This document shows positions 1-64,000 of a DNA stretch of 64,000 bases, one piece after another; positions within the stretch are counted from its first letter, which is position 1; every line of letters starts with the position of its first letter. The translations under genes and the position numbers were made by a program. The notes beneath the pieces are model-generated. The model was given only the letters and a program-made list of their open reading frames with translations. It was not told the origin of the DNA and made no database searches. Source of the DNA: an uncultured Candidatus Saccharibacteria bacterium (GTDB taxonomy: Bacteria; Patescibacteriota; Minisyncoccia; Phycocordibacterales; JACOZG01); assembly GCA_964651115.1 (NCBI GenBank), contig CAZYXJ010000001.1:213077-277076 (forward strand). Direction: 5' to 3'.

Positions 1-143
1 ACTCCATTACTGCCGCTATCAAACTTCAGCCAACCCATATTAGGTGTCCAAGCCCAACCCTTAACCTCTTGAGTGGTTTGCGCAAAACCAATTCCCCACC
101 AACCAAAAAACAAAAGCACGGCGATCAGCCAGAAAGTTTTCAT
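1..143 (-). CDS. Secreted/anchored protein, N-terminal part only (gene runs off window start)
   Basis: ATG at 141-143(-), then signal-like MKTFWLIAVLLFFGWWGIGFAQ and an open frame to position 1. Below the ORF-track length cutoff. Confidence 0.45.
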   Translation of the reverse strand, partial: MKTFWLIAVLLFFGWWGIGFAQTTQEVKGWAWTPNMGWLKFDSGSNG

Positions 144-168
144 AGATGATTTAATTGTACACCCTTGC

Positions 169-1161
169 TTAGTCTTCTGCTTCGTCCTTATCCACAACCA
201 CCTGACGCGTACCCGCCGCGGTCTGCTTCAACGCTTCGATCAGTGGGTCTAACTCACCCGCTAAAACTTTTTCAATATTATGCCAAGACTCTTTTAAACG
301 ATGATCCGTAATCCGATCTTGAGCGAAATTATAGGTCCGGATCTTTTCGGAGCGATCGCCCGTACCAATCTGACTGCGACGCTCGCTCGAGAGCGCCGAG
401 GCGGCCGCTTCCGCCTCGGCGGCTTCGATCTTGCTTAACAAAATAGCCAAGGCCTTCTCTTTATTGCGCGCCTGACTCCGCTCACTTTGACAGCGCACCA
501 CTAAACCGGTGGGCTTATGCAAAATTCGAACCGCCGTTTCCACCTTGTTGACGTTTTGGCCGCCAGCGCCACCCGCTCGCGAAGTAATAATTTCCAACTG
601 GGATGGATCAATCGTCACCTTTTGCATCTCTCTAAAGGGCACGACGACCACCGACGCGGTGGAAGTGTGGATCCGACCCTGCTTTTCCGTCGCGGGTACG
701 CGCTGGACGCGATGGACGCCCGTCTCCCAACGCAATTCTTCATAGGCGCCTTCGCCAGAAATTTCGAACGAAGCTTCTTTGTAACCCCCGACTTCGTTTT
801 TCGATTCGTCAGACACGGTAAAGTCCCAGCCGCGACGCTCAGCGTAACGACGGTACATCTCGGCCAGTTCATAGGCAAACAAAGCCGACTCATCGCCACC
901 AGCACCGGCTCGCACCTCCAAAATTATTTTACGAGGTGAAGCCTGCTCGGCCGCGACCTCCTTGGTAACGATCTCCTCCATCTGTTGCCACAAGGTGGCG
1001 GCCAGGGCGTCGAGCGTCATTAACTCCTCGCGCGCCAAATCCGCCATCGAAGGATCGGCGGCGATTAAATTCTCGGTCTCCTGACGGCGAGCTAACACTC
1101 GATCATACTCGAGCGCCAAATACAGCGTCTTGGGATTAGTGCGAAATTGTTCGATAGACAT
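169..1161 (-). CDS. prfA: Peptide chain release factor 1
   Basis: GGQ motif ([12 protein letters not shown]) and RF1-type PxT tripeptide ([14 protein letters not shown]). Sits next to rpmE. Confidence 0.9.
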
Positions 1162-1401
1162 CTACTCCGCGCGCTTCGCGGTGGTAGTGGAAGGAGACTT
1201 GGCTCGCGCGCGGCGGGCCTTAAACTTCTCTACCCGACCAGCGGCGTCCAAAACCTTTTCCATGCCGGTATAAAAAGGATGGCAGGCACTGCAAATTTCC
1301 ACTTCCAGTTTTTCCCGGGTGGATCCAACGGTAAAGGTCGCGCCACAAGCGCAAGTCACCTTAGCCGCTGGGTAATATTGGGGGTGAATCTCTTTCTGCA
1401 T
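1162..1401 (-). CDS. rpmE: 50S ribosomal protein L31
   Basis: 79 aa. [10 protein letters not shown]...CACG...[13 protein letters not shown] is the classic L31 pattern. Confidence 0.9.
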
Positions 1402-1424
1402 AGTGTCGGGATTATAGCAGTGAT

Positions 1425-2759
1425 TTATAAATTTTGCAAAGGATTAATCATATTCTCCTGAATATCGGCCGCCTTGGTCATTACCTGATTGCCATAGAAG
1501 GTGTTGGCTGGAGCCCGGTCATCGCAAGGCCGGCCAGAATAATAGCGACAAGCCGCGTTACGCTCGGCCGTAAAACCGCCCGCTCCAGCACCCAAATCCG
1601 CCAAGTACAAAGAGGAGGCCATAAAAGCGTCGGCTGGCTCCCAGGGGTCGGCCGTCTTTTTACCTAAAGCGCTGGCGATCCTCGTTTTAAACAATTCCCA
1701 GGTCGAAGGGATAAATTGCGCTGGCCCCATGGCGCCACCCCAACCGCCGCCCCACGGACACGAGAGGGGCAGACCCTCCGGGCTAATTCCTAACTCACCG
1801 ACGATCCGCAAGAACGGCGCGTGGTCGCGAGTCGGCTTCATGATGGCTTGCCACTGCTTTTCCGGTGGATCGCCAGGACGATTACAGGTCCCGACGTTCT
1901 GGCCCAGGTTGGACTCTTGAGTCAGAATGGCCAGAACTAAAGCGGCCCGGACCCCCGTCTTTTCGGCGGCGGCCGTGGCATATTCCAAAGCCTTACCAAA
2001 CGGGATCGCCGCCGAGTCTCGCAGGGCAAAGAGCGCGGCCCTAATCTGAGCGGCGCGCTTTTGGCGTTCGGCTAAAATCGTCTTGTACGCCGCCTCTTGA
2101 GTCTTGTTAACGCTGAGCAAAACTTGCTTGTCTTTCTCTTTGGCTTGGATAGTTCGCTGTTCGGCCTCAATTAACTTCTGCGCGTCGAGCTCCTTATTTT
2201 TGCGTTCTTCGAGGGCCGCCTTCTCGCGCCGAGCATCCTCTTGGGCTCCGCGCATCTCGGTAAAAGCATCGTGAATTGAACGTTGCACGAAAGCAAAATC
2301 ATCTACGTCAGTAAAAAAATCAGACAACTGACTGTTGTCGAGCAAAATTTCGACAAAAGAAGCGTTGTCAAAGTCGCGGGTCTTACGCAATAACTCGCCG
2401 AGCGAACCCTGCTCCCGTTTAATTTTTTGGGCCAAAGTTTCGATCTTACCTTCGCGCGCGACAATATCGTCCGCCAAACGCGAGACCTGAACTTGCTTGG
2501 CCTTGATACTAGTCTGCGCTCGCTGGATCTGCGACTTAAGCAAATCAATTTCGCCTTGGACGGTAGCAGTATCGCGCTGTTTGGCTTGGAGCAACTTGGT
2601 CTGTTCGGCAATCGCCCGCTCCTCGGCCTCCAGCTCGGCCTGCAACCGCGCGCGACGCGCCTCAATCTCCTCCACACTCTGCGCGCCAACTGGCCGACTA
2701 ATCGCCACCGCGCCAGTTAGCGCCAACACCAACCCAAAAAAAATAATCCCCCGTCTCAT
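1425..2759 (-). CDS. Coiled-coil protein with C-terminal lytic murein transglycosylase (SLT/MltB-like) domain
   Basis: Start moved to ATG at 2759 ([16 protein letters not shown] signal). Long heptad-like coiled coil, then ILTQESNLG and [13 protein letters not shown] motifs. The track's Arg-rich N-terminal extension overlaps the L25 gene. Confidence 0.75.
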
Positions 2760-2802
2760 GTGGGGATTATTATAACAAATTTCTCTCGGCTGGTAACGAG
2801 GA

Positions 2803-3450
2803 TTAGGCAGCCGTGGCGGCCTCCTCGCCCTCCTCCACCTTCTTACCCTTCTTCTCAACCTCGATGGCCGAGAGATCAACTGGCGCCGTCTCAATTGGCT
2901 CATCCTTCGCGACAGCAATCGAAGCCACCACCTCCTCCGGGGCACTGAGAACCGTCACATCTTTGGGTACGCTCAAGTCCGAAACCAAAATTTGGCTGTC
3001 CAAAGAAACTAATTTAGAAATATCAACCTCAATATCGTGAGGAATGTTCATTGGCAAAACTTCTACTTCCAATTCGTAAAGCACCTTAACCAAAGTACCA
3101 CCGAGATCCTTAACGGCGGAGGCCACGCCCTCGAAGCGGAGGGGCACATTAACCTTAACCGTCTTGGTCTTATCGACAGCGTAGAGATCGGCGTGCAGAG
3201 GCTCGCCGCTCACGGGATGAACCATCACGTCATGGATCAAAACGTCGGCCTTAACCTCGCCGGCATCAATCGTTACCATACTCGACTCACCAGCCGTGGC
3301 GAGCAATTTTTTGAACTCCTTAGTATTAAGAAGAAGAGAGGTGGTCTCCTGCTTAGGACCATACAAAACCGCAGGCATTTGACCAGCTAATCGGACACTC
3401 TTGAGCTTTTTGCCGAAGACAGAACGCTTTTCGGCCATAATTTTTTGCAT
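2803..3450 (-). CDS. rplY: 50S ribosomal protein L25/general stress protein Ctc
   Basis: GKKLKSVRLAGQMPAVLYGPKQ N-terminus plus an acidic C-terminal extension. The start could be ATG 3438 instead. Confidence 0.85.
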   Translation of the reverse strand: MQKIMAEKRSVFGKKLKSVRLAGQMPAVLYGPKQETTSLLLNTKEFKKLLATAGESSMVTIDAGEVKADVLIHDVMVHPVSGEPLHADLYAVDKTKTVKVNVPLRFEGVASAVKDLGGTLVKVLYELEVEVLPMNIPHDIEVDISKLVSLDSQILVSDLSVPKDVTVLSAPEEVVASIAVAKDEPIETAPVDLSAIEVEKKGKKVEEGEEAATAA

Positions 3451-3497
3451 GACAGATAGTATAGCGAAAAGCGGCCAGATGTCAAAATCAGTGGACC

Positions 3498-4475
3498 TTA
3501 AGCGGCCGTCACCAAATTGGGCGGCGTCTGGCCCGCCAGCGCCGCCAAAATATTGTCGGCCGCCAAACGAGCCATGTCGTCTCGGGTCTCAAAAGTAGCG
3601 GAGGCAATGTGTGGCGTTAAAACGACGTTAGGTAAATCCTTCAACCCCGCCGCCAGAGTGGGCTCATTTTCATAAACATCCAAGCCCGCACCGGCGATCT
3701 GGCCAGAACGCAAGGCCTCCACCAGCGCGGCCTCGTCAATCACCGGACCACGAGCCGTATTTACGATTACCGCACTCGGCTTCATTAACGCCAGCCGCTC
3801 GCGATTAATCAAATGGCGCGTCTCGGGCGTCAGATTAACGTGGAGCGAAACGTAATCCGCCACCGTCAACACCTCCTCCACCGTAGACTTAAACTCAGCG
3901 CCAAATTCTTTCTCAAATTCTTCGTTCCGCTTAACGTCAAAGTAGACCACCTTCATGCCAAAACCGCGGGACGCAAAGTGAGCCAACTTAGAACCAATCC
4001 GACCGGCGCCGACAATGCCAAGCGTCCGGCCATAAAGATCTGGGGTCAAAAAAATCATTGGCGCCCAGCCGACATACTTGCCGTCGCGGACAAATTGATC
4101 CGCCTCGACGATCCGCCGCCCCACCGCCACCAGAAGAGCCAAGGCATGCTCAGCGACGCTCTGACTGGTCGAGGGCGCGGGCGTGTTGGTGATCATCACG
4201 CCACGCTTTTTGGCCTCAACCAGATCAACGTTATCAAAACCCACCGCGTAGTTAGCAAAAATCTTCGCTGTCGGGACGGCCTCAAAAACTTCGGCATCAA
4301 TCTTGTCGGTCAAGAGCGGTAAAACGGCGTCATACGGCTTAGCCCGAAGCGCGGTTAATAACTCCTCGCGCGAGAGAAGGCCATCCTTAGGGCTCACGTC
4401 CACCTCGTGCCCCTTCTCGCGCAACATCTGTTCTGCCAAATCCGGAATTTTCCGGGTAATGTAAATTTTTCCCAT
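3498..4475 (-). CDS. D-isomer-specific 2-hydroxyacid dehydrogenase (glyoxylate/hydroxypyruvate reductase-like)
   Basis: Rossmann GIVGAGRIGSKLA, and RGPVIDEAAL...GAGLDVYENEP...PHIASAT catalytic-region pattern. Confidence 0.85.
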   Translation of the reverse strand: MGKIYITRKIPDLAEQMLREKGHEVDVSPKDGLLSREELLTALRAKPYDAVLPLLTDKIDAEVFEAVPTAKIFANYAVGFDNVDLVEAKKRGVMITNTPAPSTSQSVAEHALALLVAVGRRIVEADQFVRDGKYVGWAPMIFLTPDLYGRTLGIVGAGRIGSKLAHFASRGFGMKVVYFDVKRNEEFEKEFGAEFKSTVEEVLTVADYVSLHVNLTPETRHLINRERLALMKPSAVIVNTARGPVIDEAALVEALRSGQIAGAGLDVYENEPTLAAGLKDLPNVVLTPHIASATFETRDDMARLAADNILAALAGQTPPNLVTAA

Positions 4476-4487
4476 TTATTAATTGTA

Positions 4488-5504
4488 TCATAAGGATTCA
4501 ATTTTTCTTCTAAGTTTCCAACCATTGCCGTGATCCAATAAACCCAAATATGATTGAACTGTCTCCGACTTAACTCCTGCTTTATTTATCCGTTTAAACA
4601 TTCGTCGTCTTGTCATAGTCCGCAGAACACGATGTTTTGAAAATTGGACCCACCCTAGAAAATCAACACCAGAGGAAACTCGCTCGAGAAGAATTTTGTT
4701 GGGATGAAACTCTAACTTCAGTTTCTCTTTTAAGAATTCGGCAATTTCGGGTGCGAGCTTGACTAGACGATCTTTATCGCGACCAACAATGACAAAATCG
4801 TCCGCGTAGCGAAGATAATGCCTCGCTTTCAAGCTATGCTTCATAAACTGATCGAGCTCGTTTAGATAAACATTGGCAAAAAGTTGGGAAGTAAGATTAC
4901 CGAGAGGCAGGCCCTGGCCGGGTACGCCCGAATTAAAACTGTAAATTATTTTCTCGATCAGCCAGATAATACCCTGGTCAGGAATCTTTTTCCTCAATAA
5001 ATCGATCAGTATTGCTCGATCGATGCTAGCAAAAAATTTGCGAATGTCACACTTCAAAACCCAAACCATTTTGGTGTTGTTTCGAGAAAGCTTGGCCGTA
5101 ATTAGGGCAAATTTTTTAATTGCTTTGTGAGTACCTTTTCCGTTGCGACAAGAATAGGAGTCAGAAATAAATCTTGGATGGAAAAACCAGTAAAGCCGGC
5201 GATAAACGGCTCGATGTAAAACCCGATCACGCACGGATGCCTTATGGATCACTCGCCGCTTGGGGTCGTTAATGATGAAAACTTTGTAAGCCGAATGATG
5301 GTATGTCTTAGCCACTAAATCCTCGTGAAGTGAAATAATGTTGGCCATCAGGTTTCGTTCAAATTCCTGCACGTCTTTTCGATTCCGTTTCCCTCTCACG
5401 AATTCCTGCCAGGCCGCGAGCAGATTAGCGAGCGAGACGATATTGTCATATTTTATGGTAGGTGCTATCTTGGCCGAAAATGCTACCGGTAAGCCCCCCC
5501 CCAA
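4488..5504 (-). CDS. DGR-type reverse transcriptase
   Basis: RT motifs including YADDFVIV. Has LGNLTSQLFANVYLNELD (the [ILV]GxxxSQ variant typical of DGR RTs). Lies next to the TR/VR pair. The only in-frame start is TTG at 5504, inside a G9 run. Confidence 0.85.
   Translation of the reverse strand: MGGGLPVAFSAKIAPTIKYDNIVSLANLLAAWQEFVRGKRNRKDVQEFERNLMANIISLHEDLVAKTYHHSAYKVFIINDPKRRVIHKASVRDRVLHRAVYRRLYWFFHPRFISDSYSCRNGKGTHKAIKKFALITAKLSRNNTKMVWVLKCDIRKFFASIDRAILIDLLRKKIPDQGIIWLIEKIIYSFNSGVPGQGLPLGNLTSQLFANVYLNELDQFMKHSLKARHYLRYADDFVIVGRDKDRLVKLAPEIAEFLKEKLKLEFHPNKILLERVSSGVDFLGWVQFSKHRVLRTMTRRRMFKRINKAGVKSETVQSYLGLLDHGNGWKLRRKIESL
5494..5502. repeat. Homopolymer C9 (+) / G9 (-) tract at the RT start codon
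   Basis: Counted directly: aagCCCCCCCCCaacc. On the minus strand it reads TTG GGG GGG GGC. Confidence 0.9.
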
Positions 5505-5513
5505 CCGAAGTTA

Positions 5514-5906
5514 TTGCCTCTTTTGCAAAAGGTGAAGATTGCATACTTATTGTGGTATGAATATTACCAAATTTTGCCAAAAACACATCGACACTCACTC
5601 GGTAAGAAAATTGATACGTTGTGGATCGAGATTATCGAAGCCATTGCGATTGCAAGCTATTTAGGCAAAGGAGAGAAACAACCCTGGGTGAGATTGGCAA
5701 TAAGGAAAACTGATACACTCAAGATATTGCTCTTGGTACTTTGGGAAACTAAATCACTGGATAATAAAAAATATATCGCCCTGTCTTTACCCCTGGAGGA
5801 AATTGGCAAAATGCTTGGCGGTTGGAATGGGCAAATTTTGAGACAATTACAACAAGAACAATTAAAGAAAAACTCTCCCACCAAAGCAGGAGAGAAAATG
5901 AAGTGA
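5514..5906 (+). CDS. avd: Avd-like DGR accessory protein (four-helix-bundle, 23S rRNA-IVS protein family-like)
   Basis: 130 aa, all-helical pattern (KIAYLLWYEYYQILPKTHRHSLGKKID...IEAIAIASY...LKILLLVLWE...IGKMLGGW) with a basic tail. Wedged between RT and TR. TTG start at 5514, or GVG-type GTG at 5529. Confidence 0.7.
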   Translation: MPLLQKVKIAYLLWYEYYQILPKTHRHSLGKKIDTLWIEIIEAIAIASYLGKGEKQPWVRLAIRKTDTLKILLLVLWETKSLDNKKYIALSLPLEEIGKMLGGWNGQILRQLQQEQLKKNSPTKAGEKMK

Positions 5907-5907
5907 G

Positions 5908-6029
5908 TTGCGACGAAACGCAAACCAGTCATTGGAGTTACCGTAGTTCTCGAGCCAGTTGAGGTTCGCCTTGCGCCTCGAGTCGTTCCACCAAACGTTG
6001 CACGCCTGGCGATCGCCATCGAAGAAATA
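5908..6029 (-). repeat. DGR template repeat (TR)
   Basis: 122 bp matching 6408-6529. All 22 differences fall at its minus-strand adenines. In frame it carries seven AAY codons. Confidence 0.88.
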
Positions 6030-6275
6030 GTGTAAGGTGTCATCCGAGTCACCATCTCTTGTCGCCAACACAGGACGATTCGAGATCGAATATTATTCGG
6101 CATCTATAATGCCCTAGCACTCTACACCAAGTAGCTTCATTTTTTATTGAAGGATCTGCGTAAATCCTCCGTCGGAAATCGTAATCGCCGACGCTCTCAA
6201 TTTACAGACACTGGTTTCAGTAGCGAGCAACCCTGATCGCCCACATATTCACCTACTCCCGTCTTTAATTTTAGC

Positions 6276-6305
6276 AAAGAAAAATCCCACACGCGAAGTG
6301 TAGGA
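6276..6305 (-). terminator. Hairpin plus T-run downstream of the DGR target gene
   Basis: Minus strand: TCCTACAC-TTCGC-GTGTGGGA (8 bp, one G-U pair) followed by TTTTTCTTT. Lies 84 nt after the stop codon. Confidence 0.5.
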
Positions 6306-6388
6306 TTCCATTGTTTACGTTTTGGATTACGTTTGGCAAAAATTGCCGAAGAGCAAAATCCAAAGGATCTGAAAAATCTCCAAGGACC

Positions 6389-7048
6389 TTAGGCCTGAGG
6401 ACGAAGCTTGCGACGAAACGCAAACCAGTCACCGGAGCGACCGCAGACCTCGAGCCAGCAGAGGCGCGCCCCGCGCCCCGAGTCGCCCCACCAAACGCGG
6501 CACGCCAGGCGAACGCCAACGAAGAAACACTCCTTGGTGGCCACCACATACATCGGGTCTAATCCCAGTTCCCGATGAAGAGTGGGATAATGTTCGCCAA
6601 TAGCGAACACTTCTCGTGGGTCAGTGCGCTCGAGTCCGAACTGCTCCGCCCAAGCGATAGCCTTGCTCCAGTTGCCACCCCGTGGGAAGTTGAGAAGGAT
6701 GATTTCCTCCTCTTCTTCCACACCTTCTCCCGGCGGATACTGGTCGCCCACCTTCCGGACGTTGTAGTCCAAAGGAGTGTTGGGACCGGCGGCATTCAGC
6801 GCTTCCGACCACTTGCGTCCTTTGTTGAAGCGAACGCGGATCGTGTGGATGCGAGCGCCCGGTGGCGGGATAAGCGGTAAGCCAATGGTGATCGGTAGCC
6901 CAGCCTCGATTCCATCGAGAACACGACCCAGAGTTCCATCGTCAAGTGCCGTTTGCAGGCGGGCTCGACTCATCTTTTTGTCCCGTACCATTTGAACAAA
7001 CTGTCTTCCCTGACCATCGGTCGCGGTTACAACCTTTTCAGTGGTCAT
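6389..7048 (-). CDS. DGR variable (target) protein, C-terminal CLec/DUF1566-like variable region
   Basis: 219-aa ORF whose last ~40 codons are the VR. No N-terminal signal or TM segment. Scaffold reads ...VWWGDS...WFAFRR. Confidence 0.85.
   Translation of the reverse strand: MTTEKVVTATDGQGRQFVQMVRDKKMSRARLQTALDDGTLGRVLDGIEAGLPITIGLPLIPPPGARIHTIRVRFNKGRKWSEALNAAGPNTPLDYNVRKVGDQYPPGEGVEEEEEIILLNFPRGGNWSKAIAWAEQFGLERTDPREVFAIGEHYPTLHRELGLDPMYVVATKECFFVGVRLACRVWWGDSGRGARLCWLEVCGRSGDWFAFRRKLRPQA
6408..6529 (-). repeat. DGR variable repeat (VR)
   Basis: Copy of the TR offset by exactly 500 bp. 22 of 27 TR adenine positions are substituted and 0 of 95 other positions differ. Ends 17 nt before the stop codon. 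Confidence 0.88.
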
Positions 7049-7146
7049 AACTATACCTTTCTTAACATGCCCCCTTTAAGCCCCAGCCACAAGCTGAGAC
7101 CAGAAGCGGGCAAAATGCGTGTTTTACATCAAAGAACTACATTTAT

Positions 7147-7176
7147 AATATACACTCATTTATGCCGAGTTGTCAA
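7147..7176 (-). promoter_or_regulatory. Candidate sigma70-type promoter for the DGR target gene
   Basis: Minus strand TTGACA (7171-7176), N18, TATATT (7147-7152). About 95-nt leader. GAAAGG Shine-Dalgarno before the ATG. Confidence 0.3.
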
Positions 7177-7203
7177 GCCGGCTGAATCTGCTAGAATATG
7201 GCT

Positions 7204-8067
7204 CTAAATGTGGCTAAAAAGTTTTAATTTTTGCTCAACGAGCTTGGTCATTGCCGCCAGGGCTGGCTTTAAGAATTTGCAAGGCGCAACCTCATCAGGA
7301 TTTTCTTGCAACGATAGTTTAAGGCCGTCGCGGTAAGCCACGCGCAGCTCGGTATTGATGTGGACAACGGCAACACCACCCTCGATCGCGCCACGAAAAT
7401 CGCTCTCGCTATTACCCGAGCCGCCATGCAGAACCAGAGGCACACCCGCCGCCGCCCGGATGGCGGCAATACGCGCCAGATCGAGCTTGGGATCAGGTCG
7501 GCCGCGCAACATCCCGTGGATGTTGCCGACGGCTGGCGCCAAAAGGTCAACGCCCGTGGCCACCACAAACTCGGCGGCCTGCTCGGGCTTAGTCAGATCG
7601 TCACCGAGCGCGGCGCCAGCCGGCACCTCGTCGAGCACCTTCGACGAGGTGCCAATATAACCCAGCTCGCCCTCCACCAGCACGTCCCGACCACTAGAAT
7701 GCGCGTACTCCACCACCTTACGAGCGGTCGCCACATTCTCCTCAAACGGTAATTGCGCGCCGTCAAAAATAACCGCGTCAAAACCAGCGTCAATGGCCTC
7801 GACTGCTCGCTCGTAAGAATAAGTATGGTCGGCATTAAGAAAAATCGGGTAGGCAAATTGTTCGCGCAGACTCTTAACCAACGTCGCGATCTGCCGAACG
7901 CCAATAAAGTCTCGCTCGCCCTCCGAAACGCCGATGATCACCGGCAGAGAGAGAGCGCGCGCGGCATTAAATACTGCCCAGACCGCATTAGAATCCGAAA
8001 TATTAAAATGCCCCACCGCCACCCGACGCTCCGCCGCCTCTAGAATGTATTCTCGTAACGTTTTCAT
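7204..8067 (-). CDS. fba: Class II fructose-bisphosphate aldolase
   Basis: Start moved to ATG 8067 (MKTLREYILEA). VAVGHFN, FLNADHT, LVLHGGSG motifs. Confidence 0.9.
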   Translation of the reverse strand: MKTLREYILEAAERRVAVGHFNISDSNAVWAVFNAARALSLPVIIGVSEGERDFIGVRQIATLVKSLREQFAYPIFLNADHTYSYERAVEAIDAGFDAVIFDGAQLPFEENVATARKVVEYAHSSGRDVLVEGELGYIGTSSKVLDEVPAGAALGDDLTKPEQAAEFVVATGVDLLAPAVGNIHGMLRGRPDPKLDLARIAAIRAAAGVPLVLHGGSGNSESDFRGAIEGGVAVVHINTELRVAYRDGLKLSLQENPDEVAPCKFLKPALAAMTKLVEQKLKLFSHI

Positions 8068-8109
8068 GCCAAAAGTATACCACAGCCACTGCATGATATA
8101 CTGGAGGAC

Positions 8110-9108
8110 ATGGACACGACAGAACAATTTGACTTTATCGCCATCGGCGACATTACCACCGACGCTTTTATCCGAATTAAAGAGGCCGATATCCATTGCC
8201 AGGTCAACAAAGCGGATTGCCAGATCTGCATGCGCTTCGGCGACAAGATCCCCTATGAGTCCGTCACCGTCGTCCCGGCAGTAGGCAACTCGCCCAACGC
8301 CGCCACCAGCGCTGCTCGGCTTGGACTCAAGACCGCCCTCGTCACCAATCTAGGCGCGGATCGCGACGGCGATGAGGCGCTCGCCGAGCTAACCAAAAAC
8401 GGCATCAACGCCACCTTCGTCGCTCGCCACGCCGACAAAAAAACTAATTACCACTACGTCCTGTGGTATCACGACGACCGCACCATCCTCATCAAACACG
8501 AAGAGTATCCTTACCGCTTACCCGAGATCGGCACGCCCCGCTGGATCTATCTCAGCTCGCTGGGTGAAAATTCTCTGCCCTTCCAACACGAGATCGCTGA
8601 TTATGTGAAAAAAAATCCCTTAATCAAACTCGCCTTCCAGCCGGGCACTTTCCAGATTAAAAATAGCCGTGAGCTGGCCGACGTCTATGCCGTGACGGAA
8701 ATCTTTTTCTGTAACGTTGAGGAGGCCAAACGCATTCTCGGCACCACGGCAGGCGAAATAAAAGAGCTTCTCACTGGTCTCGCCGCCCTCGGCCCCAAGA
8801 TCGTGATCATTACTGATGGCGCGCGCGGCGCTTATGCCTACTCGGCCGAAACGGGCGCCTGGTTTATGCCACCTTATCCTGATCCCAAACCACCCCTAGA
8901 GCGCACTGGCGCCGGGGACTCTTTTGCCTCAACCGTGACGGCCGCTCTCGCGCTTGGCAAAACTCTGCCCGAAGCCCTAGCGTGGGGACCAATCAACTCG
9001 ATGTCGGTTGTCCAACACGTCGGCGCGCAAGCCGGCCTCCTGCCTCGATCGGAATTGGAACGCTACTTAGGCCAAGCGCCGACAGATTACACCGCCCGAC
9101 CGCTGTAA
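8110..9108 (+). CDS. PfkB-family carbohydrate kinase
   Basis: N-terminal GDITTD pattern and C-terminal TGAGDSFASTV anion-hole motif of the ribokinase/PfkB family. Confidence 0.85.
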   Translation: MDTTEQFDFIAIGDITTDAFIRIKEADIHCQVNKADCQICMRFGDKIPYESVTVVPAVGNSPNAATSAARLGLKTALVTNLGADRDGDEALAELTKNGINATFVARHADKKTNYHYVLWYHDDRTILIKHEEYPYRLPEIGTPRWIYLSSLGENSLPFQHEIADYVKKNPLIKLAFQPGTFQIKNSRELADVYAVTEIFFCNVEEAKRILGTTAGEIKELLTGLAALGPKIVIITDGARGAYAYSAETGAWFMPPYPDPKPPLERTGAGDSFASTVTAALALGKTLPEALAWGPINSMSVVQHVGAQAGLLPRSELERYLGQAPTDYTARPL

Positions 9109-9127
9109 AAAATTTGGCATTAAAAAA

Positions 9128-9154
9128 CCCGTCGCTCCCAAGCGACGGGTTTTG
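9128..9154 (+). terminator. Rho-independent terminator after the PfkB kinase gene
   Basis: CCCGTCGCT-CCCA-AGCGACGGG followed by TTTTGGG. Confidence 0.7.
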
Positions 9155-9234
9155 GGTTGGCGGAAGAGTGCTTCTTTCCCAACCGCCATTTCTTCTCCGG
9201 AAAGCACCTACAACGAGACGATCAGGACACCACT

Positions 9235-9660
9235 ATGTCCATCAACCTGCAAGAGACGGATCACCTCCCCCAAATCCAAAACCTCCATGACCAGCAAACC
9301 GTCGGGTTTGAACCTGACGCGCAAACCCTGCCCCGACCGATCAGTCACCCGGAGAATGTCGCAGAACGTTACTCCCGCGAACACCTCCGGAAACTGAACT
9401 CGGCACTGATGGAAATCCTCCTCGGTCGCCAGCCGGCAACCGAAGGGCTGACACATGGATTGGCCCCATTCTCCCAGACAGTGGCCCACATCAACTTGCC
9501 CATACACGCACACTTGGTAGACGCAAGTCGGTGCCAGAACGCTCCCACTCATACAGGTCTCCGTTCCTGTTACCAAAGAACAATCGCCTTACCAAAGAAC
9601 AATCGCCAGTCGACCGCCGACTGGCGCAAAAAGGAGAATAGCACACTCTCCCATCATTGA
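9235..9660 (+). CDS. Hypothetical protein (doubtful; Q/H/P/T-rich)
   Basis: ATG at 9235 with AGGA 9 nt upstream and C/G-biased third positions. A comparably long antisense ORF (9208-9576) and the odd composition leave coding status unresolved. Confidence 0.25.
   Translation: MSINLQETDHLPQIQNLHDQQTVGFEPDAQTLPRPISHPENVAERYSREHLRKLNSALMEILLGRQPATEGLTHGLAPFSQTVAHINLPIHAHLVDASRCQNAPTHTGLRSCYQRTIALPKNNRQSTADWRKKENSTLSHH
9570..9607. repeat. Perfect tandem duplication, 2 x 19 bp (TTACCAAAGAACAATCGCC)
   Basis: Read directly. Followed by a 9-bp-stem hairpin, CGCCAGTCG-ACCGC-CGACTGGCG (9604-9626). Confidence 0.9.
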
Positions 9661-9671
9661 CAAACTGTGGA

Positions 9672-10670
9672 TTACTGTCGCTTGCGAGCAATCGCCCGGC
9701 CGACCGCGGCCTTAATACTGCCCACGCCTAAACCATAATGATTAAGCAGTTCGTCGGGCGTACCAGACTGACCAAATTGATCATCAATCCCCACCCGGAC
9801 CAGCGGCACCGGGCATTGTTCGCCCAAAACCTCCGCCACCGCGCCACCCAAGCCGCCCGCGCGCTGATGCTCTTCCACCGTGATCACGGCGCCAGCGCCA
9901 GCTGCCCAGACCACCGCCTCCGTATCCAGGGGCTTAATCGTATGCATATTAATCACCGCTACTTCCGTCCCCGCCTCAGCCAGTTCCGCCGCGGCCGTCA
10001 AAGCAGAATAGACCATCTGACCACAGGCAATAATCGTTACTTGCGGCTTTTCTGGTTGGCGGAGCACATTGGCCCGACCAATTAAAAAGGGTGACTCCTC
10101 CGTTGTCACCACCGGCGACTTTTCGCGCGCGAGACGCAGATAAGCGGGGCCAACATAAGACGCCAGCGCCAGCGTCGCCTTGCGCGCCTCAATCGCGTCG
10201 GCCGGTACCACCACCGTCATCCGGGGTACGACACGCATGATCGCAATATCTTCGATCGCCTGATGCGTCCCACCATCTGGCCCCACGGAAACGCCAGCAT
10301 GCGAACCAACCACCTTAACGTTGCGATCGTTGTAACAAATCGTCGTCCGAATTTGTTCCCAATTACGACCAGGACTAAACATCGCGTACGAAGTTAAAAA
10401 AGGGATCTTGCCCATCGCCGCCATGCCGCTGGCGACGCTCGCCAAGTTCTGCTCCGCCACGCCAATCTCCACGTAACGCTCGGGAAATTTGTTTTTAAAT
10501 AAATGCATCTGCGTTGACTCTACTAAGTCGGCACACAAACCAACCACTTCGGCATTGGCCTCCGCGGCGGCGAGCAACCCTTCACCAAAGCCCTTGCGAA
10601 TCGGCACTCGCTCCACGTCGAGCTTAAAAAGTTTGGGATTTAATTTTTGACCTTCAACTAAATTATTCAT
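9672..10670 (-). CDS. Transketolase, C-terminal (pyrimidine-binding) subunit
   Basis: Start moved to ATG 10670, overlapping the upstream subunit by 8 nt. Pattern IRKGFGEGL...EIGVAEQN...GPDGGTHQAIEDIA. Confidence 0.9.
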   Translation of the reverse strand: MNNLVEGQKLNPKLFKLDVERVPIRKGFGEGLLAAAEANAEVVGLCADLVESTQMHLFKNKFPERYVEIGVAEQNLASVASGMAAMGKIPFLTSYAMFSPGRNWEQIRTTICYNDRNVKVVGSHAGVSVGPDGGTHQAIEDIAIMRVVPRMTVVVPADAIEARKATLALASYVGPAYLRLAREKSPVVTTEESPFLIGRANVLRQPEKPQVTIIACGQMVYSALTAAAELAEAGTEVAVINMHTIKPLDTEAVVWAAGAGAVITVEEHQRAGGLGGAVAEVLGEQCPVPLVRVGIDDQFGQSGTPDELLNHYGLGVGSIKAAVGRAIARKRQ

Positions 10671-11529
10671 GTTCGCCTTTGATCCGACCACTTAGACTGC
10701 GTAATTCTTTTAACGCCACCACTCCTTCCTCAGCGTTGGGCGGCTTGCCGTGCCACTCAAACTGTCGCTCAAACTGCGGTACGCCCTTAGACGGAATCGT
10801 GTGCGCGATAATGCAACTCGGCCGATTGAAAACCGCCTTGGCATGACCCACCGCTTCGGCAATTGATTCGAAGTTATGACCGTCAATATCTTGAACGTGC
10901 CAACCAAAGCTCTCCCACTTCTCCTTAAGCGGCTCCAGCGGCATCACCGTCTCAGTAAAGCCGTCGATCTGGATATTGTTGCGGTCAACGATCACAATTA
11001 AATTATGCAAAGCCTCGCGGCCGGCGAGCATCGCCGCCTCCCAGATCTGGCCGCAATTAAGTTCACCGTCGCCCGTGAGACAGTAGAAAAAGCGGTCACT
11101 CCGCCGGCCGCGATCCAGCCGGTCAGCCAAGGCCATCCCCACGGCCTGCGAGAGGCCCGAGCCCAGCGGGCCGGAGCTCGTCTCGAGCGCCGGGAGAAAC
11201 TCCCGGTGGGGATGGCCTTGCAAACGCGAACCAAACTTACGCAAAGTGACCAATTCCGAAACCGGAAAGTAACCAGCGTGGGCCATCGTCGCGTAAAGCA
11301 CTGGCGCGATGTGACCATTAGACAAAATCAAGCGATCGCGATCCTCCCAACGCGGATCCTCGGGCCGATGCTTTAACAAATGAAAATAAAGAGCGGTAAA
11401 AATGTCGGTCATGCCCAGCGGTCCTGCCGTGTGGCCAGAACCAGCCGCCAAAAGCATCTCAATAATCGACTGGCGGATCTGCTGCGCCTGCCGTTCTAAA
11501 AATTTTACTTTTTCGTCGTAAAGGATCAC
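10663..11529 (-). CDS. Transketolase, N-terminal (TPP-binding) subunit
   Basis: GSGHTAGPLG, LSNGHIAP, GDGELNCGQIWEA motifs. Confidence 0.9.
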   Translation of the reverse strand: MILYDEKVKFLERQAQQIRQSIIEMLLAAGSGHTAGPLGMTDIFTALYFHLLKHRPEDPRWEDRDRLILSNGHIAPVLYATMAHAGYFPVSELVTLRKFGSRLQGHPHREFLPALETSSGPLGSGLSQAVGMALADRLDRGRRSDRFFYCLTGDGELNCGQIWEAAMLAGREALHNLIVIVDRNNIQIDGFTETVMPLEPLKEKWESFGWHVQDIDGHNFESIAEAVGHAKAVFNRPSCIIAHTIPSKGVPQFERQFEWHGKPPNAEEGVVALKELRSLSGRIKGEHE

Positions 11530-12155
11530 AAATTTTGAAATTGCTTAATCGTCGCCGCCACATCCTCGCTCTCCCACAAGGCCGAACCCACCACCAAGCG
11601 ATCAGCACCAGCCGCTAAGAGCGCCGGGGCATTAGCCAACGTCACGCCACCGTCAATAGAAATTGTAACATCCGGAAATTGCTGTCGCAAAGATTTAATT
11701 TTTTCTTCAATCCCCGCCACCAGCGGCTGACCATGCTGACCAATGGCGGCGATACTCATCAACTGCACCAATTTAAGATTTTCGCGATAGGCTTCTAAAA
11801 CACTAAGCGACGTTGGCCACAACAGAGCTAATCCCAGCTGATTGGGGCGACCGGCGACGGCACCAAAAATCTGTCGCAGTCGATCGCTCGCTTCGTAGTG
11901 GACGATCAAACGATCGGCCCCCGCCAACCAACCAGCCAACTCTGTCTCGGGCTCCTCAATCATCAGATGGACCTCGATCTTAACCTTGCCAGGCACCAGG
12001 GCCAGATCGTCGGCGGTGCCCCACGTCTCCGGACTGGCAAAATGTCCGTCCGTCACATCAATTTGCACCCAATCAACCAAACCTTCGACTTGCGCGATCT
12101 TAGAAGTGATCTCTCGAAAATTTTTACCAATGATTGCCGGAATGATTTGCGCCAT
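11526..12155 (-). CDS. rpe: Ribulose-phosphate 3-epimerase
   Basis: Start moved to ATG 12155 (MAQIIPAII). Pattern WVQIDVTDGHF...VHLM...ISIDGGV. Confidence 0.85.
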   Translation of the reverse strand: MAQIIPAIIGKNFREITSKIAQVEGLVDWVQIDVTDGHFASPETWGTADDLALVPGKVKIEVHLMIEEPETELAGWLAGADRLIVHYEASDRLRQIFGAVAGRPNQLGLALLWPTSLSVLEAYRENLKLVQLMSIAAIGQHGQPLVAGIEEKIKSLRQQFPDVTISIDGGVTLANAPALLAAGADRLVVGSALWESEDVAATIKQFQNL

Positions 12156-12159
12156 AATT

Positions 12160-12627
12160 TTAAAACTGATACTCGGTCTGCCCCTCTTGATCAATCTTAT
12201 TAATGCGGCGGACGTGACGATCATCGCCCGGGAAATCGGTCTTGAGCCAAAGCTCGACCATCGCTAGCGCCTGATCCTCTTTAACAAAGCGGGCGCCCAG
12301 GGAGAGCACGTTGGCGTTATTGTGCACGCGCGAGAGCGTGACGATGCCCTCGTCGCCGCCGTAGTAAACGGCGGCCCGGACACCCGGATAACGATTGGCC
12401 ACCATCGCCTCGCCCTGGCCCGAACCACCAAAAATTAGTCCCCGATCTTCGTCCGGATTAACCGCGACCTGTTTGCCGACTAGGTGGATAAAATCGGGAT
12501 AATCATCATTCTCCTCCAGCGCGAACGCCCCCTCGTCGTGAACCGTGTAGCCCAAAGACTTTAGTCGGACCTTAACCGCCTCCTTGAGTGCGTACCCTGC
12601 ATGATCCGCCGCCAAAAAAATTTTCAT
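12160..12627 (-). CDS. rpiB: Ribose-5-phosphate isomerase B
   Basis: MKIFLAADHAGYALKE...GGSGQGEAMVANR is the typical RpiB/LacAB pattern. Confidence 0.9.
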   Translation of the reverse strand: MKIFLAADHAGYALKEAVKVRLKSLGYTVHDEGAFALEENDDYPDFIHLVGKQVAVNPDEDRGLIFGGSGQGEAMVANRYPGVRAAVYYGGDEGIVTLSRVHNNANVLSLGARFVKEDQALAMVELWLKTDFPGDDRHVRRINKIDQEGQTEYQF

Positions 12628-12666
12628 AAACTACAAATAAAGAATAGCAATATAAGTTCATAATAT

Positions 12667-12695
12667 CAAAATGCCCCCGCAGTGGTTGCGGGGGC
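12667..12695 (-). terminator. Rho-independent terminator after ORF 12707-13240
   Basis: Minus strand GCCCCCGCA-ACCAC-TGCGGGGGC followed by ATTTTG. Confidence 0.6.
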
Positions 12696-12706
12696 TAAGT
12701 CTACTT

Positions 12707-13240
12707 TTAACCCCGCCAACTAAAATCGGGGTCAGAATCGCCGCGGGGATCAGGTGCTTCTGGCAAATCCTCTTCCGCTCCAACTCTCTGCCGAAACTGA
12801 TCATCCATAACACTAAAACAATCTTCTAGAAAGTGGCTACAAATTCCGATCGCCCACCACGTCTCTACTTCGTTTGAATCAGTCTCACCCTCCTCAAGAG
12901 TCCTCGTTTGGGGATTAAAAATTAACCAACGCAAACGATCCACGAAAGGTTCAGGGGCAGTTTTTCGAGAAGGCAGAAAATACTTGAAGTGGTGCACAAC
13001 CTGTCCCAAGCTTGTTTTTAGGGGCAGACCGGGCAACAAAACCAACCCAAGATCTTTAACTCTTTTCAAAACTGAGGTCTCGGGAAAAGACTCCTCCAGA
13101 TTAGCAAGATGCTCTGCGTTATAAAAAACGCCACAAAAAGCAAAGATCTGCCCCGGGGAAATGAATTTTTTTCCCAAGACCTCGCCTCGAGAGACAAAAC
13201 TCGCCTGGAAACAGTTAGGCGGAACGAGCTCAATCGTCAT
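12707..13240 (-). CDS. Hypothetical protein
   Basis: 177-aa ORF with its own terminator. No motif I recognise. Confidence 0.55.
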   Translation of the reverse strand: MTIELVPPNCFQASFVSRGEVLGKKFISPGQIFAFCGVFYNAEHLANLEESFPETSVLKRVKDLGLVLLPGLPLKTSLGQVVHHFKYFLPSRKTAPEPFVDRLRWLIFNPQTRTLEEGETDSNEVETWWAIGICSHFLEDCFSVMDDQFRQRVGAEEDLPEAPDPRGDSDPDFSWRG

Positions 13241-13284
13241 GATCTAGGCTCCTTAAAAAGAACTTTTTATCGTTATACCAGAAA

Positions 13285-13590
13285 CTAATCTTTCTCACCA
13301 GTAAGGATTAAACGCTTTTCAAAACCGCCGCGCTCCTCTTTTTTTCTCTGCCGCACCGCCTCCACCCCAGCATAATCTGGAAGCTTTTTAAGCGCCTCAA
13401 TGACCTCGAGCACATCTGCCAACTCCCCCACTTCTCCCGCGAGAGAAAATTCGGTCGCCTCTTCGACTAACTTCTTTATCAATTCTTCTCGATACTCCAA
13501 ATCTGTCGCAACCCGTTGCTCGTAAGCCACACCCTTAGCATCAAGGATCTCGGGAATCTTATCGCGAACTAATTTGTGATAATGGGTCAT
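13285..13590 (-). CDS. MazG-like / phosphoribosyl-ATP pyrophosphohydrolase-like NTP pyrophosphatase
   Basis: 101 aa. KLVRDKIPEIL...EEATEF...ELADVLEVIEAL all-alpha NTP-PPase pattern. Confidence 0.65.
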   Translation of the reverse strand: MTHYHKLVRDKIPEILDAKGVAYEQRVATDLEYREELIKKLVEEATEFSLAGEVGELADVLEVIEALKKLPDYAGVEAVRQRKKEERGGFEKRLILTGEKD

Positions 13591-14619
13591 TTATTTAATC
13601 CCTGCGGTTTCGATGACGTGACGAACGAGCGTGTGGGTGTACCCCATCTCATTATCGTACCAAGACAAAACCTTGACGAGATTGCCATCCACCACCATGG
13701 TAAACTCCGCGTCCACGATGGCCGCGTAAGCCAGACCGACGATATCGCTCGAGACTAACGGCTCATTACTGACGAGCAAGAGATCGCGCCAGCGCGGCGT
13801 GGCCGCCGCATCAGTCAAAAGCTTATTGACCTCCTCGGCACTCGTGCGCCGCTTGCTGATAAAGGTCACGTCGGCGATCGAACCAGTAATCACCGGCACG
13901 CGCAAAGAGATGCCATCGAACTTACCCCTAAGACTCGGGATTACCTCCGTTACCGAGATCGCCGCGCCCGTCGTCGACGGGATCACGTTGTGGGCCGCAG
14001 CGCGGCCGCGGCGATAATCCTTGGCGTCCGGCGAGTCAACCAAGCGTTGAGTAGCTGTGTAAGCGTGCACCGTCGAGAGGATCGCCTTTTCCACACCCAG
14101 GGTCTCATTCATAATTTGGATCACTGGCGAAGCGGCATTAGTGGTGCACGAAGCGTTAGAGGTGATCTGGCAACGCGCCAACTCCGACTCATTAATACCC
14201 ATCAGCACCGTCGCCCCGCTAATCCCCGGCACTGGCGTACCCTTAACGGGCGCCGAGACCACCACCTTATGCGCGCCGGCATCAATGTGCGCCTTGGCCT
14301 TGTCGTAACTATCAAAAAAACCAGTGGACTCAACGACCACATCAATCCCTAATTGCCCCCAAGGCAACTGCGCGGGGTCCTTTTGCTGAAAAAATTTAAT
14401 AACCTGATTATTAATCACCAATTCTCCCGGACGCACCTCCACCTGCAAGCCCGAACGACCGTAAGCACTGTCGTAGCGTAATAAATAAGCCAAGTTATCT
14501 AAATCTCCCAGATCGTTGACGGCCACCACTTGCACTTCCGGCTTAGTGAGGGCGACTTTAAGAAAGGCGCGACCGATCCGCCCCAGACCATTGATCGCCA
14601 CTTTAGCTTTAGTAGACAT
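13591..14619 (-). CDS. gap: Type I glyceraldehyde-3-phosphate dehydrogenase
   Basis: INGLGRIGR Rossmann motif and active-site SNASCTTN. Confidence 0.92.
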   Translation of the reverse strand: MSTKAKVAINGLGRIGRAFLKVALTKPEVQVVAVNDLGDLDNLAYLLRYDSAYGRSGLQVEVRPGELVINNQVIKFFQQKDPAQLPWGQLGIDVVVESTGFFDSYDKAKAHIDAGAHKVVVSAPVKGTPVPGISGATVLMGINESELARCQITSNASCTTNAASPVIQIMNETLGVEKAILSTVHAYTATQRLVDSPDAKDYRRGRAAAHNVIPSTTGAAISVTEVIPSLRGKFDGISLRVPVITGSIADVTFISKRRTSAEEVNKLLTDAAATPRWRDLLLVSNEPLVSSDIVGLAYAAIVDAEFTMVVDGNLVKVLSWYDNEMGYTHTLVRHVIETAGIK

Positions 14620-14652
14620 GATGATATTATATCATCAAACATTTAACGCTCC

Positions 14653-15102
14653 ATGTTTAGATCACTTCTCCGACTGGATAGGCACGTCATCAGCTTTGCT
14701 AATCACCACGGCCTCCTCCTGGCTCGCCTGGCCTTGGCGCTCGTCTATGGTTGGTTTGGCATTTTAAAATTAGTCGGCGCCAGTCCCGCCAACCCCCTCG
14801 TCGACGCCCTGCTCGGAAAAACTTTGCCCTTTCTCACCTTTGGCCAATTTATTATTATTCTCGGCTGGTGGGAGGTGGCGATTGCTATCGCCTTTCTCAT
14901 CCCGCGACTGGAGCGCGTCGCCATCCTCTTGGTGGCGCCCCATCTCGTCGTCACAGCGATGCCCCTCTTTCTGCTCCCCTCCCTCACTTGGCAAAGTAAC
15001 TGGATCCCCACCCTCGAAGGTCAATACATCATCAAAAACGCCGTGCTCGCGGCACTGGCGCTTTCGGTTGCTGGTCACTTAGAACCGCTAAATCGTCGTT
15101 AG
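14653..15102 (+). CDS. Small integral membrane protein (DoxX/DUF417-like)
   Basis: Four predicted hydrophobic helices. YGWFGILKL pattern. Confidence 0.65.
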   Translation: MFRSLLRLDRHVISFANHHGLLLARLALALVYGWFGILKLVGASPANPLVDALLGKTLPFLTFGQFIIILGWWEVAIAIAFLIPRLERVAILLVAPHLVVTAMPLFLLPSLTWQSNWIPTLEGQYIIKNAVLAALALSVAGHLEPLNRR

Positions 15103-15605
15103 CCCTTGATCTCGGGAAGATTTTCGGTCGCCAAAAAGGTGACGCGCAAGGGATTGCCGTCCGGACCCTCAAGCAAAGCATCCTCCACCACACTAAAGCG
15201 ATCATCGCCGTTATCGGCATAAAGCTCAACGAAATAATTTTTACCCTCCTCCAACTTTTCGATCAGATCAATCGTCCCTGCTCGCGTGTTGGCGTCAAAA
15301 TAGCCCGCCCCAATCACCGAACCGACGACGCCACTATCGTTGCGGCGAACAACCACCCAACCGCCCTCAGGCAAATCAACTTGCGAAACGTAGACGCTCG
15401 CCGCTGGCAATTGCAAGCCCACCGTAATCGTCGCCGTCCGGCCAGCCCGGATCGCCGCCGCGCGGTCGAAAGCGCTACCTACCGCGGCGGAGTTATCGTT
15501 GGCGCCGTCGCGAGTCGAGAGCCAGACAATCGCCCCGATCGCAATAATAATCACCACCACAATACCAATCACCACCTTGCGTGCGCCCGTCTCATTGGGT
15601 TCCAT
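15099..15605 (-). CDS. Membrane-anchored hypothetical protein
   Basis: Single N-terminal TM segment (VVIGIVVVIIIAIGAIVWL), then a soluble domain. Confidence 0.6.
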   Translation of the reverse strand: MEPNETGARKVVIGIVVVIIIAIGAIVWLSTRDGANDNSAAVGSAFDRAAAIRAGRTATITVGLQLPAASVYVSQVDLPEGGWVVVRRNDSGVVGSVIGAGYFDANTRAGTIDLIEKLEEGKNYFVELYADNGDDRFSVVEDALLEGPDGNPLRVTFLATENLPEIKG

Positions 15606-15668
15606 ATCAATAAATTAAGTTAATAATCATTAATTATATCAAAAATCATGAACCACCAGAATGGACGT

Positions 15669-16109
15669 TTAATGAAGTAGGGCCTTAAGCGCGGCTAGTG
15701 ACTTGGGCCACAGATCCTCAAACATGGGAGCATATTCGTCCGGGACGTCAATCAGCTCCACCACCAGCTCCGTACCGTCGCCGTGCTCGCGAAAAGTATA
15801 ATTTTCGTAAGCGACGTGGCCATCGGGCCAGGGCTTTTCCTCCCCCGCTATCACCTCGCCGTAATGCTCAATCGAGATATATTCGGGCGGCCGACTTTCT
15901 TTAATCCGCGAGAGCATCCCGCCCTCCACGCCCGTCTCAGGATGAGGGCCCAAAAACAACATTTTGCTACCCTCGCTCCAATCACCGCGGTAATACGACC
16001 CCTCGCAAAACACTTTGGTCCACTGACGATAGGTGGCATCCTCGAGCATTGTCTGCCAAACCTTTTCCCGTGGCGCCTCAATCTCAATCGAATATTTTAA
16101 ATTTTTCAT
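15669..16109 (-). CDS. SRPBCC/AHSA1-family protein
   Basis: IEIEAPREKVWQTMLEDATYRQW is a typical START/AHSA1-like N-terminus. Confidence 0.8.
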   Translation of the reverse strand: MKNLKYSIEIEAPREKVWQTMLEDATYRQWTKVFCEGSYYRGDWSEGSKMLFLGPHPETGVEGGMLSRIKESRPPEYISIEHYGEVIAGEEKPWPDGHVAYENYTFREHGDGTELVVELIDVPDEYAPMFEDLWPKSLAALKALLH

Positions 16110-16130
16110 ATATTTAAGTTACGGATAATC

Positions 16131-16439
16131 TCACTTTTTCTCCCAGCGATCTTTATCTCGACTATTCAACTTAGCCATCACCCGATCAAAGCCGCGATCC
16201 ATATCGAGGCCCAGAGAATTAGATAAACAGGTTAAAGTGAAGATAACATCAGCAACCTCTTCCTCAATATCCTGGACATCCTCAGTATCTTTTTTCTTTT
16301 TAGGACCAAAACGGTGATTTATTTCCCGAGCCAACTCCCCAATCTCTTCCGTCAAACGGGCCATTATTTCTAGGGGTTTAAAATAACCGATCTTATATTG
16401 TTGCACCCACCCCTCCACCTCTTGTTGGATTCTTTTCAT
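16131..16439 (-). CDS. MazG-type nucleotide pyrophosphohydrolase
   Basis: LTEEIGELAREIN...EEEVADVIFTLTCLSNSLGLD EExxE/D metal-binding pattern. Confidence 0.8.
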   Translation of the reverse strand: MKRIQQEVEGWVQQYKIGYFKPLEIMARLTEEIGELAREINHRFGPKKKKDTEDVQDIEEEVADVIFTLTCLSNSLGLDMDRGFDRVMAKLNSRDKDRWEKK

Positions 16440-16446
16440 ACGGCCA

Positions 16447-16890
16447 TTATTCCATATATTCTATTTCCAACCCAAGCCGCAGGGCCTGATCATGCTCCCA
16501 GCGTGCACCGACCGAAGACTGCCAATCAGGGAGAAAATACAACTTATGAACCAATTTAGACTCAAATATTGGCAAGTAAAAATCGATTAACAATAAGTCA
16601 TCGTAATGCTCAAACTCGCGTCGACTCTTAATGCGTTGCATCGGTACTTCAAAAGGAACTTGATCAAAAATCTCGATCCCTCTTTGTTGCAAACTAGCGA
16701 TCGTCACTTCGAATCGCTTTAAATTTTTCTCCACCGAACCAGCGCCACCGGTCGAAATCGGACCGCACACCTGGCCAATGGGTGGGGGCATTTTCCGCAA
16801 CACTTGTTCAGCAACAATAAAAAGATCCCGATAAGTCTCCGCTCGGTCTAAGCTGTCATAATGTTCTTGATCCCAATACTTAAGTGACAT
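16447..16890 (-). CDS. Nucleoside 2-deoxyribosyltransferase-like (DUF4406-like) protein
   Basis: VCGPISTGG...LPDWQSSVGARWEHDQALRLGLEI resembles the LPGWexSxGAxxE signature. Pattern-level call only. Confidence 0.5.
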   Translation of the reverse strand: MSLKYWDQEHYDSLDRAETYRDLFIVAEQVLRKMPPPIGQVCGPISTGGAGSVEKNLKRFEVTIASLQQRGIEIFDQVPFEVPMQRIKSRREFEHYDDLLLIDFYLPIFESKLVHKLYFLPDWQSSVGARWEHDQALRLGLEIEYME

Positions 16891-16903
16891 AAAATTGTAA
16901 ATT

Positions 16904-17305
16904 TTACCTTATTTTCTTAACGACGGTGCCGTAAAAAATTGATGATCTGGTCCTGGAACCACCCGACTCAAAACCCACGAAAAGGCTGGGGTTTTTTATA
17001 ACCTTGTAATAATCTCCTCTGAAATAAAAAGTTTCTTTTAAATTGAATCTTTCAGCATTATAAATCTCTTCAAAAACATAAACTCCCCCTCCACGAGATA
17101 ATGGCTCACCCTCAAGCACCGCCACCTCATCACTCGATTGATACATTTTTTGAGAGTCAAAAAACTCTATATCGCCAAAAGGAATACGATTCTTTACTTC
17201 AGCTAAAAACGTTTTCTTTATATTAACGTCAAATGCCCAACCCAAAGCAAGAATACCAACCGCAATAAAAAACGAAAATTTATGCCTCAAGATAAAATTA
17301 ATCAC
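16904..17305 (-). CDS. Membrane-anchored hypothetical protein (third gene of the TA-like operon)
   Basis: N-terminal TM segment FSFFIAVGILALGWAF. 4-nt ATGA overlap with the upstream ORF. Confidence 0.55.
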   Translation of the reverse strand: MINFILRHKFSFFIAVGILALGWAFDVNIKKTFLAEVKNRIPFGDIEFFDSQKMYQSSDEVAVLEGEPLSRGGGVYVFEEIYNAERFNLKETFYFRGDYYKVIKNPSLFVGFESGGSRTRSSIFYGTVVKKIR

Positions 17306-17697
17306 AAAAAAGATCGATAATCGGGATAATTGGCCTTAATAATGGATCTCCATGCAGCCGTTTCATTCGTGCTGCCCAAATCACCCTTGGTATAAACTAA
17401 CAGAACGTGTACAGTGGCATTGCTTTTTTTGATAGCAATAATACACCTGTTACCCGAAGCGTGGCGCGACTTACCAGGTCCAGCAATCCGAAATTCCGTT
17501 TTACAAATCTTGACGTCGCCAGCATCACAAATTATCTCCACACGACTATTAACACCGATCAGTGATTCTATACGTTTAAATTGCTCCGCAATAGCATTCC
17601 ATGTAACATCCCAAGCATTTTTATACTTCTTCTTAAATTTTGAGATGTAGTGTCGGTCGGCAAATTTTTCGACAATAACCGCATAACTAGTAGACAT
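17302..17697 (-). CDS. Candidate toxin, RelE/ParE-fold-like
   Basis: 131 aa. C-terminal pattern CKTEFRIAGPGKSRHASGNRCIIAIKKSNATVHVLLVYTKGD resembles RelE/ParE beta-sheet cores. 11-nt overlap with the upstream HTH-DUF4065 gene. Confidence 0.5.
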   Translation of the reverse strand: MSTSYAVIVEKFADRHYISKFKKKYKNAWDVTWNAIAEQFKRIESLIGVNSRVEIICDAGDVKICKTEFRIAGPGKSRHASGNRCIIAIKKSNATVHVLLVYTKGDLGSTNETAAWRSIIKANYPDYRSFL

Positions 17698-18370
17698 GGT
17701 CCGGATTTTCCTGTGTGATTAGTTCGTAAGGAATAGCCTCGTCCGGCGCACACAGCTTGTACGGAAGCTGTTCATGAGTAAAATCAACAATTTCCTTAGT
17801 TCTTTTATCTTTCCATTTTGTGGAAATCTTTTTCATAAGTTCAACCTCTTCGCCCTGCAGAAGATCAAGCTTTTGACGGAGGGCTCCTGCACCAATTGAC
17901 ACGAGCATTGCGTCACCCTTGCGGTCTATTGTGATCTTCCCCTCATCTTCAAGTTCGTCAATCGCACGGAAATACGGATCGGGTACCGGACCGTAGGCAC
18001 GACGTAAGTACTGCATTCCGCTCATGCTTTCTAATTTTTCGTAATACCAAGCAAAATCGGCAAGGTAGAGAAGCTTTGCGAGTTTTGTTTTTGGCACCCG
18101 CCCATCAGTTGATGCAGGAAATTTAAGATACGCAATAATCATCTGCTTGTATTTTTCATACTGTGGAGCTGTTACTTTTGAAAGTTCTTCGATTGAAATA
18201 CCATACAATTCGCATAGTTTTTCTGCTTCCCGTAACGTCATTTCGCGTATTCCACGCTCTACGGCCATATAGGATTGGCGCGAGAGTCCAAGTTTTTCGG
18301 CTACTACTAACTGCGAAATACCCCTCTTTGTTCTAAGGGCTTTTATAAATGATGCGTATTTGGTGCTCAT
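17687..18370 (-). CDS. HTH-XRE plus DUF4065 (Panacea) domain antitoxin-like protein
   Basis: Start moved to ATG 18370. XRE HTH (LRTKRGISQLVVAEKLGLSRQSYMAVERG), then KTKLAKLLYLADFAWYYEK...YLRRAYGPVP, a DUF4065/SocA-like pattern. Confidence 0.78.
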   Translation of the reverse strand: MSTKYASFIKALRTKRGISQLVVAEKLGLSRQSYMAVERGIREMTLREAEKLCELYGISIEELSKVTAPQYEKYKQMIIAYLKFPASTDGRVPKTKLAKLLYLADFAWYYEKLESMSGMQYLRRAYGPVPDPYFRAIDELEDEGKITIDRKGDAMLVSIGAGALRQKLDLLQGEEVELMKKISTKWKDKRTKEIVDFTHEQLPYKLCAPDEAIPYELITQENPDHVY

Positions 18371-18387
18371 GTCTAAAGTGTACATAA

Positions 18388-18412
18388 CCTGTGTATAAAA
18401 TACAAACACAGG
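18388..18412. promoter_or_regulatory. Inverted repeat upstream of the HTH-Panacea operon (candidate operator)
   Basis: CCTGTGT-N11-ACACAGG, 18-42 nt upstream of the ATG at 18370. Confidence 0.3.
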
Positions 18413-18499
18413 GTGTTGATATTCTATACACGCTCGTGGTAAAATTGTTGCACTGGACTAGTCGAACCAGCAGAAAAATAAACTTAATACCTTAGTACT

Positions 18500-18622
18500 A
18501 TGGCAAAAACCTCAAAAAAGGCCGGTAGGGCTGCATCAAAAGTGTTGCGGAGCAAAAGTGCAGGAAAAAATCCAAAGATAGCTGCCGCTTCTGCATTGCG
18601 ACAGCGTCAAGACCGCCAATAG
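18500..18622 (+). CDS. Small basic ORF, 40 aa (doubtful)
   Basis: My own translation: MAKTSKKAGRAASKVLRSKSAGKNPKIAAASALRQRQDRQ*. Below the track cutoff and no clear Shine-Dalgarno. Confidence 0.2.
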   Translation: MAKTSKKAGRAASKVLRSKSAGKNPKIAAASALRQRQDRQ

Positions 18623-18727
18623 AGGCTAACTTGAGCAAAAGTTACTGGCTTATAGAGAGCTCGCGGAGAAAGAGAATTGATTGGGTTACAGCCATTCACT
18701 AACAGCCCTAGAAAAGTATGCCTCGCT

Positions 18728-18760
18728 CACACAAAACCGCACAATGTGCGGTTTTGTGTT
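18728..18760 (-). terminator. Terminator hairpin after the RM gene
   Basis: CACACAAAACCGCAC-AAT-GTGCGGTTTTGTGT. The stem contains A/T runs, so it could act in both directions. Confidence 0.6.
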
Positions 18761-21700
18761 ATAAGGCCACCTCATCAATTTCTCTCATAATTTTGTCTGT
18801 TTCCACCAAAGCAACAATAATTTTTTGATAGTGTTCAATATCGCCATTTGAAAGCATGCGACCCTTGCGGTCTTTCAACCACTTCTGCGCGGGTTGGTAG
18901 CCGCCGATGTAGAACGACCATGCGATCTCGGGGACGTTGCCAAAATACTGCGTTGCGTTGATGTATACACTGTCGCCCTTGCGAGTGATTTTCTCTACCT
19001 TGTTCGTGCCGACCTCGGGGTAGGTAGTGATGGGGGTGCGTACCGCCGCTGATTCGAGCAGGTGAAGTTCCCGGAGTTGTTTACCGAGCGCCGCGAGTGC
19101 GGCGAACTGCGCCTTATCTTTCGGATATGGGACGCGGGGGAAATCTATTCTAAGAAACTCCTTGTACTTCTCACGGTAGTTTGGTGAGTGCAGAACGGCG
19201 TAGACATAATCAAAGATATCCTCGGGCGTTGGTTCTTTTCCGACCAAAGAGGCAATCTGCTTCACAATGTCGCGGTTGAGGTTCGGTACACGAGTGCCGT
19301 CCCCCGCGTGTAAATAAAGTGGGACGTTCATGGCGTTTGTGGCTGTCGTTCCAGACAAGAATATTGCTTCGGAAATGGTATTTGTAACAAAGACGTGGTT
19401 GTAGTCAGCATCGCGGACGCTTTTTGTGACCAAAAGTCCGAGATTAGATCCTTGTAGGTAATGCTTCATTATTTTGTCTACCGGACGCCAAACTAGCGAT
19501 GAGTGGTAAAAGATCAGACGATCATCAAAAGGACGATATGCGATCTCTTTTACAAAGTTCGATAATTCATTTTCTTTCCGCAAAGCATCTCGAGCTTTCA
19601 ACGCATCCCAACCTTTTTTATCGCTGATACCAACCTCGGCGCACAATGCCCTTTGTGTGTTTGTTGTTGAGTTACGGAAACGTTCCGCGTTGGAAGCAAG
19701 ATTCTGGGTGTCACTGCCAATAACAAAGGCGTCTCTGGCTGTAACCACCCCATTCCCGTTTTCAATAAAGAGGTCTTTGATAGAAATGTTTTTTATGTAT
19801 TGAGCTTTTGTTTTCTCATCTCGCACTGTCCATTCGTAGTTTTGCGACTTGGGAGCGAGCTCGTGCCAGTGCATGGAGCCAAGTTCCATTTCATTGAGAC
19901 ACTCGAACTTCGTTCGCTTCGTTCCGAAACAGTCGGCGCGATAGACGTTGGCGAGAGAGCCCGAGCGTTTTCCTTTGCGGCGTACGCCAATAAGAATCGA
20001 GACGCCCTGTTTGATAGCGAACACGTTTTCATCTTTGCCACCATCGGGGGCTTTTTCTTTCTTGTTGGAATTTCCGTGGAGGTCGAGAACGTAAATCTCG
20101 CTGAACGTCTCCATGAGGTGATAGCGCATACCCCGAAACGTTGGGTTGTCGATGTACCCGTGTGCAGTAATCATTCCGACAATACCCTCACCGGTTTGTT
20201 CGATAAGACTCTCGGCGAAGCGAATGAACTTCACGTAGTCATCGTTTATCCATTTGCTGTTGCGTTCTTTGAGCTTTTGCGAAGTACCCGGCTCAACCTT
20301 GTAGACATCGTGCCCTGTGTACTCCTTGTTACTTGACTCTCCTGCGTAGGGGGGATTTCCTATCACAATCATTATCGGTGTGTCGTTCTTGATGCGAGCA
20401 GCGGCACGACTCTCCTCACTAATACTCTGTGCGAGACCGAGCATGCCAAAGAGCGAATCGTCAGGGCGCTCCGCTTTCTCAAGAGAGTTCGTGAGATACA
20501 CGCCGATACGGTCTTTGAAATCTTTTGCACCGGACTCGCGGAGGGTGGCGGCAAGTTTGAGGTGAGCGATGGTATAGGGCGCCATCATAAGCTCGAAGCC
20601 GTGGAGACGAGGGAGGAGGTCTTCATTCACGTAGCCACTGAATCGTCCTTCCTGTCCGGCGAATGTGCGACGGATGAGACGTATCGTCTCGTTAAGGAAG
20701 GTGCCAGTGCCAGTTGCTGGATCGAGCACCTGCACTTTGTGAATGGTGTCCTTCACTTTCTTGCCCTGCACCATTCGCGTGATATCTATCTTCTTCGTGT
20801 CGGCGAGACCTTGGGGTAGGTCGAAGTCGCGTTTGAGAATGGCATCAACCGAGCGCACGATGAAGTGCACGACGGCGGGTGGTGTGTAATACGCACCAAG
20901 CTTCTTTCGCTCTACTGGGTCGTATGCTTTGAGAAAGTCCTCGTAAAAGTGGATGACAGGGTCGGGCGCCGCCTGTTCTGCGCCCCATAGGTCTTGCTTG
21001 TAAATCTGTTGCATGAGTGCGCGGACATTAGCGTTGCCGAACACTTTGCAGAGGTCGTCGACGATTGGCTTCAATCGGTCGTCAAAGTCAGCACCGGCGA
21101 TGTGGTCGAAGAAGCGACGCAGGAGAGGGTTTGAGTGCGGGATAAGCTCACGCGCTTCTGCTCGTGTGAAGTCTTTGGGGGATTCATCGTGATACCTCGC
21201 GACGAAAAGACCGTACACGAGCGTCTGCGCATACATGTCGGTGAAGTCGTCGAGCGAAAGATCGTGGATGAGTTGCGATTTGAACGCCTCGTAGATGTCG
21301 AGGAGAGGTTTATTCTTGGGACTATCCGTTTTAAGAAAGCGCAGCAGATTGGCGCGGAGGCGCTTGCCGTTCTCTCCCATGATTTCGGCGAGGCGGTTCG
21401 CACGGCGCACCGGCTCCGCCGCATCTTCGAGGAAGGCTCGAATTGTGGTTTCTAAAAGGGCATATGAGTTTCCGTCCGGTGAAAGTGTCTCAAGGTCACT
21501 TATTACGATGGGGTCGCAATACGCTCCGCCATGCTTGTAGAAGCGAAACTCGAGATAATTCGTAAGGATGAGGTTAGCATAGCCAAAGTAACGTTTGAGT
21601 TGTTCCCCCTTGACGATATCGTCGAGGTTCTCCCCGAGACGCTTGGTCTCGACATAGCCGACTGGAAATCCGCCCTTGATGAGGGCAAAGTCGGGGGCAC

Positions 21701-21863
21701 CAAACTCGATCTTTCCCGGCTCATTCACCGCGTCCACGTCGGGAAGCATTGCCTCAAGTAGCACCTTAAGTGCGGGGCGGTGCTGGTGTTCTAGATCTTT
21801 GGTACCCACGCTGGAAGTCGCACTACGAGTTCGTGCAATTGCAGAAAGGTATGTTTCTAGCAT
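18759..21863 (-). CDS. Fused Type IIG-like restriction-modification enzyme (PD-ExK nuclease + gamma-class N6-adenine methyltransferase + specificity region)
   Basis: Start moved to ATG 21863 (1034 aa). N-terminal PDFALIKGGFPVGYVETK (PD...ExK). Motif I VLDPATGTGTFL. Motif IV VIGNPPYAGES. C-terminal YAVLHSPNYREKYKEFLRIDFPRVPYP (YeeA / Type ISP C-terminal-like). Confidence 0.8.
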   Translation of the reverse strand: MLETYLSAIARTRSATSSVGTKDLEHQHRPALKVLLEAMLPDVDAVNEPGKIEFGAPDFALIKGGFPVGYVETKRLGENLDDIVKGEQLKRYFGYANLILTNYLEFRFYKHGGAYCDPIVISDLETLSPDGNSYALLETTIRAFLEDAAEPVRRANRLAEIMGENGKRLRANLLRFLKTDSPKNKPLLDIYEAFKSQLIHDLSLDDFTDMYAQTLVYGLFVARYHDESPKDFTRAEARELIPHSNPLLRRFFDHIAGADFDDRLKPIVDDLCKVFGNANVRALMQQIYKQDLWGAEQAAPDPVIHFYEDFLKAYDPVERKKLGAYYTPPAVVHFIVRSVDAILKRDFDLPQGLADTKKIDITRMVQGKKVKDTIHKVQVLDPATGTGTFLNETIRLIRRTFAGQEGRFSGYVNEDLLPRLHGFELMMAPYTIAHLKLAATLRESGAKDFKDRIGVYLTNSLEKAERPDDSLFGMLGLAQSISEESRAAARIKNDTPIMIVIGNPPYAGESSNKEYTGHDVYKVEPGTSQKLKERNSKWINDDYVKFIRFAESLIEQTGEGIVGMITAHGYIDNPTFRGMRYHLMETFSEIYVLDLHGNSNKKEKAPDGGKDENVFAIKQGVSILIGVRRKGKRSGSLANVYRADCFGTKRTKFECLNEMELGSMHWHELAPKSQNYEWTVRDEKTKAQYIKNISIKDLFIENGNGVVTARDAFVIGSDTQNLASNAERFRNSTTNTQRALCAEVGISDKKGWDALKARDALRKENELSNFVKEIAYRPFDDRLIFYHSSLVWRPVDKIMKHYLQGSNLGLLVTKSVRDADYNHVFVTNTISEAIFLSGTTATNAMNVPLYLHAGDGTRVPNLNRDIVKQIASLVGKEPTPEDIFDYVYAVLHSPNYREKYKEFLRIDFPRVPYPKDKAQFAALAALGKQLRELHLLESAAVRTPITTYPEVGTNKVEKITRKGDSVYINATQYFGNVPEIAWSFYIGGYQPAQKWLKDRKGRMLSNGDIEHYQKIIVALVETDKIMREIDEVAL

Positions 21864-21950
21864 GTTTTGAATTCCTGTATAAATAGCCTTCGGCCATATT
21901 ACCACCAAGCACAGGAGTTCACCACTCCAACGGCCCGGCTCTCTAAGTAA

Positions 21951-21982
21951 CAGAAAAGACCCTTGCTTAAAAGCAAGGGTCT
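21951..21982 (-). terminator. Rho-independent terminator after the PEP-CTERM gene
   Basis: Minus strand AGACCCTTGC-TTTTAA-GCAAGGGTCT followed by TTTTCTGTT. Confidence 0.6.
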
Positions 21983-22008
21983 TGATTAGCGATTCGGGGG
22001 GGTAAGAA

Positions 22009-22584
22009 CTACGTTTTACGCCGGCGGCGAGCGCACAGTGGCGCCGCCAACCCAAGGAGCACGAGGCTCGTCGGCTCCGGCAAGCCGGAGCCCCGAAGAA
22101 AGATGAGGTTGGTACGGAACTCGTCCGCACCAAACTCTAACCAATTCCCCACGGCGCTGGGGTCTGAACTCCAACTGAGCCGCTCCAACTGCAAGGCATA
22201 ATAGCCCGACAGTCGAGGCTCTAGCATCGCACCAACATGGAAGCGCCTCTTCTCCCCCTCCGCTATTAAGTAAAAGTCTTGCCCATCACTGGGGGAAGAA
22301 CTTGTACTCAAAAACGCCATCATCGGCGATCCTACCCCCGGGGTGGCGAAGTTGAAGAACGAATACTGGAGCAGCGGTGATGGCCTGGCGGACAGCCGTG
22401 GAACATAGACATCCCCGGAGATGGCGATGATATCGAACCACATCCGGAAGTAACCGATGCTCCCCTCCTCGAAGTCTTTCTGCCAGACTTCCGCCTGACT
22501 GGAAACCAACGTCGCCACCGGCGACGCTACCGCAACGGAACACGTCACCAACGCCGCCGCCACAAAGGAAAACAGACGGTTCAT
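22009..22584 (-). CDS. Secreted protein with C-terminal PEP-CTERM-like sorting signal
   Basis: Signal peptide MNRLFSFVAAALVTCSVAVA. C-terminus GSGLPEPTSLVLLGLAAPLCARRRRKT, i.e. PEP, then a TM segment, then a basic tail. Confidence 0.7.
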   Translation of the reverse strand: MNRLFSFVAAALVTCSVAVASPVATLVSSQAEVWQKDFEEGSIGYFRMWFDIIAISGDVYVPRLSARPSPLLQYSFFNFATPGVGSPMMAFLSTSSSPSDGQDFYLIAEGEKRRFHVGAMLEPRLSGYYALQLERLSWSSDPSAVGNWLEFGADEFRTNLIFLRGSGLPEPTSLVLLGLAAPLCARRRRKT

Positions 22585-22691
22585 TTTTAGCCCCTTTTTC
22601 TTTTTAAGGTCCTAGGAAAGTTGGCCCAACGCCAACTGACTGCTCAACTATATACTATATTTTCTATATTGTCAATAGGTAGGGATTCGAG

Positions 22692-23507
22692 CTATCGTTG
22701 AGCGTGTTTTAGGATCCATTTGGTGTGTTCGTTTTTGGACTTCGACCAAGCGGCAATGAGCTTTTTAGCTTCTTTTGGGTTTACCTTGACCCAGTCTCGG
22801 ACATGATTGGCGACTGATTTTTTGACAAATTTTATCTCGTCTTCTTTGAGTAATTCGAGGATTTCAAAAATTGGCTTTGGGTTCTCGTTCCACACATCAA
22901 GCTTCGGTGCCCAGGGTAGTTTGGGGCGAAGTCCTTCGGTTGCAAGTCGGCGGAGGTGAAAATTTTTGCTTTTTGCCCATTTGTTACATATCGCAAGAGT
23001 TTTCTCAGGATACTTACGAGCATACGGACGAATAGCATATTCTCCCGTGTTTCTTTTGGTAATTTCTTCGATAGCTTTTATTGACAGCGCAAAGTGATCA
23101 AGCCCGTATTTCTCGACAAATTTTCCAACCGGCATGAGCCAATAAAAATTAGTAAACATACCAGTTTCTTCTTTGTTTTCTGGCCCGAGTATTTGCAAAA
23201 GGATATCAAGTGCTTCCGGATATTTTTCTGGTAGATACTGCTTGAGTAGATCCGCAATGATTCCGATCCGTTGCGTGTAGCTCTTACCAACAACTGCTCG
23301 TTTAGTATCGCGAACAAAACCTTTCGTATCAAAATTTTTATATACGGCCGATATTTTCTCCGCAAGCATTACTGCCAAATCTTCTCCGAACACCTCCGTG
23401 ATTGAGATTCTGTCAGTCATTGCGGTGGATTCTGAAATTAGTTCGAACGGAATTCGCTCCTCGCCGCGCACACTAACAATTTTAAGTTTTTCTTTAGCGG
23501 AATACAA
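22692..23507 (-). CDS. DNA alkylation repair protein (HEAT-like repeat, AlkC/AlkD family-like)
   Basis: Pattern NTGEYAIRPY...FHLRRLATEGLRPKLPWAPKL...KFVKKSVANHVRD. Alternative start ATG 23420 (MTDRISI). Confidence 0.75.
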   Translation of the reverse strand: MYSAKEKLKIVSVRGEERIPFELISESTAMTDRISITEVFGEDLAVMLAEKISAVYKNFDTKGFVRDTKRAVVGKSYTQRIGIIADLLKQYLPEKYPEALDILLQILGPENKEETGMFTNFYWLMPVGKFVEKYGLDHFALSIKAIEEITKRNTGEYAIRPYARKYPEKTLAICNKWAKSKNFHLRRLATEGLRPKLPWAPKLDVWNENPKPIFEILELLKEDEIKFVKKSVANHVRDWVKVNPKEAKKLIAAWSKSKNEHTKWILKHAQR

Positions 23508-23600
23508 ATTCGAGCGTGCGAAGCACGCACAATTGTTCTTTTAAAAGAAAAGTGCCCAGACCGAAGTCCAGGCACTTGCACCATCAGTTGCTGTGATGTT

Positions 23601-24446
23601 TCAACGGGAGGATGGAACGAGCCGAAGCAACCGCACCGAGACGATCTCGTAGTTGAGAACACCGAGGAGCGCTCCTGCGATTGCGCCGATGATGGCACTG
23701 CCAAATGTGTAGCCGATGGCGGCACCGATTGTGGCATCGACGAAGCAGATCGTCCGGCGTTGTGAGTGAACGTACACGAACACACCAGCGACGAACTGCG
23801 CGAGGGCGCTCGCCACGCGGCGCACACCATTGATTGTCGCGGGCACTGCACGCGCAATCGCTGACGGTGTACGAACGGCGACCCACTTCAGTCCGCGAAT
23901 GACCGCAAGGGTTGCGCCGATTGGATTGCAGTGGAGAATAAACATCCACCCTATCTCGGCGATATCGCGGAGTCCCTGTTCGCGGTCTGCCGCATCTTTC
24001 GCGCCACTCGAAATGCTAACTGTCATGAACCACCCCAGAAGTGCGCCCATGACCGAAAAGACGAGCATTGACCAGAGCGTACCGACGAGAACCGGCACGG
24101 GATTGTCGCTGAAGTAAGCGAACGCGACTCCTCCAACGCCGACGATTGACGAGTACATCATGACGACACCTCCCGACATCACCACGAGTGTTTTCCACCC
24201 GTGCAAATCGGGACGCCACGCGATCGTGCGGCGGTAGGAATGGACGACACCGGCGCAGAAGTGCCGAAAGTCGATCGCGACATAAGCGGTGATACCGCCG
24301 ACCAAAGCGCCGAAAGCGCACAGATACGAGCCGTACTCGAATCGTGTCGAGATCTCGAGTGCGGTCAGGGTGCCGACCAAAGCGCCGAAAGCGCACGCAA
24401 GGGCGATTGAAAGCCAGTCACGTGTCATGTTCATTTTTACCTCCAC
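23601..24446 (-). CDS. Polytopic membrane protein, hypothetical
   Basis: At least 6 hydrophobic segments. GC-rich. Contains an in-frame 25-bp perfect direct repeat (24297-24321 and 24372-24396) that encodes CAFGALVG twice. Confidence 0.6.
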   Translation of the reverse strand: MEVKMNMTRDWLSIALACAFGALVGTLTALEISTRFEYGSYLCAFGALVGGITAYVAIDFRHFCAGVVHSYRRTIAWRPDLHGWKTLVVMSGGVVMMYSSIVGVGGVAFAYFSDNPVPVLVGTLWSMLVFSVMGALLGWFMTVSISSGAKDAADREQGLRDIAEIGWMFILHCNPIGATLAVIRGLKWVAVRTPSAIARAVPATINGVRRVASALAQFVAGVFVYVHSQRRTICFVDATIGAAIGYTFGSAIIGAIAGALLGVLNYEIVSVRLLRLVPSSR

Positions 24447-24647
24447 TTTTCAAGGTTCAATTTATCTAAGCAACGTGCCTAGATTTCGGAGCAATCATAG
24501 CATTATTTACCTAATACGTCAAGAAGCAGCGTTTAGCTGCTTCTTGGAAAAATTCAGAATGAAAAAATTTCTTTTTCGCCAAAAATCCCATACAAATTAG
24601 CCGCCGAGCGCAGGGAGGCGGGCAACTCGCATTTACAATTTCCTTTC

Positions 24648-24737
<90 letters not shown>

Positions 24738-24749
24738 GTAAGTGCTATC

Positions 24750-25619
24750 TTACCACCGTCCGCTGGCGCCGCCACCACCACTAGATCCCCCGCCAAAGCC
24801 ACCAAAGCCGCCGCTCGAATGTCCCCCACCACCGCCTCCAAAGCCACCAATCGTCCAACCACCGCCGCCATTGATCTTACCCCCCTTTTCCACAAAGCGC
24901 GAAACAAAAAAGTCGAGTAGCAAGCCGCCCAGCGCCAGCCCGGCCACGCCGATCCACGGCAAGCTACCAAAGTAGGCCCACAGCGCTCCCACGACACCAC
25001 CCACCACGCCACCGTGCCACCAAGACTTAGAGCGACCAAAAATTTGTATCGCGATAATAAGAACAAAGTAAAACAAGGTCGGCCACAACTGACTCCAATC
25101 CGTCGGCGGTTGGGCCAAGTCAGGAGGCACCGCACCCGAAAGCGTCGTAACGAGGGCCCGCGCGCCTTCCACGGTGCCTAACGAGAGATTGTTGCCAGCA
25201 AAGAGTGGCAACATAATCTGATCAATAATCTTCCAAGCCGTCGCGTCGGGCAGGTCACCCTCGAGGCCATAGCCCACTTCGATCCGCACTTCTCGCTCAT
25301 TGGGCGCCACCAAGAGCAGGACGCCATTATCTTTCTCGCTGGTCCCAATGGCCCACTCTTCAAACAAGGCGACGGCATAAGTCTCGATTGTCTCGTCGCC
25401 GAGCGCGGGCACCGTCACCACGGCGATCTCGTTGGTCGTTTCCCGGCGATGAGCGGCCAACTCTGACTCCAGCAGGACCTCTTCGGCGTCATCAATCACG
25501 CCAGCAAAGTCATTAACCAAACCACGGGGATTGCCCGGGCTCGTGTAGGCCCACAGCAAAATCGGCATCACGAGGATGCCGAGTCCGCCGACCACTCGCG
25601 AGCGCCAGGTGGTGGTCAT
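24750..25619 (-). CDS. TPM-domain (YgcG-like) membrane protein with Gly-rich tail
   Basis: VNDFAGVI...NEIAVVTV...DNGVLLLVAPNEREVRIEVGYGLEG TPM pattern, plus TM segments and a GGGGxSSGGFGGFGGG tail. Confidence 0.85.
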   Translation of the reverse strand: MTTTWRSRVVGGLGILVMPILLWAYTSPGNPRGLVNDFAGVIDDAEEVLLESELAAHRRETTNEIAVVTVPALGDETIETYAVALFEEWAIGTSEKDNGVLLLVAPNEREVRIEVGYGLEGDLPDATAWKIIDQIMLPLFAGNNLSLGTVEGARALVTTLSGAVPPDLAQPPTDWSQLWPTLFYFVLIIAIQIFGRSKSWWHGGVVGGVVGALWAYFGSLPWIGVAGLALGGLLLDFFVSRFVEKGGKINGGGGWTIGGFGGGGGGHSSGGFGGFGGGSSGGGGASGRW

Positions 25620-25625
25620 GATTTT

Positions 25626-26180
25626 TTAGAGATTAACGGCTGGGACAGCGTCCGTGCCCTCGGCCGCTTCAAAGTAAGCCCGTTCGTCAAAGCCAGCTAG
25701 CCGAGCCACCACACTGCCCGGAAAGCGCTTCGCGATCAAGTTGTAATCCCGAATCGTGTCGTTAAAGCGCTTACGCTCCACGCTCACTCGATTTTCCGTT
25801 CCTTCCAACTGGACCATCAAGCCCTGAACGGTTTCGACCGAACGGAGAGCCGGATAATTTTCCATCACCACCAAGAGACGGGCAAGACCAGTCTCCACCG
25901 CGCTGGCGGCTGAGGCCTTGTCGTTAACCGTCGCCGCGCCGGCATAGCGCGTGCGCGCCTCGGCCAAATTCTCAAAAATAGTTTTTTCTTGCGTCATAAA
26001 GCCGCGCACACTCGCCACGAGATTAGGGATCAGATCGAAGCGTCGCTGATATTGCACTTCCACTTGCGCCCACTGACTATCGGCCACCTCATTTTTCGTA
26101 ATCAACGAATTGTAGGTCAACCAAAAGTAACCACCCACCAACAGCACCAACACCACAATGATTAGCCAGGTTTTTTTCAT
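25626..26180 (-). CDS. lemA: LemA family protein
   Basis: N-terminal TM segment, then YNSLI...QWAQVEVQYQRRFDLIPNLV...RKRFNDTIRDYN. Confidence 0.88.
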   Translation of the reverse strand: MKKTWLIIVVLVLLVGGYFWLTYNSLITKNEVADSQWAQVEVQYQRRFDLIPNLVASVRGFMTQEKTIFENLAEARTRYAGAATVNDKASAASAVETGLARLLVVMENYPALRSVETVQGLMVQLEGTENRVSVERKRFNDTIRDYNLIAKRFPGSVVARLAGFDERAYFEAAEGTDAVPAVNL

Positions 26181-26204
26181 AGTCTTTATCTTAGCACGAC
26201 GGGC

Positions 26205-27863
26205 TTAGTAATCCATCCCACCCATACCCGGATGAGCATGACCGCCGGCCGCGGCCGACTTCTCCTCCGGCTCATCAGTCACCGCCACCTCGGTGGTTAA
26301 GAGGATGGCCGCCGCACTGGCCGCGCGCTCGATGCCCGTGCGCGTCACCTTCACCGGATCAACGATGCCCGCCGCAAACATATCCGGCACAATCTCGTCA
26401 GCGTTAGCATCATAACCCTCATTGCCCTTGGCTGATTTGATCTTCTCCACAATCACTTCCCCATTATCTTTGCCCGCGTTAATGGCAATTTGTCGGAGCG
26501 GCGCCTCTAGCGCCTTAAGAACGATCTTAACGCCCGTAGCAAACTCGTCAGCAATATCGGGCGAGGTGGGCTTAAGCGTCTTACTACCAACCTTGGCTCC
26601 GGCCCGTACCAGGGCCGTGCCACCACCAGAGACAATACCCTCTTCGATGGCCGCCTTCGTCGCCTCGACGGCATCTTCGACTTTTAATTTTAAATACTTC
26701 ATCTCCGCTTCGGTCGAGGCGCCCACGCGGATCACGGCAACGCCACCCGACAACTTACCCAAGCGCTCCCGCAGCTTTTCCTTATCATAAGACGATTCGG
26801 TCGTCTCCAGCTGAGTCTTGATCTGGGCCACCCGCTCCTGGATGTCGGCCTTCTTGCCGGCCCCGCCCACGATCGTGGTGCCATCCTTAGTCGCCACCAC
26901 CTTGCGCGCTCGACCCAACTGCTTAAGCTCGACCGTTTCTAACTTCAAGCCCAAACTCTCCGAGATCAATTGACCGCCCGTCAGCGCGGCAATGTCCTCG
27001 AGCATCTCTTTGCGACGATCGCCATAACCCGGCGCCTTAATCGCGAGAGTGTGGAAGATTCCCCGGATCTTATTTAGCACCAGGGTAGGCAGCGCTTCGC
27101 CATCAACATCTTCCGCGATAATCACCAACTCTTTCTTACCGGTCTGGGCCAACTTTTCCAGCAGAGGCAAGATGTCTTTAATTGACGAGATCTTACGGTC
27201 GGTGATCAAAATTGACGCGTCATTATAGACGGCCTCCATCCGCTCCGAGTCAGTGATCATGTAGGGCGAAACGTAACCCTTATCAAACTGCATACCTTCC
27301 ACCAACTCACTCTCGACGCCAAAAGATTGAGACTCCTCCACCGTCACCACGCCGTCCTTGCCGACTTGCTCAATCGCCTCGGCAATAATGGCGCCAAACT
27401 CTTCGCTCTCCGCCGAGATGGCCGCTACTTGCCGGATCTCTTCGCTCGACTTAATCGGCTTAGCCAGTGATTTGAGCGCTTCCACTACTTCGCGCGCGGC
27501 GGCCTCAATCCCCAAGCGGACGCCCATGGCATTAGCGCCAAGCGTCGTCTTTTTAAAACCTTCTTCGATAATCGCCTGAGCCAAAACGACGGCCGTTGTC
27601 GTCCCATCACCGGCCATGTCGTTGGTCTTGCCGGCGACGTCTTTAATAATCTCCGCGCCCAAATTTTCGACGCGATTCTTGAGAGTAATTTCTTTCGCGA
27701 TCGAAACGCCGTCGTTAGTAATCGTCGGCGCGCCAAAACCTTTATCCAAAATGACGTTGCGACCCTTGGGGCCGATGGTAATTTTTACCGCGCTTGCGAC
27801 CGCGTCCACGCCCCGCTTAATCGCCTGCCGCGCCTCATCTCCGTACAGAATTTGTTTTGCCAT
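26205..27863 (-). CDS. groL: Chaperonin GroEL
   Basis: Full-length Cpn60 ([13 protein letters not shown], ...GGMGGMDY C-terminus). Confidence 0.96.
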
Positions 27864-27884
27864 AGTGTCTTTTTAGTTAGTGGA

Positions 27885-28190
27885 TTATTCGATGACGGCC
27901 AAAATATTGGCTTCGCTAATAATGAAGTATTCCTTGCCCTCGACCTTAATCTCGTCCGGTCCATATTTAGAGAAGATGATCCGATCACCCTTCTTGACGC
28001 TCGGCGCGATCCGCGAACCATCTTCGGTGAGCCGACCAGGACCAACGGCCACCACCGTCCCTTGCTCGCCCCGCTCCTTAGACACCGTCTCCGGGATGAT
28101 GATCCCGCTTTTGGTCTGCTGTAATTCGGCTGCCGAAAGAGGCAGAACCAACACCCGATCACCCAATGGCTTAATGTTGATCTTGCTCAT
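27885..28190 (-). CDS. groS: Co-chaperonin GroES
   Basis: 101 aa. IKPLGDRVLV...GIIIPET...G.VVAVGPG pattern. Confidence 0.95.
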   Translation of the reverse strand: MSKINIKPLGDRVLVLPLSAAELQQTKSGIIIPETVSKERGEQGTVVAVGPGRLTEDGSRIAPSVKKGDRIIFSKYGPDEIKVEGKEYFIISEANILAVIE

Positions 28191-28223
28191 ATTATTTTTA
28201 GATTACCTAATAATGCGGCTTTC

Positions 28224-28251
28224 ATTATAATGGCCCTGGGCGCTTCGTCAA
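28224..28251 (-). promoter_or_regulatory. Candidate groES-groEL promoter
   Basis: Minus strand TTGACG (28246-28251), N16, TATAAT (28224-28229). No CIRCE inverted repeat seen. Confidence 0.4.
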
Positions 28252-28296
28252 ATCGAGTTGCATTCTTTGTCGACCATGTTATACTCCCGGGCATAG

Positions 28297-28527
28297 ATGG
28301 AAACTCTCATCAACATCCTCCCGTGGATTCACGCGGCGGTAGCCATTCTGTTGGTAGTCGTTATTTTGATCCAACGCAGTAGCGAGGGTCTTGGTAGCGC
28401 CTTCGGCGGATCCAGCACCGGCGGCGTCTTTCACACCAAGCGCGGTCTCGAGAAACATCTATTTATCCTGACGGTAATCCTCGCCATCGGTTTTGGTCTC
28501 ACTAGTCTAGCCCAACTTCTGTTTTAA
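28297..28527 (+). CDS. secG: Preprotein translocase subunit SecG
   Basis: 76 aa, two TM segments, and LIQRSSEGLGSAFGGSS, the typical SecG loop. Confidence 0.8.
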   Translation: METLINILPWIHAAVAILLVVVILIQRSSEGLGSAFGGSSTGGVFHTKRGLEKHLFILTVILAIGFGLTSLAQLLF

Positions 28528-28571
28528 ACGATTACCTTAAGATTTAGACTTAAAACTTTCGCCATCAATCA

Positions 28572-30302
28572 ATGGCCATCCCCTTCTTCTCTCATCTTTC
28601 AACCGAGCGGCAAAATGAGCTAGCCGCCGCCCTCCAAACTCTGCCTCCGGCGCGGCGGCGATTATTGGTTGGGCTCGGGGTGGTGCTCGTCGCCGCCGTC
28701 ATCGGACTTTTGTGGCAAATCAATAATCTGGTCTCGGTTGAGGTACCCAGCGCTGGCGGTTCGCTCCACGAAGGGATTGTGGGCACGCCGCGCTTCATTA
28801 ATCCTCTACTTGCCATCTCTGACGCCGACCGCGACCTAACCGCTCTAACTTATTCCGGACTAATGCGCGCCATGCCCGAGGGGGAACTAACTCCCGACCT
28901 CGCCGCTAGCCATCAGGTATCGGAAGATGGTTTAACTCATACTTTTATCTTGCGATCCGATCTCACCTGGCACGACGGCCAACCACTCACGGCCTCCGAC
29001 GTGGCCTTTACCATTGCCAAAGCCCAAGATCCGCTTCTGAAAAGTCCCCGCCGCCCCAACTGGGAAGGGGTGCGCGTAGAAGTCGTAAATGATCACGAAA
29101 TTAAGTTCCATCTTAAGGAGCGCTACCCCGCTTTCCTCGAAGTGGCGACAATGGGTATTCTGCCCCAACATCTCTGGTCTAACTTGGCCATCGATCAGTT
29201 TTCGTTTACCGACTTAAATAATTCCCCGGTCGGCTCTGGACCTTATCGCGTCACCAAAGTCACTCGCGACGACGACGGCATTCCGCGGGAGATGGAGCTT
29301 GCCGCCTTTAACAACTTTGCTCTGGGCCGACCTTATCTCCGACGGCTGATCATCACCTTTTATCCCACCGAAACCAGCTTGATTGAGGCCTATCAGCAAT
29401 CCGAGATCGAAAGTCTTAGCGCCATCTCGGCCTCGGCCGCCGCAGCCCTAGAAGAGGGTGGGGCGAATATTAAACATCTGCCCCTGCCGCGAGTTTTCGC
29501 CGTCTTCTTTAATCAAAACAAGTCTCAAGTCTTTACCCAAAAAGAGGTCCGCCTGGCGCTTTCGCAAGCCATTGATCGCCAAGCGTTAGTAGAAAAAATT
29601 CTACACGGTTACGGTCTACCGACGGCCGAACCTCTACCGACGGCTAACGCCAGCAGTACTCTCGTAGCTAGCAGTACCGACCCGCTAGCCCAAGCCCGCG
29701 CCACGCTCACCGCCGGCGGCTGGACTTGGAACGCCTCCTCAGAATCATGGAGCAAGAAAATCAAAAACGAGACGGTGCCACTGCGCTTTAATTTGGCGAC
29801 CGCCGAGACGCCTGAGTTGCGCGAGGCCGCCGAGTTCGTTAAGACCAGTTGGGAAAAGTTGGGCGTCACCGTCGACTTAAAAATTTACGAGCTCGGCGAT
29901 CTTAATCAAGACGTGATCCGACCACGCGAGTATGAAAGTTTGCTCTTTGGCCAAGTTTTGGGACGAGTGCCCGACCTAGCTTCGTTCTGGCATTCTTCCC
30001 AGCGACTTGATCCTGGACTAAACATCGCGCTGTACACCAACATCACCGTCGACAAATTGCTCGCCGAGATGCGCGCGACGCCGGACGAAGCGGAACGCGA
30101 AGAGCTTAATGCCCGCATCGCCAAAACGATTGCCGCGGACGTGCCGGCCGCCTTCTTGTACGCTCCGGACCTGGTGTATCTAGTGCCCGCGCGAATTAAA
30201 AATGTGTCTTTCCCCCAACCCAACACCGCGTCTGACCGCTTTGCCGCCATCCATACTTGGTATAGCGCTACCGATCGGATTTGGAAAATATTTAATCAGT
30301 AA
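28572..30302 (+). CDS. ABC transporter substrate-binding protein, family 5 (Opp/Dpp-like), membrane-anchored
   Basis: N-terminal TM anchor, then a peptide/nickel SBP_bac_5-like pattern (LTYSGLMR..., WHDGQPLTASDVAFT). No cognate permease is adjacent. Confidence 0.78.
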   Translation: MAIPFFSHLSTERQNELAAALQTLPPARRRLLVGLGVVLVAAVIGLLWQINNLVSVEVPSAGGSLHEGIVGTPRFINPLLAISDADRDLTALTYSGLMRAMPEGELTPDLAASHQVSEDGLTHTFILRSDLTWHDGQPLTASDVAFTIAKAQDPLLKSPRRPNWEGVRVEVVNDHEIKFHLKERYPAFLEVATMGILPQHLWSNLAIDQFSFTDLNNSPVGSGPYRVTKVTRDDDGIPREMELAAFNNFALGRPYLRRLIITFYPTETSLIEAYQQSEIESLSAISASAAAALEEGGANIKHLPLPRVFAVFFNQNKSQVFTQKEVRLALSQAIDRQALVEKILHGYGLPTAEPLPTANASSTLVASSTDPLAQARATLTAGGWTWNASSESWSKKIKNETVPLRFNLATAETPELREAAEFVKTSWEKLGVTVDLKIYELGDLNQDVIRPREYESLLFGQVLGRVPDLASFWHSSQRLDPGLNIALYTNITVDKLLAEMRATPDEAEREELNARIAKTIAADVPAAFLYAPDLVYLVPARIKNVSFPQPNTASDRFAAIHTWYSATDRIWKIFNQ

Positions 30303-30317
30303 ATTAATTTAATTCTT

Positions 30318-32096
30318 ATGTCTACTCGCAATCGTCCTCCCCGTTCTGGCCGCAATGGTCGCGGTCCCCGCGCCCCCGAGCGTTCGCGCGCTGGCACCGG
30401 CACGGTGCCAGCGCTCATCCCCGGCAACGTCCGCATCATCACCTTGGGCGGCGTTGAGGAGATTGGCAAAAACATGACGGCCATCGAATTCGGTAACGAC
30501 ATTGTCGTCATCGACGCCGGCCTCCAATTCCCTGACGAAAATCAGCCGGGCGTTGATTACATTATTCCCGACACCACCTATCTCGAAGAAAATAAGGGTC
30601 GCATCCGCGGCATGATCGTCACTCACGGTCACCTCGATCACATCGGCGGCATTCCTTTCATCATGCCCAAGCTTGGCAATCCGACGCTTTACACCCGCAA
30701 CCTAACGGCGATCATGATTAAAAAACGGCAAGAAGAATTTGCTCACTTGCCCAAGTTCCCGATCGAGATTATCGAAAACGATAGTCGCATCCGACTCGGC
30801 GATTTGTCGATCCGCTTCTTTGGCGTCACTCACACCATCCCCGACTCAATGGGTATTATCGTCGAGACGCCCTACGGCGGCATTGTTTGCCCTGGCGACT
30901 TTAAACTCGAACACGAAGGCGGCGTGCCCAGCGAGCGCGAACTTAATTCCTACAAAATCTTTGACGACTATCCCGTCCTGGCGCTGATGGCCGACTCAAC
31001 CAACGTCGAAAACCCCGGCTTTTCCGTTCCGGAAAAAGAAGTTCACAAGGGCTTGGAAGAAATTATCAAAAACGTTTCGGGCCGCCTGGTGATCGGACTC
31101 TTTGCTTCTCAACTCGAACGCATCATCAAGGTCATCGAGATTGCGGAAAAATATGGCCGCCACATCGTCGTTGAGGGCCGCAGCATGAAGACCAATATTG
31201 AAGTGGCTCAACTGGCCGGCATGCTTAAGCCCAAGAAAGACACGATTATTCCCGCTCAAGAATCTGGCTCTTACCCCGATAACAAAATTTTAGTCCTGGC
31301 GACCGGCGCCCAAGGCGAGGAGTTTGCGGCTTTAATGCGCATGGCCACGGGCACTCACAAGGCCTTTAAGTTTAAGGCGGGCGACACTGTCGTGCTCTCC
31401 TCCTCGATCATCCCAGGCAACGAACGCACGGTAGAAAAACTCAAAGACAATATCGCCCGCCAAGGCGCCCGAATCGTCCACTACCGCAGTTCGGAAGTCT
31501 ACATCCACTCATCCGGTCACGGCAATCGCGGCGAAATTGAGTGGCTCCACAAAAAACTCAAGCCTCGCTTCCTCATCCCCGTTCACGGCAATCATTACCG
31601 TCTCCGCCTGCACGGCGAACTAGGAGTAGAAAACGGCATTCCGGAAGAGAACGTGGTCATCCCTGACGACGGCATGGTGATCGACATCGTTGATGATGGT
31701 CAGAAGATCACGCCACTTAAGCAAACCGCCTCGAGCAAGCTCGTGATGGTGGACGGCCTCGGAACCAACAACATCCAAGAAGTCGTCATCCGCGACCGCC
31801 AGATGCTCGCCCAAGATGGGATGTTTGTGATCATCGCCATCATCGATGTCAAAACTGGCAAGGTTCGCAAATCGCCCGACATCATCTCCCGCGGCTTTAT
31901 CTATCTCAAAGAATCACAAGATCTGTTGCGCCACGTCCGCATGGTCACAAAAAAGAAAATCGAGGAGGCCACCGCCCAGATGCATCCGATCAACTTTGAT
32001 TACGTTAAGAACGTCGTCCGCGAAGAAGTGGGTCGCTTCCTCTTCCAAAAAACTCATAATCGTCCAGTTATCCTCCCCGTCCTGATTGAGGTGTAG
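30318..32096 (+). CDS. rnj: Ribonuclease J
   Basis: Metallo-beta-lactamase HGHLDHIGG, a beta-CASP region, and an RNase J C-terminal domain. Has a basic N-terminal extension. Confidence 0.9.
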   Translation: MSTRNRPPRSGRNGRGPRAPERSRAGTGTVPALIPGNVRIITLGGVEEIGKNMTAIEFGNDIVVIDAGLQFPDENQPGVDYIIPDTTYLEENKGRIRGMIVTHGHLDHIGGIPFIMPKLGNPTLYTRNLTAIMIKKRQEEFAHLPKFPIEIIENDSRIRLGDLSIRFFGVTHTIPDSMGIIVETPYGGIVCPGDFKLEHEGGVPSERELNSYKIFDDYPVLALMADSTNVENPGFSVPEKEVHKGLEEIIKNVSGRLVIGLFASQLERIIKVIEIAEKYGRHIVVEGRSMKTNIEVAQLAGMLKPKKDTIIPAQESGSYPDNKILVLATGAQGEEFAALMRMATGTHKAFKFKAGDTVVLSSSIIPGNERTVEKLKDNIARQGARIVHYRSSEVYIHSSGHGNRGEIEWLHKKLKPRFLIPVHGNHYRLRLHGELGVENGIPEENVVIPDDGMVIDIVDDGQKITPLKQTASSKLVMVDGLGTNNIQEVVIRDRQMLAQDGMFVIIAIIDVKTGKVRKSPDIISRGFIYLKESQDLLRHVRMVTKKKIEEATAQMHPINFDYVKNVVREEVGRFLFQKTHNRPVILPVLIEV

Positions 32097-32119
32097 AGTA
32101 AGTGTAATATAATGAAAGG

Positions 32120-33301
32120 GTGACCTTAACACCCGCCACTAAACGACGTTTACGCTACGCGATTTATTTAGGTGGATTTTTTCTCAATGCCAGCTCGGCT
32201 CTGACGGCCTACATCAACTCCTCGTTCTTAAATCAATTCGCTCCAGAAAAATTTGTGGGGATCTTTTATGTGGTCGCCTCGCTCGTCAGTTTAATTGGCG
32301 CCATCGCGCTTACCGAGCTAGCCCACCGCCACGGACCAAGAAAAATTCTAGCCGGGCTAAGTGCCGTGGTAGCGGGGCTACTCTTGACTCTCACTCTCAC
32401 CAGCTCCGCCCTCATCTCAATTTTGGCGCTCTTGGCGTATCTGGTGACCTCCTATCTCTTGGCTATTACCCTCGACATCCAACTTGAGCAACTCTCAACC
32501 CATGCCATTACTGGACGGATCAGAGGTCTCTTTCTAACTCTCGTTAATCTGGCCTGGCTACTCTCGCCACTCTTAGCCACCTACCTAGTCGGCAAAAACG
32601 GTTTTAGCAGTGTCTATCTAATCTCTTTTGCCGCCCTGCTCCCCTTGCTCATTTGGGCCACTACCGCGACCAAAACAAAAAATCCCCGTCACGAGCGCTT
32701 TACCTTACTTAAAACTCTGCGCCGGATCAGCTTTGGCAAAACCGCCAAAGCCAGCGCTCTGCGTCGCATCCTAGTAGTGGATCTGGCACTTAACTTTTTC
32801 TACGCCACAATGGTGATCTATACTCCAATCTTTCTCAACCGCGTCCTCGGCTTTGACTGGCTGACCATCGGCAAAATTTTCACCATCATGCTCCTCCCCT
32901 TTGTCCTGATCGATTTCGTCCTGGGCCAAATTGCCGATACTACACTCGGAGAAAAAGAATTGTTGCTTATTGGTCTAGGAGTCGCGGGCGTCAGCACTGG
33001 CAGTCTCGCCTTCTTAACCACCAATTCTGCGTTTGTGTGGGCCGTCATGCTCTTTGCCACTCGAGTCGGAGCAGCCACGATTGAAATGATGAAGGAATCT
33101 TATCTCTTTAAACAAATTGACGGCGGCGACATTAACACCATCTTTCTCTCACGCGCCACCTACCCGCTGGCTTACATTATTGCTCCGGTCCTCGCCACCG
33201 CCGCTCTCTTGGTGATGCCACTTCAAAATCTTTACTTTGGTCTGGGACTAGTCCTGCTCGCAATGATCCCCGTCGCCAGCAAACTTAAGGATACGCGCTA
33301 A
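32120..33301 (+). CDS. MFS transporter
   Basis: About 12 hydrophobic helices. GTG start preceded by AAAGG. Confidence 0.78.
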   Translation: MTLTPATKRRLRYAIYLGGFFLNASSALTAYINSSFLNQFAPEKFVGIFYVVASLVSLIGAIALTELAHRHGPRKILAGLSAVVAGLLLTLTLTSSALISILALLAYLVTSYLLAITLDIQLEQLSTHAITGRIRGLFLTLVNLAWLLSPLLATYLVGKNGFSSVYLISFAALLPLLIWATTATKTKNPRHERFTLLKTLRRISFGKTAKASALRRILVVDLALNFFYATMVIYTPIFLNRVLGFDWLTIGKIFTIMLLPFVLIDFVLGQIADTTLGEKELLLIGLGVAGVSTGSLAFLTTNSAFVWAVMLFATRVGAATIEMMKESYLFKQIDGGDINTIFLSRATYPLAYIIAPVLATAALLVMPLQNLYFGLGLVLLAMIPVASKLKDTR

Positions 33302-33307
33302 TTTTTA

Positions 33308-33342
33308 CAAAAAGAAAACCCCGCCGTTAGCTACGCGCGGGG
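33308..33342 (-). terminator. Strong rho-independent terminator oriented for the minus strand
   Basis: Minus strand CCCCGCGCG-TAGCTAA-CGGCGGGG followed by TTTTCTTTTTG. Confidence 0.65.
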
Positions 33343-33753
33343 ACCTCAATTGAGGATTTCTGCGGGCCTTAACATATAAATGAGCAACGATATCCAGACC
33401 CAACGTTCTCGTCGCCCAGAGAGATTCGATTCTCGATTTGACTCACTCCTCGACTGATTCTGGTTATAATCTCTCAAATTACCCAGATAAGCCGAAGAGT
33501 AAAGATTGATTGAAATGAACTAATCCTTTTTAATGAACTGGCGCGGACAATCAACCAAACTCCACGACAGGCATCGATTCAACGATCCTCGCGCTCCTCT
33601 CTCGCTAGCTACTAATCGATCACAATCTCACTAGCGAGACTACAGGAGAAGATAACTACCGACGCGATTTGTCAGACTTACTTGGGACTAAGCCCTTCCG
33701 ATACGATGCAAGCAGTTCCGCTGACCTGAGGAACCTGCACCCCATTTCAACCT
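33343..33753 (-). ncRNA. Candidate unclassified ncRNA (~410-445 nt including terminator)
   Basis: No ORF of 60 aa or more in any frame across 33302-33821. Bounded by a near-consensus promoter and a terminator. Contains internal perfect stems, e.g. CTCGCTAG...CTAGCGAG (33601-33638) and CCTCAATTGAGG. Confidence 0.3.
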
Positions 33754-33759
33754 GCCACC

Positions 33760-33787
33760 ATCATAGCACATACAAAAATCCTGTCAA
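33760..33787 (-). promoter_or_regulatory. Near-consensus sigma70-type promoter inside the ORF-free region
   Basis: Minus strand TTGACA (33782-33787), N16, TATGAT (33760-33765). Confidence 0.45.
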
Positions 33788-33829
33788 GTATTTTTAGTAC
33801 TTTAACAATAAAACGGCCAAGTTGAGCCA

Positions 33830-36793
33830 TTATTTCATCATTCGGCTGAGGCGGCAGCCCAAACAATCCTTTTCACCACAGCCCCGCTTAACAAATTCGC
33901 CCGACACGATCTCCCCCGTCACCCGATCAAGCAGGTCACGGACCGTCGCCTCATCGGCAGGCGGAATTTCGAAAGCTTCGCGCTTAAATTTTCCACTCTC
34001 ACTCGGCTCCACAAAATCCACCATCGCGCTAGCCACCTTAAAGCGTCCGCGCTCGCACTCTTCGATCAAAATTTTATAGAACACCAACTGACGATAAATA
34101 TCTCCCGTCGAATTTTTGGTCGTACCTAAAATTTCGTTACGACTCTTGGGCGACATTGTTTTATAGTCCACGATCTGTACCGTCTCGGGACTCAGAAATT
34201 CGATCTTATCGATCTTGCCCACCAATTTGAGATCGGGCGTGAGATGACAACCCGGAACTTTATACTCGTTAAGAATCGATCGCGGCCAGCCGCCGACTGG
34301 CGAAGTAGACCAAGTTTGAAACCAGCCAGCCAGCGCTTCTCTACCCCGCACCTGCGCCGCCGCCAAATCTCTTTCCGAAAAAGCTTCATGCTGAACCAGA
34401 CGCTCAAAACTGGCCAACAACGATTCGACGGTCACCTCACCGCCCTCACGATAACGATTAAAAAAAACTTCGAGCGTCCCGTGGATCGCCGTACCATACA
34501 TGGTATGACGATTGCGGATCTGGATCACCCGCAACAAATTAGTAAATAAATAATCAAGCGGGCAGCGCAAATAATTATTTAACCCCGTCGCCGAGAGACC
34601 CTGCTCGCGAAAGCGGCCCGCCAAATAAGCCGGATCAAAAATTGACGCCCCCTGATATTGCCGCGGTGTAAAAATCAAATTGCACTCGGGACGCACCTGG
34701 CTCTCCCACTCCGCCATCGGCTCAAACACCAAGCGCTCCGGATCCAACTCCTCAATAAACTGGCTCGGCAAAAGTGGCCGCCCATCCGATCCCTCAGATG
34801 AGTAACTGAGCGCGACAGCCAAACGCGCGCGAGTGAGCGCCACGTAAAAAAGGCGGCGCTCATCCTCCACCGGATCGGCGGCCGTTGGCACGCCCGCGCG
34901 CGTCGGGATCTTAAAGTATTGCGGCGAACGACGACTCCCCCAACCATTATCCGAAACCCCGATCACGTAGACGTAATCAAACTCCAAACCCTTGGACTTG
35001 TGCGCCGTCATCAACTCCACACCGCTTTGGCCTGCCTCCTGACGAGTCTTGATCCCGCGATGATGCGTCGCCAAACGATTAAGAAATTGAATAAAGTCCG
35101 CCAACCTAAAATTATGATTACTCCGCGAGAGCGCCACCCCCTCGTCGTAGAGCGCGTGTAATTTGCTCAACACCTCCTGGGCTTCGGGCAAACCCAAAAC
35201 ATGCTCCAAATAACCCGACTCCCGCACCACCACCGCGTACAAATCCAAAAAACTCTGATTGGCGGCCAAGCGGGCCCAGCGCTCCAACTTCTGCGACCAA
35301 GATTTTAATTTTTTCTTACGGCTGGTCCGCAAGCGCTGCCAGAGCGAACCGCCGGTCGCCTCCTCCCGCAGGGCATAAATTTCTAGAATATCCACTGCCA
35401 CAAAATCGAGATGCAAAAACTCCAGCAACAAGCGATCATCACCAAAACCATTAATCGCTCGCAAGAGAACAATTAATTTTTGCACCTCAATATCTTCTAA
35501 AATATTAGAGTCGGAACGGACCACGAAAGGGACTCCCGCCCGCTCAAAATAATCAATGATCGGTAGCGAGTCGCCATTAGTGCGATAAAGCACGGCCAAC
35601 TGCTCCGGCGGCACACCGGCGGCCAGCTTTGACTTAACCTCTTCTACTAGGTACAACAATTCGTGAGCGGGTTTAGTAAAGGATCTAACTTTAATCGGCA
35701 GGGACGCTCGCTCGGAGCGCGCCACCAGGGGCGACAAACTCTCAGCCGGCAAAGCCTGACTCTTGCTGATCACACTCTGGGCCGCATCCAAAATAAGCTG
35801 GGTCGAACGATAATTATCCGTTAACGTAATTAGCGTCGCTTGAGGAAAAAGTTTTTTAAAATAATTAAAATTATCCAGCGAGGCGCCTTGAAATTGGAAG
35901 ATGGCCTGCTTCTCATCGCCGACAATAAACAAGTTGGGCTGATCGTGGAAACTAGACAGCAGTTCCAACAAACGATTTTGTGACTGATTGGCATCCTGGT
36001 GCTCGTCAGCCAGCACATATTGATATTCTTCTTGAATCTGCAGACGGAAGTCGCTGTCTTCGCCAAGAGCGCGATTAACCTCTAGCAACATATCGCCAAA
36101 ATCGTAGAGACGACGGGTGGCCAACTTGGTTTCGTAAGCCGTGTAAAGTCGGACTAGCTCCTCAGCTTTGGTAATATTGGTCCGCAAAACTTGATACTTA
36201 CCCTTAATCTGGCCCGCGTAGGCCCCTTTCTCGTGACGCAAATCCGGCACGCTCTCGAGCGCCTTCTGCTCGAGCTCAACAATCGCGCGCAGGTCGTCGG
36301 GGCTGACATTTTCGCGCTTGAGTCGATCAATTTCTTGCTGGACCGGAAAGAGATAGTGGAATTGGTCGCCATAGGGTCGGAGGAGCGAGAGATCGCTCTC
36401 CAAAATTGCCTCCTCCAAAATCTGAATCTGATCAATCGGTAAAGCATTGATCGCTCCCACAATACGTGGGAATTTTTCGGGATAACGTCTAATCAACTCG
36501 TTAGCAAAACTATGGAAGGTGTGAATGGGGATCCGGTAGGCGCGACTGCCCACCAACGACACCAGTCGCCGGCGCATCGCGTGGGCGCCGGCATTAGTAA
36601 AAGTTAGCGCCAAGATCGCGTCGGCGGGCGTGTCGGTCTGACGCAAAATGTTGGCGATCCGCAGAGTTAACACTTGAGTCTTGCCCGTGCCAGGACCAGC
36701 CACCACCATCACCGGACCCTCAATCAGATCAACGGCCCGACGTTGAGCGGGATTAAGACGTTGATAGTGTTGCTCAAATTGATCCACCGACAT
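33830..36793 (-). CDS. UvrD/PcrA-type ATP-dependent DNA helicase fused to a C-terminal PD-(D/E)XK nuclease domain
   Basis: Walker A AGPGTGKT, DEHQD, SF1 motifs. C-terminal VDYKT... nuclease-like region with a Cys cluster (CGEKDCLGC). Confidence 0.85.
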   Translation of the reverse strand: MSVDQFEQHYQRLNPAQRRAVDLIEGPVMVVAGPGTGKTQVLTLRIANILRQTDTPADAILALTFTNAGAHAMRRRLVSLVGSRAYRIPIHTFHSFANELIRRYPEKFPRIVGAINALPIDQIQILEEAILESDLSLLRPYGDQFHYLFPVQQEIDRLKRENVSPDDLRAIVELEQKALESVPDLRHEKGAYAGQIKGKYQVLRTNITKAEELVRLYTAYETKLATRRLYDFGDMLLEVNRALGEDSDFRLQIQEEYQYVLADEHQDANQSQNRLLELLSSFHDQPNLFIVGDEKQAIFQFQGASLDNFNYFKKLFPQATLITLTDNYRSTQLILDAAQSVISKSQALPAESLSPLVARSERASLPIKVRSFTKPAHELLYLVEEVKSKLAAGVPPEQLAVLYRTNGDSLPIIDYFERAGVPFVVRSDSNILEDIEVQKLIVLLRAINGFGDDRLLLEFLHLDFVAVDILEIYALREEATGGSLWQRLRTSRKKKLKSWSQKLERWARLAANQSFLDLYAVVVRESGYLEHVLGLPEAQEVLSKLHALYDEGVALSRSNHNFRLADFIQFLNRLATHHRGIKTRQEAGQSGVELMTAHKSKGLEFDYVYVIGVSDNGWGSRRSPQYFKIPTRAGVPTAADPVEDERRLFYVALTRARLAVALSYSSEGSDGRPLLPSQFIEELDPERLVFEPMAEWESQVRPECNLIFTPRQYQGASIFDPAYLAGRFREQGLSATGLNNYLRCPLDYLFTNLLRVIQIRNRHTMYGTAIHGTLEVFFNRYREGGEVTVESLLASFERLVQHEAFSERDLAAAQVRGREALAGWFQTWSTSPVGGWPRSILNEYKVPGCHLTPDLKLVGKIDKIEFLSPETVQIVDYKTMSPKSRNEILGTTKNSTGDIYRQLVFYKILIEECERGRFKVASAMVDFVEPSESGKFKREAFEIPPADEATVRDLLDRVTGEIVSGEFVKRGCGEKDCLGCRLSRMMK

Positions 36794-36827
36794 TGCCCGG
36801 ATTATACCATTTGCTATAGTCTAAGAT

Positions 36828-37280
36828 ATGACGCTACACGAAACGATTAAAAACGCCATTAAAGAGGCGATGAAGGAGAAGAACTCGGTTAAGCTCACGG
36901 TTATCCGTGGCTTGATCTCGGCCTTTATGAACGAGGCCGTCACCAAGGGTTACAAGCCCGACCAGATCCTCACTGACGAAGAGGCCATCGCCGTCATCAA
37001 GCGACTAGCCAAGCAACGCAAAGACGCCATCGCCCAATTTACCGCCGGTGGCCGAAGTGACTTAGCAGAGAGCGAACAGGCCGAACTCGCCTACGTCGAA
37101 ACCTACTTACCAGCCACCATGCCTCGCGAAGAAATTAAAAAAGTGGCCGAAGGCGTAATCGCCGCCACGGGCGCCACTAAAGCTGACCTAGGCAAGGTGA
37201 TTGGCGCCGTCGTCAAAGAGACCCGCGGCCAAGCCGACGGCGCGGACGTCAAAGCGGTGGTGGAGGAACTCTTAAAATAG
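36828..37280 (+). CDS. yqeY: GatB/YqeY domain protein
   Basis: 150 aa. IKEAMKEKNSVKLTVIRGL...DAIAQF...AELAYVETYLP pattern. Confidence 0.85.
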   Translation: MTLHETIKNAIKEAMKEKNSVKLTVIRGLISAFMNEAVTKGYKPDQILTDEEAIAVIKRLAKQRKDAIAQFTAGGRSDLAESEQAELAYVETYLPATMPREEIKKVAEGVIAATGATKADLGKVIGAVVKETRGQADGADVKAVVEELLK

Positions 37281-37291
37281 TTTTTAAAAAA

Positions 37292-37312
37292 CCTTGGCCA
37301 ATTCGGCCAAGG
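37292..37312. terminator. Bidirectional terminator between convergent genes
   Basis: AAAAA-CCTTGGCC-AATTC-GGCCAAGG-TTT. Confidence 0.6.
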
Positions 37313-37320
37313 TTTAAGGT

Positions 37321-38004
37321 CTAAGCGGTGGGAACGGGAATCGCGGTAACGTCACGAAAGCGGAGGATGCTAGAACTATGATCCCAACCACACCCGACGT
37401 CTTCAAGGTCGATACTATCCCGGCCCAGCTCGCCCGCATCAAAATGGCGAGATAGCGATGGCACCAAATGGCCCTGAACAGGATGTTGATACAGACGCTC
37501 CTTCTTATCAAAAGAGGTCCAGAATAACATCCTAGGAAAATCCCTTCGACACTTCTGCCAGATAATGGCGATCCCCTGAATGCCAGTAAGAAGACCATTC
37601 TTACCAGAAGCCAGCTCCAGGCACTCCTCAAATCCCATCACCCGACGCGGCTTAATGTCAAAAACATCCACCTCGTAGGCGTGGCCGGGAATGAGACGAT
37701 GACTCGGCTCACGGTAATGTTCGTCACCAATTACCTCTTTTGAACACAGAAACAAACTATTGGGCAACTTCGACAGAGCCGTAGCGTGTTCGTAATCGAC
37801 ATCGACAACGAAAGAGAGGGTGAGGCGTAAATAAAAAGGCGGACCGTCAAAACGCCAATCACCAATGAATTTCGCCACCACATCACCGAGTCCGGGAGCA
37901 TTGTTGACACGCTCGGCCTCGTCTTTGGACAGACGGGCCTTGTTGTAAGCCTCTGCCACCAGCTTAAGGAACTGGCGGCCTTCGGGACCGTCGGCCTGAA
38001 CCAT
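37321..38004 (-). CDS. Hypothetical protein, probable diverged non-diversified paralogue of the DGR target
   Basis: 227 aa with no signal peptide. Shares segments with ORF 6389-7048: DGxxGRQF..V at the N-terminus, V.K..GD..Y, E..(I/V)....PR, and a C-terminal ..RFR tail. AAGGAGG Shine-Dalgarno. Confidence 0.55.
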   Translation of the reverse strand: MVQADGPEGRQFLKLVAEAYNKARLSKDEAERVNNAPGLGDVVAKFIGDWRFDGPPFYLRLTLSFVVDVDYEHATALSKLPNSLFLCSKEVIGDEHYREPSHRLIPGHAYEVDVFDIKPRRVMGFEECLELASGKNGLLTGIQGIAIIWQKCRRDFPRMLFWTSFDKKERLYQHPVQGHLVPSLSRHFDAGELGRDSIDLEDVGCGWDHSSSILRFRDVTAIPVPTA

Positions 38005-38065
38005 CGAAATTACCTCCTTTTATGAAGATCTGTTTTGGTTAATTTACCTGATTTGACCCGTTAAA

Positions 38066-38094
38066 TTTATATTATATATAATCTTAACTGTCAA
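38066..38094 (-). promoter_or_regulatory. Candidate promoter for ORF 37321-38004
   Basis: Minus strand TTGACA (38089-38094), N17, TATAAA (38066-38071). Confidence 0.35.
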
Positions 38095-38217
38095 CATAAG
38101 AGCGATAGCGAACGATATATCTCTTTACGTGCGGTCAAATTCGGCAAGCTTTTTTAAGCACTGAAGAACGGCTGACTCACGTTGATAAAAGATGATTTTT
38201 AAAGTAGAGTTAGCCAC

Positions 38218-38910
38218 ATGAAGGATCCGGGAACTCAGCGGCTTAATAAACGTCTGGCCGCTGATGGCTTGGCCAGCCGTCGCGAAGCTGATGAGCTAAT
38301 CACGAAGGGTTTGGTGTGGGTCAATGGCCAGAGGGCGGCGCTCGGCCAACAGGTCGCCGCCGGCGACCAAATAGAAGTGCGCCGCCCCGACCCCACTTAC
38401 CACTACGCGCTCTACCACAAGCCGCGCGGCGAAGAAATGAAGGAGGTCTACGCCTGGCAAGGCGCCCAGCTCCAAGCGCTTGGCCGACTCGACAAAGAGT
38501 CGCGCGGTCTGCTCCTGCTCTCCGACGATCGTCGCCTCTCCGCCCGTCTACTTGATCCAGAACATGGCCACCCCCGAGAATACGTTGTTGAAGTCGACAA
38601 ACATCTCTCACCCTCCTTCGCCCGCCTCCTCTCCGCCGGCATCGACATCGAAGGTTACCACACCCAACCAGCGGAGGTGACAATCCTCGACGACCGCACT
38701 TTTAAAATCATCATGCGCGAAGGAAAAAAACATCAGATCCGCCGAATGTGTTCTGCCCTCGGCTTCCAAGTCACTGACCTACTTCGCACCCGCATCTCCA
38801 ACCTGCGACTAGGCAACCAAAAACCGGGCTCTGCGCGAGAGCTCCGGCCAGTGGAAAAAACTAAACTGTTAGAGACGTTGGGTCTTACTCAATCTCGTAG
38901 CGAAGAGTAA
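38218..38910 (+). CDS. Pseudouridine synthase, RsuA/RluB family (S4 domain + catalytic domain)
   Basis: S4 pattern RLNKRLAADGLASRREADELI..G.V.VNG. Catalytic GRLDKESRGLLLLSDD. KHQIRRM. Confidence 0.85.
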   Translation: MKDPGTQRLNKRLAADGLASRREADELITKGLVWVNGQRAALGQQVAAGDQIEVRRPDPTYHYALYHKPRGEEMKEVYAWQGAQLQALGRLDKESRGLLLLSDDRRLSARLLDPEHGHPREYVVEVDKHLSPSFARLLSAGIDIEGYHTQPAEVTILDDRTFKIIMREGKKHQIRRMCSALGFQVTDLLRTRISNLRLGNQKPGSARELRPVEKTKLLETLGLTQSRSEE

Positions 38911-39682
38911 CCGTCACCATCACCTCCTGCGAACCTGGCTCAACCGCCACGCGAGGAGCGGCACTCTGAGCCACCGACATCTCCATCATCCCACCGTAAC
39001 CATCCTTGGCGTAAGGATAAGGATAACCGTAGCCACCCTCGTCGATGCCGAGCAAACGACCAACCTTAAAGCCACCGGCCTTGGCAATCTCTTTGGCCTT
39101 CTCTTTGGCTTGAGCAATCGCCTCAGCGCGAGCTTCGCTCTGAGCCGCCGTGGGATCATCTTGCGTAAACGCTAGCTGGGAAACGCTGTTGGCGCCGTTA
39201 GTGACTACACCAGAGAGCAAGCTGCCAACTTTAGCAAAGTCACGAACCTTAACGACGACACGCAAGCTAACCGTGTAGCCCACGATCGAAGCCGGTGGAC
39301 AGGTCGTCACGCCATTGGCGTAAACAACGCCGCCACAGTAAGAATTCTGATAGCGAGGTTCCACGTTGTAACCCTCGGTGCGGATATCAGCATCGGCCAC
39401 GCCCTGACCCTTAACGAAAGCGATGGCTCGCTCTGACTTGGCGGTATTTTCCGCCTGGAGCGCCGCTAAATCTTTGCCGCCCTCGGTGATCACACTAAAA
39501 CTAAACTCCGCCACGTCTGGTACGGCAACCGCCTTACCCTCTCCCATAACGGAAAAACTCCGATAAGTGGATGGCTCAACCGTCCGCGCGTAAGTACGGG
39601 CATAAGACCAAGCCGCCACCCCCACAAGCAATACTGCGATAATCACGGCAATGCCGAGATAATTTTTTATTTTTTCGGTCAT
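38885..39682 (-). CDS. SIMPL (DUF541) domain protein, membrane-anchored
   Basis: N-terminal TM segment, then the VAVPDVAEFSFSV...AENTAK...FVK..GV...I.T..Y.V.P.Y pattern. Confidence 0.78.
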   Translation of the reverse strand: MTEKIKNYLGIAVIIAVLLVGVAAWSYARTYARTVEPSTYRSFSVMGEGKAVAVPDVAEFSFSVITEGGKDLAALQAENTAKSERAIAFVKGQGVADADIRTEGYNVEPRYQNSYCGGVVYANGVTTCPPASIVGYTVSLRVVVKVRDFAKVGSLLSGVVTNGANSVSQLAFTQDDPTAAQSEARAEAIAQAKEKAKEIAKAGGFKVGRLLGIDEGGYGYPYPYAKDGYGGMMEMSVAQSAAPRVAVEPGSQEVMVTVTLRYEIE

Positions 39683-39691
39683 GGTTGGATT

Positions 39692-40459
39692 TTACCCCAA
39701 GCGGGCCTCCAAATACAAGAACAGAGGAATTTCTTTACGGGCCAAATCCTCGGCCGCCTGCCGGGGGCCGCGCTGGCTCTCACGGTGTGACACCCACTCT
39801 TCTAAGCGCGAAATCACAAATCCTTGATTAGTCAATAGTTTGGCATACCACTGGAGCGGCCGATGGAACGAGAGAGTGGTCACGCCCGGCGCTGACCCAG
39901 GATGCATCTGGATCTCGGATCGCTGTTCCGATAAGTAGCGATCGACTCGTCGATACTGACGGCCCTCCGCCTCATCCCAGCCCCAAGCCGAAAATTTAGG
40001 GATGCGAAAAGCGGGATGATTAAGCACCAAAATCAAACGCCCGCCGGGAGCTAGCACGCGACGGACCTCGGCAAAAACCTCTTTAACTTCTGCGATGTTC
40101 TGGATCGCCAAAATGCTCATGACCACGTCTTGCGAAGCCGGCTCCACCATCCCCAATTTATGCGCCGGCGCTACAAAGTAAGAAATATTTTTTGTCTCGG
40201 CCTGCTTGGCCAGGGCAATCAGCTCGGCCGAAAGATCAACCGCGGTAATCGGGGCTAAGCCAGGGCAAGCGGCCAAAAGTTCGCGAGAGAAAAATCCCGA
40301 ACCACACGCCAAGTCGAGCACGCGCAAGCCTGCCTTGGGCGCCACTAGGCGCAAGAGATTAGGCAAAATCACCCGACGTTGAAAACTATCCTCATCCGTC
40401 GAGAGTAATTGATTGTACCAATCGGCGACCCCACCCCAAGAAGTCTCTGGCGTCTTCAT
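39692..40459 (-). CDS. Class I SAM-dependent methyltransferase
   Basis: Motif I VLDLACGSGFFS. Post-I and motif II patterns present. Confidence 0.8.
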   Translation of the reverse strand: MKTPETSWGGVADWYNQLLSTDEDSFQRRVILPNLLRLVAPKAGLRVLDLACGSGFFSRELLAACPGLAPITAVDLSAELIALAKQAETKNISYFVAPAHKLGMVEPASQDVVMSILAIQNIAEVKEVFAEVRRVLAPGGRLILVLNHPAFRIPKFSAWGWDEAEGRQYRRVDRYLSEQRSEIQMHPGSAPGVTTLSFHRPLQWYAKLLTNQGFVISRLEEWVSHRESQRGPRQAAEDLARKEIPLFLYLEARLG

Positions 40460-40461
40460 GA

Positions 40462-41193
40462 TTAGCGAACCACAAAACTGGCGCGCACCGTCACCATCAC
40501 TTCCTTAGCGATACTGCTCGTGTCGTACTCTCCGTAATCACTGACGTTGATCGAATTGGGCGACAAGACCTGCACCACCCCACTGGCGGCCGACTTAAGG
40601 GCGCCAACTCGCTGACCACTAGAAACCGCCAACTGTTCCGCCCGAGCTCGAGCATCCCTAATCGCGTCCGCCAAAAGCGAGACGCGCAACGACGCTAAAC
40701 CAGAATAATAATACTCGGGCTGACCGGGAGAGAAAAATACGCCACGATTAATCAACTCGCTAGAACGTTTAGCCAAATCCGCAATTTGATTAACGTCTTG
40801 GGAGTTAACCGTTAAATGTTGGACCAGGTCATACTCGCGAGGACCTTGATTGTTATAGTCATAACGTTCGTTAACAAAAACCGGAGAGATCACCAGTGCG
40901 CCATCAGTAACCCCGTTCTTCTTTAAAAAATCAACCACCACGGCAGAGTCCCGGGCCAATTCTAAATAGCCAGACTGAAGTTGTCCGGCCGGCACCGTCC
41001 GCGAAACGCTAGATTGCCACTTGGCCGAATCGGCCGTCACCGCCTGCTTAGCCGAGCCGACCACCGACAACGAGTTATCAAAAGAACGGACACGATAAAA
41101 GGTATAGGCTCCCACTACCGCCGAAATCATTAGCGAAACGCCCACAATCGTCGCCGGCACCGCGAAAGGAATAGACCAAAATTTATTATTCAT
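40462..41193 (-). CDS. SIMPL (DUF541) domain protein, second copy
   Basis: N-terminal TM segment and the same architecture as 38885-39682. Confidence 0.72.
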   Translation of the reverse strand: MNNKFWSIPFAVPATIVGVSLMISAVVGAYTFYRVRSFDNSLSVVGSAKQAVTADSAKWQSSVSRTVPAGQLQSGYLELARDSAVVVDFLKKNGVTDGALVISPVFVNERYDYNNQGPREYDLVQHLTVNSQDVNQIADLAKRSSELINRGVFFSPGQPEYYYSGLASLRVSLLADAIRDARARAEQLAVSSGQRVGALKSAASGVVQVLSPNSINVSDYGEYDTSSIAKEVMVTVRASFVVR

Positions 41194-41209
41194 AAACGTA
41201 GTATAGCAA

Positions 41210-41731
41210 TCATTTAATCGTTTTGAGAATCAGCTCAAAATCAGACTTAATTTGGTCGGCGGGCTCAAGCCAAGTTACCGAAGCCACCAACACCTCCGGC
41301 GACCCCGGCTTAAGCCAAGCCACGCTCTCCCCTTCGTACAGACCTGACCACCGCCAGCGATGGGCCAACTGACCCGCCACCGTCGTCGTCGCCAACTCGC
41401 CCGTTGGCGAAAGCTGGAAGTTGGCCTCGGGCGCAGCCAAAATCCAATCGCGCAGACTCAACTGCCCAGCGTTTTTAAACAAATCAATCGTGATAGCCGT
41501 TGGGCCCTCAAGCGCTGGCGTCGAGCCGACTACCTCGGGCACCAGCAACACCAGGCCAAAGAGACGACTCTCTCCCTCATTTCCCGCCAACTCCGTTACT
41601 TCGTAAGACGGTGGGTAGCCGAAGCGAATCCCTAAGCCCCCACTCACAAAGGGCGTTAACTGACGAGCAAACCACCAGCCGCCAAAGATAATCAACGCAA
41701 TTGCCAAAAAGGGTAAAATCTTTTTTATCAT
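41210..41731 (-). CDS. Membrane-anchored hypothetical protein
   Basis: N-terminal TM segment ILPFLAIALIIFGGWWF. Confidence 0.6.
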   Translation of the reverse strand: MIKKILPFLAIALIIFGGWWFARQLTPFVSGGLGIRFGYPPSYEVTELAGNEGESRLFGLVLLVPEVVGSTPALEGPTAITIDLFKNAGQLSLRDWILAAPEANFQLSPTGELATTTVAGQLAHRWRWSGLYEGESVAWLKPGSPEVLVASVTWLEPADQIKSDFELILKTIK

Positions 41732-41735
41732 TTTG

Positions 41736-42152
41736 CTATCGCCAAATGGTTAGAATTAAACCAAAAATAACGAAGACTACTAACTGGTAACCCACCTGGA
41801 TCAGGAAGCGAGCCCAGGCCACTTGCCGCGAATCATTATTCCACATCGCGGTCCCGGCAATTGTCGGGACAATAAAGCCCGCCCAGATCCACAGCGCGCT
41901 CTCCACGCCGCCAAGTCCGAGCCGGACGTAATGAGCCAAAACAAAAACCTGAAAACAGGTGAGTAAAAATTGAATGGCGTAGAGCGGCGCGGCGCGCTTC
42001 TGCATCTCGCGCCGCGCGGCCAAATCAGCGGCCGTCGCGCCGATCACCTTAAGCCAAGCTCGGCCAAAGAGTGGTCCGTACCACACTGCCCCGACCACCA
42101 TCGCCGCCACCGCACACCCGATCACCGCCCAATAATTAATGATTGAATTCAT
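41736..42152 (-). CDS. DUF1761-like membrane protein
   Basis: INYWAVIGCAVAAMVVGAVWYGPLFGRAW is the typical DUF1761 N-terminus. Confidence 0.68.
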   Translation of the reverse strand: MNSIINYWAVIGCAVAAMVVGAVWYGPLFGRAWLKVIGATAADLAARREMQKRAAPLYAIQFLLTCFQVFVLAHYVRLGLGGVESALWIWAGFIVPTIAGTAMWNNDSRQVAWARFLIQVGYQLVVFVIFGLILTIWR

Positions 42153-42169
42153 TTATAGGTTCTAAATTT

Positions 42170-42628
42170 CTAATTTCCGCCGACCAAATGCCACACAATA
42201 ATCGCCAAACCGCCCCACCAGCCAAGATCGGAAACAATCAGGCCCAGCGCAATCTGCCGCTGCCAGTGCGCAGGCAAAAGTTCGCTGGCTCTCCCCGCTC
42301 GCTCGCGAGCCAAAAGGTAGGGACTAACGCGAAAAGACAAAAACAGACCATTGAGAATCAGAACACCGGCAATCAATCCCAGCACCAGCGGCACTGGTCC
42401 GCTTGCGCCGCGGAAAAAGATCGATCCGCCCACCACCGCCAAAAAAATTCCCAACCAAATCAGCGGCTTGGTAACTTTGTGCGTCCGCGTCGTCGCCTCC
42501 GTCCAGTAGGCCGAGCGGCGCCCCAAAAAACCATGCAGGTCGATCACCGTCACGGCCCCCAAACCGATTACAATCCCGCCCAGCAAACCGAACAAACCGA
42601 TAAAATCCAACCAGTTAATTGAGAGCAT
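42170..42628 (-). CDS. Integral membrane protein, hypothetical
   Basis: Start moved to ATG 42628 (MLSINWLDF) to avoid overlapping the TspO gene. Four TM segments. Confidence 0.58.
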   Translation of the reverse strand: MLSINWLDFIGLFGLLGGIVIGLGAVTVIDLHGFLGRRSAYWTEATTRTHKVTKPLIWLGIFLAVVGGSIFFRGASGPVPLVLGLIAGVLILNGLFLSFRVSPYLLARERAGRASELLPAHWQRQIALGLIVSDLGWWGGLAIIVWHLVGGN

Positions 42629-43091
42629 AAATGGCGTAATTAAGATACCCGGCAAAAGTAACCCAGGCCAGGTAAGGGGCCAAGAGCCAGGCCGCGAGGC
42701 GAGAGACGCGAGCAAAAGATAAAATCGTTAACCCAATCGCCAGCCACAAAAAGATAATTTCCACCAAGGCCCAGCCCGGTGATTGCCAACCAAAAAAGAT
42801 GATCGACCAGAACGTGTTTAAAATCAGCTGAGCGCCAAACGCCACCAAGGCCCGACGCACCAGCGCGCGATCAGTCCCCACTCGCCAAACGACGAAAGCC
42901 GCAATGCCCATCAAAATATATAAGATCGTCCAGACGGGGCCAAAGAGCCAGTTGGGTGGGGCAAAGCTTGGTCGAACCAGCTCTGCATACCAGGAGTCGA
43001 TTGCCGGCACAGTAAACACCGAGCCAATAATGCCCGCCAACTGCGAGAGCACAATAAACCCAATTAACACCGCCCAGCGTTTTGCCGTCAT
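42615..43091 (-). CDS. tspO: TspO/MBR tryptophan-rich sensory protein
   Basis: WYAELVRPSFAPPNWLFGPVWTILYILMG, the classic TspO pattern. Confidence 0.85.
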   Translation of the reverse strand: MTAKRWAVLIGFIVLSQLAGIIGSVFTVPAIDSWYAELVRPSFAPPNWLFGPVWTILYILMGIAAFVVWRVGTDRALVRRALVAFGAQLILNTFWSIIFFGWQSPGWALVEIIFLWLAIGLTILSFARVSRLAAWLLAPYLAWVTFAGYLNYAIYALN

Positions 43092-43117
43092 GAGATTATT
43101 ATCCTACATTTTTTAAT

Positions 43118-43498
43118 TTATTTCTCCTCCGGCGAGAGATCCAGGCAGACGGAATTAAGGCAGTAGCGCCGACCCGTAGCTGTGGGGCCGTCATCAAAAA
43201 CGTGCCCGAGATGAGAACCACACTGCGCGCAAACAACTTCGGTCCTTTCTAAACCATGAGAACGATCAGAAACTTCCTTGACTGAACCAGGCATCGCCTG
43301 ATCAAAAGACGGCCAGCCAGTACCAGAGTCGAATTTGGCCTCGGAGTTAAACAGTTGGTTGCCGCAAACTTTGCAATTGTAAGTGCCCGTCCGCTCCTCG
43401 TGGAGCAGCTGGCCAGAAAAAGGCGGCTCCGTCCCCTTCTCCCTCAACACGCGATACTCCTCGGGAGTTAAACGTTTTTTGATTTCTTGTTCGTCCAT
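43118..43498 (-). CDS. msrB: Peptide-methionine (R)-S-oxide reductase
   Basis: CxxC...CxxC zinc site (CKVCGNQLF, CAQCGSHLGHVFDDGP) and RYCLNS catalytic Cys. Confidence 0.92.
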   Translation of the reverse strand: MDEQEIKKRLTPEEYRVLREKGTEPPFSGQLLHEERTGTYNCKVCGNQLFNSEAKFDSGTGWPSFDQAMPGSVKEVSDRSHGLERTEVVCAQCGSHLGHVFDDGPTATGRRYCLNSVCLDLSPEEK

Positions 43499-43552
43499 AA
43501 ATTTTCCATTGATTAATTATAGCACTGCCTACCCCTGCCGCCGCTCAGAGAA
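43439..43552. repeat. Repeat copies Y1 (43439-43499) and X1 (43499-43552)
   Basis: Y1 is 61/61 identical to 61436-61496. X1 is about 90% identical to 62032-62086, with one indel. Confidence 0.9.
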
Positions 43553-43566
43553 GCTGCAAATTAGTG

Positions 43567-44301
43567 CTAAACTTTGCCTAAGAAAACTTTTTCCAAAACA
43601 CCACTGGCAATGAGCGTAGTCGGCTGCCCCTCGGCGACCAGTAAGCCCTTATCAAGCACGTAGGCTCGGTCAGTAATTTCTAAAAGTGATTTAAGATTGT
43701 GCTCAACTACCACCACGGCGATCTGGCGTTTCTGATTAATCTCTTTAATCGTGGCAAAAATTTCCTTCACGATCTTGGGAGCAAGTCCTAGTGATGGCTC
43801 ATCGAGAAGCAGAACCTTAGGGTCGGTGACCAAGCCGCGAGCGATCGCGAGCATTTGCTGCTGGCCCCCAGAGAGCGTCCCCGATTTGGCTTTGAGTTTG
43901 GTTTTAAGCGCCGGTAAAAGGTCGAGAACTTCCGCAATCTTCTCTCTAACTAGTTTTTTGTTCTTAATCACGATCCCGCCTAATTCCAAATTTTCCTGCA
44001 CCGTCAGATGACGGAAAACCCGGCGGCCCTGCGGTACAAAAGTGATCCCCCGCAACACCATCTCGTGCGAGACTGGGGTAACCGACTCTTCGTGCCAGTA
44101 GACTTTGCCCCGCTCGATAGGCGCCAGGCCAAAGAGGGCCTTTAGAACCGTCGACTTCCCCGCCCCGTTGGGCCCCATCAAGGCCACCACCTCACCCTCA
44201 TCAATTGCTAGCGAAACACCGTCAAGCGCCTTCACGCCACCATAGTGGACATGGAGATCCTCTAGTTTTAGCAATTTTTCTGTAGCAACAGCCGTGGGCA
44301 T
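43567..44301 (-). CDS. livF: Branched-chain-amino-acid-type ABC transporter ATP-binding protein (LivF-like)
   Basis: Walker A GPNGAGKST, signature LSGGQQQML, Walker B LLLDEPS. Confidence 0.82.
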   Translation of the reverse strand: MPTAVATEKLLKLEDLHVHYGGVKALDGVSLAIDEGEVVALMGPNGAGKSTVLKALFGLAPIERGKVYWHEESVTPVSHEMVLRGITFVPQGRRVFRHLTVQENLELGGIVIKNKKLVREKIAEVLDLLPALKTKLKAKSGTLSGGQQQMLAIARGLVTDPKVLLLDEPSLGLAPKIVKEIFATIKEINQKRQIAVVVVEHNLKSLLEITDRAYVLDKGLLVAEGQPTTLIASGVLEKVFLGKV

Positions 44302-44307
44302 GGTTTA

Positions 44308-45327
44308 TTAATTACCAGTTAAGATCGTTGGCTGGCCACCTTTAATTTGCTTCATGATAATCGGGCGGGTGTAGATGCCGCTAGCGTTAAACTTGGCGCC
44401 TGAGAGAAGATTACTTTTGACACAGCTGTAATCACCCTTACACTCCGTAACAGCTTGGACCAAAACCTCGGTTGCTTGTTTGGAGAGTCCAAAAACCGCC
44501 CCCTCGCTACCCTCCAAATCGCCAGGGAACGAATAAATCACATCGGGTACTAACTCACGCACGGCCGGTAATTCCGCTACGTAAGTTGTATAGACCGGCA
44601 CCATCACTTTAAGTTGGCGGAGCTTGGGTACGCCGCTGCCAAAGAAGAAGGAGATATCAGGTGAGTAGATAGCGTCAACGCCAGCTTTGCTAATCTTTAA
44701 TACCTCCGGCGAGAGATCAACAGTCTCGTCGGTTAAAACAACGTCTTGAGCGATTGTGCCCTTAAAGTTTTTACGGAAGCTGTCGGCGTGAGTCTGAGAG
44801 AAGGCGTTTTTAAAGCTCACCAGCGCCACCTTGCGATGACCACGAGCAAACATTTGCTCAGCCACAAACTTCGACTCCTCTTGGAGAGAATACTGGATAT
44901 TGAAGAAGTTGTTGCCGCTAGCCGCATACAAATCTGAGGAAGCGGCGGCTGGTACAATGGACAGAACCTCCTTACCCTTTAAAAGCGGCACAACCGCCTC
45001 TTGAGGCGAGCCGCAGGCGGGACCAATGATGTATTTAGCTTTATCAAACTCCGCTAATTTTTGATAAGCAGTTACCGCCACCTTTGGGTCACATTGATCA
45101 TCCTCAAAAATCAAACTAACAGCCGTCGTACTCCCAACACCAGCCTGCACACCTCGGCGGACCTCCTCACCATAATCAGCCAGTGGACCAGTAAGCGGCG
45201 CGATTACTCCTATTTTGACAGGTTCGCTTGTGCCCACAGGGCCATCTTTTTTAACCGCCACGCCAATACCCCACACCACCAGAATAATGACAATGATCGC
45301 GATTATAATTTTTGCTGTGTTGGACAT
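44308..45327 (-). CDS. Type I periplasmic-binding-fold substrate-binding protein (LivJ/K-like), anchored - paralogue 1
   Basis: N-terminal uncleaved TM anchor with no lipobox Cys. VKIGVIAPLTGPLADYG pattern. Confidence 0.78.
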   Translation of the reverse strand: MSNTAKIIIAIIVIILVVWGIGVAVKKDGPVGTSEPVKIGVIAPLTGPLADYGEEVRRGVQAGVGSTTAVSLIFEDDQCDPKVAVTAYQKLAEFDKAKYIIGPACGSPQEAVVPLLKGKEVLSIVPAAASSDLYAASGNNFFNIQYSLQEESKFVAEQMFARGHRKVALVSFKNAFSQTHADSFRKNFKGTIAQDVVLTDETVDLSPEVLKISKAGVDAIYSPDISFFFGSGVPKLRQLKVMVPVYTTYVAELPAVRELVPDVIYSFPGDLEGSEGAVFGLSKQATEVLVQAVTECKGDYSCVKSNLLSGAKFNASGIYTRPIIMKQIKGGQPTILTGN

Positions 45328-45337
45328 GGTGTTTTTG

Positions 45338-46081
45338 CTATTCTCCTAAATATGCCTCAATTACTTCTGGCTTTTTTAAAACTTCTTCTGGTAAACCTTG
45401 GGCCAAGAGCTGGCCGGCGTCCATCACGATTAAGTGATCACACAACTCGCGGATTAAATCCATGTTGTGCTCGACTAAAATAATAGTTTTACCTGCCGCC
45501 CGGAGCTCTTTAATTACGCTCACCACTGTTTTAATCATCTCAGGAAAGAGTCCGGCAAATGGTTCATCAAGAAAAATGATGGAGGCCGCGTTGTCACTAG
45601 CCGAGACCATCGCGAGCACGCGCGCGATCTCCAAGAGCTTGCGCTGACCATAAGAGAGATTAGCGGCTAACTCCCCGCGCTTCTCCCACAGACCAACTTT
45701 TTTAAGGGCCGCCTCAGCCTGAGCCACATGAAAATCTTTGTGCTTCTCAAACAGTGAGGCAAAAGTGTTCCGCTCTGTTAGGACCACCAAGATGTTATCG
45801 AGCACCGGCATTTGCTCAAAGAGTCGTACGTCTTGGAAGGTGCGGGTTACGCCGTACTCGGCTGACTCATAAGCGCGCAAGCGCGAGAGCTCAACGCCAG
45901 AAATTACGATCGCCCCCGCCTCAAACGGGAACATGCCAGTGAGAGTATTGATAAGAGTCGATTTGCCCGAGCCGTTGGGACCGATCACGCCAGTGATCTT
46001 GCCGGCAGCAAATTCAACCGAGAGCCGGTCTACCGCCTTAACCCCGTCAAATTGTTTGGAGAGACCGTGGGTTTTAAGCAT
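45338..46081 (-). CDS. livG: ABC transporter ATP-binding protein (LivG-like)
   Basis: Walker A GPNGSGKST, signature LSYGQRKLLE, Walker B IFLDEPFAG. Confidence 0.82.
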   Translation of the reverse strand: MLKTHGLSKQFDGVKAVDRLSVEFAAGKITGVIGPNGSGKSTLINTLTGMFPFEAGAIVISGVELSRLRAYESAEYGVTRTFQDVRLFEQMPVLDNILVVLTERNTFASLFEKHKDFHVAQAEAALKKVGLWEKRGELAANLSYGQRKLLEIARVLAMVSASDNAASIIFLDEPFAGLFPEMIKTVVSVIKELRAAGKTIILVEHNMDLIRELCDHLIVMDAGQLLAQGLPEEVLKKPEVIEAYLGE

Positions 46082-46120
46082 CGTAGCCTAATTAAATAGG
46101 ATGTTGCCCCGACCGTCAAA

Positions 46121-46846
46121 TTACCGTTTTGGTCTAATTGAATAGCAAACCCAGGTGTAACCCAGGGCATTATTGTAGCGCCTGCCGACAACCTCACAAC
46201 CACAATCGCTAACTAAGTTCTCCAGCACCACAAAATCAGCATTGGGATCTTTAGTATTTGCGCTTTGCAGGTTAGAGTGAGTTAAGAGTATGTAGCCGCC
46301 TGGATTAATATGGTCTCTGGCCTCCTCAAATAGTCTTCGGTGCAGGACCATCCCCGGATCATAGAGCGCTGCGGTGATGCTTGTTTTTTCTGTGGGGACA
46401 GCGTTCGTAATGGGCAGATTAGCAATTATCCGATCATATTTTTTATTCCCCATTGCTGAGAAGAGATCACTTACGAATACCGATATTGTGTCTTCTAGAC
46501 CATTTAGTTGAACATTATGTTTGCTGCAAGCTACCGCCTCCGGAATAAGATCCACAGCATCAACGTGTTTGGCCCCTTTAATAACTGCCGCAATTGATTC
46601 GACACCAGTACCGCAACCGATGTCAGCAACATCCAAACCGCTCAAATCACCAAGAGCTTCATATAATGTGCGAGAGGACACGGAGTGATCAGCGGCCGGC
46701 GGAAAAATGCCAGGGAAGACATCGATTAAGATAATTTTGCCATCGATTTCGACATTCACCCGATAAGTTCCTTGGGCTTTCTTGCGCTCCAGTTCTTTGA
46801 CCATTCCCTGGGTCTGCGGGGAATCAGCTTGTGGTTTGATTTCCAT
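46121..46846 (-). CDS. SAM-dependent methyltransferase (MTS / HemK-RsmC-like small domain)
   Basis: Motif I VADIGCGTGVESI. Degenerate motif IV IIANLPIT. Confidence 0.72.
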   Translation of the reverse strand: MEIKPQADSPQTQGMVKELERKKAQGTYRVNVEIDGKIILIDVFPGIFPPAADHSVSSRTLYEALGDLSGLDVADIGCGTGVESIAAVIKGAKHVDAVDLIPEAVACSKHNVQLNGLEDTISVFVSDLFSAMGNKKYDRIIANLPITNAVPTEKTSITAALYDPGMVLHRRLFEEARDHINPGGYILLTHSNLQSANTKDPNADFVVLENLVSDCGCEVVGRRYNNALGYTWVCYSIRPKR

Positions 46847-48006
46847 TACTCAGCCTTCACGAATTTACCCTCACGAACAGTCTTCATTTCAAAGGCTTCG
46901 ACTGGAGTCTCAACAAAACCCTTGTCATCAAACTCAATGAGAGGAATAGATACACTGCCCTCAAACCTCACCTTCTCTAAACCTGATCGAACATTCTCTC
47001 GATTAATTTCTTGGCCAGACTCAACAAGGCCCTTCATCACCTCCGCCAGAACCAAAACTGCGTTGTAAGAGGTAACAGCCGATGGCGACAATGGCTTTAG
47101 ATTAAATCTAGCTTCGTACGCCTTCTCAAACTGATCATAACCATGAGACTGGCTTGGCGTTGCAAAATATAGACGGTTTTGCATCAGCTCTGGGCATTCG
47201 CTCAAAGCTTTTGGCGTTCCGGCAGACTCGGTGGAGAGAAGAGGTAAAGGCGCTCCAAGTTCCTTAGACTGAGCCAAAAAGACACATTCCAACTCGGCAA
47301 AAGCGCCAAAGAAGGCGTCTGGGGATTTGGCCTTAGCCTTGCTAATCAAAGTTCGATAATCAGTAACGGCATAGTCCGTACCCATTTCTTTAGCCACCAC
47401 AGTAATACCAAATTCTGGCGCATTTTTTTCAACCAAGTTAGCAGTAAAAAGCCAGAAGCTAAAGTTTGCTGGCTGGACAATGGCAATCTTTTTCCAGCCC
47501 TTATTTTGAGCAAACTTGAGTAATTCTCTAATCCCCACTTCGTTCTTGGGCCAAGTAACAAAGAAATAAGGTGAGTTAACTTTAGACTCAATGTAGGTTG
47601 AGACATTGGGGCTCACCACTGGAGTTTTGTCAGCTGAAGAGATGGCAGCCACTACCTCGCCGTTACCGTCCCACTGAGGACCAACAATAGCGACTACATT
47701 ATCAACTGCAATTAACTTCTTGGCCGCTGCCGCTCCGCGTTTAAGATCAAGACCAGGAGCGTCTTCTGAAACCATTTCTATTTTCTTGCCACCCACCCCA
47801 CCTTGAGCATTTACTTCTTCCACCGCTAGCAGAGCCCCGTTCTTTTCCTCTGCACCAATTTCAGCGCCTAAGCCAGATTGCCCAGACATCTGCCCGATCT
47901 TGATAACCTCCGCCGAGACTGAATTAGGATTTTTGCTCTTGCTCGCCCAAACTCCCAGCCCCACCACCACCAGAATTATGACGATCCAAATTATTGTTTT
48001 TTTCAT
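46846..48006 (-). CDS. LivJ/K-like substrate-binding protein, anchored - paralogue 2
   Basis: MKKTIIWIVIILVVVGLGVW anchor. IKIGQMSGQSGLGAEIG...AVEEVNAQGG. Confidence 0.78.
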   Translation of the reverse strand: MKKTIIWIVIILVVVGLGVWASKSKNPNSVSAEVIKIGQMSGQSGLGAEIGAEEKNGALLAVEEVNAQGGVGGKKIEMVSEDAPGLDLKRGAAAAKKLIAVDNVVAIVGPQWDGNGEVVAAISSADKTPVVSPNVSTYIESKVNSPYFFVTWPKNEVGIRELLKFAQNKGWKKIAIVQPANFSFWLFTANLVEKNAPEFGITVVAKEMGTDYAVTDYRTLISKAKAKSPDAFFGAFAELECVFLAQSKELGAPLPLLSTESAGTPKALSECPELMQNRLYFATPSQSHGYDQFEKAYEARFNLKPLSPSAVTSYNAVLVLAEVMKGLVESGQEINRENVRSGLEKVRFEGSVSIPLIEFDDKGFVETPVEAFEMKTVREGKFVKAE

Positions 48007-48009
48007 AGT

Positions 48010-48732
48010 TTATTTAATTCCCACAACAACAGCTTCCATCATTTTGCGATAAACCGTTTCCACACCCTTAAAACCAATCGAAGTCATAAACGTTTTTGCC
48101 TCCCCTTCAAAAAACACCAGATCTTCTTGTTCGTCACGTTCCATGTGTGCAAGCCACTCTTTTTTGTAATCCGACCGACCAATGGTGTCGTAAATGTCAT
48201 ATTTGGCAATTTGTTCTCTATAAATCTCTTGTCGCTTTTCTGGATCATCATGGGCATACTTATCACCATTAACAAAAATGCCACCCGGCTTTAAGACCCT
48301 GAAGATTTCTGAAATTATCTGTCGACGAAAGTTTTGTTCAAAATTATGGATCACGAAACCAGAAGCTACGGCATCAAATGATGAGTCTGGTATATTCTTC
48401 AAATATTCTCCGACCTCACTTTCAATTACCGTCACCCGATTGGAAGCTTGCCAACGATTAAGATTATCCTGGATTTGATCAATCATTTTTTTCTCATTAT
48501 CAACAGCCACAACGCGTACACGAGAATCTGAGTCAAGTAGAAACTTGGTAGTAATCCCGGTCCCACATCCGACCTCCATAGTTACAATACTCCCCACCTG
48601 AGAATCCTTGAAGTGCTCGCGGATAGCTTGCCCAACCGCCTGCTGAAGTTCATCATAGTGCGGGTAAGCCAACTTCAAAAGCTCATACTCTTCGCCCAGG
48701 ATATTATTAAATCTTTGATCGTTAGAAGTCAT
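48010..48732 (-). CDS. Class I SAM-dependent methyltransferase
   Basis: Motif I MEVGCGTGITT, plus LKPGGIFV. Confidence 0.78.
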   Translation of the reverse strand: MTSNDQRFNNILGEEYELLKLAYPHYDELQQAVGQAIREHFKDSQVGSIVTMEVGCGTGITTKFLLDSDSRVRVVAVDNEKKMIDQIQDNLNRWQASNRVTVIESEVGEYLKNIPDSSFDAVASGFVIHNFEQNFRRQIISEIFRVLKPGGIFVNGDKYAHDDPEKRQEIYREQIAKYDIYDTIGRSDYKKEWLAHMERDEQEDLVFFEGEAKTFMTSIGFKGVETVYRKMMEAVVVGIK

Positions 48733-48737
48733 TTTAT

Positions 48738-49847
48738 TTATTTCAGAGGAATAATTCTATTTTTCTCAACTTTAAAGAACAGCACTGGTTTATGAGCATT
48801 GCCGTCATCATCAAAAGTCATCGTGCCAGATGCGCCAACAAACTCTTTAATATTACTGAGAGATTTAGCAACTAGCTCTGGATCAGTCGACCCGACATCG
48901 CTGATCGCCTTGATGTATAGGTTAAATGCATCATAAGCCTGATTAGCCGGAAAACCAACCTCTCGCTGATATTTAGATTGGAATTTTTTATTAAACGCAC
49001 TATCAACTGTATCAGTAGAAACAAAGATCGTTCCTTCCAAAGAACCTTGGGCTTGATCGATCGTAGGCTGAAACAACAATACAGAGAAAAATGGGATCGT
49101 CATCCCTAAATCTCGCAGCCGCTGGGCAGAAACGGCCGTTTGTCCATAATTAGTAAAAACAACGGCCTCTGGATTAGACGTTTTTATCTTCGTTGCTTCG
49201 GTTCGCAAATCTTTGTTGTCGACGGTAGGCAGTTGAATTGAGACTACGGCTCCACCAAGCTCTTCAAATTTTTTCTTTACAAAATTAGCCTGGTCCATCT
49301 CCCACTCTTGCTGAGAGCCAAATATAGCAATCTTTCGAAATCCTCTTTGCTTATAGAGATACTCGGCCAAGGTAAAACTATCAAATTTGTTAGGCGGAAA
49401 AACATCAAAAGTTCTTGGACTCATTTCAGCAAATTTTTCTGACCCGACTGACGGAGAAATAATTACTACGTTTGCCTTTTCTGCTACAGGAGCCAACACC
49501 GTCGCTGTGGGAGTGAAATCCGGACCAATTATCAAACGCACATCACGATTTATTAGGTTATAAAGCGCCGATAATCCACCTTTGGGATTATCGCCAAGAT
49601 TATCCTCATAAACCATTTCAACCGGTCGGCCCAATACGCCTCCAGCTTGATTAACTTCTCCAACAGCCAGATCAATACCTCGTTTGGCATTCTCACCGGT
49701 ATCAGCAAAGTTACCGGTTAAATTGAGGATTGCGCCAATCTTAATTGGGCCATCAGTATTATTTGACATCTGCCCATCACGATAAAACCACGCCCCCAAC
49801 CCAACCAGCACTAGAATTATGACAACCCAAATAACGATTTTTTTCAT
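48738..49847 (-). CDS. LivJ/K-like substrate-binding protein, anchored - paralogue 3
   Basis: MKKIVIWVVIILVLVGLGAW anchor. IKIGAILNLTGNFADTGENAKRGIDLAVGEVNQAGG. Confidence 0.8.
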   Translation of the reverse strand: MKKIVIWVVIILVLVGLGAWFYRDGQMSNNTDGPIKIGAILNLTGNFADTGENAKRGIDLAVGEVNQAGGVLGRPVEMVYEDNLGDNPKGGLSALYNLINRDVRLIIGPDFTPTATVLAPVAEKANVVIISPSVGSEKFAEMSPRTFDVFPPNKFDSFTLAEYLYKQRGFRKIAIFGSQQEWEMDQANFVKKKFEELGGAVVSIQLPTVDNKDLRTEATKIKTSNPEAVVFTNYGQTAVSAQRLRDLGMTIPFFSVLLFQPTIDQAQGSLEGTIFVSTDTVDSAFNKKFQSKYQREVGFPANQAYDAFNLYIKAISDVGSTDPELVAKSLSNIKEFVGASGTMTFDDDGNAHKPVLFFKVEKNRIIPLK

Positions 49848-49850
49848 ATT

Positions 49851-50930
49851 TTATTCTAGATCTGTTAGCTGACCACCTTTTACCGCCATAATTTTAGTTT
49901 CTGGCTTGCGATTACCGGTGCCGTCAAACTCGATCTTGCCGCCCACACCCGCAAAGTTTGCAGCCTTAAGATTTTTGACCCAAGTGGCCTGATTAGCGTC
50001 ATAGGTTGCGACCAGCAAATTAAACGCATCGTAGCCGATATCAGACAAAAAGCCAGGATCAGCATTAAAGCGAGCTTTGTACTTAGCTTTAAACTCATCG
50101 GCCACGTCCGACTTTACCGTTCCGACAATCGTGCCATCAAGAACCTTCATATCACCCAAGATACGCTGGTAATCAGAGAAGCCAGATTGGAAGTTGGTGT
50201 CAAAAAAGAATTGCGGATTATTTTTCTTAATCTTCAAAAATTCTTGCATAAAGCGAGCGCCCTGCTGCGGCACAATAAAGAGACCGATCGTACTGGAGTT
50301 GCTAGCGGCCACCTTTAAAGCGTGGGGTCGGAGATCCTTTTCGTCAGCCTGGATAACAAAATCAGTAGTTGTACCCTGGAAGCCTTGTTTAAAACTTTCT
50401 ACAAAGCGGACCATGGCATCAATATTGCTGTAGACAATCGCCATCTCTTTAACACCCTTCTCTCTCATATACACTCCGTACTCATACTCAGAAGCGATAC
50501 TGTTGGGCAAAATACCAAGCACGTTATCATCAGCCGGCTCTCGTCCCTGCTCGCCCATTTGGATAACCGGTAGATCGGTTGTCGTTACCGCACCATAAAT
50601 CGCATCGATCGTCGGCGTAGAAACATTGATCAGCGCCTGGATCTGATTGCTCGTAATCAATTTTTGATAAGCACTGAGTCCCTTGCCACCATTAAAGCCA
50701 TCATCCTCCATAAAAACATTTATCTTAGCATCAGGATGCGCTTGATTATATTCCTCACTAGCCAAAACAACGCCGTTGCGGATGTTCTCGCCGACGGCCG
50801 CGTAATCTCCGCTAAGAATGGCGATGAGTCCTAGATTAAAACTTTTAGCTTGCTGATTGTTGCCAGACCAAACAACCGCCCCGATCACAATAATGGCAAT
50901 GATAACTACCCAAATAATTATTTTTTTCAT
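49851..50930 (-). CDS. LivJ/K-like substrate-binding protein, anchored - paralogue 4
   Basis: MKKIIIWVVIIAIIVIGAVVW anchor. LGLIAILSGDYAAVGENIRNG. Confidence 0.78.
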   Translation of the reverse strand: MKKIIIWVVIIAIIVIGAVVWSGNNQQAKSFNLGLIAILSGDYAAVGENIRNGVVLASEEYNQAHPDAKINVFMEDDGFNGGKGLSAYQKLITSNQIQALINVSTPTIDAIYGAVTTTDLPVIQMGEQGREPADDNVLGILPNSIASEYEYGVYMREKGVKEMAIVYSNIDAMVRFVESFKQGFQGTTTDFVIQADEKDLRPHALKVAASNSSTIGLFIVPQQGARFMQEFLKIKKNNPQFFFDTNFQSGFSDYQRILGDMKVLDGTIVGTVKSDVADEFKAKYKARFNADPGFLSDIGYDAFNLLVATYDANQATWVKNLKAANFAGVGGKIEFDGTGNRKPETKIMAVKGGQLTDLE

Positions 50931-50935
50931 ATTGG

Positions 50936-52057
50936 TTACTTTAAAGTTACAAAATCTTGACCATTAAATGTTTGTAAAATGGGCAATTTATTAACTGGAT
51001 AATTTAGCTCGGGATAGTCTATCCTACCCGATGCCCCAACAAAATCAATTTGCCGGAGCCCAGTGAGAATAGATTCGGAATCAGTTTTACCGACCTCCTC
51101 GATAGCATATTTGACTGCATACACGGCATCATAGGCCGAATCAGCCTCTGCCAATGGGGATTTGTCAAATTTCTGTTGATATTTTTCTACAAAATCTGTC
51201 TTGGGCAAAGCCGGACGAAAAATAGAAATATCTTTTAACGAACCTGCAGAAATTTTTTTGTCGTAATAAGCGTTAGCAAAATTGGCATGCGCCAACACTG
51301 GCGCAGCAATACCAAGCTCCGTTCGTCTCTTAGAAAATGTTACAACATCATTATAGTTTAGAGCACCAAGAACAACATCGGCACCAGACGCCTTAATGAG
51401 AGACAACTCTCGCTGCATGTCATTATTATCAAATTTTGGCAGCACGACCTCCTTTACCAATACTCCGCCGGAATTTTCCAGCGCCTTCTTAAACATCTCG
51501 CCGTGAGCTTTTCCCCAATAATTGTTGGCATAAATAATAACTGCCTTGGGTTGTCGAAATTTTGATAAATATTTTTCGACAACTCCCCGATTACTAGAAA
51601 TTGCCATGTAAGTCGTAAAGTGATACGAGCTGGTTGACTCGATCATATCTTGGGACGCAGACGGCGTAATCAAAATCCGTTTTTGTGAATCAATCACGGG
51701 CATAACTGCGCCGGCCAAAAAGTCCCAGGTAGCGCCGATAATTACTGGGGCGTTATCGACAGAGATTAATTTGTTAACCACCGAAACAGCCTGTTTAGCT
51801 TCGGTGCCGTCATCCTCATAGATCACTTCGAGCGGTCGCCCCAAAACTCCTCCATCATTATTTATTTCTTCCACGGCAAGCGAGATCGCATTTTTCTGAT
51901 GCTCGCCGTAAATAGCTGCGATGCCCGTCATCGGTAAATCGGCTCCAATCTTAATCGGCTCACTGCTGGTTGGAGCGCTATCTCTTCGGCCAATTAGAAC
52001 TAAAATGAGGACTAAAACTACTACAATTACCACCCAAATTATGGCTTTTTTAGACAT
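50936..52057 (-). CDS. LivJ/K-like substrate-binding protein, anchored - paralogue 5
   Basis: TM anchor. IKIGADLPMTGIAAIYGEHQKNAISLAVEEINNDGG. Confidence 0.8.
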   Translation of the reverse strand: MSKKAIIWVVIVVVLVLILVLIGRRDSAPTSSEPIKIGADLPMTGIAAIYGEHQKNAISLAVEEINNDGGVLGRPLEVIYEDDGTEAKQAVSVVNKLISVDNAPVIIGATWDFLAGAVMPVIDSQKRILITPSASQDMIESTSSYHFTTYMAISSNRGVVEKYLSKFRQPKAVIIYANNYWGKAHGEMFKKALENSGGVLVKEVVLPKFDNNDMQRELSLIKASGADVVLGALNYNDVVTFSKRRTELGIAAPVLAHANFANAYYDKKISAGSLKDISIFRPALPKTDFVEKYQQKFDKSPLAEADSAYDAVYAVKYAIEEVGKTDSESILTGLRQIDFVGASGRIDYPELNYPVNKLPILQTFNGQDFVTLK

Positions 52058-52123
52058 GACTCTAGTCTAGCAAGCTCGGGTGAACTGTAAAGCAAAAGTT
52101 GACTATACTGGTTTTATTGCCCG

Positions 52124-53239
52124 TTATGGCAAACGGTCAATCGTCTGCAACTTACCCTCAACCACTTTTTTGATTACCAGAGGCGGGATCCGGATACCAT
52201 TCTCATCAAACTGGACCTTGCCGCTCGCGCCCATCGTATTGGTCTTTTTAAGATTGGCAACCCACTTTGAGCTATCACTATCATAGGCATTGAGATAGGT
52301 CATAAAGGTGTCGTAGCCGTAATCAGCCAAAAAACCAGGCTCTTCGTTAGGATACATTTTCTTGAAGGCGTTGTAGAACTCCTTGTACTCTTGCGAATTT
52401 AAGTCACCCTCCATCCCCAAAGCAATGGCCCCATTAATTTTAGTTAGATTTTCTCCGAGTTGATCCTGATAATAGGAAGTCCCTGTCGTAAGTTGGATAT
52501 CGTAAACAAGCTGTGTTCCAGAGTTAAGAAGCGGCAACAATTCTTTTGTCAGAATCGCCCCGTTCTCCGGCGTCATAATAAAGACAACCGTTGTTGGTTT
52601 GGCTGCGGCGATCTTAGCGGCATCACTTCTTAGCGAATTTTTGTCTGACGAGGCAACAAAGGTAGTAACTGGCTTGCCGTACTCTTTTACAAAAGCTTTA
52701 GCAAAAGAGTCCTGAGCGGCATCAATAGAATGAACAACAACTACTTTAGATTCGTTAAAGCCCGCGCCCTTAATGTAGGTGCTAAAACGATCCCAGACAT
52801 TATCATTCCCTTGGGTCATCTGGAAAACGTAGTCATCGGCAACATTGTTGGCCTGGAAGGCAACCATCATGACGGGAAATCCCGCGGCCTTACCCGGCTC
52901 GTAAATAGAGTCCATCGTTGTGGTAAAGAAGTTGATTAACCCCCCAACATTGTCCTGGGTGGTAAGTTTGCGATAAGCGCTTAAGCCTTTGGCGCCATCA
53001 CCGCCATCGTCCTCCACAACAATCTCAATATTATTTCCCGTGTCTTCTTGATAAACCTGCTGCGCCACTTTTAGACCCTTTAAAGTATTTTCTCCCACTG
53101 CGCCAAAATCACCAGTTAGCGACATGACGGCACCAATCTTCAGCCCAGAGGTCTCGGGGTTCTTCGAACCTACAGTAATGATCGCCCCGACAATAATTGT
53201 CATGACAACAATCGCCAAAATTATTTTTGATTTTTTCAT
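52124..53239 (-). CDS. LivJ/K-like substrate-binding protein, anchored - paralogue 6
   Basis: TM anchor. LKIGAVMSLTGDFGAVGENTLKG. Confidence 0.78.
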   Translation of the reverse strand: MKKSKIILAIVVMTIIVGAIITVGSKNPETSGLKIGAVMSLTGDFGAVGENTLKGLKVAQQVYQEDTGNNIEIVVEDDGGDGAKGLSAYRKLTTQDNVGGLINFFTTTMDSIYEPGKAAGFPVMMVAFQANNVADDYVFQMTQGNDNVWDRFSTYIKGAGFNESKVVVVHSIDAAQDSFAKAFVKEYGKPVTTFVASSDKNSLRSDAAKIAAAKPTTVVFIMTPENGAILTKELLPLLNSGTQLVYDIQLTTGTSYYQDQLGENLTKINGAIALGMEGDLNSQEYKEFYNAFKKMYPNEEPGFLADYGYDTFMTYLNAYDSDSSKWVANLKKTNTMGASGKVQFDENGIRIPPLVIKKVVEGKLQTIDRLP

Positions 53240-53343
53240 AATAGCATTATACAGATGAGCTATTTTATTGTATATAGATGAGGCTCGGTTGGACCGTTTC
53301 TCAAAAATATGCTTATTTATAGCGCTGGAACGGTTTTTATAAT

Positions 53344-53372
53344 TTGACTAAAAATTAGTCACAAGCTATACT
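53344..53372 (+). promoter_or_regulatory. Promoter with embedded perfect palindrome (candidate TrmB-like autoregulatory operator)
   Basis: TTGACT (53344-53349), N17, TATACT (53367-53372). TGACTAA-AAA-TTAGTCA inverted repeat at 53345-53361. Confidence 0.45.
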
Positions 53373-53378
53373 CAGCTG

Positions 53379-54203
53379 ATGGGTAACAGCAACGCCATCT
53401 ATAACCTAATGGGCCTCACCGAGACCGAAAAGCGGATTCTGCGGGCACTCCAGTCAGCAAAAAACGTGCAAAACATTGCCCGCCAGACGGGTATCTCTCG
53501 AACGGGAATAAATTATTGTCTCAGTTCCCTACTTAAACGTAGTCTCGTGCGCATTATCCGTCAGGGCCGCAAAAGATTATTCATTGGCCTGACTAAGCTA
53601 GAACTTGTTAATTTGCTGCAAGAGGCCATCGACGGATCAAAAATCGAAGGGGCGGAAAAGAGGGGCGCGAGAGTCCGGTCCACCAAAGAGGACGAATTTG
53701 TTATCCATGTGGGAGCCAAAGAGATTATCCCCGCCTACACCCGCATCGCCTCCGCGAACAAAGATGAGCGCATTAAAGCCATCCAACACCATCGCTCTTA
53801 CAATGAACTATTAGAAAAAATCACCGCTACCCAGTTGGTTGCCTTCAATAAAACCATCATTAAAAATCGCCTCATTATCGAGGGGATGCTGAACGAAGGA
53901 GCTTATCAAGCCTACAAAGAAGAAGTTGGAACAAACCCGAACAAGTATAAGGACTCTATCGAAAGCCTAGAAGGACGGATGGCGGATTACACCTGCTTTC
54001 CCGACAATAAGTTTAACCATGATGCCGAGCTGTGGCTATTTAAAAATACTTCGCTTTTGATTAATTGGCACGATGAGGTGGCGATAGAAATTACTAACAA
54101 AAGTATGACCGCCTTTCTGAAAGATATGTTTGACTTCGTTAAAAAAGACGGCCACAAGATCGACCATAACCGAGCCGTGAGAAATGTTTTAACAAAAAAT
54201 TGA
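53379..54203 (+). CDS. TrmB-like winged-HTH transcriptional regulator
   Basis: LTETEKRILRALQSAKNVQNIARQTGISRTGINYCLSSLLKRSLV wHTH pattern. Divergent from an SBP operon. Confidence 0.68.
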   Translation: MGNSNAIYNLMGLTETEKRILRALQSAKNVQNIARQTGISRTGINYCLSSLLKRSLVRIIRQGRKRLFIGLTKLELVNLLQEAIDGSKIEGAEKRGARVRSTKEDEFVIHVGAKEIIPAYTRIASANKDERIKAIQHHRSYNELLEKITATQLVAFNKTIIKNRLIIEGMLNEGAYQAYKEEVGTNPNKYKDSIESLEGRMADYTCFPDNKFNHDAELWLFKNTSLLINWHDEVAIEITNKSMTAFLKDMFDFVKKDGHKIDHNRAVRNVLTKN

Positions 54204-54212
54204 TCTGGGGAT

Positions 54213-55091
54213 TTAAATCTTATACTCCCCGATCAGGCCTTGAGGGCGGTAGAGCATAAGGACGATTAGCAAGAGGCCATAGACGGCTTGGCGCATTTGC
54301 GCCGCAATATCGGTGGGAAAGCCCACAAAACGCAAGGCCTCAGGCAACAGGATCAAACAAACCGCCCCCAAAACTGAGCCGCGGAGATTGGCCAGTCCGC
54401 CGAGAATAATAATCGCCAGCAAAAAGATCGACTCATTAAGCGAGAAAGTGGAAGGATCAATAAAGGTGATATAAGAAGCAAAAAGTGAGCCTGCTAGTGC
54501 CGCCAATCCAGCACTAATTACAAAGATCAGAAGTTTGTAATTAAAGGTGTGATAACCAAACACCCGGATCGCCTCCTCGTCCTCACGAATCGCCTTTAAA
54601 ACTCGGCCAAACGAGGATTTAACAATCAAACGTGATACAAGGTAAACCAAAGCAAGCGCTACGGCGGTTAAAACCAGAAACTCAAGGTTTGAGTTAAGGT
54701 CCAATTTCCAATTACCAATTCCTAAGGAGGGGCGAGTAATCCCGGGGACACCCAAGGGGCCGCGAGTTACTGATTGCCAGTTGAGAAAGATACTATAAAT
54801 GATGATGTTGAAGCCAAAGGAGCCGAGAGCGTAAAAGTCTTCGCGGAAGCGCGAGAGCACCACGCCCACTACCACCGAGACCAACATCGCGATAATCATC
54901 CCGATCAAAGTTGCCAAGAAAAAGTTCAACCCCATTCCTGTTAGCAGCAGCGCTGTGGCGTAAGCGCCAATGCCATAAAAGGCGGCTTGAGTGATGGAAA
55001 GGAGACCAGTGTAGCCAACGATCAGATTTAAGCTGATCCCCAAGATCCCGTAGATACCGATCAGAATGGCTAAGTGGATTAAATATTCCAT
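54213..55091 (-). CDS. livM: Branched-chain-type ABC transporter permease (LivM-like)
   Basis: About 8 TM segments. GYTGLLSITQAAFYGIGAY pattern. Confidence 0.82.
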   Translation of the reverse strand: MEYLIHLAILIGIYGILGISLNLIVGYTGLLSITQAAFYGIGAYATALLLTGMGLNFFLATLIGMIIAMLVSVVVGVVLSRFREDFYALGSFGFNIIIYSIFLNWQSVTRGPLGVPGITRPSLGIGNWKLDLNSNLEFLVLTAVALALVYLVSRLIVKSSFGRVLKAIREDEEAIRVFGYHTFNYKLLIFVISAGLAALAGSLFASYITFIDPSTFSLNESIFLLAIIILGGLANLRGSVLGAVCLILLPEALRFVGFPTDIAAQMRQAVYGLLLIVLMLYRPQGLIGEYKI

Positions 55092-55093
55092 GG

Positions 55094-55972
55094 CTACTTT
55101 TTAAATAGACCCTGCGGGCGAAATAAAAGAAACAGAAGCAGGAGCACGAAGGCGATCGCATCCTTCCACTCCCCGGCCAACTTCCAAATCCCAAAATTTT
55201 CTACAAAGCCCAAAATAAAAGCCCCGATGATCCCACCCCAAATATTACCGGCGCCACCAATAATCGCCGCGATCACTCCTTTTAGGAGGAGTGATAACCC
55301 CATCGTTGGCTCGATACCGGTATCAAAGCCGATCATGATCCCCGCCAACCCAGCAATGGCCGAGCCGAGAAAGAAAACGGTGGCAATCACATTGCTGGTA
55401 TTGATCCCCACGATTTTAGAAACCTCTTCATCATCGCCCACGGCCCGGATGGCTTTACCGATCGCCGTGTATTTAAGAAAGAGTCCCAGCAGCACGCCGA
55501 TCACCAGGACCAGGGCCACAATAATAAGCTGGACCTGAGTGATTACGCCGCCGGCAATCTCGTAGACCTGACCGCTGCCGGCGGCGCGACTTAGGGTCTG
55601 GAACTGACTAGTAAAGAGCATGGCGATAATCGCCTGGAGCATGGTAAAGGCACCCAGGGAGGCAACTAGCAAAACCATGTTGGAAGCTTTGCGCTTCCGA
55701 AGCGGTCGATAAACTAGATAGTTAATCAAAAGCCCGATCAAACCAGCCACCAAGACGCCCAAAACCACCGCCCACCATAAGTCGCCACCAAGTTTTTTAT
55801 AAAAAAAGAAAACGGTATAACCACCCACTGCCGTGAGAGCACCATAACCAAGATCAAAAAACTTGACCGTACCAAAGATTAAATTAAAACCGAGCGCCAA
55901 GAGAGCATAGATGGCGCCAGCAATAATGCTATTAGCAACAAGTTGTGGCAAGATATCCATATATATTTTCAA
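55094..55972 (-). CDS. livH: Branched-chain-type ABC transporter permease (LivH-like)
   Basis: LVANSIIAGAIYALLALGFNLIFG is the typical LivH N-terminus. Confidence 0.82.
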   Translation of the reverse strand: MKIYMDILPQLVANSIIAGAIYALLALGFNLIFGTVKFFDLGYGALTAVGGYTVFFFYKKLGGDLWWAVVLGVLVAGLIGLLINYLVYRPLRKRKASNMVLLVASLGAFTMLQAIIAMLFTSQFQTLSRAAGSGQVYEIAGGVITQVQLIIVALVLVIGVLLGLFLKYTAIGKAIRAVGDDEEVSKIVGINTSNVIATVFFLGSAIAGLAGIMIGFDTGIEPTMGLSLLLKGVIAAIIGGAGNIWGGIIGAFILGFVENFGIWKLAGEWKDAIAFVLLLLFLLFRPQGLFKK

Positions 55973-56028
55973 CCAAACTATAACAGCAACCTGAGCTGAC
56001 TACAAATCAGGTCCGGAATAAAACAAGC

Positions 56029-57135
56029 CTACTCTGCCATTCTCACAAACTTACCATCCTGGATAGATTTAAAGTAAAACTCTCTTTGAATGGTGTTCTG
56101 GTCAAAAGACATGACCCCACTTACTCCTTGGTAATTATTTAGTTGTAAAATGTAATCTCTGACACAAGACGAATTATTTTTGCCACAACTCTCAAGGGCA
56201 TCAATCAATATTTTGTATATATCGTAAGCATTGTAAGCCGCCACTTGAGGCCGTCCGCTGGTTACCTTTTGAAATTCGCTGATAAACTTTTGCTGAGCAC
56301 TAGTAAGAGAGCTCTCGTTAATTGGGAAAGTGTAAACCAATCCCTCCAAGCTACTACCTCCAGCCGCCACCAAATCAGACGCCTCTGTCGCGTATTGACC
56401 AAACAGAGGTACATCTATTCCTAATTCTCTGGCCTGTTTAGCAATTTGCCCGACTCCAGCCCCATTGTAGACAATATATAGAGCATCCGGGGCGGCCTTT
56501 TTGAGTTTAAGCAGGCTGGTTCGAAAATCCTGCGACCCAACAAGGAAAGGCTCGGCCCCAACCAAAACTCCACCACGTTTTTCTGTTTCCTCTTTGAACG
56601 ATCGGTAATGAAGGAGACCAAAATCATTGTTCATATAGATAATGGCCGGTTTTTGTTTTTTAAGTTTGGTGACAATTAATTCCGCCAACACTCGTGCCTC
56701 ACTGTCTGCTTCATGGGAGCCCTTGATCACATATCCCTCGATCTTATTGGCCGCACCCCAGGGTGTGAAGGCGACGATTTGGTTTTGGCTGGCTAGAGGT
56801 TTTACCGCTTCTATTCCGGAACTATTTAGCGGACCCACAATGGCGTCGACACCATCTACCGTCACTAATTTATTGAAGGCTGATACCGCTTTTTCTGAAG
56901 TAAATCCATCATCTTCGTAGACAAGTTCAACCTTTTCGCCATAATCTTTATTGGCGATCTCCAAGGCTGCCCTGATATCCTCTCCTACCTTAGCCTGAGC
57001 CCCCGTTAAAGGAATAACCACACCAATCTTAATCGGCTCGCCCCTCACCGGGCTCGCCTCGTCTCTCCTGCTCGCCCACACTCCTAACCCCATCACTACC
57101 AGAATTATGACGATCCAAATTATTACCTTTTTCAT
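56029..57135 (-). CDS. LivJ/K-like substrate-binding protein, anchored - paralogue 7
   Basis: MKKVIIWIVIILVVMGLGVW anchor. IKIGVVIPLTGAQAKVGEDI. Confidence 0.78.
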   Translation of the reverse strand: MKKVIIWIVIILVVMGLGVWASRRDEASPVRGEPIKIGVVIPLTGAQAKVGEDIRAALEIANKDYGEKVELVYEDDGFTSEKAVSAFNKLVTVDGVDAIVGPLNSSGIEAVKPLASQNQIVAFTPWGAANKIEGYVIKGSHEADSEARVLAELIVTKLKKQKPAIIYMNNDFGLLHYRSFKEETEKRGGVLVGAEPFLVGSQDFRTSLLKLKKAAPDALYIVYNGAGVGQIAKQARELGIDVPLFGQYATEASDLVAAGGSSLEGLVYTFPINESSLTSAQQKFISEFQKVTSGRPQVAAYNAYDIYKILIDALESCGKNNSSCVRDYILQLNNYQGVSGVMSFDQNTIQREFYFKSIQDGKFVRMAE

Positions 57136-57137
57136 AT

Positions 57138-57893
57138 CTAATTATTTAATATAAGCTCGTGCATGTAAATCATCCCTCTTTGGAGGTTGTTGATTGAATT
57201 GTGTAACCAGGTCGTTTGTACCTCATAACCAAGCTTTTCCCCAACAATTCTGGGATCAGTTAAGTCACCACCCAAACTGTAGGAAGGAATCGCAATCACA
57301 CCCTGAGGGTTAAGGTGCTCTTTCGCTTCAACCAGAAATCTCTCAAACAGCTCGGGCAGCATGAGCATGCTGGCAGAAATGGTATCACCTTCTGGAGACT
57401 TACCAGCAAAAAACGGGATCATCCAAGTTATTAGATCCGCTTTTTCGTCGATCTTTTCAAATAAGTCACCCTGGACGACAGAAGCAATCGCCTCAACATT
57501 AAATCTTTTTATATTCTCCTGCGTATTTTCCACAGCCGGAAGGGAAACATCAGACATAACGACTTTCTTGGCTCCATACTTGGCCATTATTACTCCCATT
57601 AGCCCAGTACCTGATCCTATTTCAATTGCAGTTTTATTAAAAAAGAGAGCATTGTGATAAAAAAGATAACGAGCGTGATAACGACCCGAAGCAATTAGAG
57701 GATTCCACACCCCCTTTTTGATCAGAAAGTTTTTCAGAGTGTCGTCCTCCCCGCTTACGTCGTAGTTTACTTCAAAATCTTCGTGTTGGTGTTTTTCCCA
57801 TTGGGTCAAAACCAGATTTCTCTGGTCTTGATTTAGCATCTTTAAGTTATCCTCTTGGAGAGTCGCTTCCCGCTTATCCATATGCCTTTTCAA
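57138..57893 (-). CDS. SAM-dependent methyltransferase (same MTS-like family as 46121-46846)
   Basis: Motif I AIEIGSGTGLMGV, with architecture shared with 46121-46846. Confidence 0.7.
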   Translation of the reverse strand: MKRHMDKREATLQEDNLKMLNQDQRNLVLTQWEKHQHEDFEVNYDVSGEDDTLKNFLIKKGVWNPLIASGRYHARYLFYHNALFFNKTAIEIGSGTGLMGVIMAKYGAKKVVMSDVSLPAVENTQENIKRFNVEAIASVVQGDLFEKIDEKADLITWMIPFFAGKSPEGDTISASMLMLPELFERFLVEAKEHLNPQGVIAIPSYSLGGDLTDPRIVGEKLGYEVQTTWLHNSINNLQRGMIYMHELILNN

Positions 57894-57932
57894 CCAAACT
57901 ATACCTTATTCCTTGTATTGTTTCCAACGGTA

Positions 57933-59054
57933 TTAACGTAGTGATTTATAGCCGCCAGGTATACCATCTTTAGACAACACGATCTGCCACAGTTGGATAC
58001 TGCGAGCCCGAAAAGCTCCCGCACAGGCTAGCAAATAATAACGCCACATCCGTCGGAAGCGCTCAGAGTAATTTTGCTTGATCTGATCCCAACTGCGCTC
58101 AAAGTTTTGCTGCCAGGCCATTAGAGTCTTATCGTAATCAGAACCAAAATTGTGCCAATCTTCCATCACAAACAGGCCCTCAATCCCTCGGGCCATTTGG
58201 GCGACACTTGGCAAAACACCGTTAGGAAAAATGTACTTATCGATCCAAGGATCCGTTACCCTTGAGCCCACACTTTTACCGATCGTGTGGAGCAAAAAGA
58301 GTCCGCCATCTTTTAAGCAACGGCGGGCCACCTCAAAATAGCTGCGATAATTTTTATCACCCACATGCTCAAACATCCCCAACGACACAATCGCATCAAA
58401 CTGGCCGGTTAGATCACGATAGTCTTGCAATAAAATCTCGACCGGCAAACCCTGACACAACTCCATCCCAAGAGCCACCTGCTCCTTAGAAACAGTGACA
58501 CCAGTAACCCGCACCCCGTAACGCTCGGCCGCAAACTTGGCAAAGCTGCCCCAACCACAACCAATATCCAAAACGTGCATCCCGGGTTTAAGATTAAGCT
58601 TTTGGCAAACCAAATCTAATTTGGCCTCCTGCGCCTCATCGAGTGAGTTCGCCTGGCGCCAATAAGCACAAGTGTAGACCAAGCGTCGATCCAACATTTG
58701 GCGGTAAAGATCGTTGCCGGCATCGTAATGCTCCTCGCCCACCATAAAAGCCCGAGACTTTGATTGGCGGTTAAAAAGAGTGTTTATTAGATAAGAAAGG
58801 GCGAGTTGCCAACCCCCTCGAACTTGCTGGTGGAGTTTGGCGCGAAATATTTTATCGAAAAATTGATCCAGCTCCTGGGCGTCCCACCAACCATCCATAT
58901 AACTCTCTCCTAAAGCCAAGGAACCGCCGGCCAAAACCCGAGCGTAAAAACGTTCATCGTGGATCTGGATATCCCCCGGCGCGGCACCATTAATGGTAAC
59001 GCCAGCCTTGGCAAGCAGGTCAGTAATCAGCCGTTTAGCGGTTATAGTTGACAT
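57933..59054 (-). CDS. cfa: Cyclopropane-fatty-acyl-phospholipid synthase family methyltransferase
   Basis: YDAGNDLY, VLDIGCGWGSFA, GMFEHVG and YLLACAGAFR motifs of the CFA/mycolic-acid synthase family. Confidence 0.85.
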   Translation of the reverse strand: MSTITAKRLITDLLAKAGVTINGAAPGDIQIHDERFYARVLAGGSLALGESYMDGWWDAQELDQFFDKIFRAKLHQQVRGGWQLALSYLINTLFNRQSKSRAFMVGEEHYDAGNDLYRQMLDRRLVYTCAYWRQANSLDEAQEAKLDLVCQKLNLKPGMHVLDIGCGWGSFAKFAAERYGVRVTGVTVSKEQVALGMELCQGLPVEILLQDYRDLTGQFDAIVSLGMFEHVGDKNYRSYFEVARRCLKDGGLFLLHTIGKSVGSRVTDPWIDKYIFPNGVLPSVAQMARGIEGLFVMEDWHNFGSDYDKTLMAWQQNFERSWDQIKQNYSERFRRMWRYYLLACAGAFRARSIQLWQIVLSKDGIPGGYKSLR

Positions 59055-59133
59055 CGTTTTAAACTATCATGAAGTTTTTCCAAACGCCAACCACCCGCCT
59101 CTCGGCGGGTGGTTGGGAATAAACCTTAATTTT

Positions 59134-60252
59134 TTACTGACTGATCGTCACCGGCTTGCCGTCTTTAATCATGCGCACTACGGCCTTAGAATTTACAACG
59201 CCATTATCATCTATTGTTAGGTCCTTACCAAGAGCACCATCAAACTTAGGAATATCGGCGATTGCATCACGGATCTCACTTCTGCTGGGCTTAACTTCTC
59301 CGTTGCCCGCAGACTCTGTGGCCATAACAATCAGGTTAAGAACATCGTAGGCGTTAGCAGCGCCAAACTTTGGTCCTTGGTCATAGCGTTTAGTATATAA
59401 GTCAACAAACCATTGAGTTGGATCAGCGCCATTGACGTACCACATCCCCTCAAACAGTGACAACTGATCAGAAAACTCAAAAGCTTCCATCGTTGTTACC
59501 GGTGTCGTGATTCCGGCCTCACGCATTTGTTTGGCAAGAATTTCCAATTCGGGCGTGGTTGCCTCAAGAACATAGATGTCGGCACCCGAGATTTTAAAAC
59601 CCTTATCGATAAGGGTTTTAAAATCTCGGGTGCCAGTGTTAAACTTCTGAGTCGAAAGCACTTGGATATTAGTATTTTTTATATCCTTCTCGAAGCTGTT
59701 AATGATTGCTGCTACCCCTTGGTTATCTTGCTGCGCAAAAAAGACAAGCTTTTTTATGCCTCTTTTTTGTAACTCTTGAATAAAGAGCCGCGAATCCTCA
59801 TACGGTGGTGTGTAGTGAACAAAGTTATACTCACCGTCAGCCACCTGAGAAGCCGAAGCAAAGTCATTAATATGAGGCACTCCATTTTTCTCGGCAATCG
59901 GACTAATCACACTGCCCACCGGCGACCCAAAAGATACCAAAACGTCTGCCTTATCAATGGCGATAAGCTTGTTCGCCACGGTCGCACCCAGAGCTGGCTT
60001 AAACTGATCGTCTTCAAAGATAAGTTTGTAGTTATATTTGAGATTTTTTGGCAATCCCTCCTGTGCCAAGGTAATTGCGTTTTTGGCACTTTGGCCAAGC
60101 ATGGCTACGTCTCCGGTCAACGGCAAACTAACGCCAACGATAACTGTTGGTCTCATCGCCTCTGGGACTTGAGAATCTTGCCTGGTCAAAACCAGGCCTA
60201 TCAGGACGATGATGACAAGACCAATAATGGTCCAAATTATTTTTTTATTCAT
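59134..60252 (-). CDS. LivJ/K-like substrate-binding protein, anchored - paralogue 8
   Basis: TM anchor. VIVGVSLPLTGDVAMLGQSAKNAITLA. Confidence 0.78.
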   Translation of the reverse strand: MNKKIIWTIIGLVIIVLIGLVLTRQDSQVPEAMRPTVIVGVSLPLTGDVAMLGQSAKNAITLAQEGLPKNLKYNYKLIFEDDQFKPALGATVANKLIAIDKADVLVSFGSPVGSVISPIAEKNGVPHINDFASASQVADGEYNFVHYTPPYEDSRLFIQELQKRGIKKLVFFAQQDNQGVAAIINSFEKDIKNTNIQVLSTQKFNTGTRDFKTLIDKGFKISGADIYVLEATTPELEILAKQMREAGITTPVTTMEAFEFSDQLSLFEGMWYVNGADPTQWFVDLYTKRYDQGPKFGAANAYDVLNLIVMATESAGNGEVKPSRSEIRDAIADIPKFDGALGKDLTIDDNGVVNSKAVVRMIKDGKPVTISQ

Positions 60253-60421
60253 ATATGATTATAAATATATCTTATATCCACTCAAGCATAAACTAGATTT
60301 TTCTCTTGTCATTAATAATTATCTAATTGCCACAGGAAATATGGCCTTAACTAAAGGTTTTTTAACTTATTAATTTTTTTGTTCGTTAAAAGTGACAAAT
60401 GTTTAAATACGTGTTAGAGTT

Positions 60422-61222
60422 ATGGTTATGATAAATAGCCAAGTAACTAACCAGTTAAAGGACACTGGTCTAAGCGAGAAAGCAGCCTTAGTTTATACCA
60501 CCTTACTTAAACTTGGTGGGGCCTACCCTTCTAGCCTCGCAGCCGCCACCAAGCTTAACCGTAGTACCGTTTATAAACTTCTCCTAGATCTATCAATAAA
60601 AGGATTGGTCACCGAGGTTGAACGAGGCAAAAAACTTTACTACCAAGCTGAAAAACCTGAAAAATTACTTAGGTTTGCAAAAAATCAAGCCGATTTAGCC
60701 AAAGGGGCTTACGACCAGATTCGACAACTAATACCAGAGCTCGAAACGATTTTTGCTTCCAATCCCAACAAACCGGTAATCCGCTACTTCCAAGACAAGG
60801 CCGGCATTGCTTCTATCTACGAAGAAATGGTATCTGAAAAAAAATATGAAATGGTCTCTTTTTCCCACGGAGAAGCTTTTAAGAATTACCTGCCCACTGC
60901 GGCACTAAGGAAATTTGTGCGCGCAAAAGAGCGCAATGGCATCACCACCCGAGCGATTGCTCCAGACACGGAGGAAAACCGAAAATATACCACTGCCGTT
61001 TTTGAGGGTATCAAGAAAGACTTCTGGCTAGAGATCCGTTATGTTCCTAACGAATTTTTTCCTTTCGAGGCGGAAATTACGCTTTATGGAAACTCGAAGC
61101 TGGCGCTAACAAAACTGCGCGGCGACAAGTTAATCGGTGTTGTTATCGACGAAAAATTGATTCATGACATGTTCAAAATGATTTTTGAACTAGTCTGGCG
61201 CTCAGATCAAGTTAAGAAATAA
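60422..61222 (+). CDS. TrmB-family transcriptional regulator
   Basis: LKDTGLSEKAALVYTTLLKLGGAYPSSLAAATKLNRSTVYKLLLDLSIKGLV plus a C-terminal TrmB-like domain. Divergent from an SBP operon. Confidence 0.78.
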   Translation: MVMINSQVTNQLKDTGLSEKAALVYTTLLKLGGAYPSSLAAATKLNRSTVYKLLLDLSIKGLVTEVERGKKLYYQAEKPEKLLRFAKNQADLAKGAYDQIRQLIPELETIFASNPNKPVIRYFQDKAGIASIYEEMVSEKKYEMVSFSHGEAFKNYLPTAALRKFVRAKERNGITTRAIAPDTEENRKYTTAVFEGIKKDFWLEIRYVPNEFFPFEAEITLYGNSKLALTKLRGDKLIGVVIDEKLIHDMFKMIFELVWRSDQVKK

Positions 61223-61306
61223 CCGCCCATGCGGAGACTTCAGAAACAAAGTTCTGGGAATCACCAGAGATGCCAAGATTCGGCCAGACAAACTCGACGC
61301 TAGAGG

Positions 61307-61495
61307 TTATATGAAATACTTTCTTGAGAAAGGAGCAACTCGAGGGAAACAAAAACTGATACAGTAGTTTATAAGTCGATTATTACTTATCAATAAAAGA
61401 GTCACAGTCGCCGGTAATGCTCTGGAGAGTTTTCGCTCCCTCAACACGCGATACTCCTCGGGAGTTAAACGTTTTTTGATTTCTTGTTCGTCCAT
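61307..61495 (-). pseudogene. msrB: msrB 5' remnant (first 20 codons) fused to unrelated sequence
   Basis: MDEQEIKKRLTPEEYRVLRE is identical to the start of msrB at 43498. DNA identity ends abruptly at 61436. Confidence 0.75.
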
Positions 61496-61496
61496 A
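61436..61496. repeat. Repeat copy Y2
   Basis: 61/61 identical to 43439-43499. Confidence 0.9.
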
Positions 61497-61505
61497 GTGA
61501 ATAAA

Positions 61506-62042
61506 TTATTTTAGCAAAGCGGCAAAACGCGCCTGCAACTTTTCTAACTTAGGCGCGATCACGAGCCGACAATAATCCTGGTCGGAATGACGCTCGTAAT
61601 ACTCCCGATGATAATCCTCCGCTTCGTAGAATTGCTGAAGCGGAACGACCTCGGTGACGACCGGGTCAGGAAAAGCATTGGCCCGGTTAAGCTCCTGGAC
61701 TAACGTCGCCGCCTCGGACTGCTCCGTCGCGTTGCCGTAAAAAATGGCAGAGCGGTACTGCGAACCCACATCATTGCCCTGGCGATTAAGCGTTGTGGGA
61801 TCGTGAGTGTTAAAAAAGACAGCTAACAGGTCGGCGTAAGAGATCACCGCGGGATCATAACTAATCTTGATCGCCTCAGCGTGGCCAGTCTCGCCCGTGC
61901 TTACCTCGTCGTAGGTTGGATTTTCAGTCGTACCGCCAGCATAGCCCGGCACCACCGACCGCACACCATTGAGCCGCCGAAAAACCGCTTCTGTGCACCA
62001 AAAACAGCCATTAGCAAAAACCGCCGTTGCCAAATTTTCCAT
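61506..62042 (-). CDS. msrA: Peptide-methionine (S)-S-oxide reductase
   Basis: GCFWCTE active site. Start placed at ATG 62042. Confidence 0.92.
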   Translation of the reverse strand: MENLATAVFANGCFWCTEAVFRRLNGVRSVVPGYAGGTTENPTYDEVSTGETGHAEAIKISYDPAVISYADLLAVFFNTHDPTTLNRQGNDVGSQYRSAIFYGNATEQSEAATLVQELNRANAFPDPVVTEVVPLQQFYEAEDYHREYYERHSDQDYCRLVIAPKLEKLQARFAALLK

Positions 62043-62086
62043 CAAATTAATTATAACACTGGCTACCCCTGCCGCCGCTCAGAGAA
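62032..62086. repeat. Repeat copy X2 (msrA promoter region, first 11 nt of msrA, last 8 codons of the upstream gene)
   Basis: About 90% identical to 43499-43552. Contains TATAAT on the minus strand. Confidence 0.88.
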
Positions 62087-62545
62087 TTTGAGGAACAGGT
62101 TGTTTAATTTTTTCTCGATAAGTCCTATCAAAAACATAACCGCATAGATCGATAAAATAAGAAACAACAAAACGGGCAACACCATAGTGCCAACAAACCC
62201 CAACATAAATAAAATCCCATATGAGATGGGGATTAATGGTTCAAATGGCCCAGAAAGCACAACAAAAACCGGGACATAAGAAAGGATGGATAAGCAAATT
62301 ATCGTCCTCACAACATCGGCAAAATATGGCCTCATCTTGTCTTTCAAGAATTCAATGAGGAGATAGTTCATCACCAGAAAAGCAACGACCATCCCCCAAG
62401 ACATTATTTTGTAATCAACTTGAACCTGCTCGAAAGCAGTAAAAACCGCCTGAAGAGTAACGGGGAAGAATAGGGTAATGGCCGCCAAAAATTGAAATTT
62501 ATAGCGAATAGACTCTACTGCCTTAGGGGAAGCTACTGTGATCAT
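62063..62545 (-). CDS. Integral membrane protein, hypothetical
   Basis: Four or five TM segments. Its last 8 codons (FSERRQG*) lie inside repeat X2. Confidence 0.6.
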   Translation of the reverse strand: MITVASPKAVESIRYKFQFLAAITLFFPVTLQAVFTAFEQVQVDYKIMSWGMVVAFLVMNYLLIEFLKDKMRPYFADVVRTIICLSILSYVPVFVVLSGPFEPLIPISYGILFMLGFVGTMVLPVLLFLILSIYAVMFLIGLIEKKLNNLFLKFSERRQG

Positions 62546-62714
62546 GGCCCAACTATACTCTAATCCCGAAATACTACAAACGGAACTATGCGAAGTATCT
62601 ACTGACCGAAGGATCGATGTTTGAAAAGGGAGATCTGCTTAGTAATCTCAGAAGTAAAATTCGTGTTCGTAATAAGCTAGTCGAATCAAGTTCTGGCTGA
62701 AAACCTGTTACACT

Positions 62715-63055
62715 TTAATTCTCTGGAAAACAACCGCAAGTGTCTGTTAAGAGCATGGCTAGACTCTGCGAAAAAACCTCGTCAGAGCAGCATAAATACT
62801 GACCGAAGTTAAATAATTGAACCAAAGACTCATTTTCATTCTCGATAGGACCATCCTTTCGTTTTCCTTCGGTATAAAATATTCCCTTTTTTGGAGATAT
62901 GGACATGAATAGCCATATATCTTTTTGTCCAATTTCCCACCACGGCACGAAACGCAACAAATCTTGTCTCTCAAAATCCAAAAGTACAATTGGATTATCC
63001 GAGATCGCGAACTGGTCACTACTATCCTGCGGAATTTCAAGAACATGCAAATTTC
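62715..63055 (-). pseudogene. N-terminally truncated DUF4238-like gene fragment
   Basis: LHVLEIPQDSSDQFAISDNPIVLLD resembles the W..l....F.TSDNPV core of DUF4238. The sensible sequence stops near 63055. The upstream part of track ORF 62715-63203 is antisense to the recombinase fragment. Confidence 0.45.
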
Positions 63056-63069
63056 CTCTGCGATATATC

Positions 63070-63503
63070 CGCTCTGCAAGATCACCTGCGGACTGTGCGG
63101 TTCGGGAGTGACAGCGGATGAAAAATTCAAAAAGCTCAAGGACGGAACGACAAACAGATACGTCTACTACGGATGCACAAAATTCAAGGACAAGAATTGC
63201 CAATGCGGATACCTACGAGAAGAAGACTTGATCGAACAATTGGCAAACGTACTCGACACCATCTCTCTCGACGAAATCGGAATGAAAGATAGGATCAAGA
63301 CAGAGATCGAATCGCACAACGAATTCCAAGAGTCTGTGCTTGGACGAGAGATAAAAGAAAAAGTGAAGATCAAAGAAGTGGATATTAGGAACTATGCGAA
63401 ACACATTTTGAGGAAGAGACCGATGTATGAAAAGCGGGAGTTGCTGAGTCACCTAAGAAGCAAGCTGATACTGAAAGAGAAGAAAGTTACTCTGCGGGGA
63501 TAA
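63070..63503 (+). pseudogene. Large serine recombinase, C-terminal zinc-ribbon/coiled-coil fragment only
   Basis: YPLCKITCGLCGSGVTADEKF...NRYVYYGCTKFKDKNCQCGYLREEDLIEQL matches the recombinase zinc-ribbon pattern. The catalytic resolvase domain is absent. Confidence 0.6.
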
Positions 63504-64000
63504 TTTCTGGAGTAACAACTTCAGTATCCGTCGCCGACACAATTGCCTCCTGTGCAATTCTTGCCGCTTCTACCAAGTGACCATCTAGTACCTTGAACAC
63601 AGCAGGTAAATCTTCCTTATAGGTAGCTGTATAATTACCAACATGTAGAGTCTTCTCCTTCTCATGAAGGTTCAGTGCCTTTATAGTAACAGAATTTGTT
63701 TGCCAATAAGCAGCAAGCTTAACCTTATCCAAGACCTTAGTGAACTCATTAATATGTGGAATATAGTTGCGACCATCTTCTCTAGCTGACGCAAAAACAC
63801 TCGCAAAATTTCTCAGAAGATAGTTAGCAAAATGCTCAGCATTTTCTGGTATAGATAGGTCAAAGCAAACTCCAAACAAATAATCGTTAATTGCTTCTGC
63901 TATGAGATGTTTATCCTCTTTACCTGATGGGTCATAATATCCACAACCAACCCCACTACTGATAAATGAATTCCCTAATTGATAGACGGTAAATCCTGTT
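63487..64000 (-). CDS. Hypothetical protein, C-terminal part (gene runs off window end)
   Basis: I extended the frame of track ORF 63487-63879 upstream and it stays open to the window edge (…TGFTVYQLGNSFISSGVGCGYYDPSGKEDKHLIAEAINDYLFGVCFD…). Confidence 0.5.
   Translation of the reverse strand, partial: TGFTVYQLGNSFISSGVGCGYYDPSGKEDKHLIAEAINDYLFGVCFDLSIPENAEHFANYLLRNFASVFASAREDGRNYIPHINEFTKVLDKVKLAAYWQTNSVTIKALNLHEKEKTLHVGNYTATYKEDLPAVFKVLDGHLVEAARIAQEAIVSATDTEVVTPEIIPAE

Follow-up and report, generated by a model that had tools for sequence, protein, structure and literature searches.

We found that positions 43567-61222 of the window, which is the whole 64 kb stretch of DNA analyzed here, hold a LivH/LivM-like permease pair, LivG-like and LivF-like ATPases, eight binding proteins (SBPs) of the Peripla_BP_6 family, four SAM methyltransferases and two TrmB-like regulators. 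The source lineage is Patescibacteria (CPR), and the genome is small. We judge, with a probability of about two in three, that the cluster encodes a HAAT (Liv/Urt-type) importer typical of this CPR lineage, in which one core is served by a flexible set of anchored receptors, and that the methyltransferases are guests outside the transport mechanism.

Gene content and operon layout

All 18 open reading frames of the inventory drawn up in the earlier note were recovered at their coordinates with fitting Pfam matches, and no further Liv component or TrmB-like gene was found in the 64 kb window outside the cluster. The two regulator genes lie on the plus strand and all the other genes on the minus strand. 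The permeases are encoded at 54213-55091 (LivM-like; BPD_transp_2, 161.2 bits) and 55094-55972 (LivH-like; BPD_transp_2, 158.5 bits), and the ATPases at 45338-46081 (LivG-like; ABC_tran, 89.6 bits, and the LivG-type tail BCA_ABC_TP_C, 29.2 bits) and 43567-44301 (LivF-like; ABC_tran, 121.8 bits), the last being the final gene of the backbone. Their top NCBIfam matches were LivM and UrtC, UrtB and LivH, LivG and UrtD, and UrtE and LivF, respectively, each below its cut-off; Urt, which handles urea, is a sister system to Liv. The GC3 of the core genes is 0.57-0.58 (0.58 in the LivF-like ATPase gene, which is genome-like), that of housekeeping genes is 0.59-0.67, and that of most SBP genes, of the methyltransferase genes MT_A, MT_B and MT_C and of the regulator gene Trm2 is 0.36-0.46.

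The two-operon layout proposed earlier agrees with promoter-like sites (10/12) immediately 5′ of SBP8, SBP6 and Trm1. SBP8 heads the permease-containing operon, and its site (TTGAGT-16-TATAAT; 60258-60285, minus strand) has a −10 box that ends 5 nt 5′ of the ATG. SBP6 heads the ATPase-containing operon, and the −10 box of its site (TATACA-17-TATAAT; 53246-53274, minus strand) ends 6 nt 5′ of the ATG. Terminator-like sites were not above chance level. Trm1 (53379-54203), divergent from SBP6 and convergent with the LivM-like gene, clears PF01978 TrmB narrowly (27.1 bits; cut-off, 25.6), and Trm2 (60422-61222), divergent from SBP8, matches it at 44.8 bits. Both share the N-terminal wHTH of archaeal TrmB regulators, but the sugar-binding C-terminal domain of TrmB was not detected in either, and Trm1 and Trm2 have no detectable likeness to each other beyond the HTH. 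A perfect palindrome, TGACTAA-N3-TTAGTCA (53345-53361, unstranded), is the sole exact copy within the window; it covers the −35 box in the promoter-like site of Trm1 and is a candidate operator. In the related cluster L085, the Trm1 orthologue (70% identity) keeps both the arrangement with SBP6 and the palindrome 5′ of it, and each of the two Trm2 orthologues in locus L005 (36-40% identity) is transcribed divergently from a pair of SBP genes. The promoter-like sites and the conserved palindrome fit this conservation of regulator-receptor pairs.

Receptor diversity

All eight SBPs matched Peripla_BP_6 at 86-196 bits, against a cut-off of 31.7 bits. Four of them have orthologues in related loci whose pocket-equivalent residues could be compared: SBP7 (56029-57135; 180 bits), immediately upstream of LivH, in L091 (72.5% identity, equivalent position, 12/12 residues retained); SBP6 (52124-53239; 86.1 bits) in L085 (82%, divergent from the Trm1 orthologue, 12/12); SBP1 (44308-45327; 106 bits), an anchored receptor encoded between both ATPase genes, in L086 (59%, equivalent position, 10/12); and SBP8 (59134-60252; 130 bits), whose orthologue heads the L085 cluster (50%, 8/12). 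The nearest solved relatives of SBP7 are the amino-acid binders 3TD9, 4GNR and LivJ, and SBP6 has merely remote similarity to solved structures. The best relatives of SBP2 (46846-48006; 151.5 bits) are L089 11973-13238 (38%) and the L005 SBP adjoining the MT_A orthologue (31-33%), this SBP and SBP2 being each other's best match within the L005 locus. For SBP3 (48738-49847; 195.6 bits, GC3 0.36), no clear orthologue was found among the sampled relatives, the best match being at about 30% identity. SBP4 (49851-50930; 95.1 bits) forms a divergent subfamily with SBP6 (33% identity) and had no NCBIfam match at E≤1e-8. SBP5 (50936-52057) scored 176 bits and has a GC3 of 0.40.

Each of the eight N-termini has a Lys-rich stretch followed by a hydrophobic segment of 19-20 residues. 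There is no Cys in the first 45 residues of any of them, which shows that a lipobox is absent, as the earlier note had claimed; its description of the anchors as uncleaved is an inference, and SBP2 and SBP7 contain V-W-A|S, which may be a signal-peptidase site.

The eight paralogues are only 24-33% identical to each other, which points to an ancient divergence. The pocket comparison that the earlier note had proposed was run on 12 positions equivalent to the ligand contacts of LivJ, by sequence alignment to LivJ at about 25% identity, and the pocket-equivalent residues are not near-identical: paralogues agree at 0-5 of the 12 positions and orthologues at 8-12. This divergence between paralogues, together with the retention within orthologues, supports diversified specificity. 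Since none of the eight SBPs retains the full LivJ contact set, specificity for branched-chain amino acids cannot be assumed. About 49 SBPs from nine clusters fell into 29 groups at about 34% identity or more (LivJ was counted, as a singleton), in keeping with turnover of the receptor repertoire.

Comparison with relatives and with known importers

Homologues of the LivM-like permease that are 70-79% identical carry the labels Patescibacteria, Paceibacterota, Nomura-, Wolfe- and Taylorbacteria. Six related clusters (L085-L090) were found via LivM and were independently sampled; L005 and L091 were found via methyltransferases and are biased samples. The backbone SBP(n)-LivH-LivM-SBP(n)-LivG-SBP(n)-LivF is common to the six relatives, with three SBPs in L090, four in L085 and L086, six in L087 and L088, and eight in L089. 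A ratio of 8:1 is thus the upper end of the lineage norm (3-8). The idea that this ratio reflects scavenging through a single channel held in part: there is a single translocator with diversified receptors in a conserved layout, but eight receptors are not special to this genome.

Genes inserted in the relatives' clusters include IVP, Fic, NYN, MNT/HepT, AbiEii, GIY-YIG, NUDIX and DUF5678, with toxin-antitoxin genes among them. Homologues of MT_A, MT_B, MT_C and Cfa were absent from all six LivM-found clusters. Methyltransferases make up 4/5 of the inserts here and 1/24 in the six relatives (hypergeometric p ~0.001); random insertion is therefore not the explanation, and this bias counts against treating the methyltransferases simply as guests.

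The E. coli LivJ/LivK-LivHMGF system (HAAT) likewise has two BPD_transp_2 permeases, LivG/LivF-type ATPases, Peripla_BP_6 receptors and more than one receptor per translocator. However, it has two receptors rather than eight, its receptors are free in the periplasm rather than on an N-terminal hydrophobic tether, and its receptor genes are not interleaved with the permease and ATPase genes as they are here; moreover, every component here falls below the NCBIfam equivalog cut-offs for Liv and Urt. Several SBPs per translocator, which a review terms "relatively rare" (PMC3971661), also widen the substrate range of HisJ/ArgT-HisQMP, Enterococcus faecalis OppBCDF and E. coli Opp/MppA. In contrast to these systems, the ratio here is much higher, with 3-8 receptors per cluster conserved across a large lineage, and the receptor genes are all contiguous with the transporter genes. 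Group II ECF transporters, in which one ECF module serves several S-components, follow a similar logic of a conserved energizing module with interchangeable capture subunits (PMC7755397), but the proteins and architecture are unrelated, the S-components being integral membrane proteins and not type I SBP folds.

We propose that the membrane-tethered type I SBPs would each take a different solute outside the cell, that all eight would dock on the one permease pair, and that import would then be powered by ATP hydrolysis. SBP genes would be gained, lost and exchanged between genomes around a near-constant core, and unrelated inserted genes would accumulate in the cluster. An ancestral single operon would have been split here by a TrmB-like regulator gene. 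Each half-operon begins with an SBP gene, the promoter of which lies opposite a TrmB-like regulator, and these regulators probably tune receptor expression.

Whether some of the eight SBPs instead serve on the surface of an episymbiont in host attachment, sensing or surface variation was also considered. SBP turnover is far above that of the translocator (about 30% versus 70-79% identity between genomes), no solved amino-acid binder is more than very remotely similar to SBP4 or SBP6, and none of the eight has the full set of LivJ contacts, which would suit such roles. However, all eight lie inside transporter operons at positions conserved in relatives, adhesin-like domains were absent in a Pfam search of the SBPs, and pocket retention within orthologue pairs argues for selection on ligand binding, which makes non-transport roles very unlikely.

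Methyltransferases

Cfa (57933-59054; CMAS, 312.9 bits), a cyclopropane fatty acyl phospholipid synthase of the E. coli type, passes the NCBIfam equivalog NF008686 full-length (627 bits; cut-off, 400); it is an ordinary lipid enzyme, unusual solely in its transporter-operon location, and would modify membrane lipids. MT_B (48010-48732; Methyltransf_11, 68.3 bits, GC3 0.39), a class I SAM methyltransferase, reached the cut-off of no NCBIfam model and had no homologue among all loci retrieved. MT_A (46121-46846; MTS, 62.7 bits, and PrmA, 57.7 bits; GC3 0.44) is a HemK/PrmA-like N-methyltransferase that missed every NCBIfam cut-off, and its start overlaps the SBP2 stop by 1 nt. MT_C (57138-57893; MTS, 48.8 bits, and Methyltransf_16, 30.8 bits) is an MTS-like N-methyltransferase with 2 nt spacing to SBP7 and probably an internal start (ATG at 57881 or 57839). 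The relatedness of MT_A and MT_C that the earlier note had seen was confirmed (24.7% over 223 aa, E 7.6e-11), and they are distant paralogues.

AF2 models of MT_A (pLDDT 93) and MT_C (pLDDT 92) are predicted to share the fold of the protein N-methyltransferases HemK/PrmC, HemK2/KMT9 and PrmA and of the carbamoyl N-methyltransferase Asc-Orf2 (PDB 9L4Q) at TM-scores of ~0.6-0.75. The top matches were Asc-Orf2, PrmC, gentamicin N-methyltransferase and PrmA for MT_A, and Asc-Orf2, HemK2/KMT9 and PrmA for MT_C. Like HemK, MT_A has a HemK-like segment ahead of the Rossmann domain; unlike HemK, MT_A has NLPI and MT_C has MIPF in place of the catalytic motif NPPY, with scores far under the family cut-offs. 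They form separate, well-conserved families (55-85% for MT_C), common to CPR bacteria and DPANN archaea, the only labels among the matches.

A Vut_1 (YhhQ-type) transporter directly adjoins MT_A orthologues, in either gene order and often overlapping, in 11 of the 18 loci for which the two flanks were available, and a divergent TrmB-like gene is present in 15 of the 25 loci with enough upstream sequence. YhhQ/Vut_1 proteins (COG1738) are preQ0 transporters (PMC5372724). In L005, the MT_A orthologue is immediately 5′ of the SBP2-like gene, which occupies the Vut_1 position, and an SBP adjoins the MT_A orthologue in L031. No Vut_1 gene was found in this window. In L091, the order MT_C-SBP7-LivH-LivM is kept (85%, 72.5%, 71.5% and 75% identity, respectively), and other MT_C orthologues (73-74%) have TerC or soluble uncharacterized proteins as neighbors and no transporter in the vicinity. 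This L091 order, and MT_A with Vut_1 and a divergent TrmB-like regulator, sometimes with an SBP, are the leads left for a methylation link.

These neighborhoods speak against the guest reading, the commonest neighbor of MT_A being an uptake protein, and they would suit uptake-coupled methylation, in which MT_A, and perhaps MT_C with SBP7, modifies a small molecule brought in by a neighboring Vut_1 or Liv-type SBP (for trapping, activation or detoxification) under TrmB-like control. The best fold match of both models, Asc-Orf2, is a small-molecule N-methyltransferase, but protein and RNA methyltransferases score similarly. The SBP2 match in L005 is weak, L005 and L091 are biased samples, MT_C also occurs away from transporters, and the known substrates of Vut_1, which are 7-deazaguanine precursors (PMC5372724), are not typical ligands of Liv-type SBPs. 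With no MT_A or MT_C homologue in the six LivM-found clusters, we consider this coupling unlikely. The least likely reading is that the MTS-like enzymes are protein N-methyltransferases (for Lys, Gln or N-terminal amines) acting on co-encoded SBPs or envelope proteins before export. Resemblance to PrmA, PrmC/HemK2 and KMT9, the MT_C matches to Methyltransf_16, a family of lysine methyltransferases, and to FAM86A, and the translational closeness of MT_A and MT_C to SBP genes would fit, but the NPPY of amide/amine methyltransferases is replaced, the majority of MT_A and MT_C orthologues do not adjoin SBP genes, and MT_B and Cfa are left unexplained.

As a general claim, the link between uptake and methylation suggested by the earlier note was not supported: the LivM-found clusters (0/6) hold unrelated inserts instead and Cfa is standard, with methyltransferase-SBP adjacency in L091, L005 and L031 as partial exceptions. 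The tight spacing cited for it is common in this genome: 9 of the 14 same-strand junctions in the cluster are spaced −1 to 10 nt, and half of the same-strand gaps outside it are ≤20 nt. Under the guest reading, the four methyltransferases would be co-transcribed and confined to this genome or close kin. Taken together, these results show that the importer with multiple receptors is real and has the layout usual in its lineage, and the genes for the methyltransferases mostly look like passengers rather than partners.

Composition and lineage distribution of the importer

The earlier note had described a single LivHMGF-type importer served by eight binding proteins, and its account of the gene content held in full, with 18/18 of the listed ORFs found where it had placed them (cluster 43567-61222). 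The eight binding proteins (SBP1-SBP8) match Peripla_BP_6 with 86-196 bits (Pfam; cut-off 31.7), which identifies them as type I substrate-binding proteins. Both permeases carry BPD_transp_2 (PF02653), at 161.2 bits in the LivM-like protein (54213-55091; nearest NCBIfam family LivM/UrtC) and at 158.5 bits in the LivH-like protein (55094-55972; nearest LivH/UrtB). ABC_tran is present in both ATPases, for which LivG/UrtD and LivF/UrtE are the nearest NCBIfam families, and the LivG-like ATPase (45338-46081) also has the LivG-type C-terminal tail BCA_ABC_TP_C (29.2 bits). This permease pair is the only one within 64 kb, the clustering of the Liv genes is kept in relatives, and no further Liv component or TrmB-like gene turned up when every ORF of the 64-kb window was scanned with HMMs. 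Judged by domain content, the cluster is a HAAT-family importer. No component reached the NCBIfam Liv and Urt equivalog cut-offs, and by these scores the cluster cannot be equated with the Liv or Urt system of E. coli; since all core proteins fall below the cut-offs, our assignment goes no further than the HAAT family.

The rest of the window fits a CPR genome: the transketolase is split, RNase J is present and biosynthetic genes are few. At 28572-30302, the gene of a lone SBP_bac_5 (Opp/Dpp-type) binding protein is found between GroEL upstream and RNase J downstream, and neither scanned neighbour is a permease. A Type ISP restriction-modification enzyme of 1124 aa (18759-22133; Type_ISP_C 280 bits, N6_Mtase) is associated with a low-GC patch at 16-20 kb. 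Another low-GC patch holds a region at 4488-7048 that looks like a diversity-generating retroelement, with a reverse transcriptase gene on the minus strand (4488-5504; RVT_1 84.6 bits) beside a pair of 120-nt repeats, 5908-6027 and 6408-6527, that are 500 nt apart. Because all mismatches between the repeats fall at T of copy 5908-6027 on the plus strand, which is A on the coding minus strand, this copy is taken as the template repeat; its variable counterpart (6408-6527) lies at the 3′ end of a 219-aa ORF on the minus strand (6389-7048).

Relatives of the LivM-like protein number in the thousands; the top 120 are 70-79% identical to it and, where named, are mostly labelled as CPR (Patescibacteria, Paceibacterota, Nomura-, Wolfe-, Taylorbacteria). 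Six LivM homologues (L085-L090), which are all the unbiased relatives in the sample, were picked by similarity alone and their surroundings were read. The backbone SBP(n)-LivH-LivM-SBP(n)-LivG-SBP(n)-LivF was found in 6/6, with three SBPs in L090, four each in L085 and L086, six each in L087 and L088, and eight in L089. The 8:1 ratio of receptors to translocator noted earlier is therefore real but not special, being the top of a common range of 3-8 that L089 also reaches. In most relatives the whole cluster lies on a single strand; in the closest relative, L085, as here, a TrmB-like gene on the other strand divides it into two operons, and that gene is an orthologue (70%) of the regulator Trm1 and adjoins an SBP6 orthologue (82% identical). 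The window LivH and LivM genes are 2 nt apart, with no 23S_rRNA_IVP (PF05635) gene between them; in four relatives such a gene sits exactly at this position (L085 2977-3375, L086 9558-9911, L089 9592-9984, and L091 5416-5799). We found no description of a multi-receptor Liv arrangement in CPR in the literature, only generic mentions as branched-chain amino-acid transporters. The cluster appears to be among the most conserved uptake devices of CPR.

Anchors, pockets and proposed regulation of the receptors

At the N-terminus of all eight SBPs, a Lys-rich stretch precedes a hydrophobic segment of 19-20 residues with a mean Kyte-Doolittle value of 2.6-3.6. The claim that no lipobox is present was borne out, since Cys is absent from residues 1-45 in 8/8. 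SBP2 and SBP7 contain VWA|S, where cleavage may occur; for the SBPs as a set, it is reasonable to infer an uncleaved transmembrane anchor. In SBP2 and SBP7, the 5′ ends that encode the anchor (47936-48014 and 57065-57143) have 85% DNA identity over 79 nt and use the same codon at 16/20 shared residues, while the remainder of the two genes has ~58% DNA and 27% protein identity. This likeness suggests local gene conversion, or a common cassette 5′ end able to help receptor-gene exchange. The SBPs of L005, a metagenome locus with an MT_A orthologue, repeat a similar 'MKK-IIW-hydrophobic' anchor motif.

The eight paralogues are 24-33% identical to one another. Their pockets were compared by proxy at 12 positions, which included Glu226 of LivJ as our own addition, presumed to belong to the pocket; the LivJ sequence used is identical to that of PDB 1Z15 and was aligned with all SBPs at ~25% identity. 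The other positions are the LivJ residues reported in contact with isoleucine (PMC6983066). In this alignment, paralogue pairs have 0-5/12 pocket-equivalent residues in common, whereas orthologues elsewhere keep 12/12 in SBP6 and SBP7, 10/12 in SBP1 and 8/12 in SBP8, and the receptor diversification proposed earlier thus passed the check for near-identical pockets. Although the alignment is at ~25% identity, the pattern is as expected from distinct, conserved specificities and supports them. None of the eight SBPs keeps the whole LivJ contact set at the 12 aligned positions. The closest solved structures of SBP7 and SBP2 are amino-acid binders; SBP6 is barely similar to any solved structure, and neither it nor its closest paralogue, SBP4, has an NCBIfam match at E<=1e-8.

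Across nine clusters, ~49 SBPs fall into 29 groups at roughly >=34% identity (LivJ counted as a singleton; at least 28 without it), and over the same span the permease remains >70% identical. By these comparisons, it is the set of receptors that varies, around a conserved channel. GC3 is 0.57-0.58 in the core genes, similar to the 0.59-0.67 of housekeeping genes, and only 0.36-0.46 in SBP2, SBP3, SBP5, SBP7, SBP8, Trm2 and the methyltransferase genes MT_A, MT_B and MT_C, which points to later acquisition of these genes. The 24 non-core genes in the clusters of the six relatives are IVP, Fic, NYN, MNT/HepT, AbiEii, GIY-YIG, NUDIX, DUF5678, small unknowns and one methyltransferase; with such inserts, the Liv cluster is an insertion hot spot. 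Integron-like cassettes were considered and rejected, since the 2-5-nt junctions are too short for attC-type sites and no junction element is repeated except the anchor-coding 5′ ends.

The two TrmB-like regulators, Trm1 (53379) and Trm2 (60422), contain the N-terminal TrmB wHTH (PF01978) at 27.1 and 44.8 bits (cut-off 25.6), a domain common to them and to Pyrococcus/Thermococcus TrmB. Unlike the latter, which has a C-terminal sugar-binding domain, they show no Pfam domain in their C-terminal 180 residues, so no sugar-binding effector domain was detected, and the match to TrmB in PDB 3QPH is confined to residues 6-103. Promoter-like sites with 10/12 matches lie directly before SBP8 (60258-60285), SBP6 (53246-53274) and Trm1 (53344-53372), and because their -10 boxes end 5-6 nt ahead of the ATG, the transcripts of these genes may be leaderless. 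At the L085 orthologue of Trm1 (7659-7720), the -10 box ends 7 nt ahead of the ATG. A perfect palindrome, TGACTAA-N3-TTAGTCA, overlaps the Trm1 -35 box; it occurs once in the window and is kept in L085. Trm2-type regulators are divergent from SBP genes twice in L005. Over 15.9 kb (1-15888), L005 consists of repeated modules of a TrmB-like gene divergent from two SBP genes, with five regulators and eight SBPs in all, and only 3 nt separate its LivG-like ATPase gene from the next gene, which encodes an unrelated class I methyltransferase (1332-2177). We infer that Trm1 and Trm2 probably control receptor expression.

METHYLTRANSFERASES genes amid the receptor genes

Four SAM methyltransferase genes lie amid the SBP genes. 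MT_A (46121-46846) and MT_C (57138-57893) are MTS/PrmA-like and distantly related to each other as paralogues (24.7% identity, E 7.6e-11), MT_B (48010-48732) matches Methyltransf_11 and belongs to class I, and Cfa (57933-59054) is a cyclopropane fatty acyl phospholipid synthase that scores 627.2 bits against the NF008686 equivalog (cut-off 400; residues 5-372). The TTG start of MT_C is probably false; the ATG at 57839 (an identical NCBI protein has 233 aa) or at 57881 may be used. Alignments with homologues of 241-247 aa begin near residue 5, which corresponds to the ATG at 57881. Homologues of MT_A and MT_C bear CPR and DPANN-archaeal labels. The HemK/PrmC motif NPPY is replaced by NLPI in MT_A and MIPF in MT_C, and the two enzymes stay below the cut-offs of HemK/PrmC (TIGR03534; 54.8 and 36.7 bits, cut-off 199) and of the PrmA equivalog (TIGR00406; 54.3 and 34.6 bits, cut-off 183). 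The top fold match of both AlphaFold models (pLDDT 93 for MT_A, 92 for MT_C) is the carbamoyl N-methyltransferase Asc-Orf2, followed by PrmC/HemK2/KMT9 and PrmA, and gentamicin N-methyltransferases also rank high for MT_A. On these models, MT_A and MT_C are probably N-methyltransferases. A role in anti-phage defence was rejected because the PADLOC matches are generic only (mad2 SAM-binding region for the four methyltransferases, CasR/Csa3 HTH for the regulators). MsrB (43118-43498) and MsrA (61506-62045) flank the cluster, and 3 kb downstream there is one more class I SAM methyltransferase, the fifth (39692-40459). A 'methionine/SAM economy island' of MsrA/MsrB around five SAM enzymes was considered, but the window contains no MetK or SAM-recycling gene.

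A link between uptake and methylation, called speculative in the earlier note, had been proposed from gene adjacency and tight spacing. Spacing is weak evidence, since half of the same-strand gaps outside the cluster are also <=20 nt. As to adjacency, none of the six LivM-found clusters (L085-L090) contains a homologue of MT_A, MT_B, MT_C or Cfa, but MT_C is linked to Liv genes in L091 and an SBP lies beside MT_A in L005 and L031. The only methyltransferase among the relatives' non-core genes is an unrelated class I enzyme on the opposite strand in L085. Methyltransferases make up 4/5 of the inserts here versus 1/24 in the six relatives (hypergeometric p ~0.001, by hand arithmetic), which does not fit pure chance. 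The outcome for the link is mainly negative, and on present evidence the methyltransferases should not be counted among the transporter components.

In the main rival reading, which we regard as unlikely, MT_A, perhaps also MT_C, methylates a compound after its import, and its partner may be either Vut_1 or an SBP, the two being interchangeable. The surroundings of the orthologues bear on it from both sides. A metagenome scan with MT_A yielded 33 further loci with true orthologues, which with L002 gave 34 for analysis; in genome contigs, the sole match was an unrelated protein (32%) from an actinobacterial MAG. A Vut_1/YhhQ-family transporter gene directly adjoins the MT_A orthologue, in both gene orders, in 11/18 loci with both flanks, and a divergent TrmB-like regulator is present in 15/25 loci with enough upstream sequence. 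The E. coli member, YhhQ, is a preQ0 importer (PMC5372724). The three genes together, a TrmB-like gene divergent from an MT_A-type methyltransferase and Vut_1, occur as a module in CPR and DPANN (L002, L008-L037, e.g. L019 9130-11355), with Vut_1 on either side and often overlapping. The window has no Vut_1 gene, and a Liv-type SBP lies beside an MT_A orthologue only in L005, where it starts ~27 nt after that gene and pairs with SBP2 as reciprocal best match, and in L031. For MT_C, L091 has an 85% orthologue followed by a 72.5% SBP7 orthologue, LivH and LivM, while orthologues at 73-74% lie beside TerC or soluble unknowns without Liv genes, one with a TrmB-like gene upstream; in L092-L096, a check for membrane transporters beside the MT_C orthologues showed TerC and soluble unknowns.

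In its fuller form, which we consider rather improbable, MT_A and possibly MT_C would be uptake-coupled N-methyltransferases of CPR/DPANN families that methylate a scavenged metabolite inside the cell, with a TrmB-like sensor-regulator and a swappable partner for capture or import, which is mostly Vut_1 but a Liv-type SBP in this genome, L005 and L091. If this were true, the SBP array and its regulators would be plug-in nutrient-acquisition cassettes round one conserved channel. By fold searches, small-molecule, protein and RNA substrates could not be told apart for MT_A and MT_C, and methylation of the receptors themselves is a minor alternative; another minor one is that some receptors have roles other than transport.

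A probable shared channel with exchangeable receptors

Taken together, we favour, with a probability of roughly two in three, a shared-channel importer with many receptors that is tuned by regulators, exchanges its receptor genes and has methyltransferases riding along. Each tethered receptor would bind its own solute and hand it to the common LivHM-like channel, which the LivG-like and LivF-like ATPases would power. The TrmB-like regulators would tune the choice of receptors made, receptor genes would be swapped among CPR genomes, and the methyltransferases would travel in the operons with no part in transport. Such an importer would work in the same way as LivJ/LivK-LivHMGF and as other translocators that more than one receptor serves, and ECF modules common to several S-components follow a similar logic. 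The cluster is a variant of known Liv-type systems, set apart by a high and conserved number of receptors, by interleaved genes, by presumed tethers of the transmembrane type and by modules that pair regulators with receptors.

CPR bacteria do not make most of their building blocks themselves but take them from hosts or the environment. The variable receptor set (3-8 receptors per genome; nine clusters gave at least 28 sequence groups) could reveal what each lineage scavenges. The module of MT_A, Vut_1 and a TrmB-like gene is a small new lead. An arrangement of several receptors on one translocator, which a review calls 'relatively rare' (PMC3971661), is the rule here in a large lineage.
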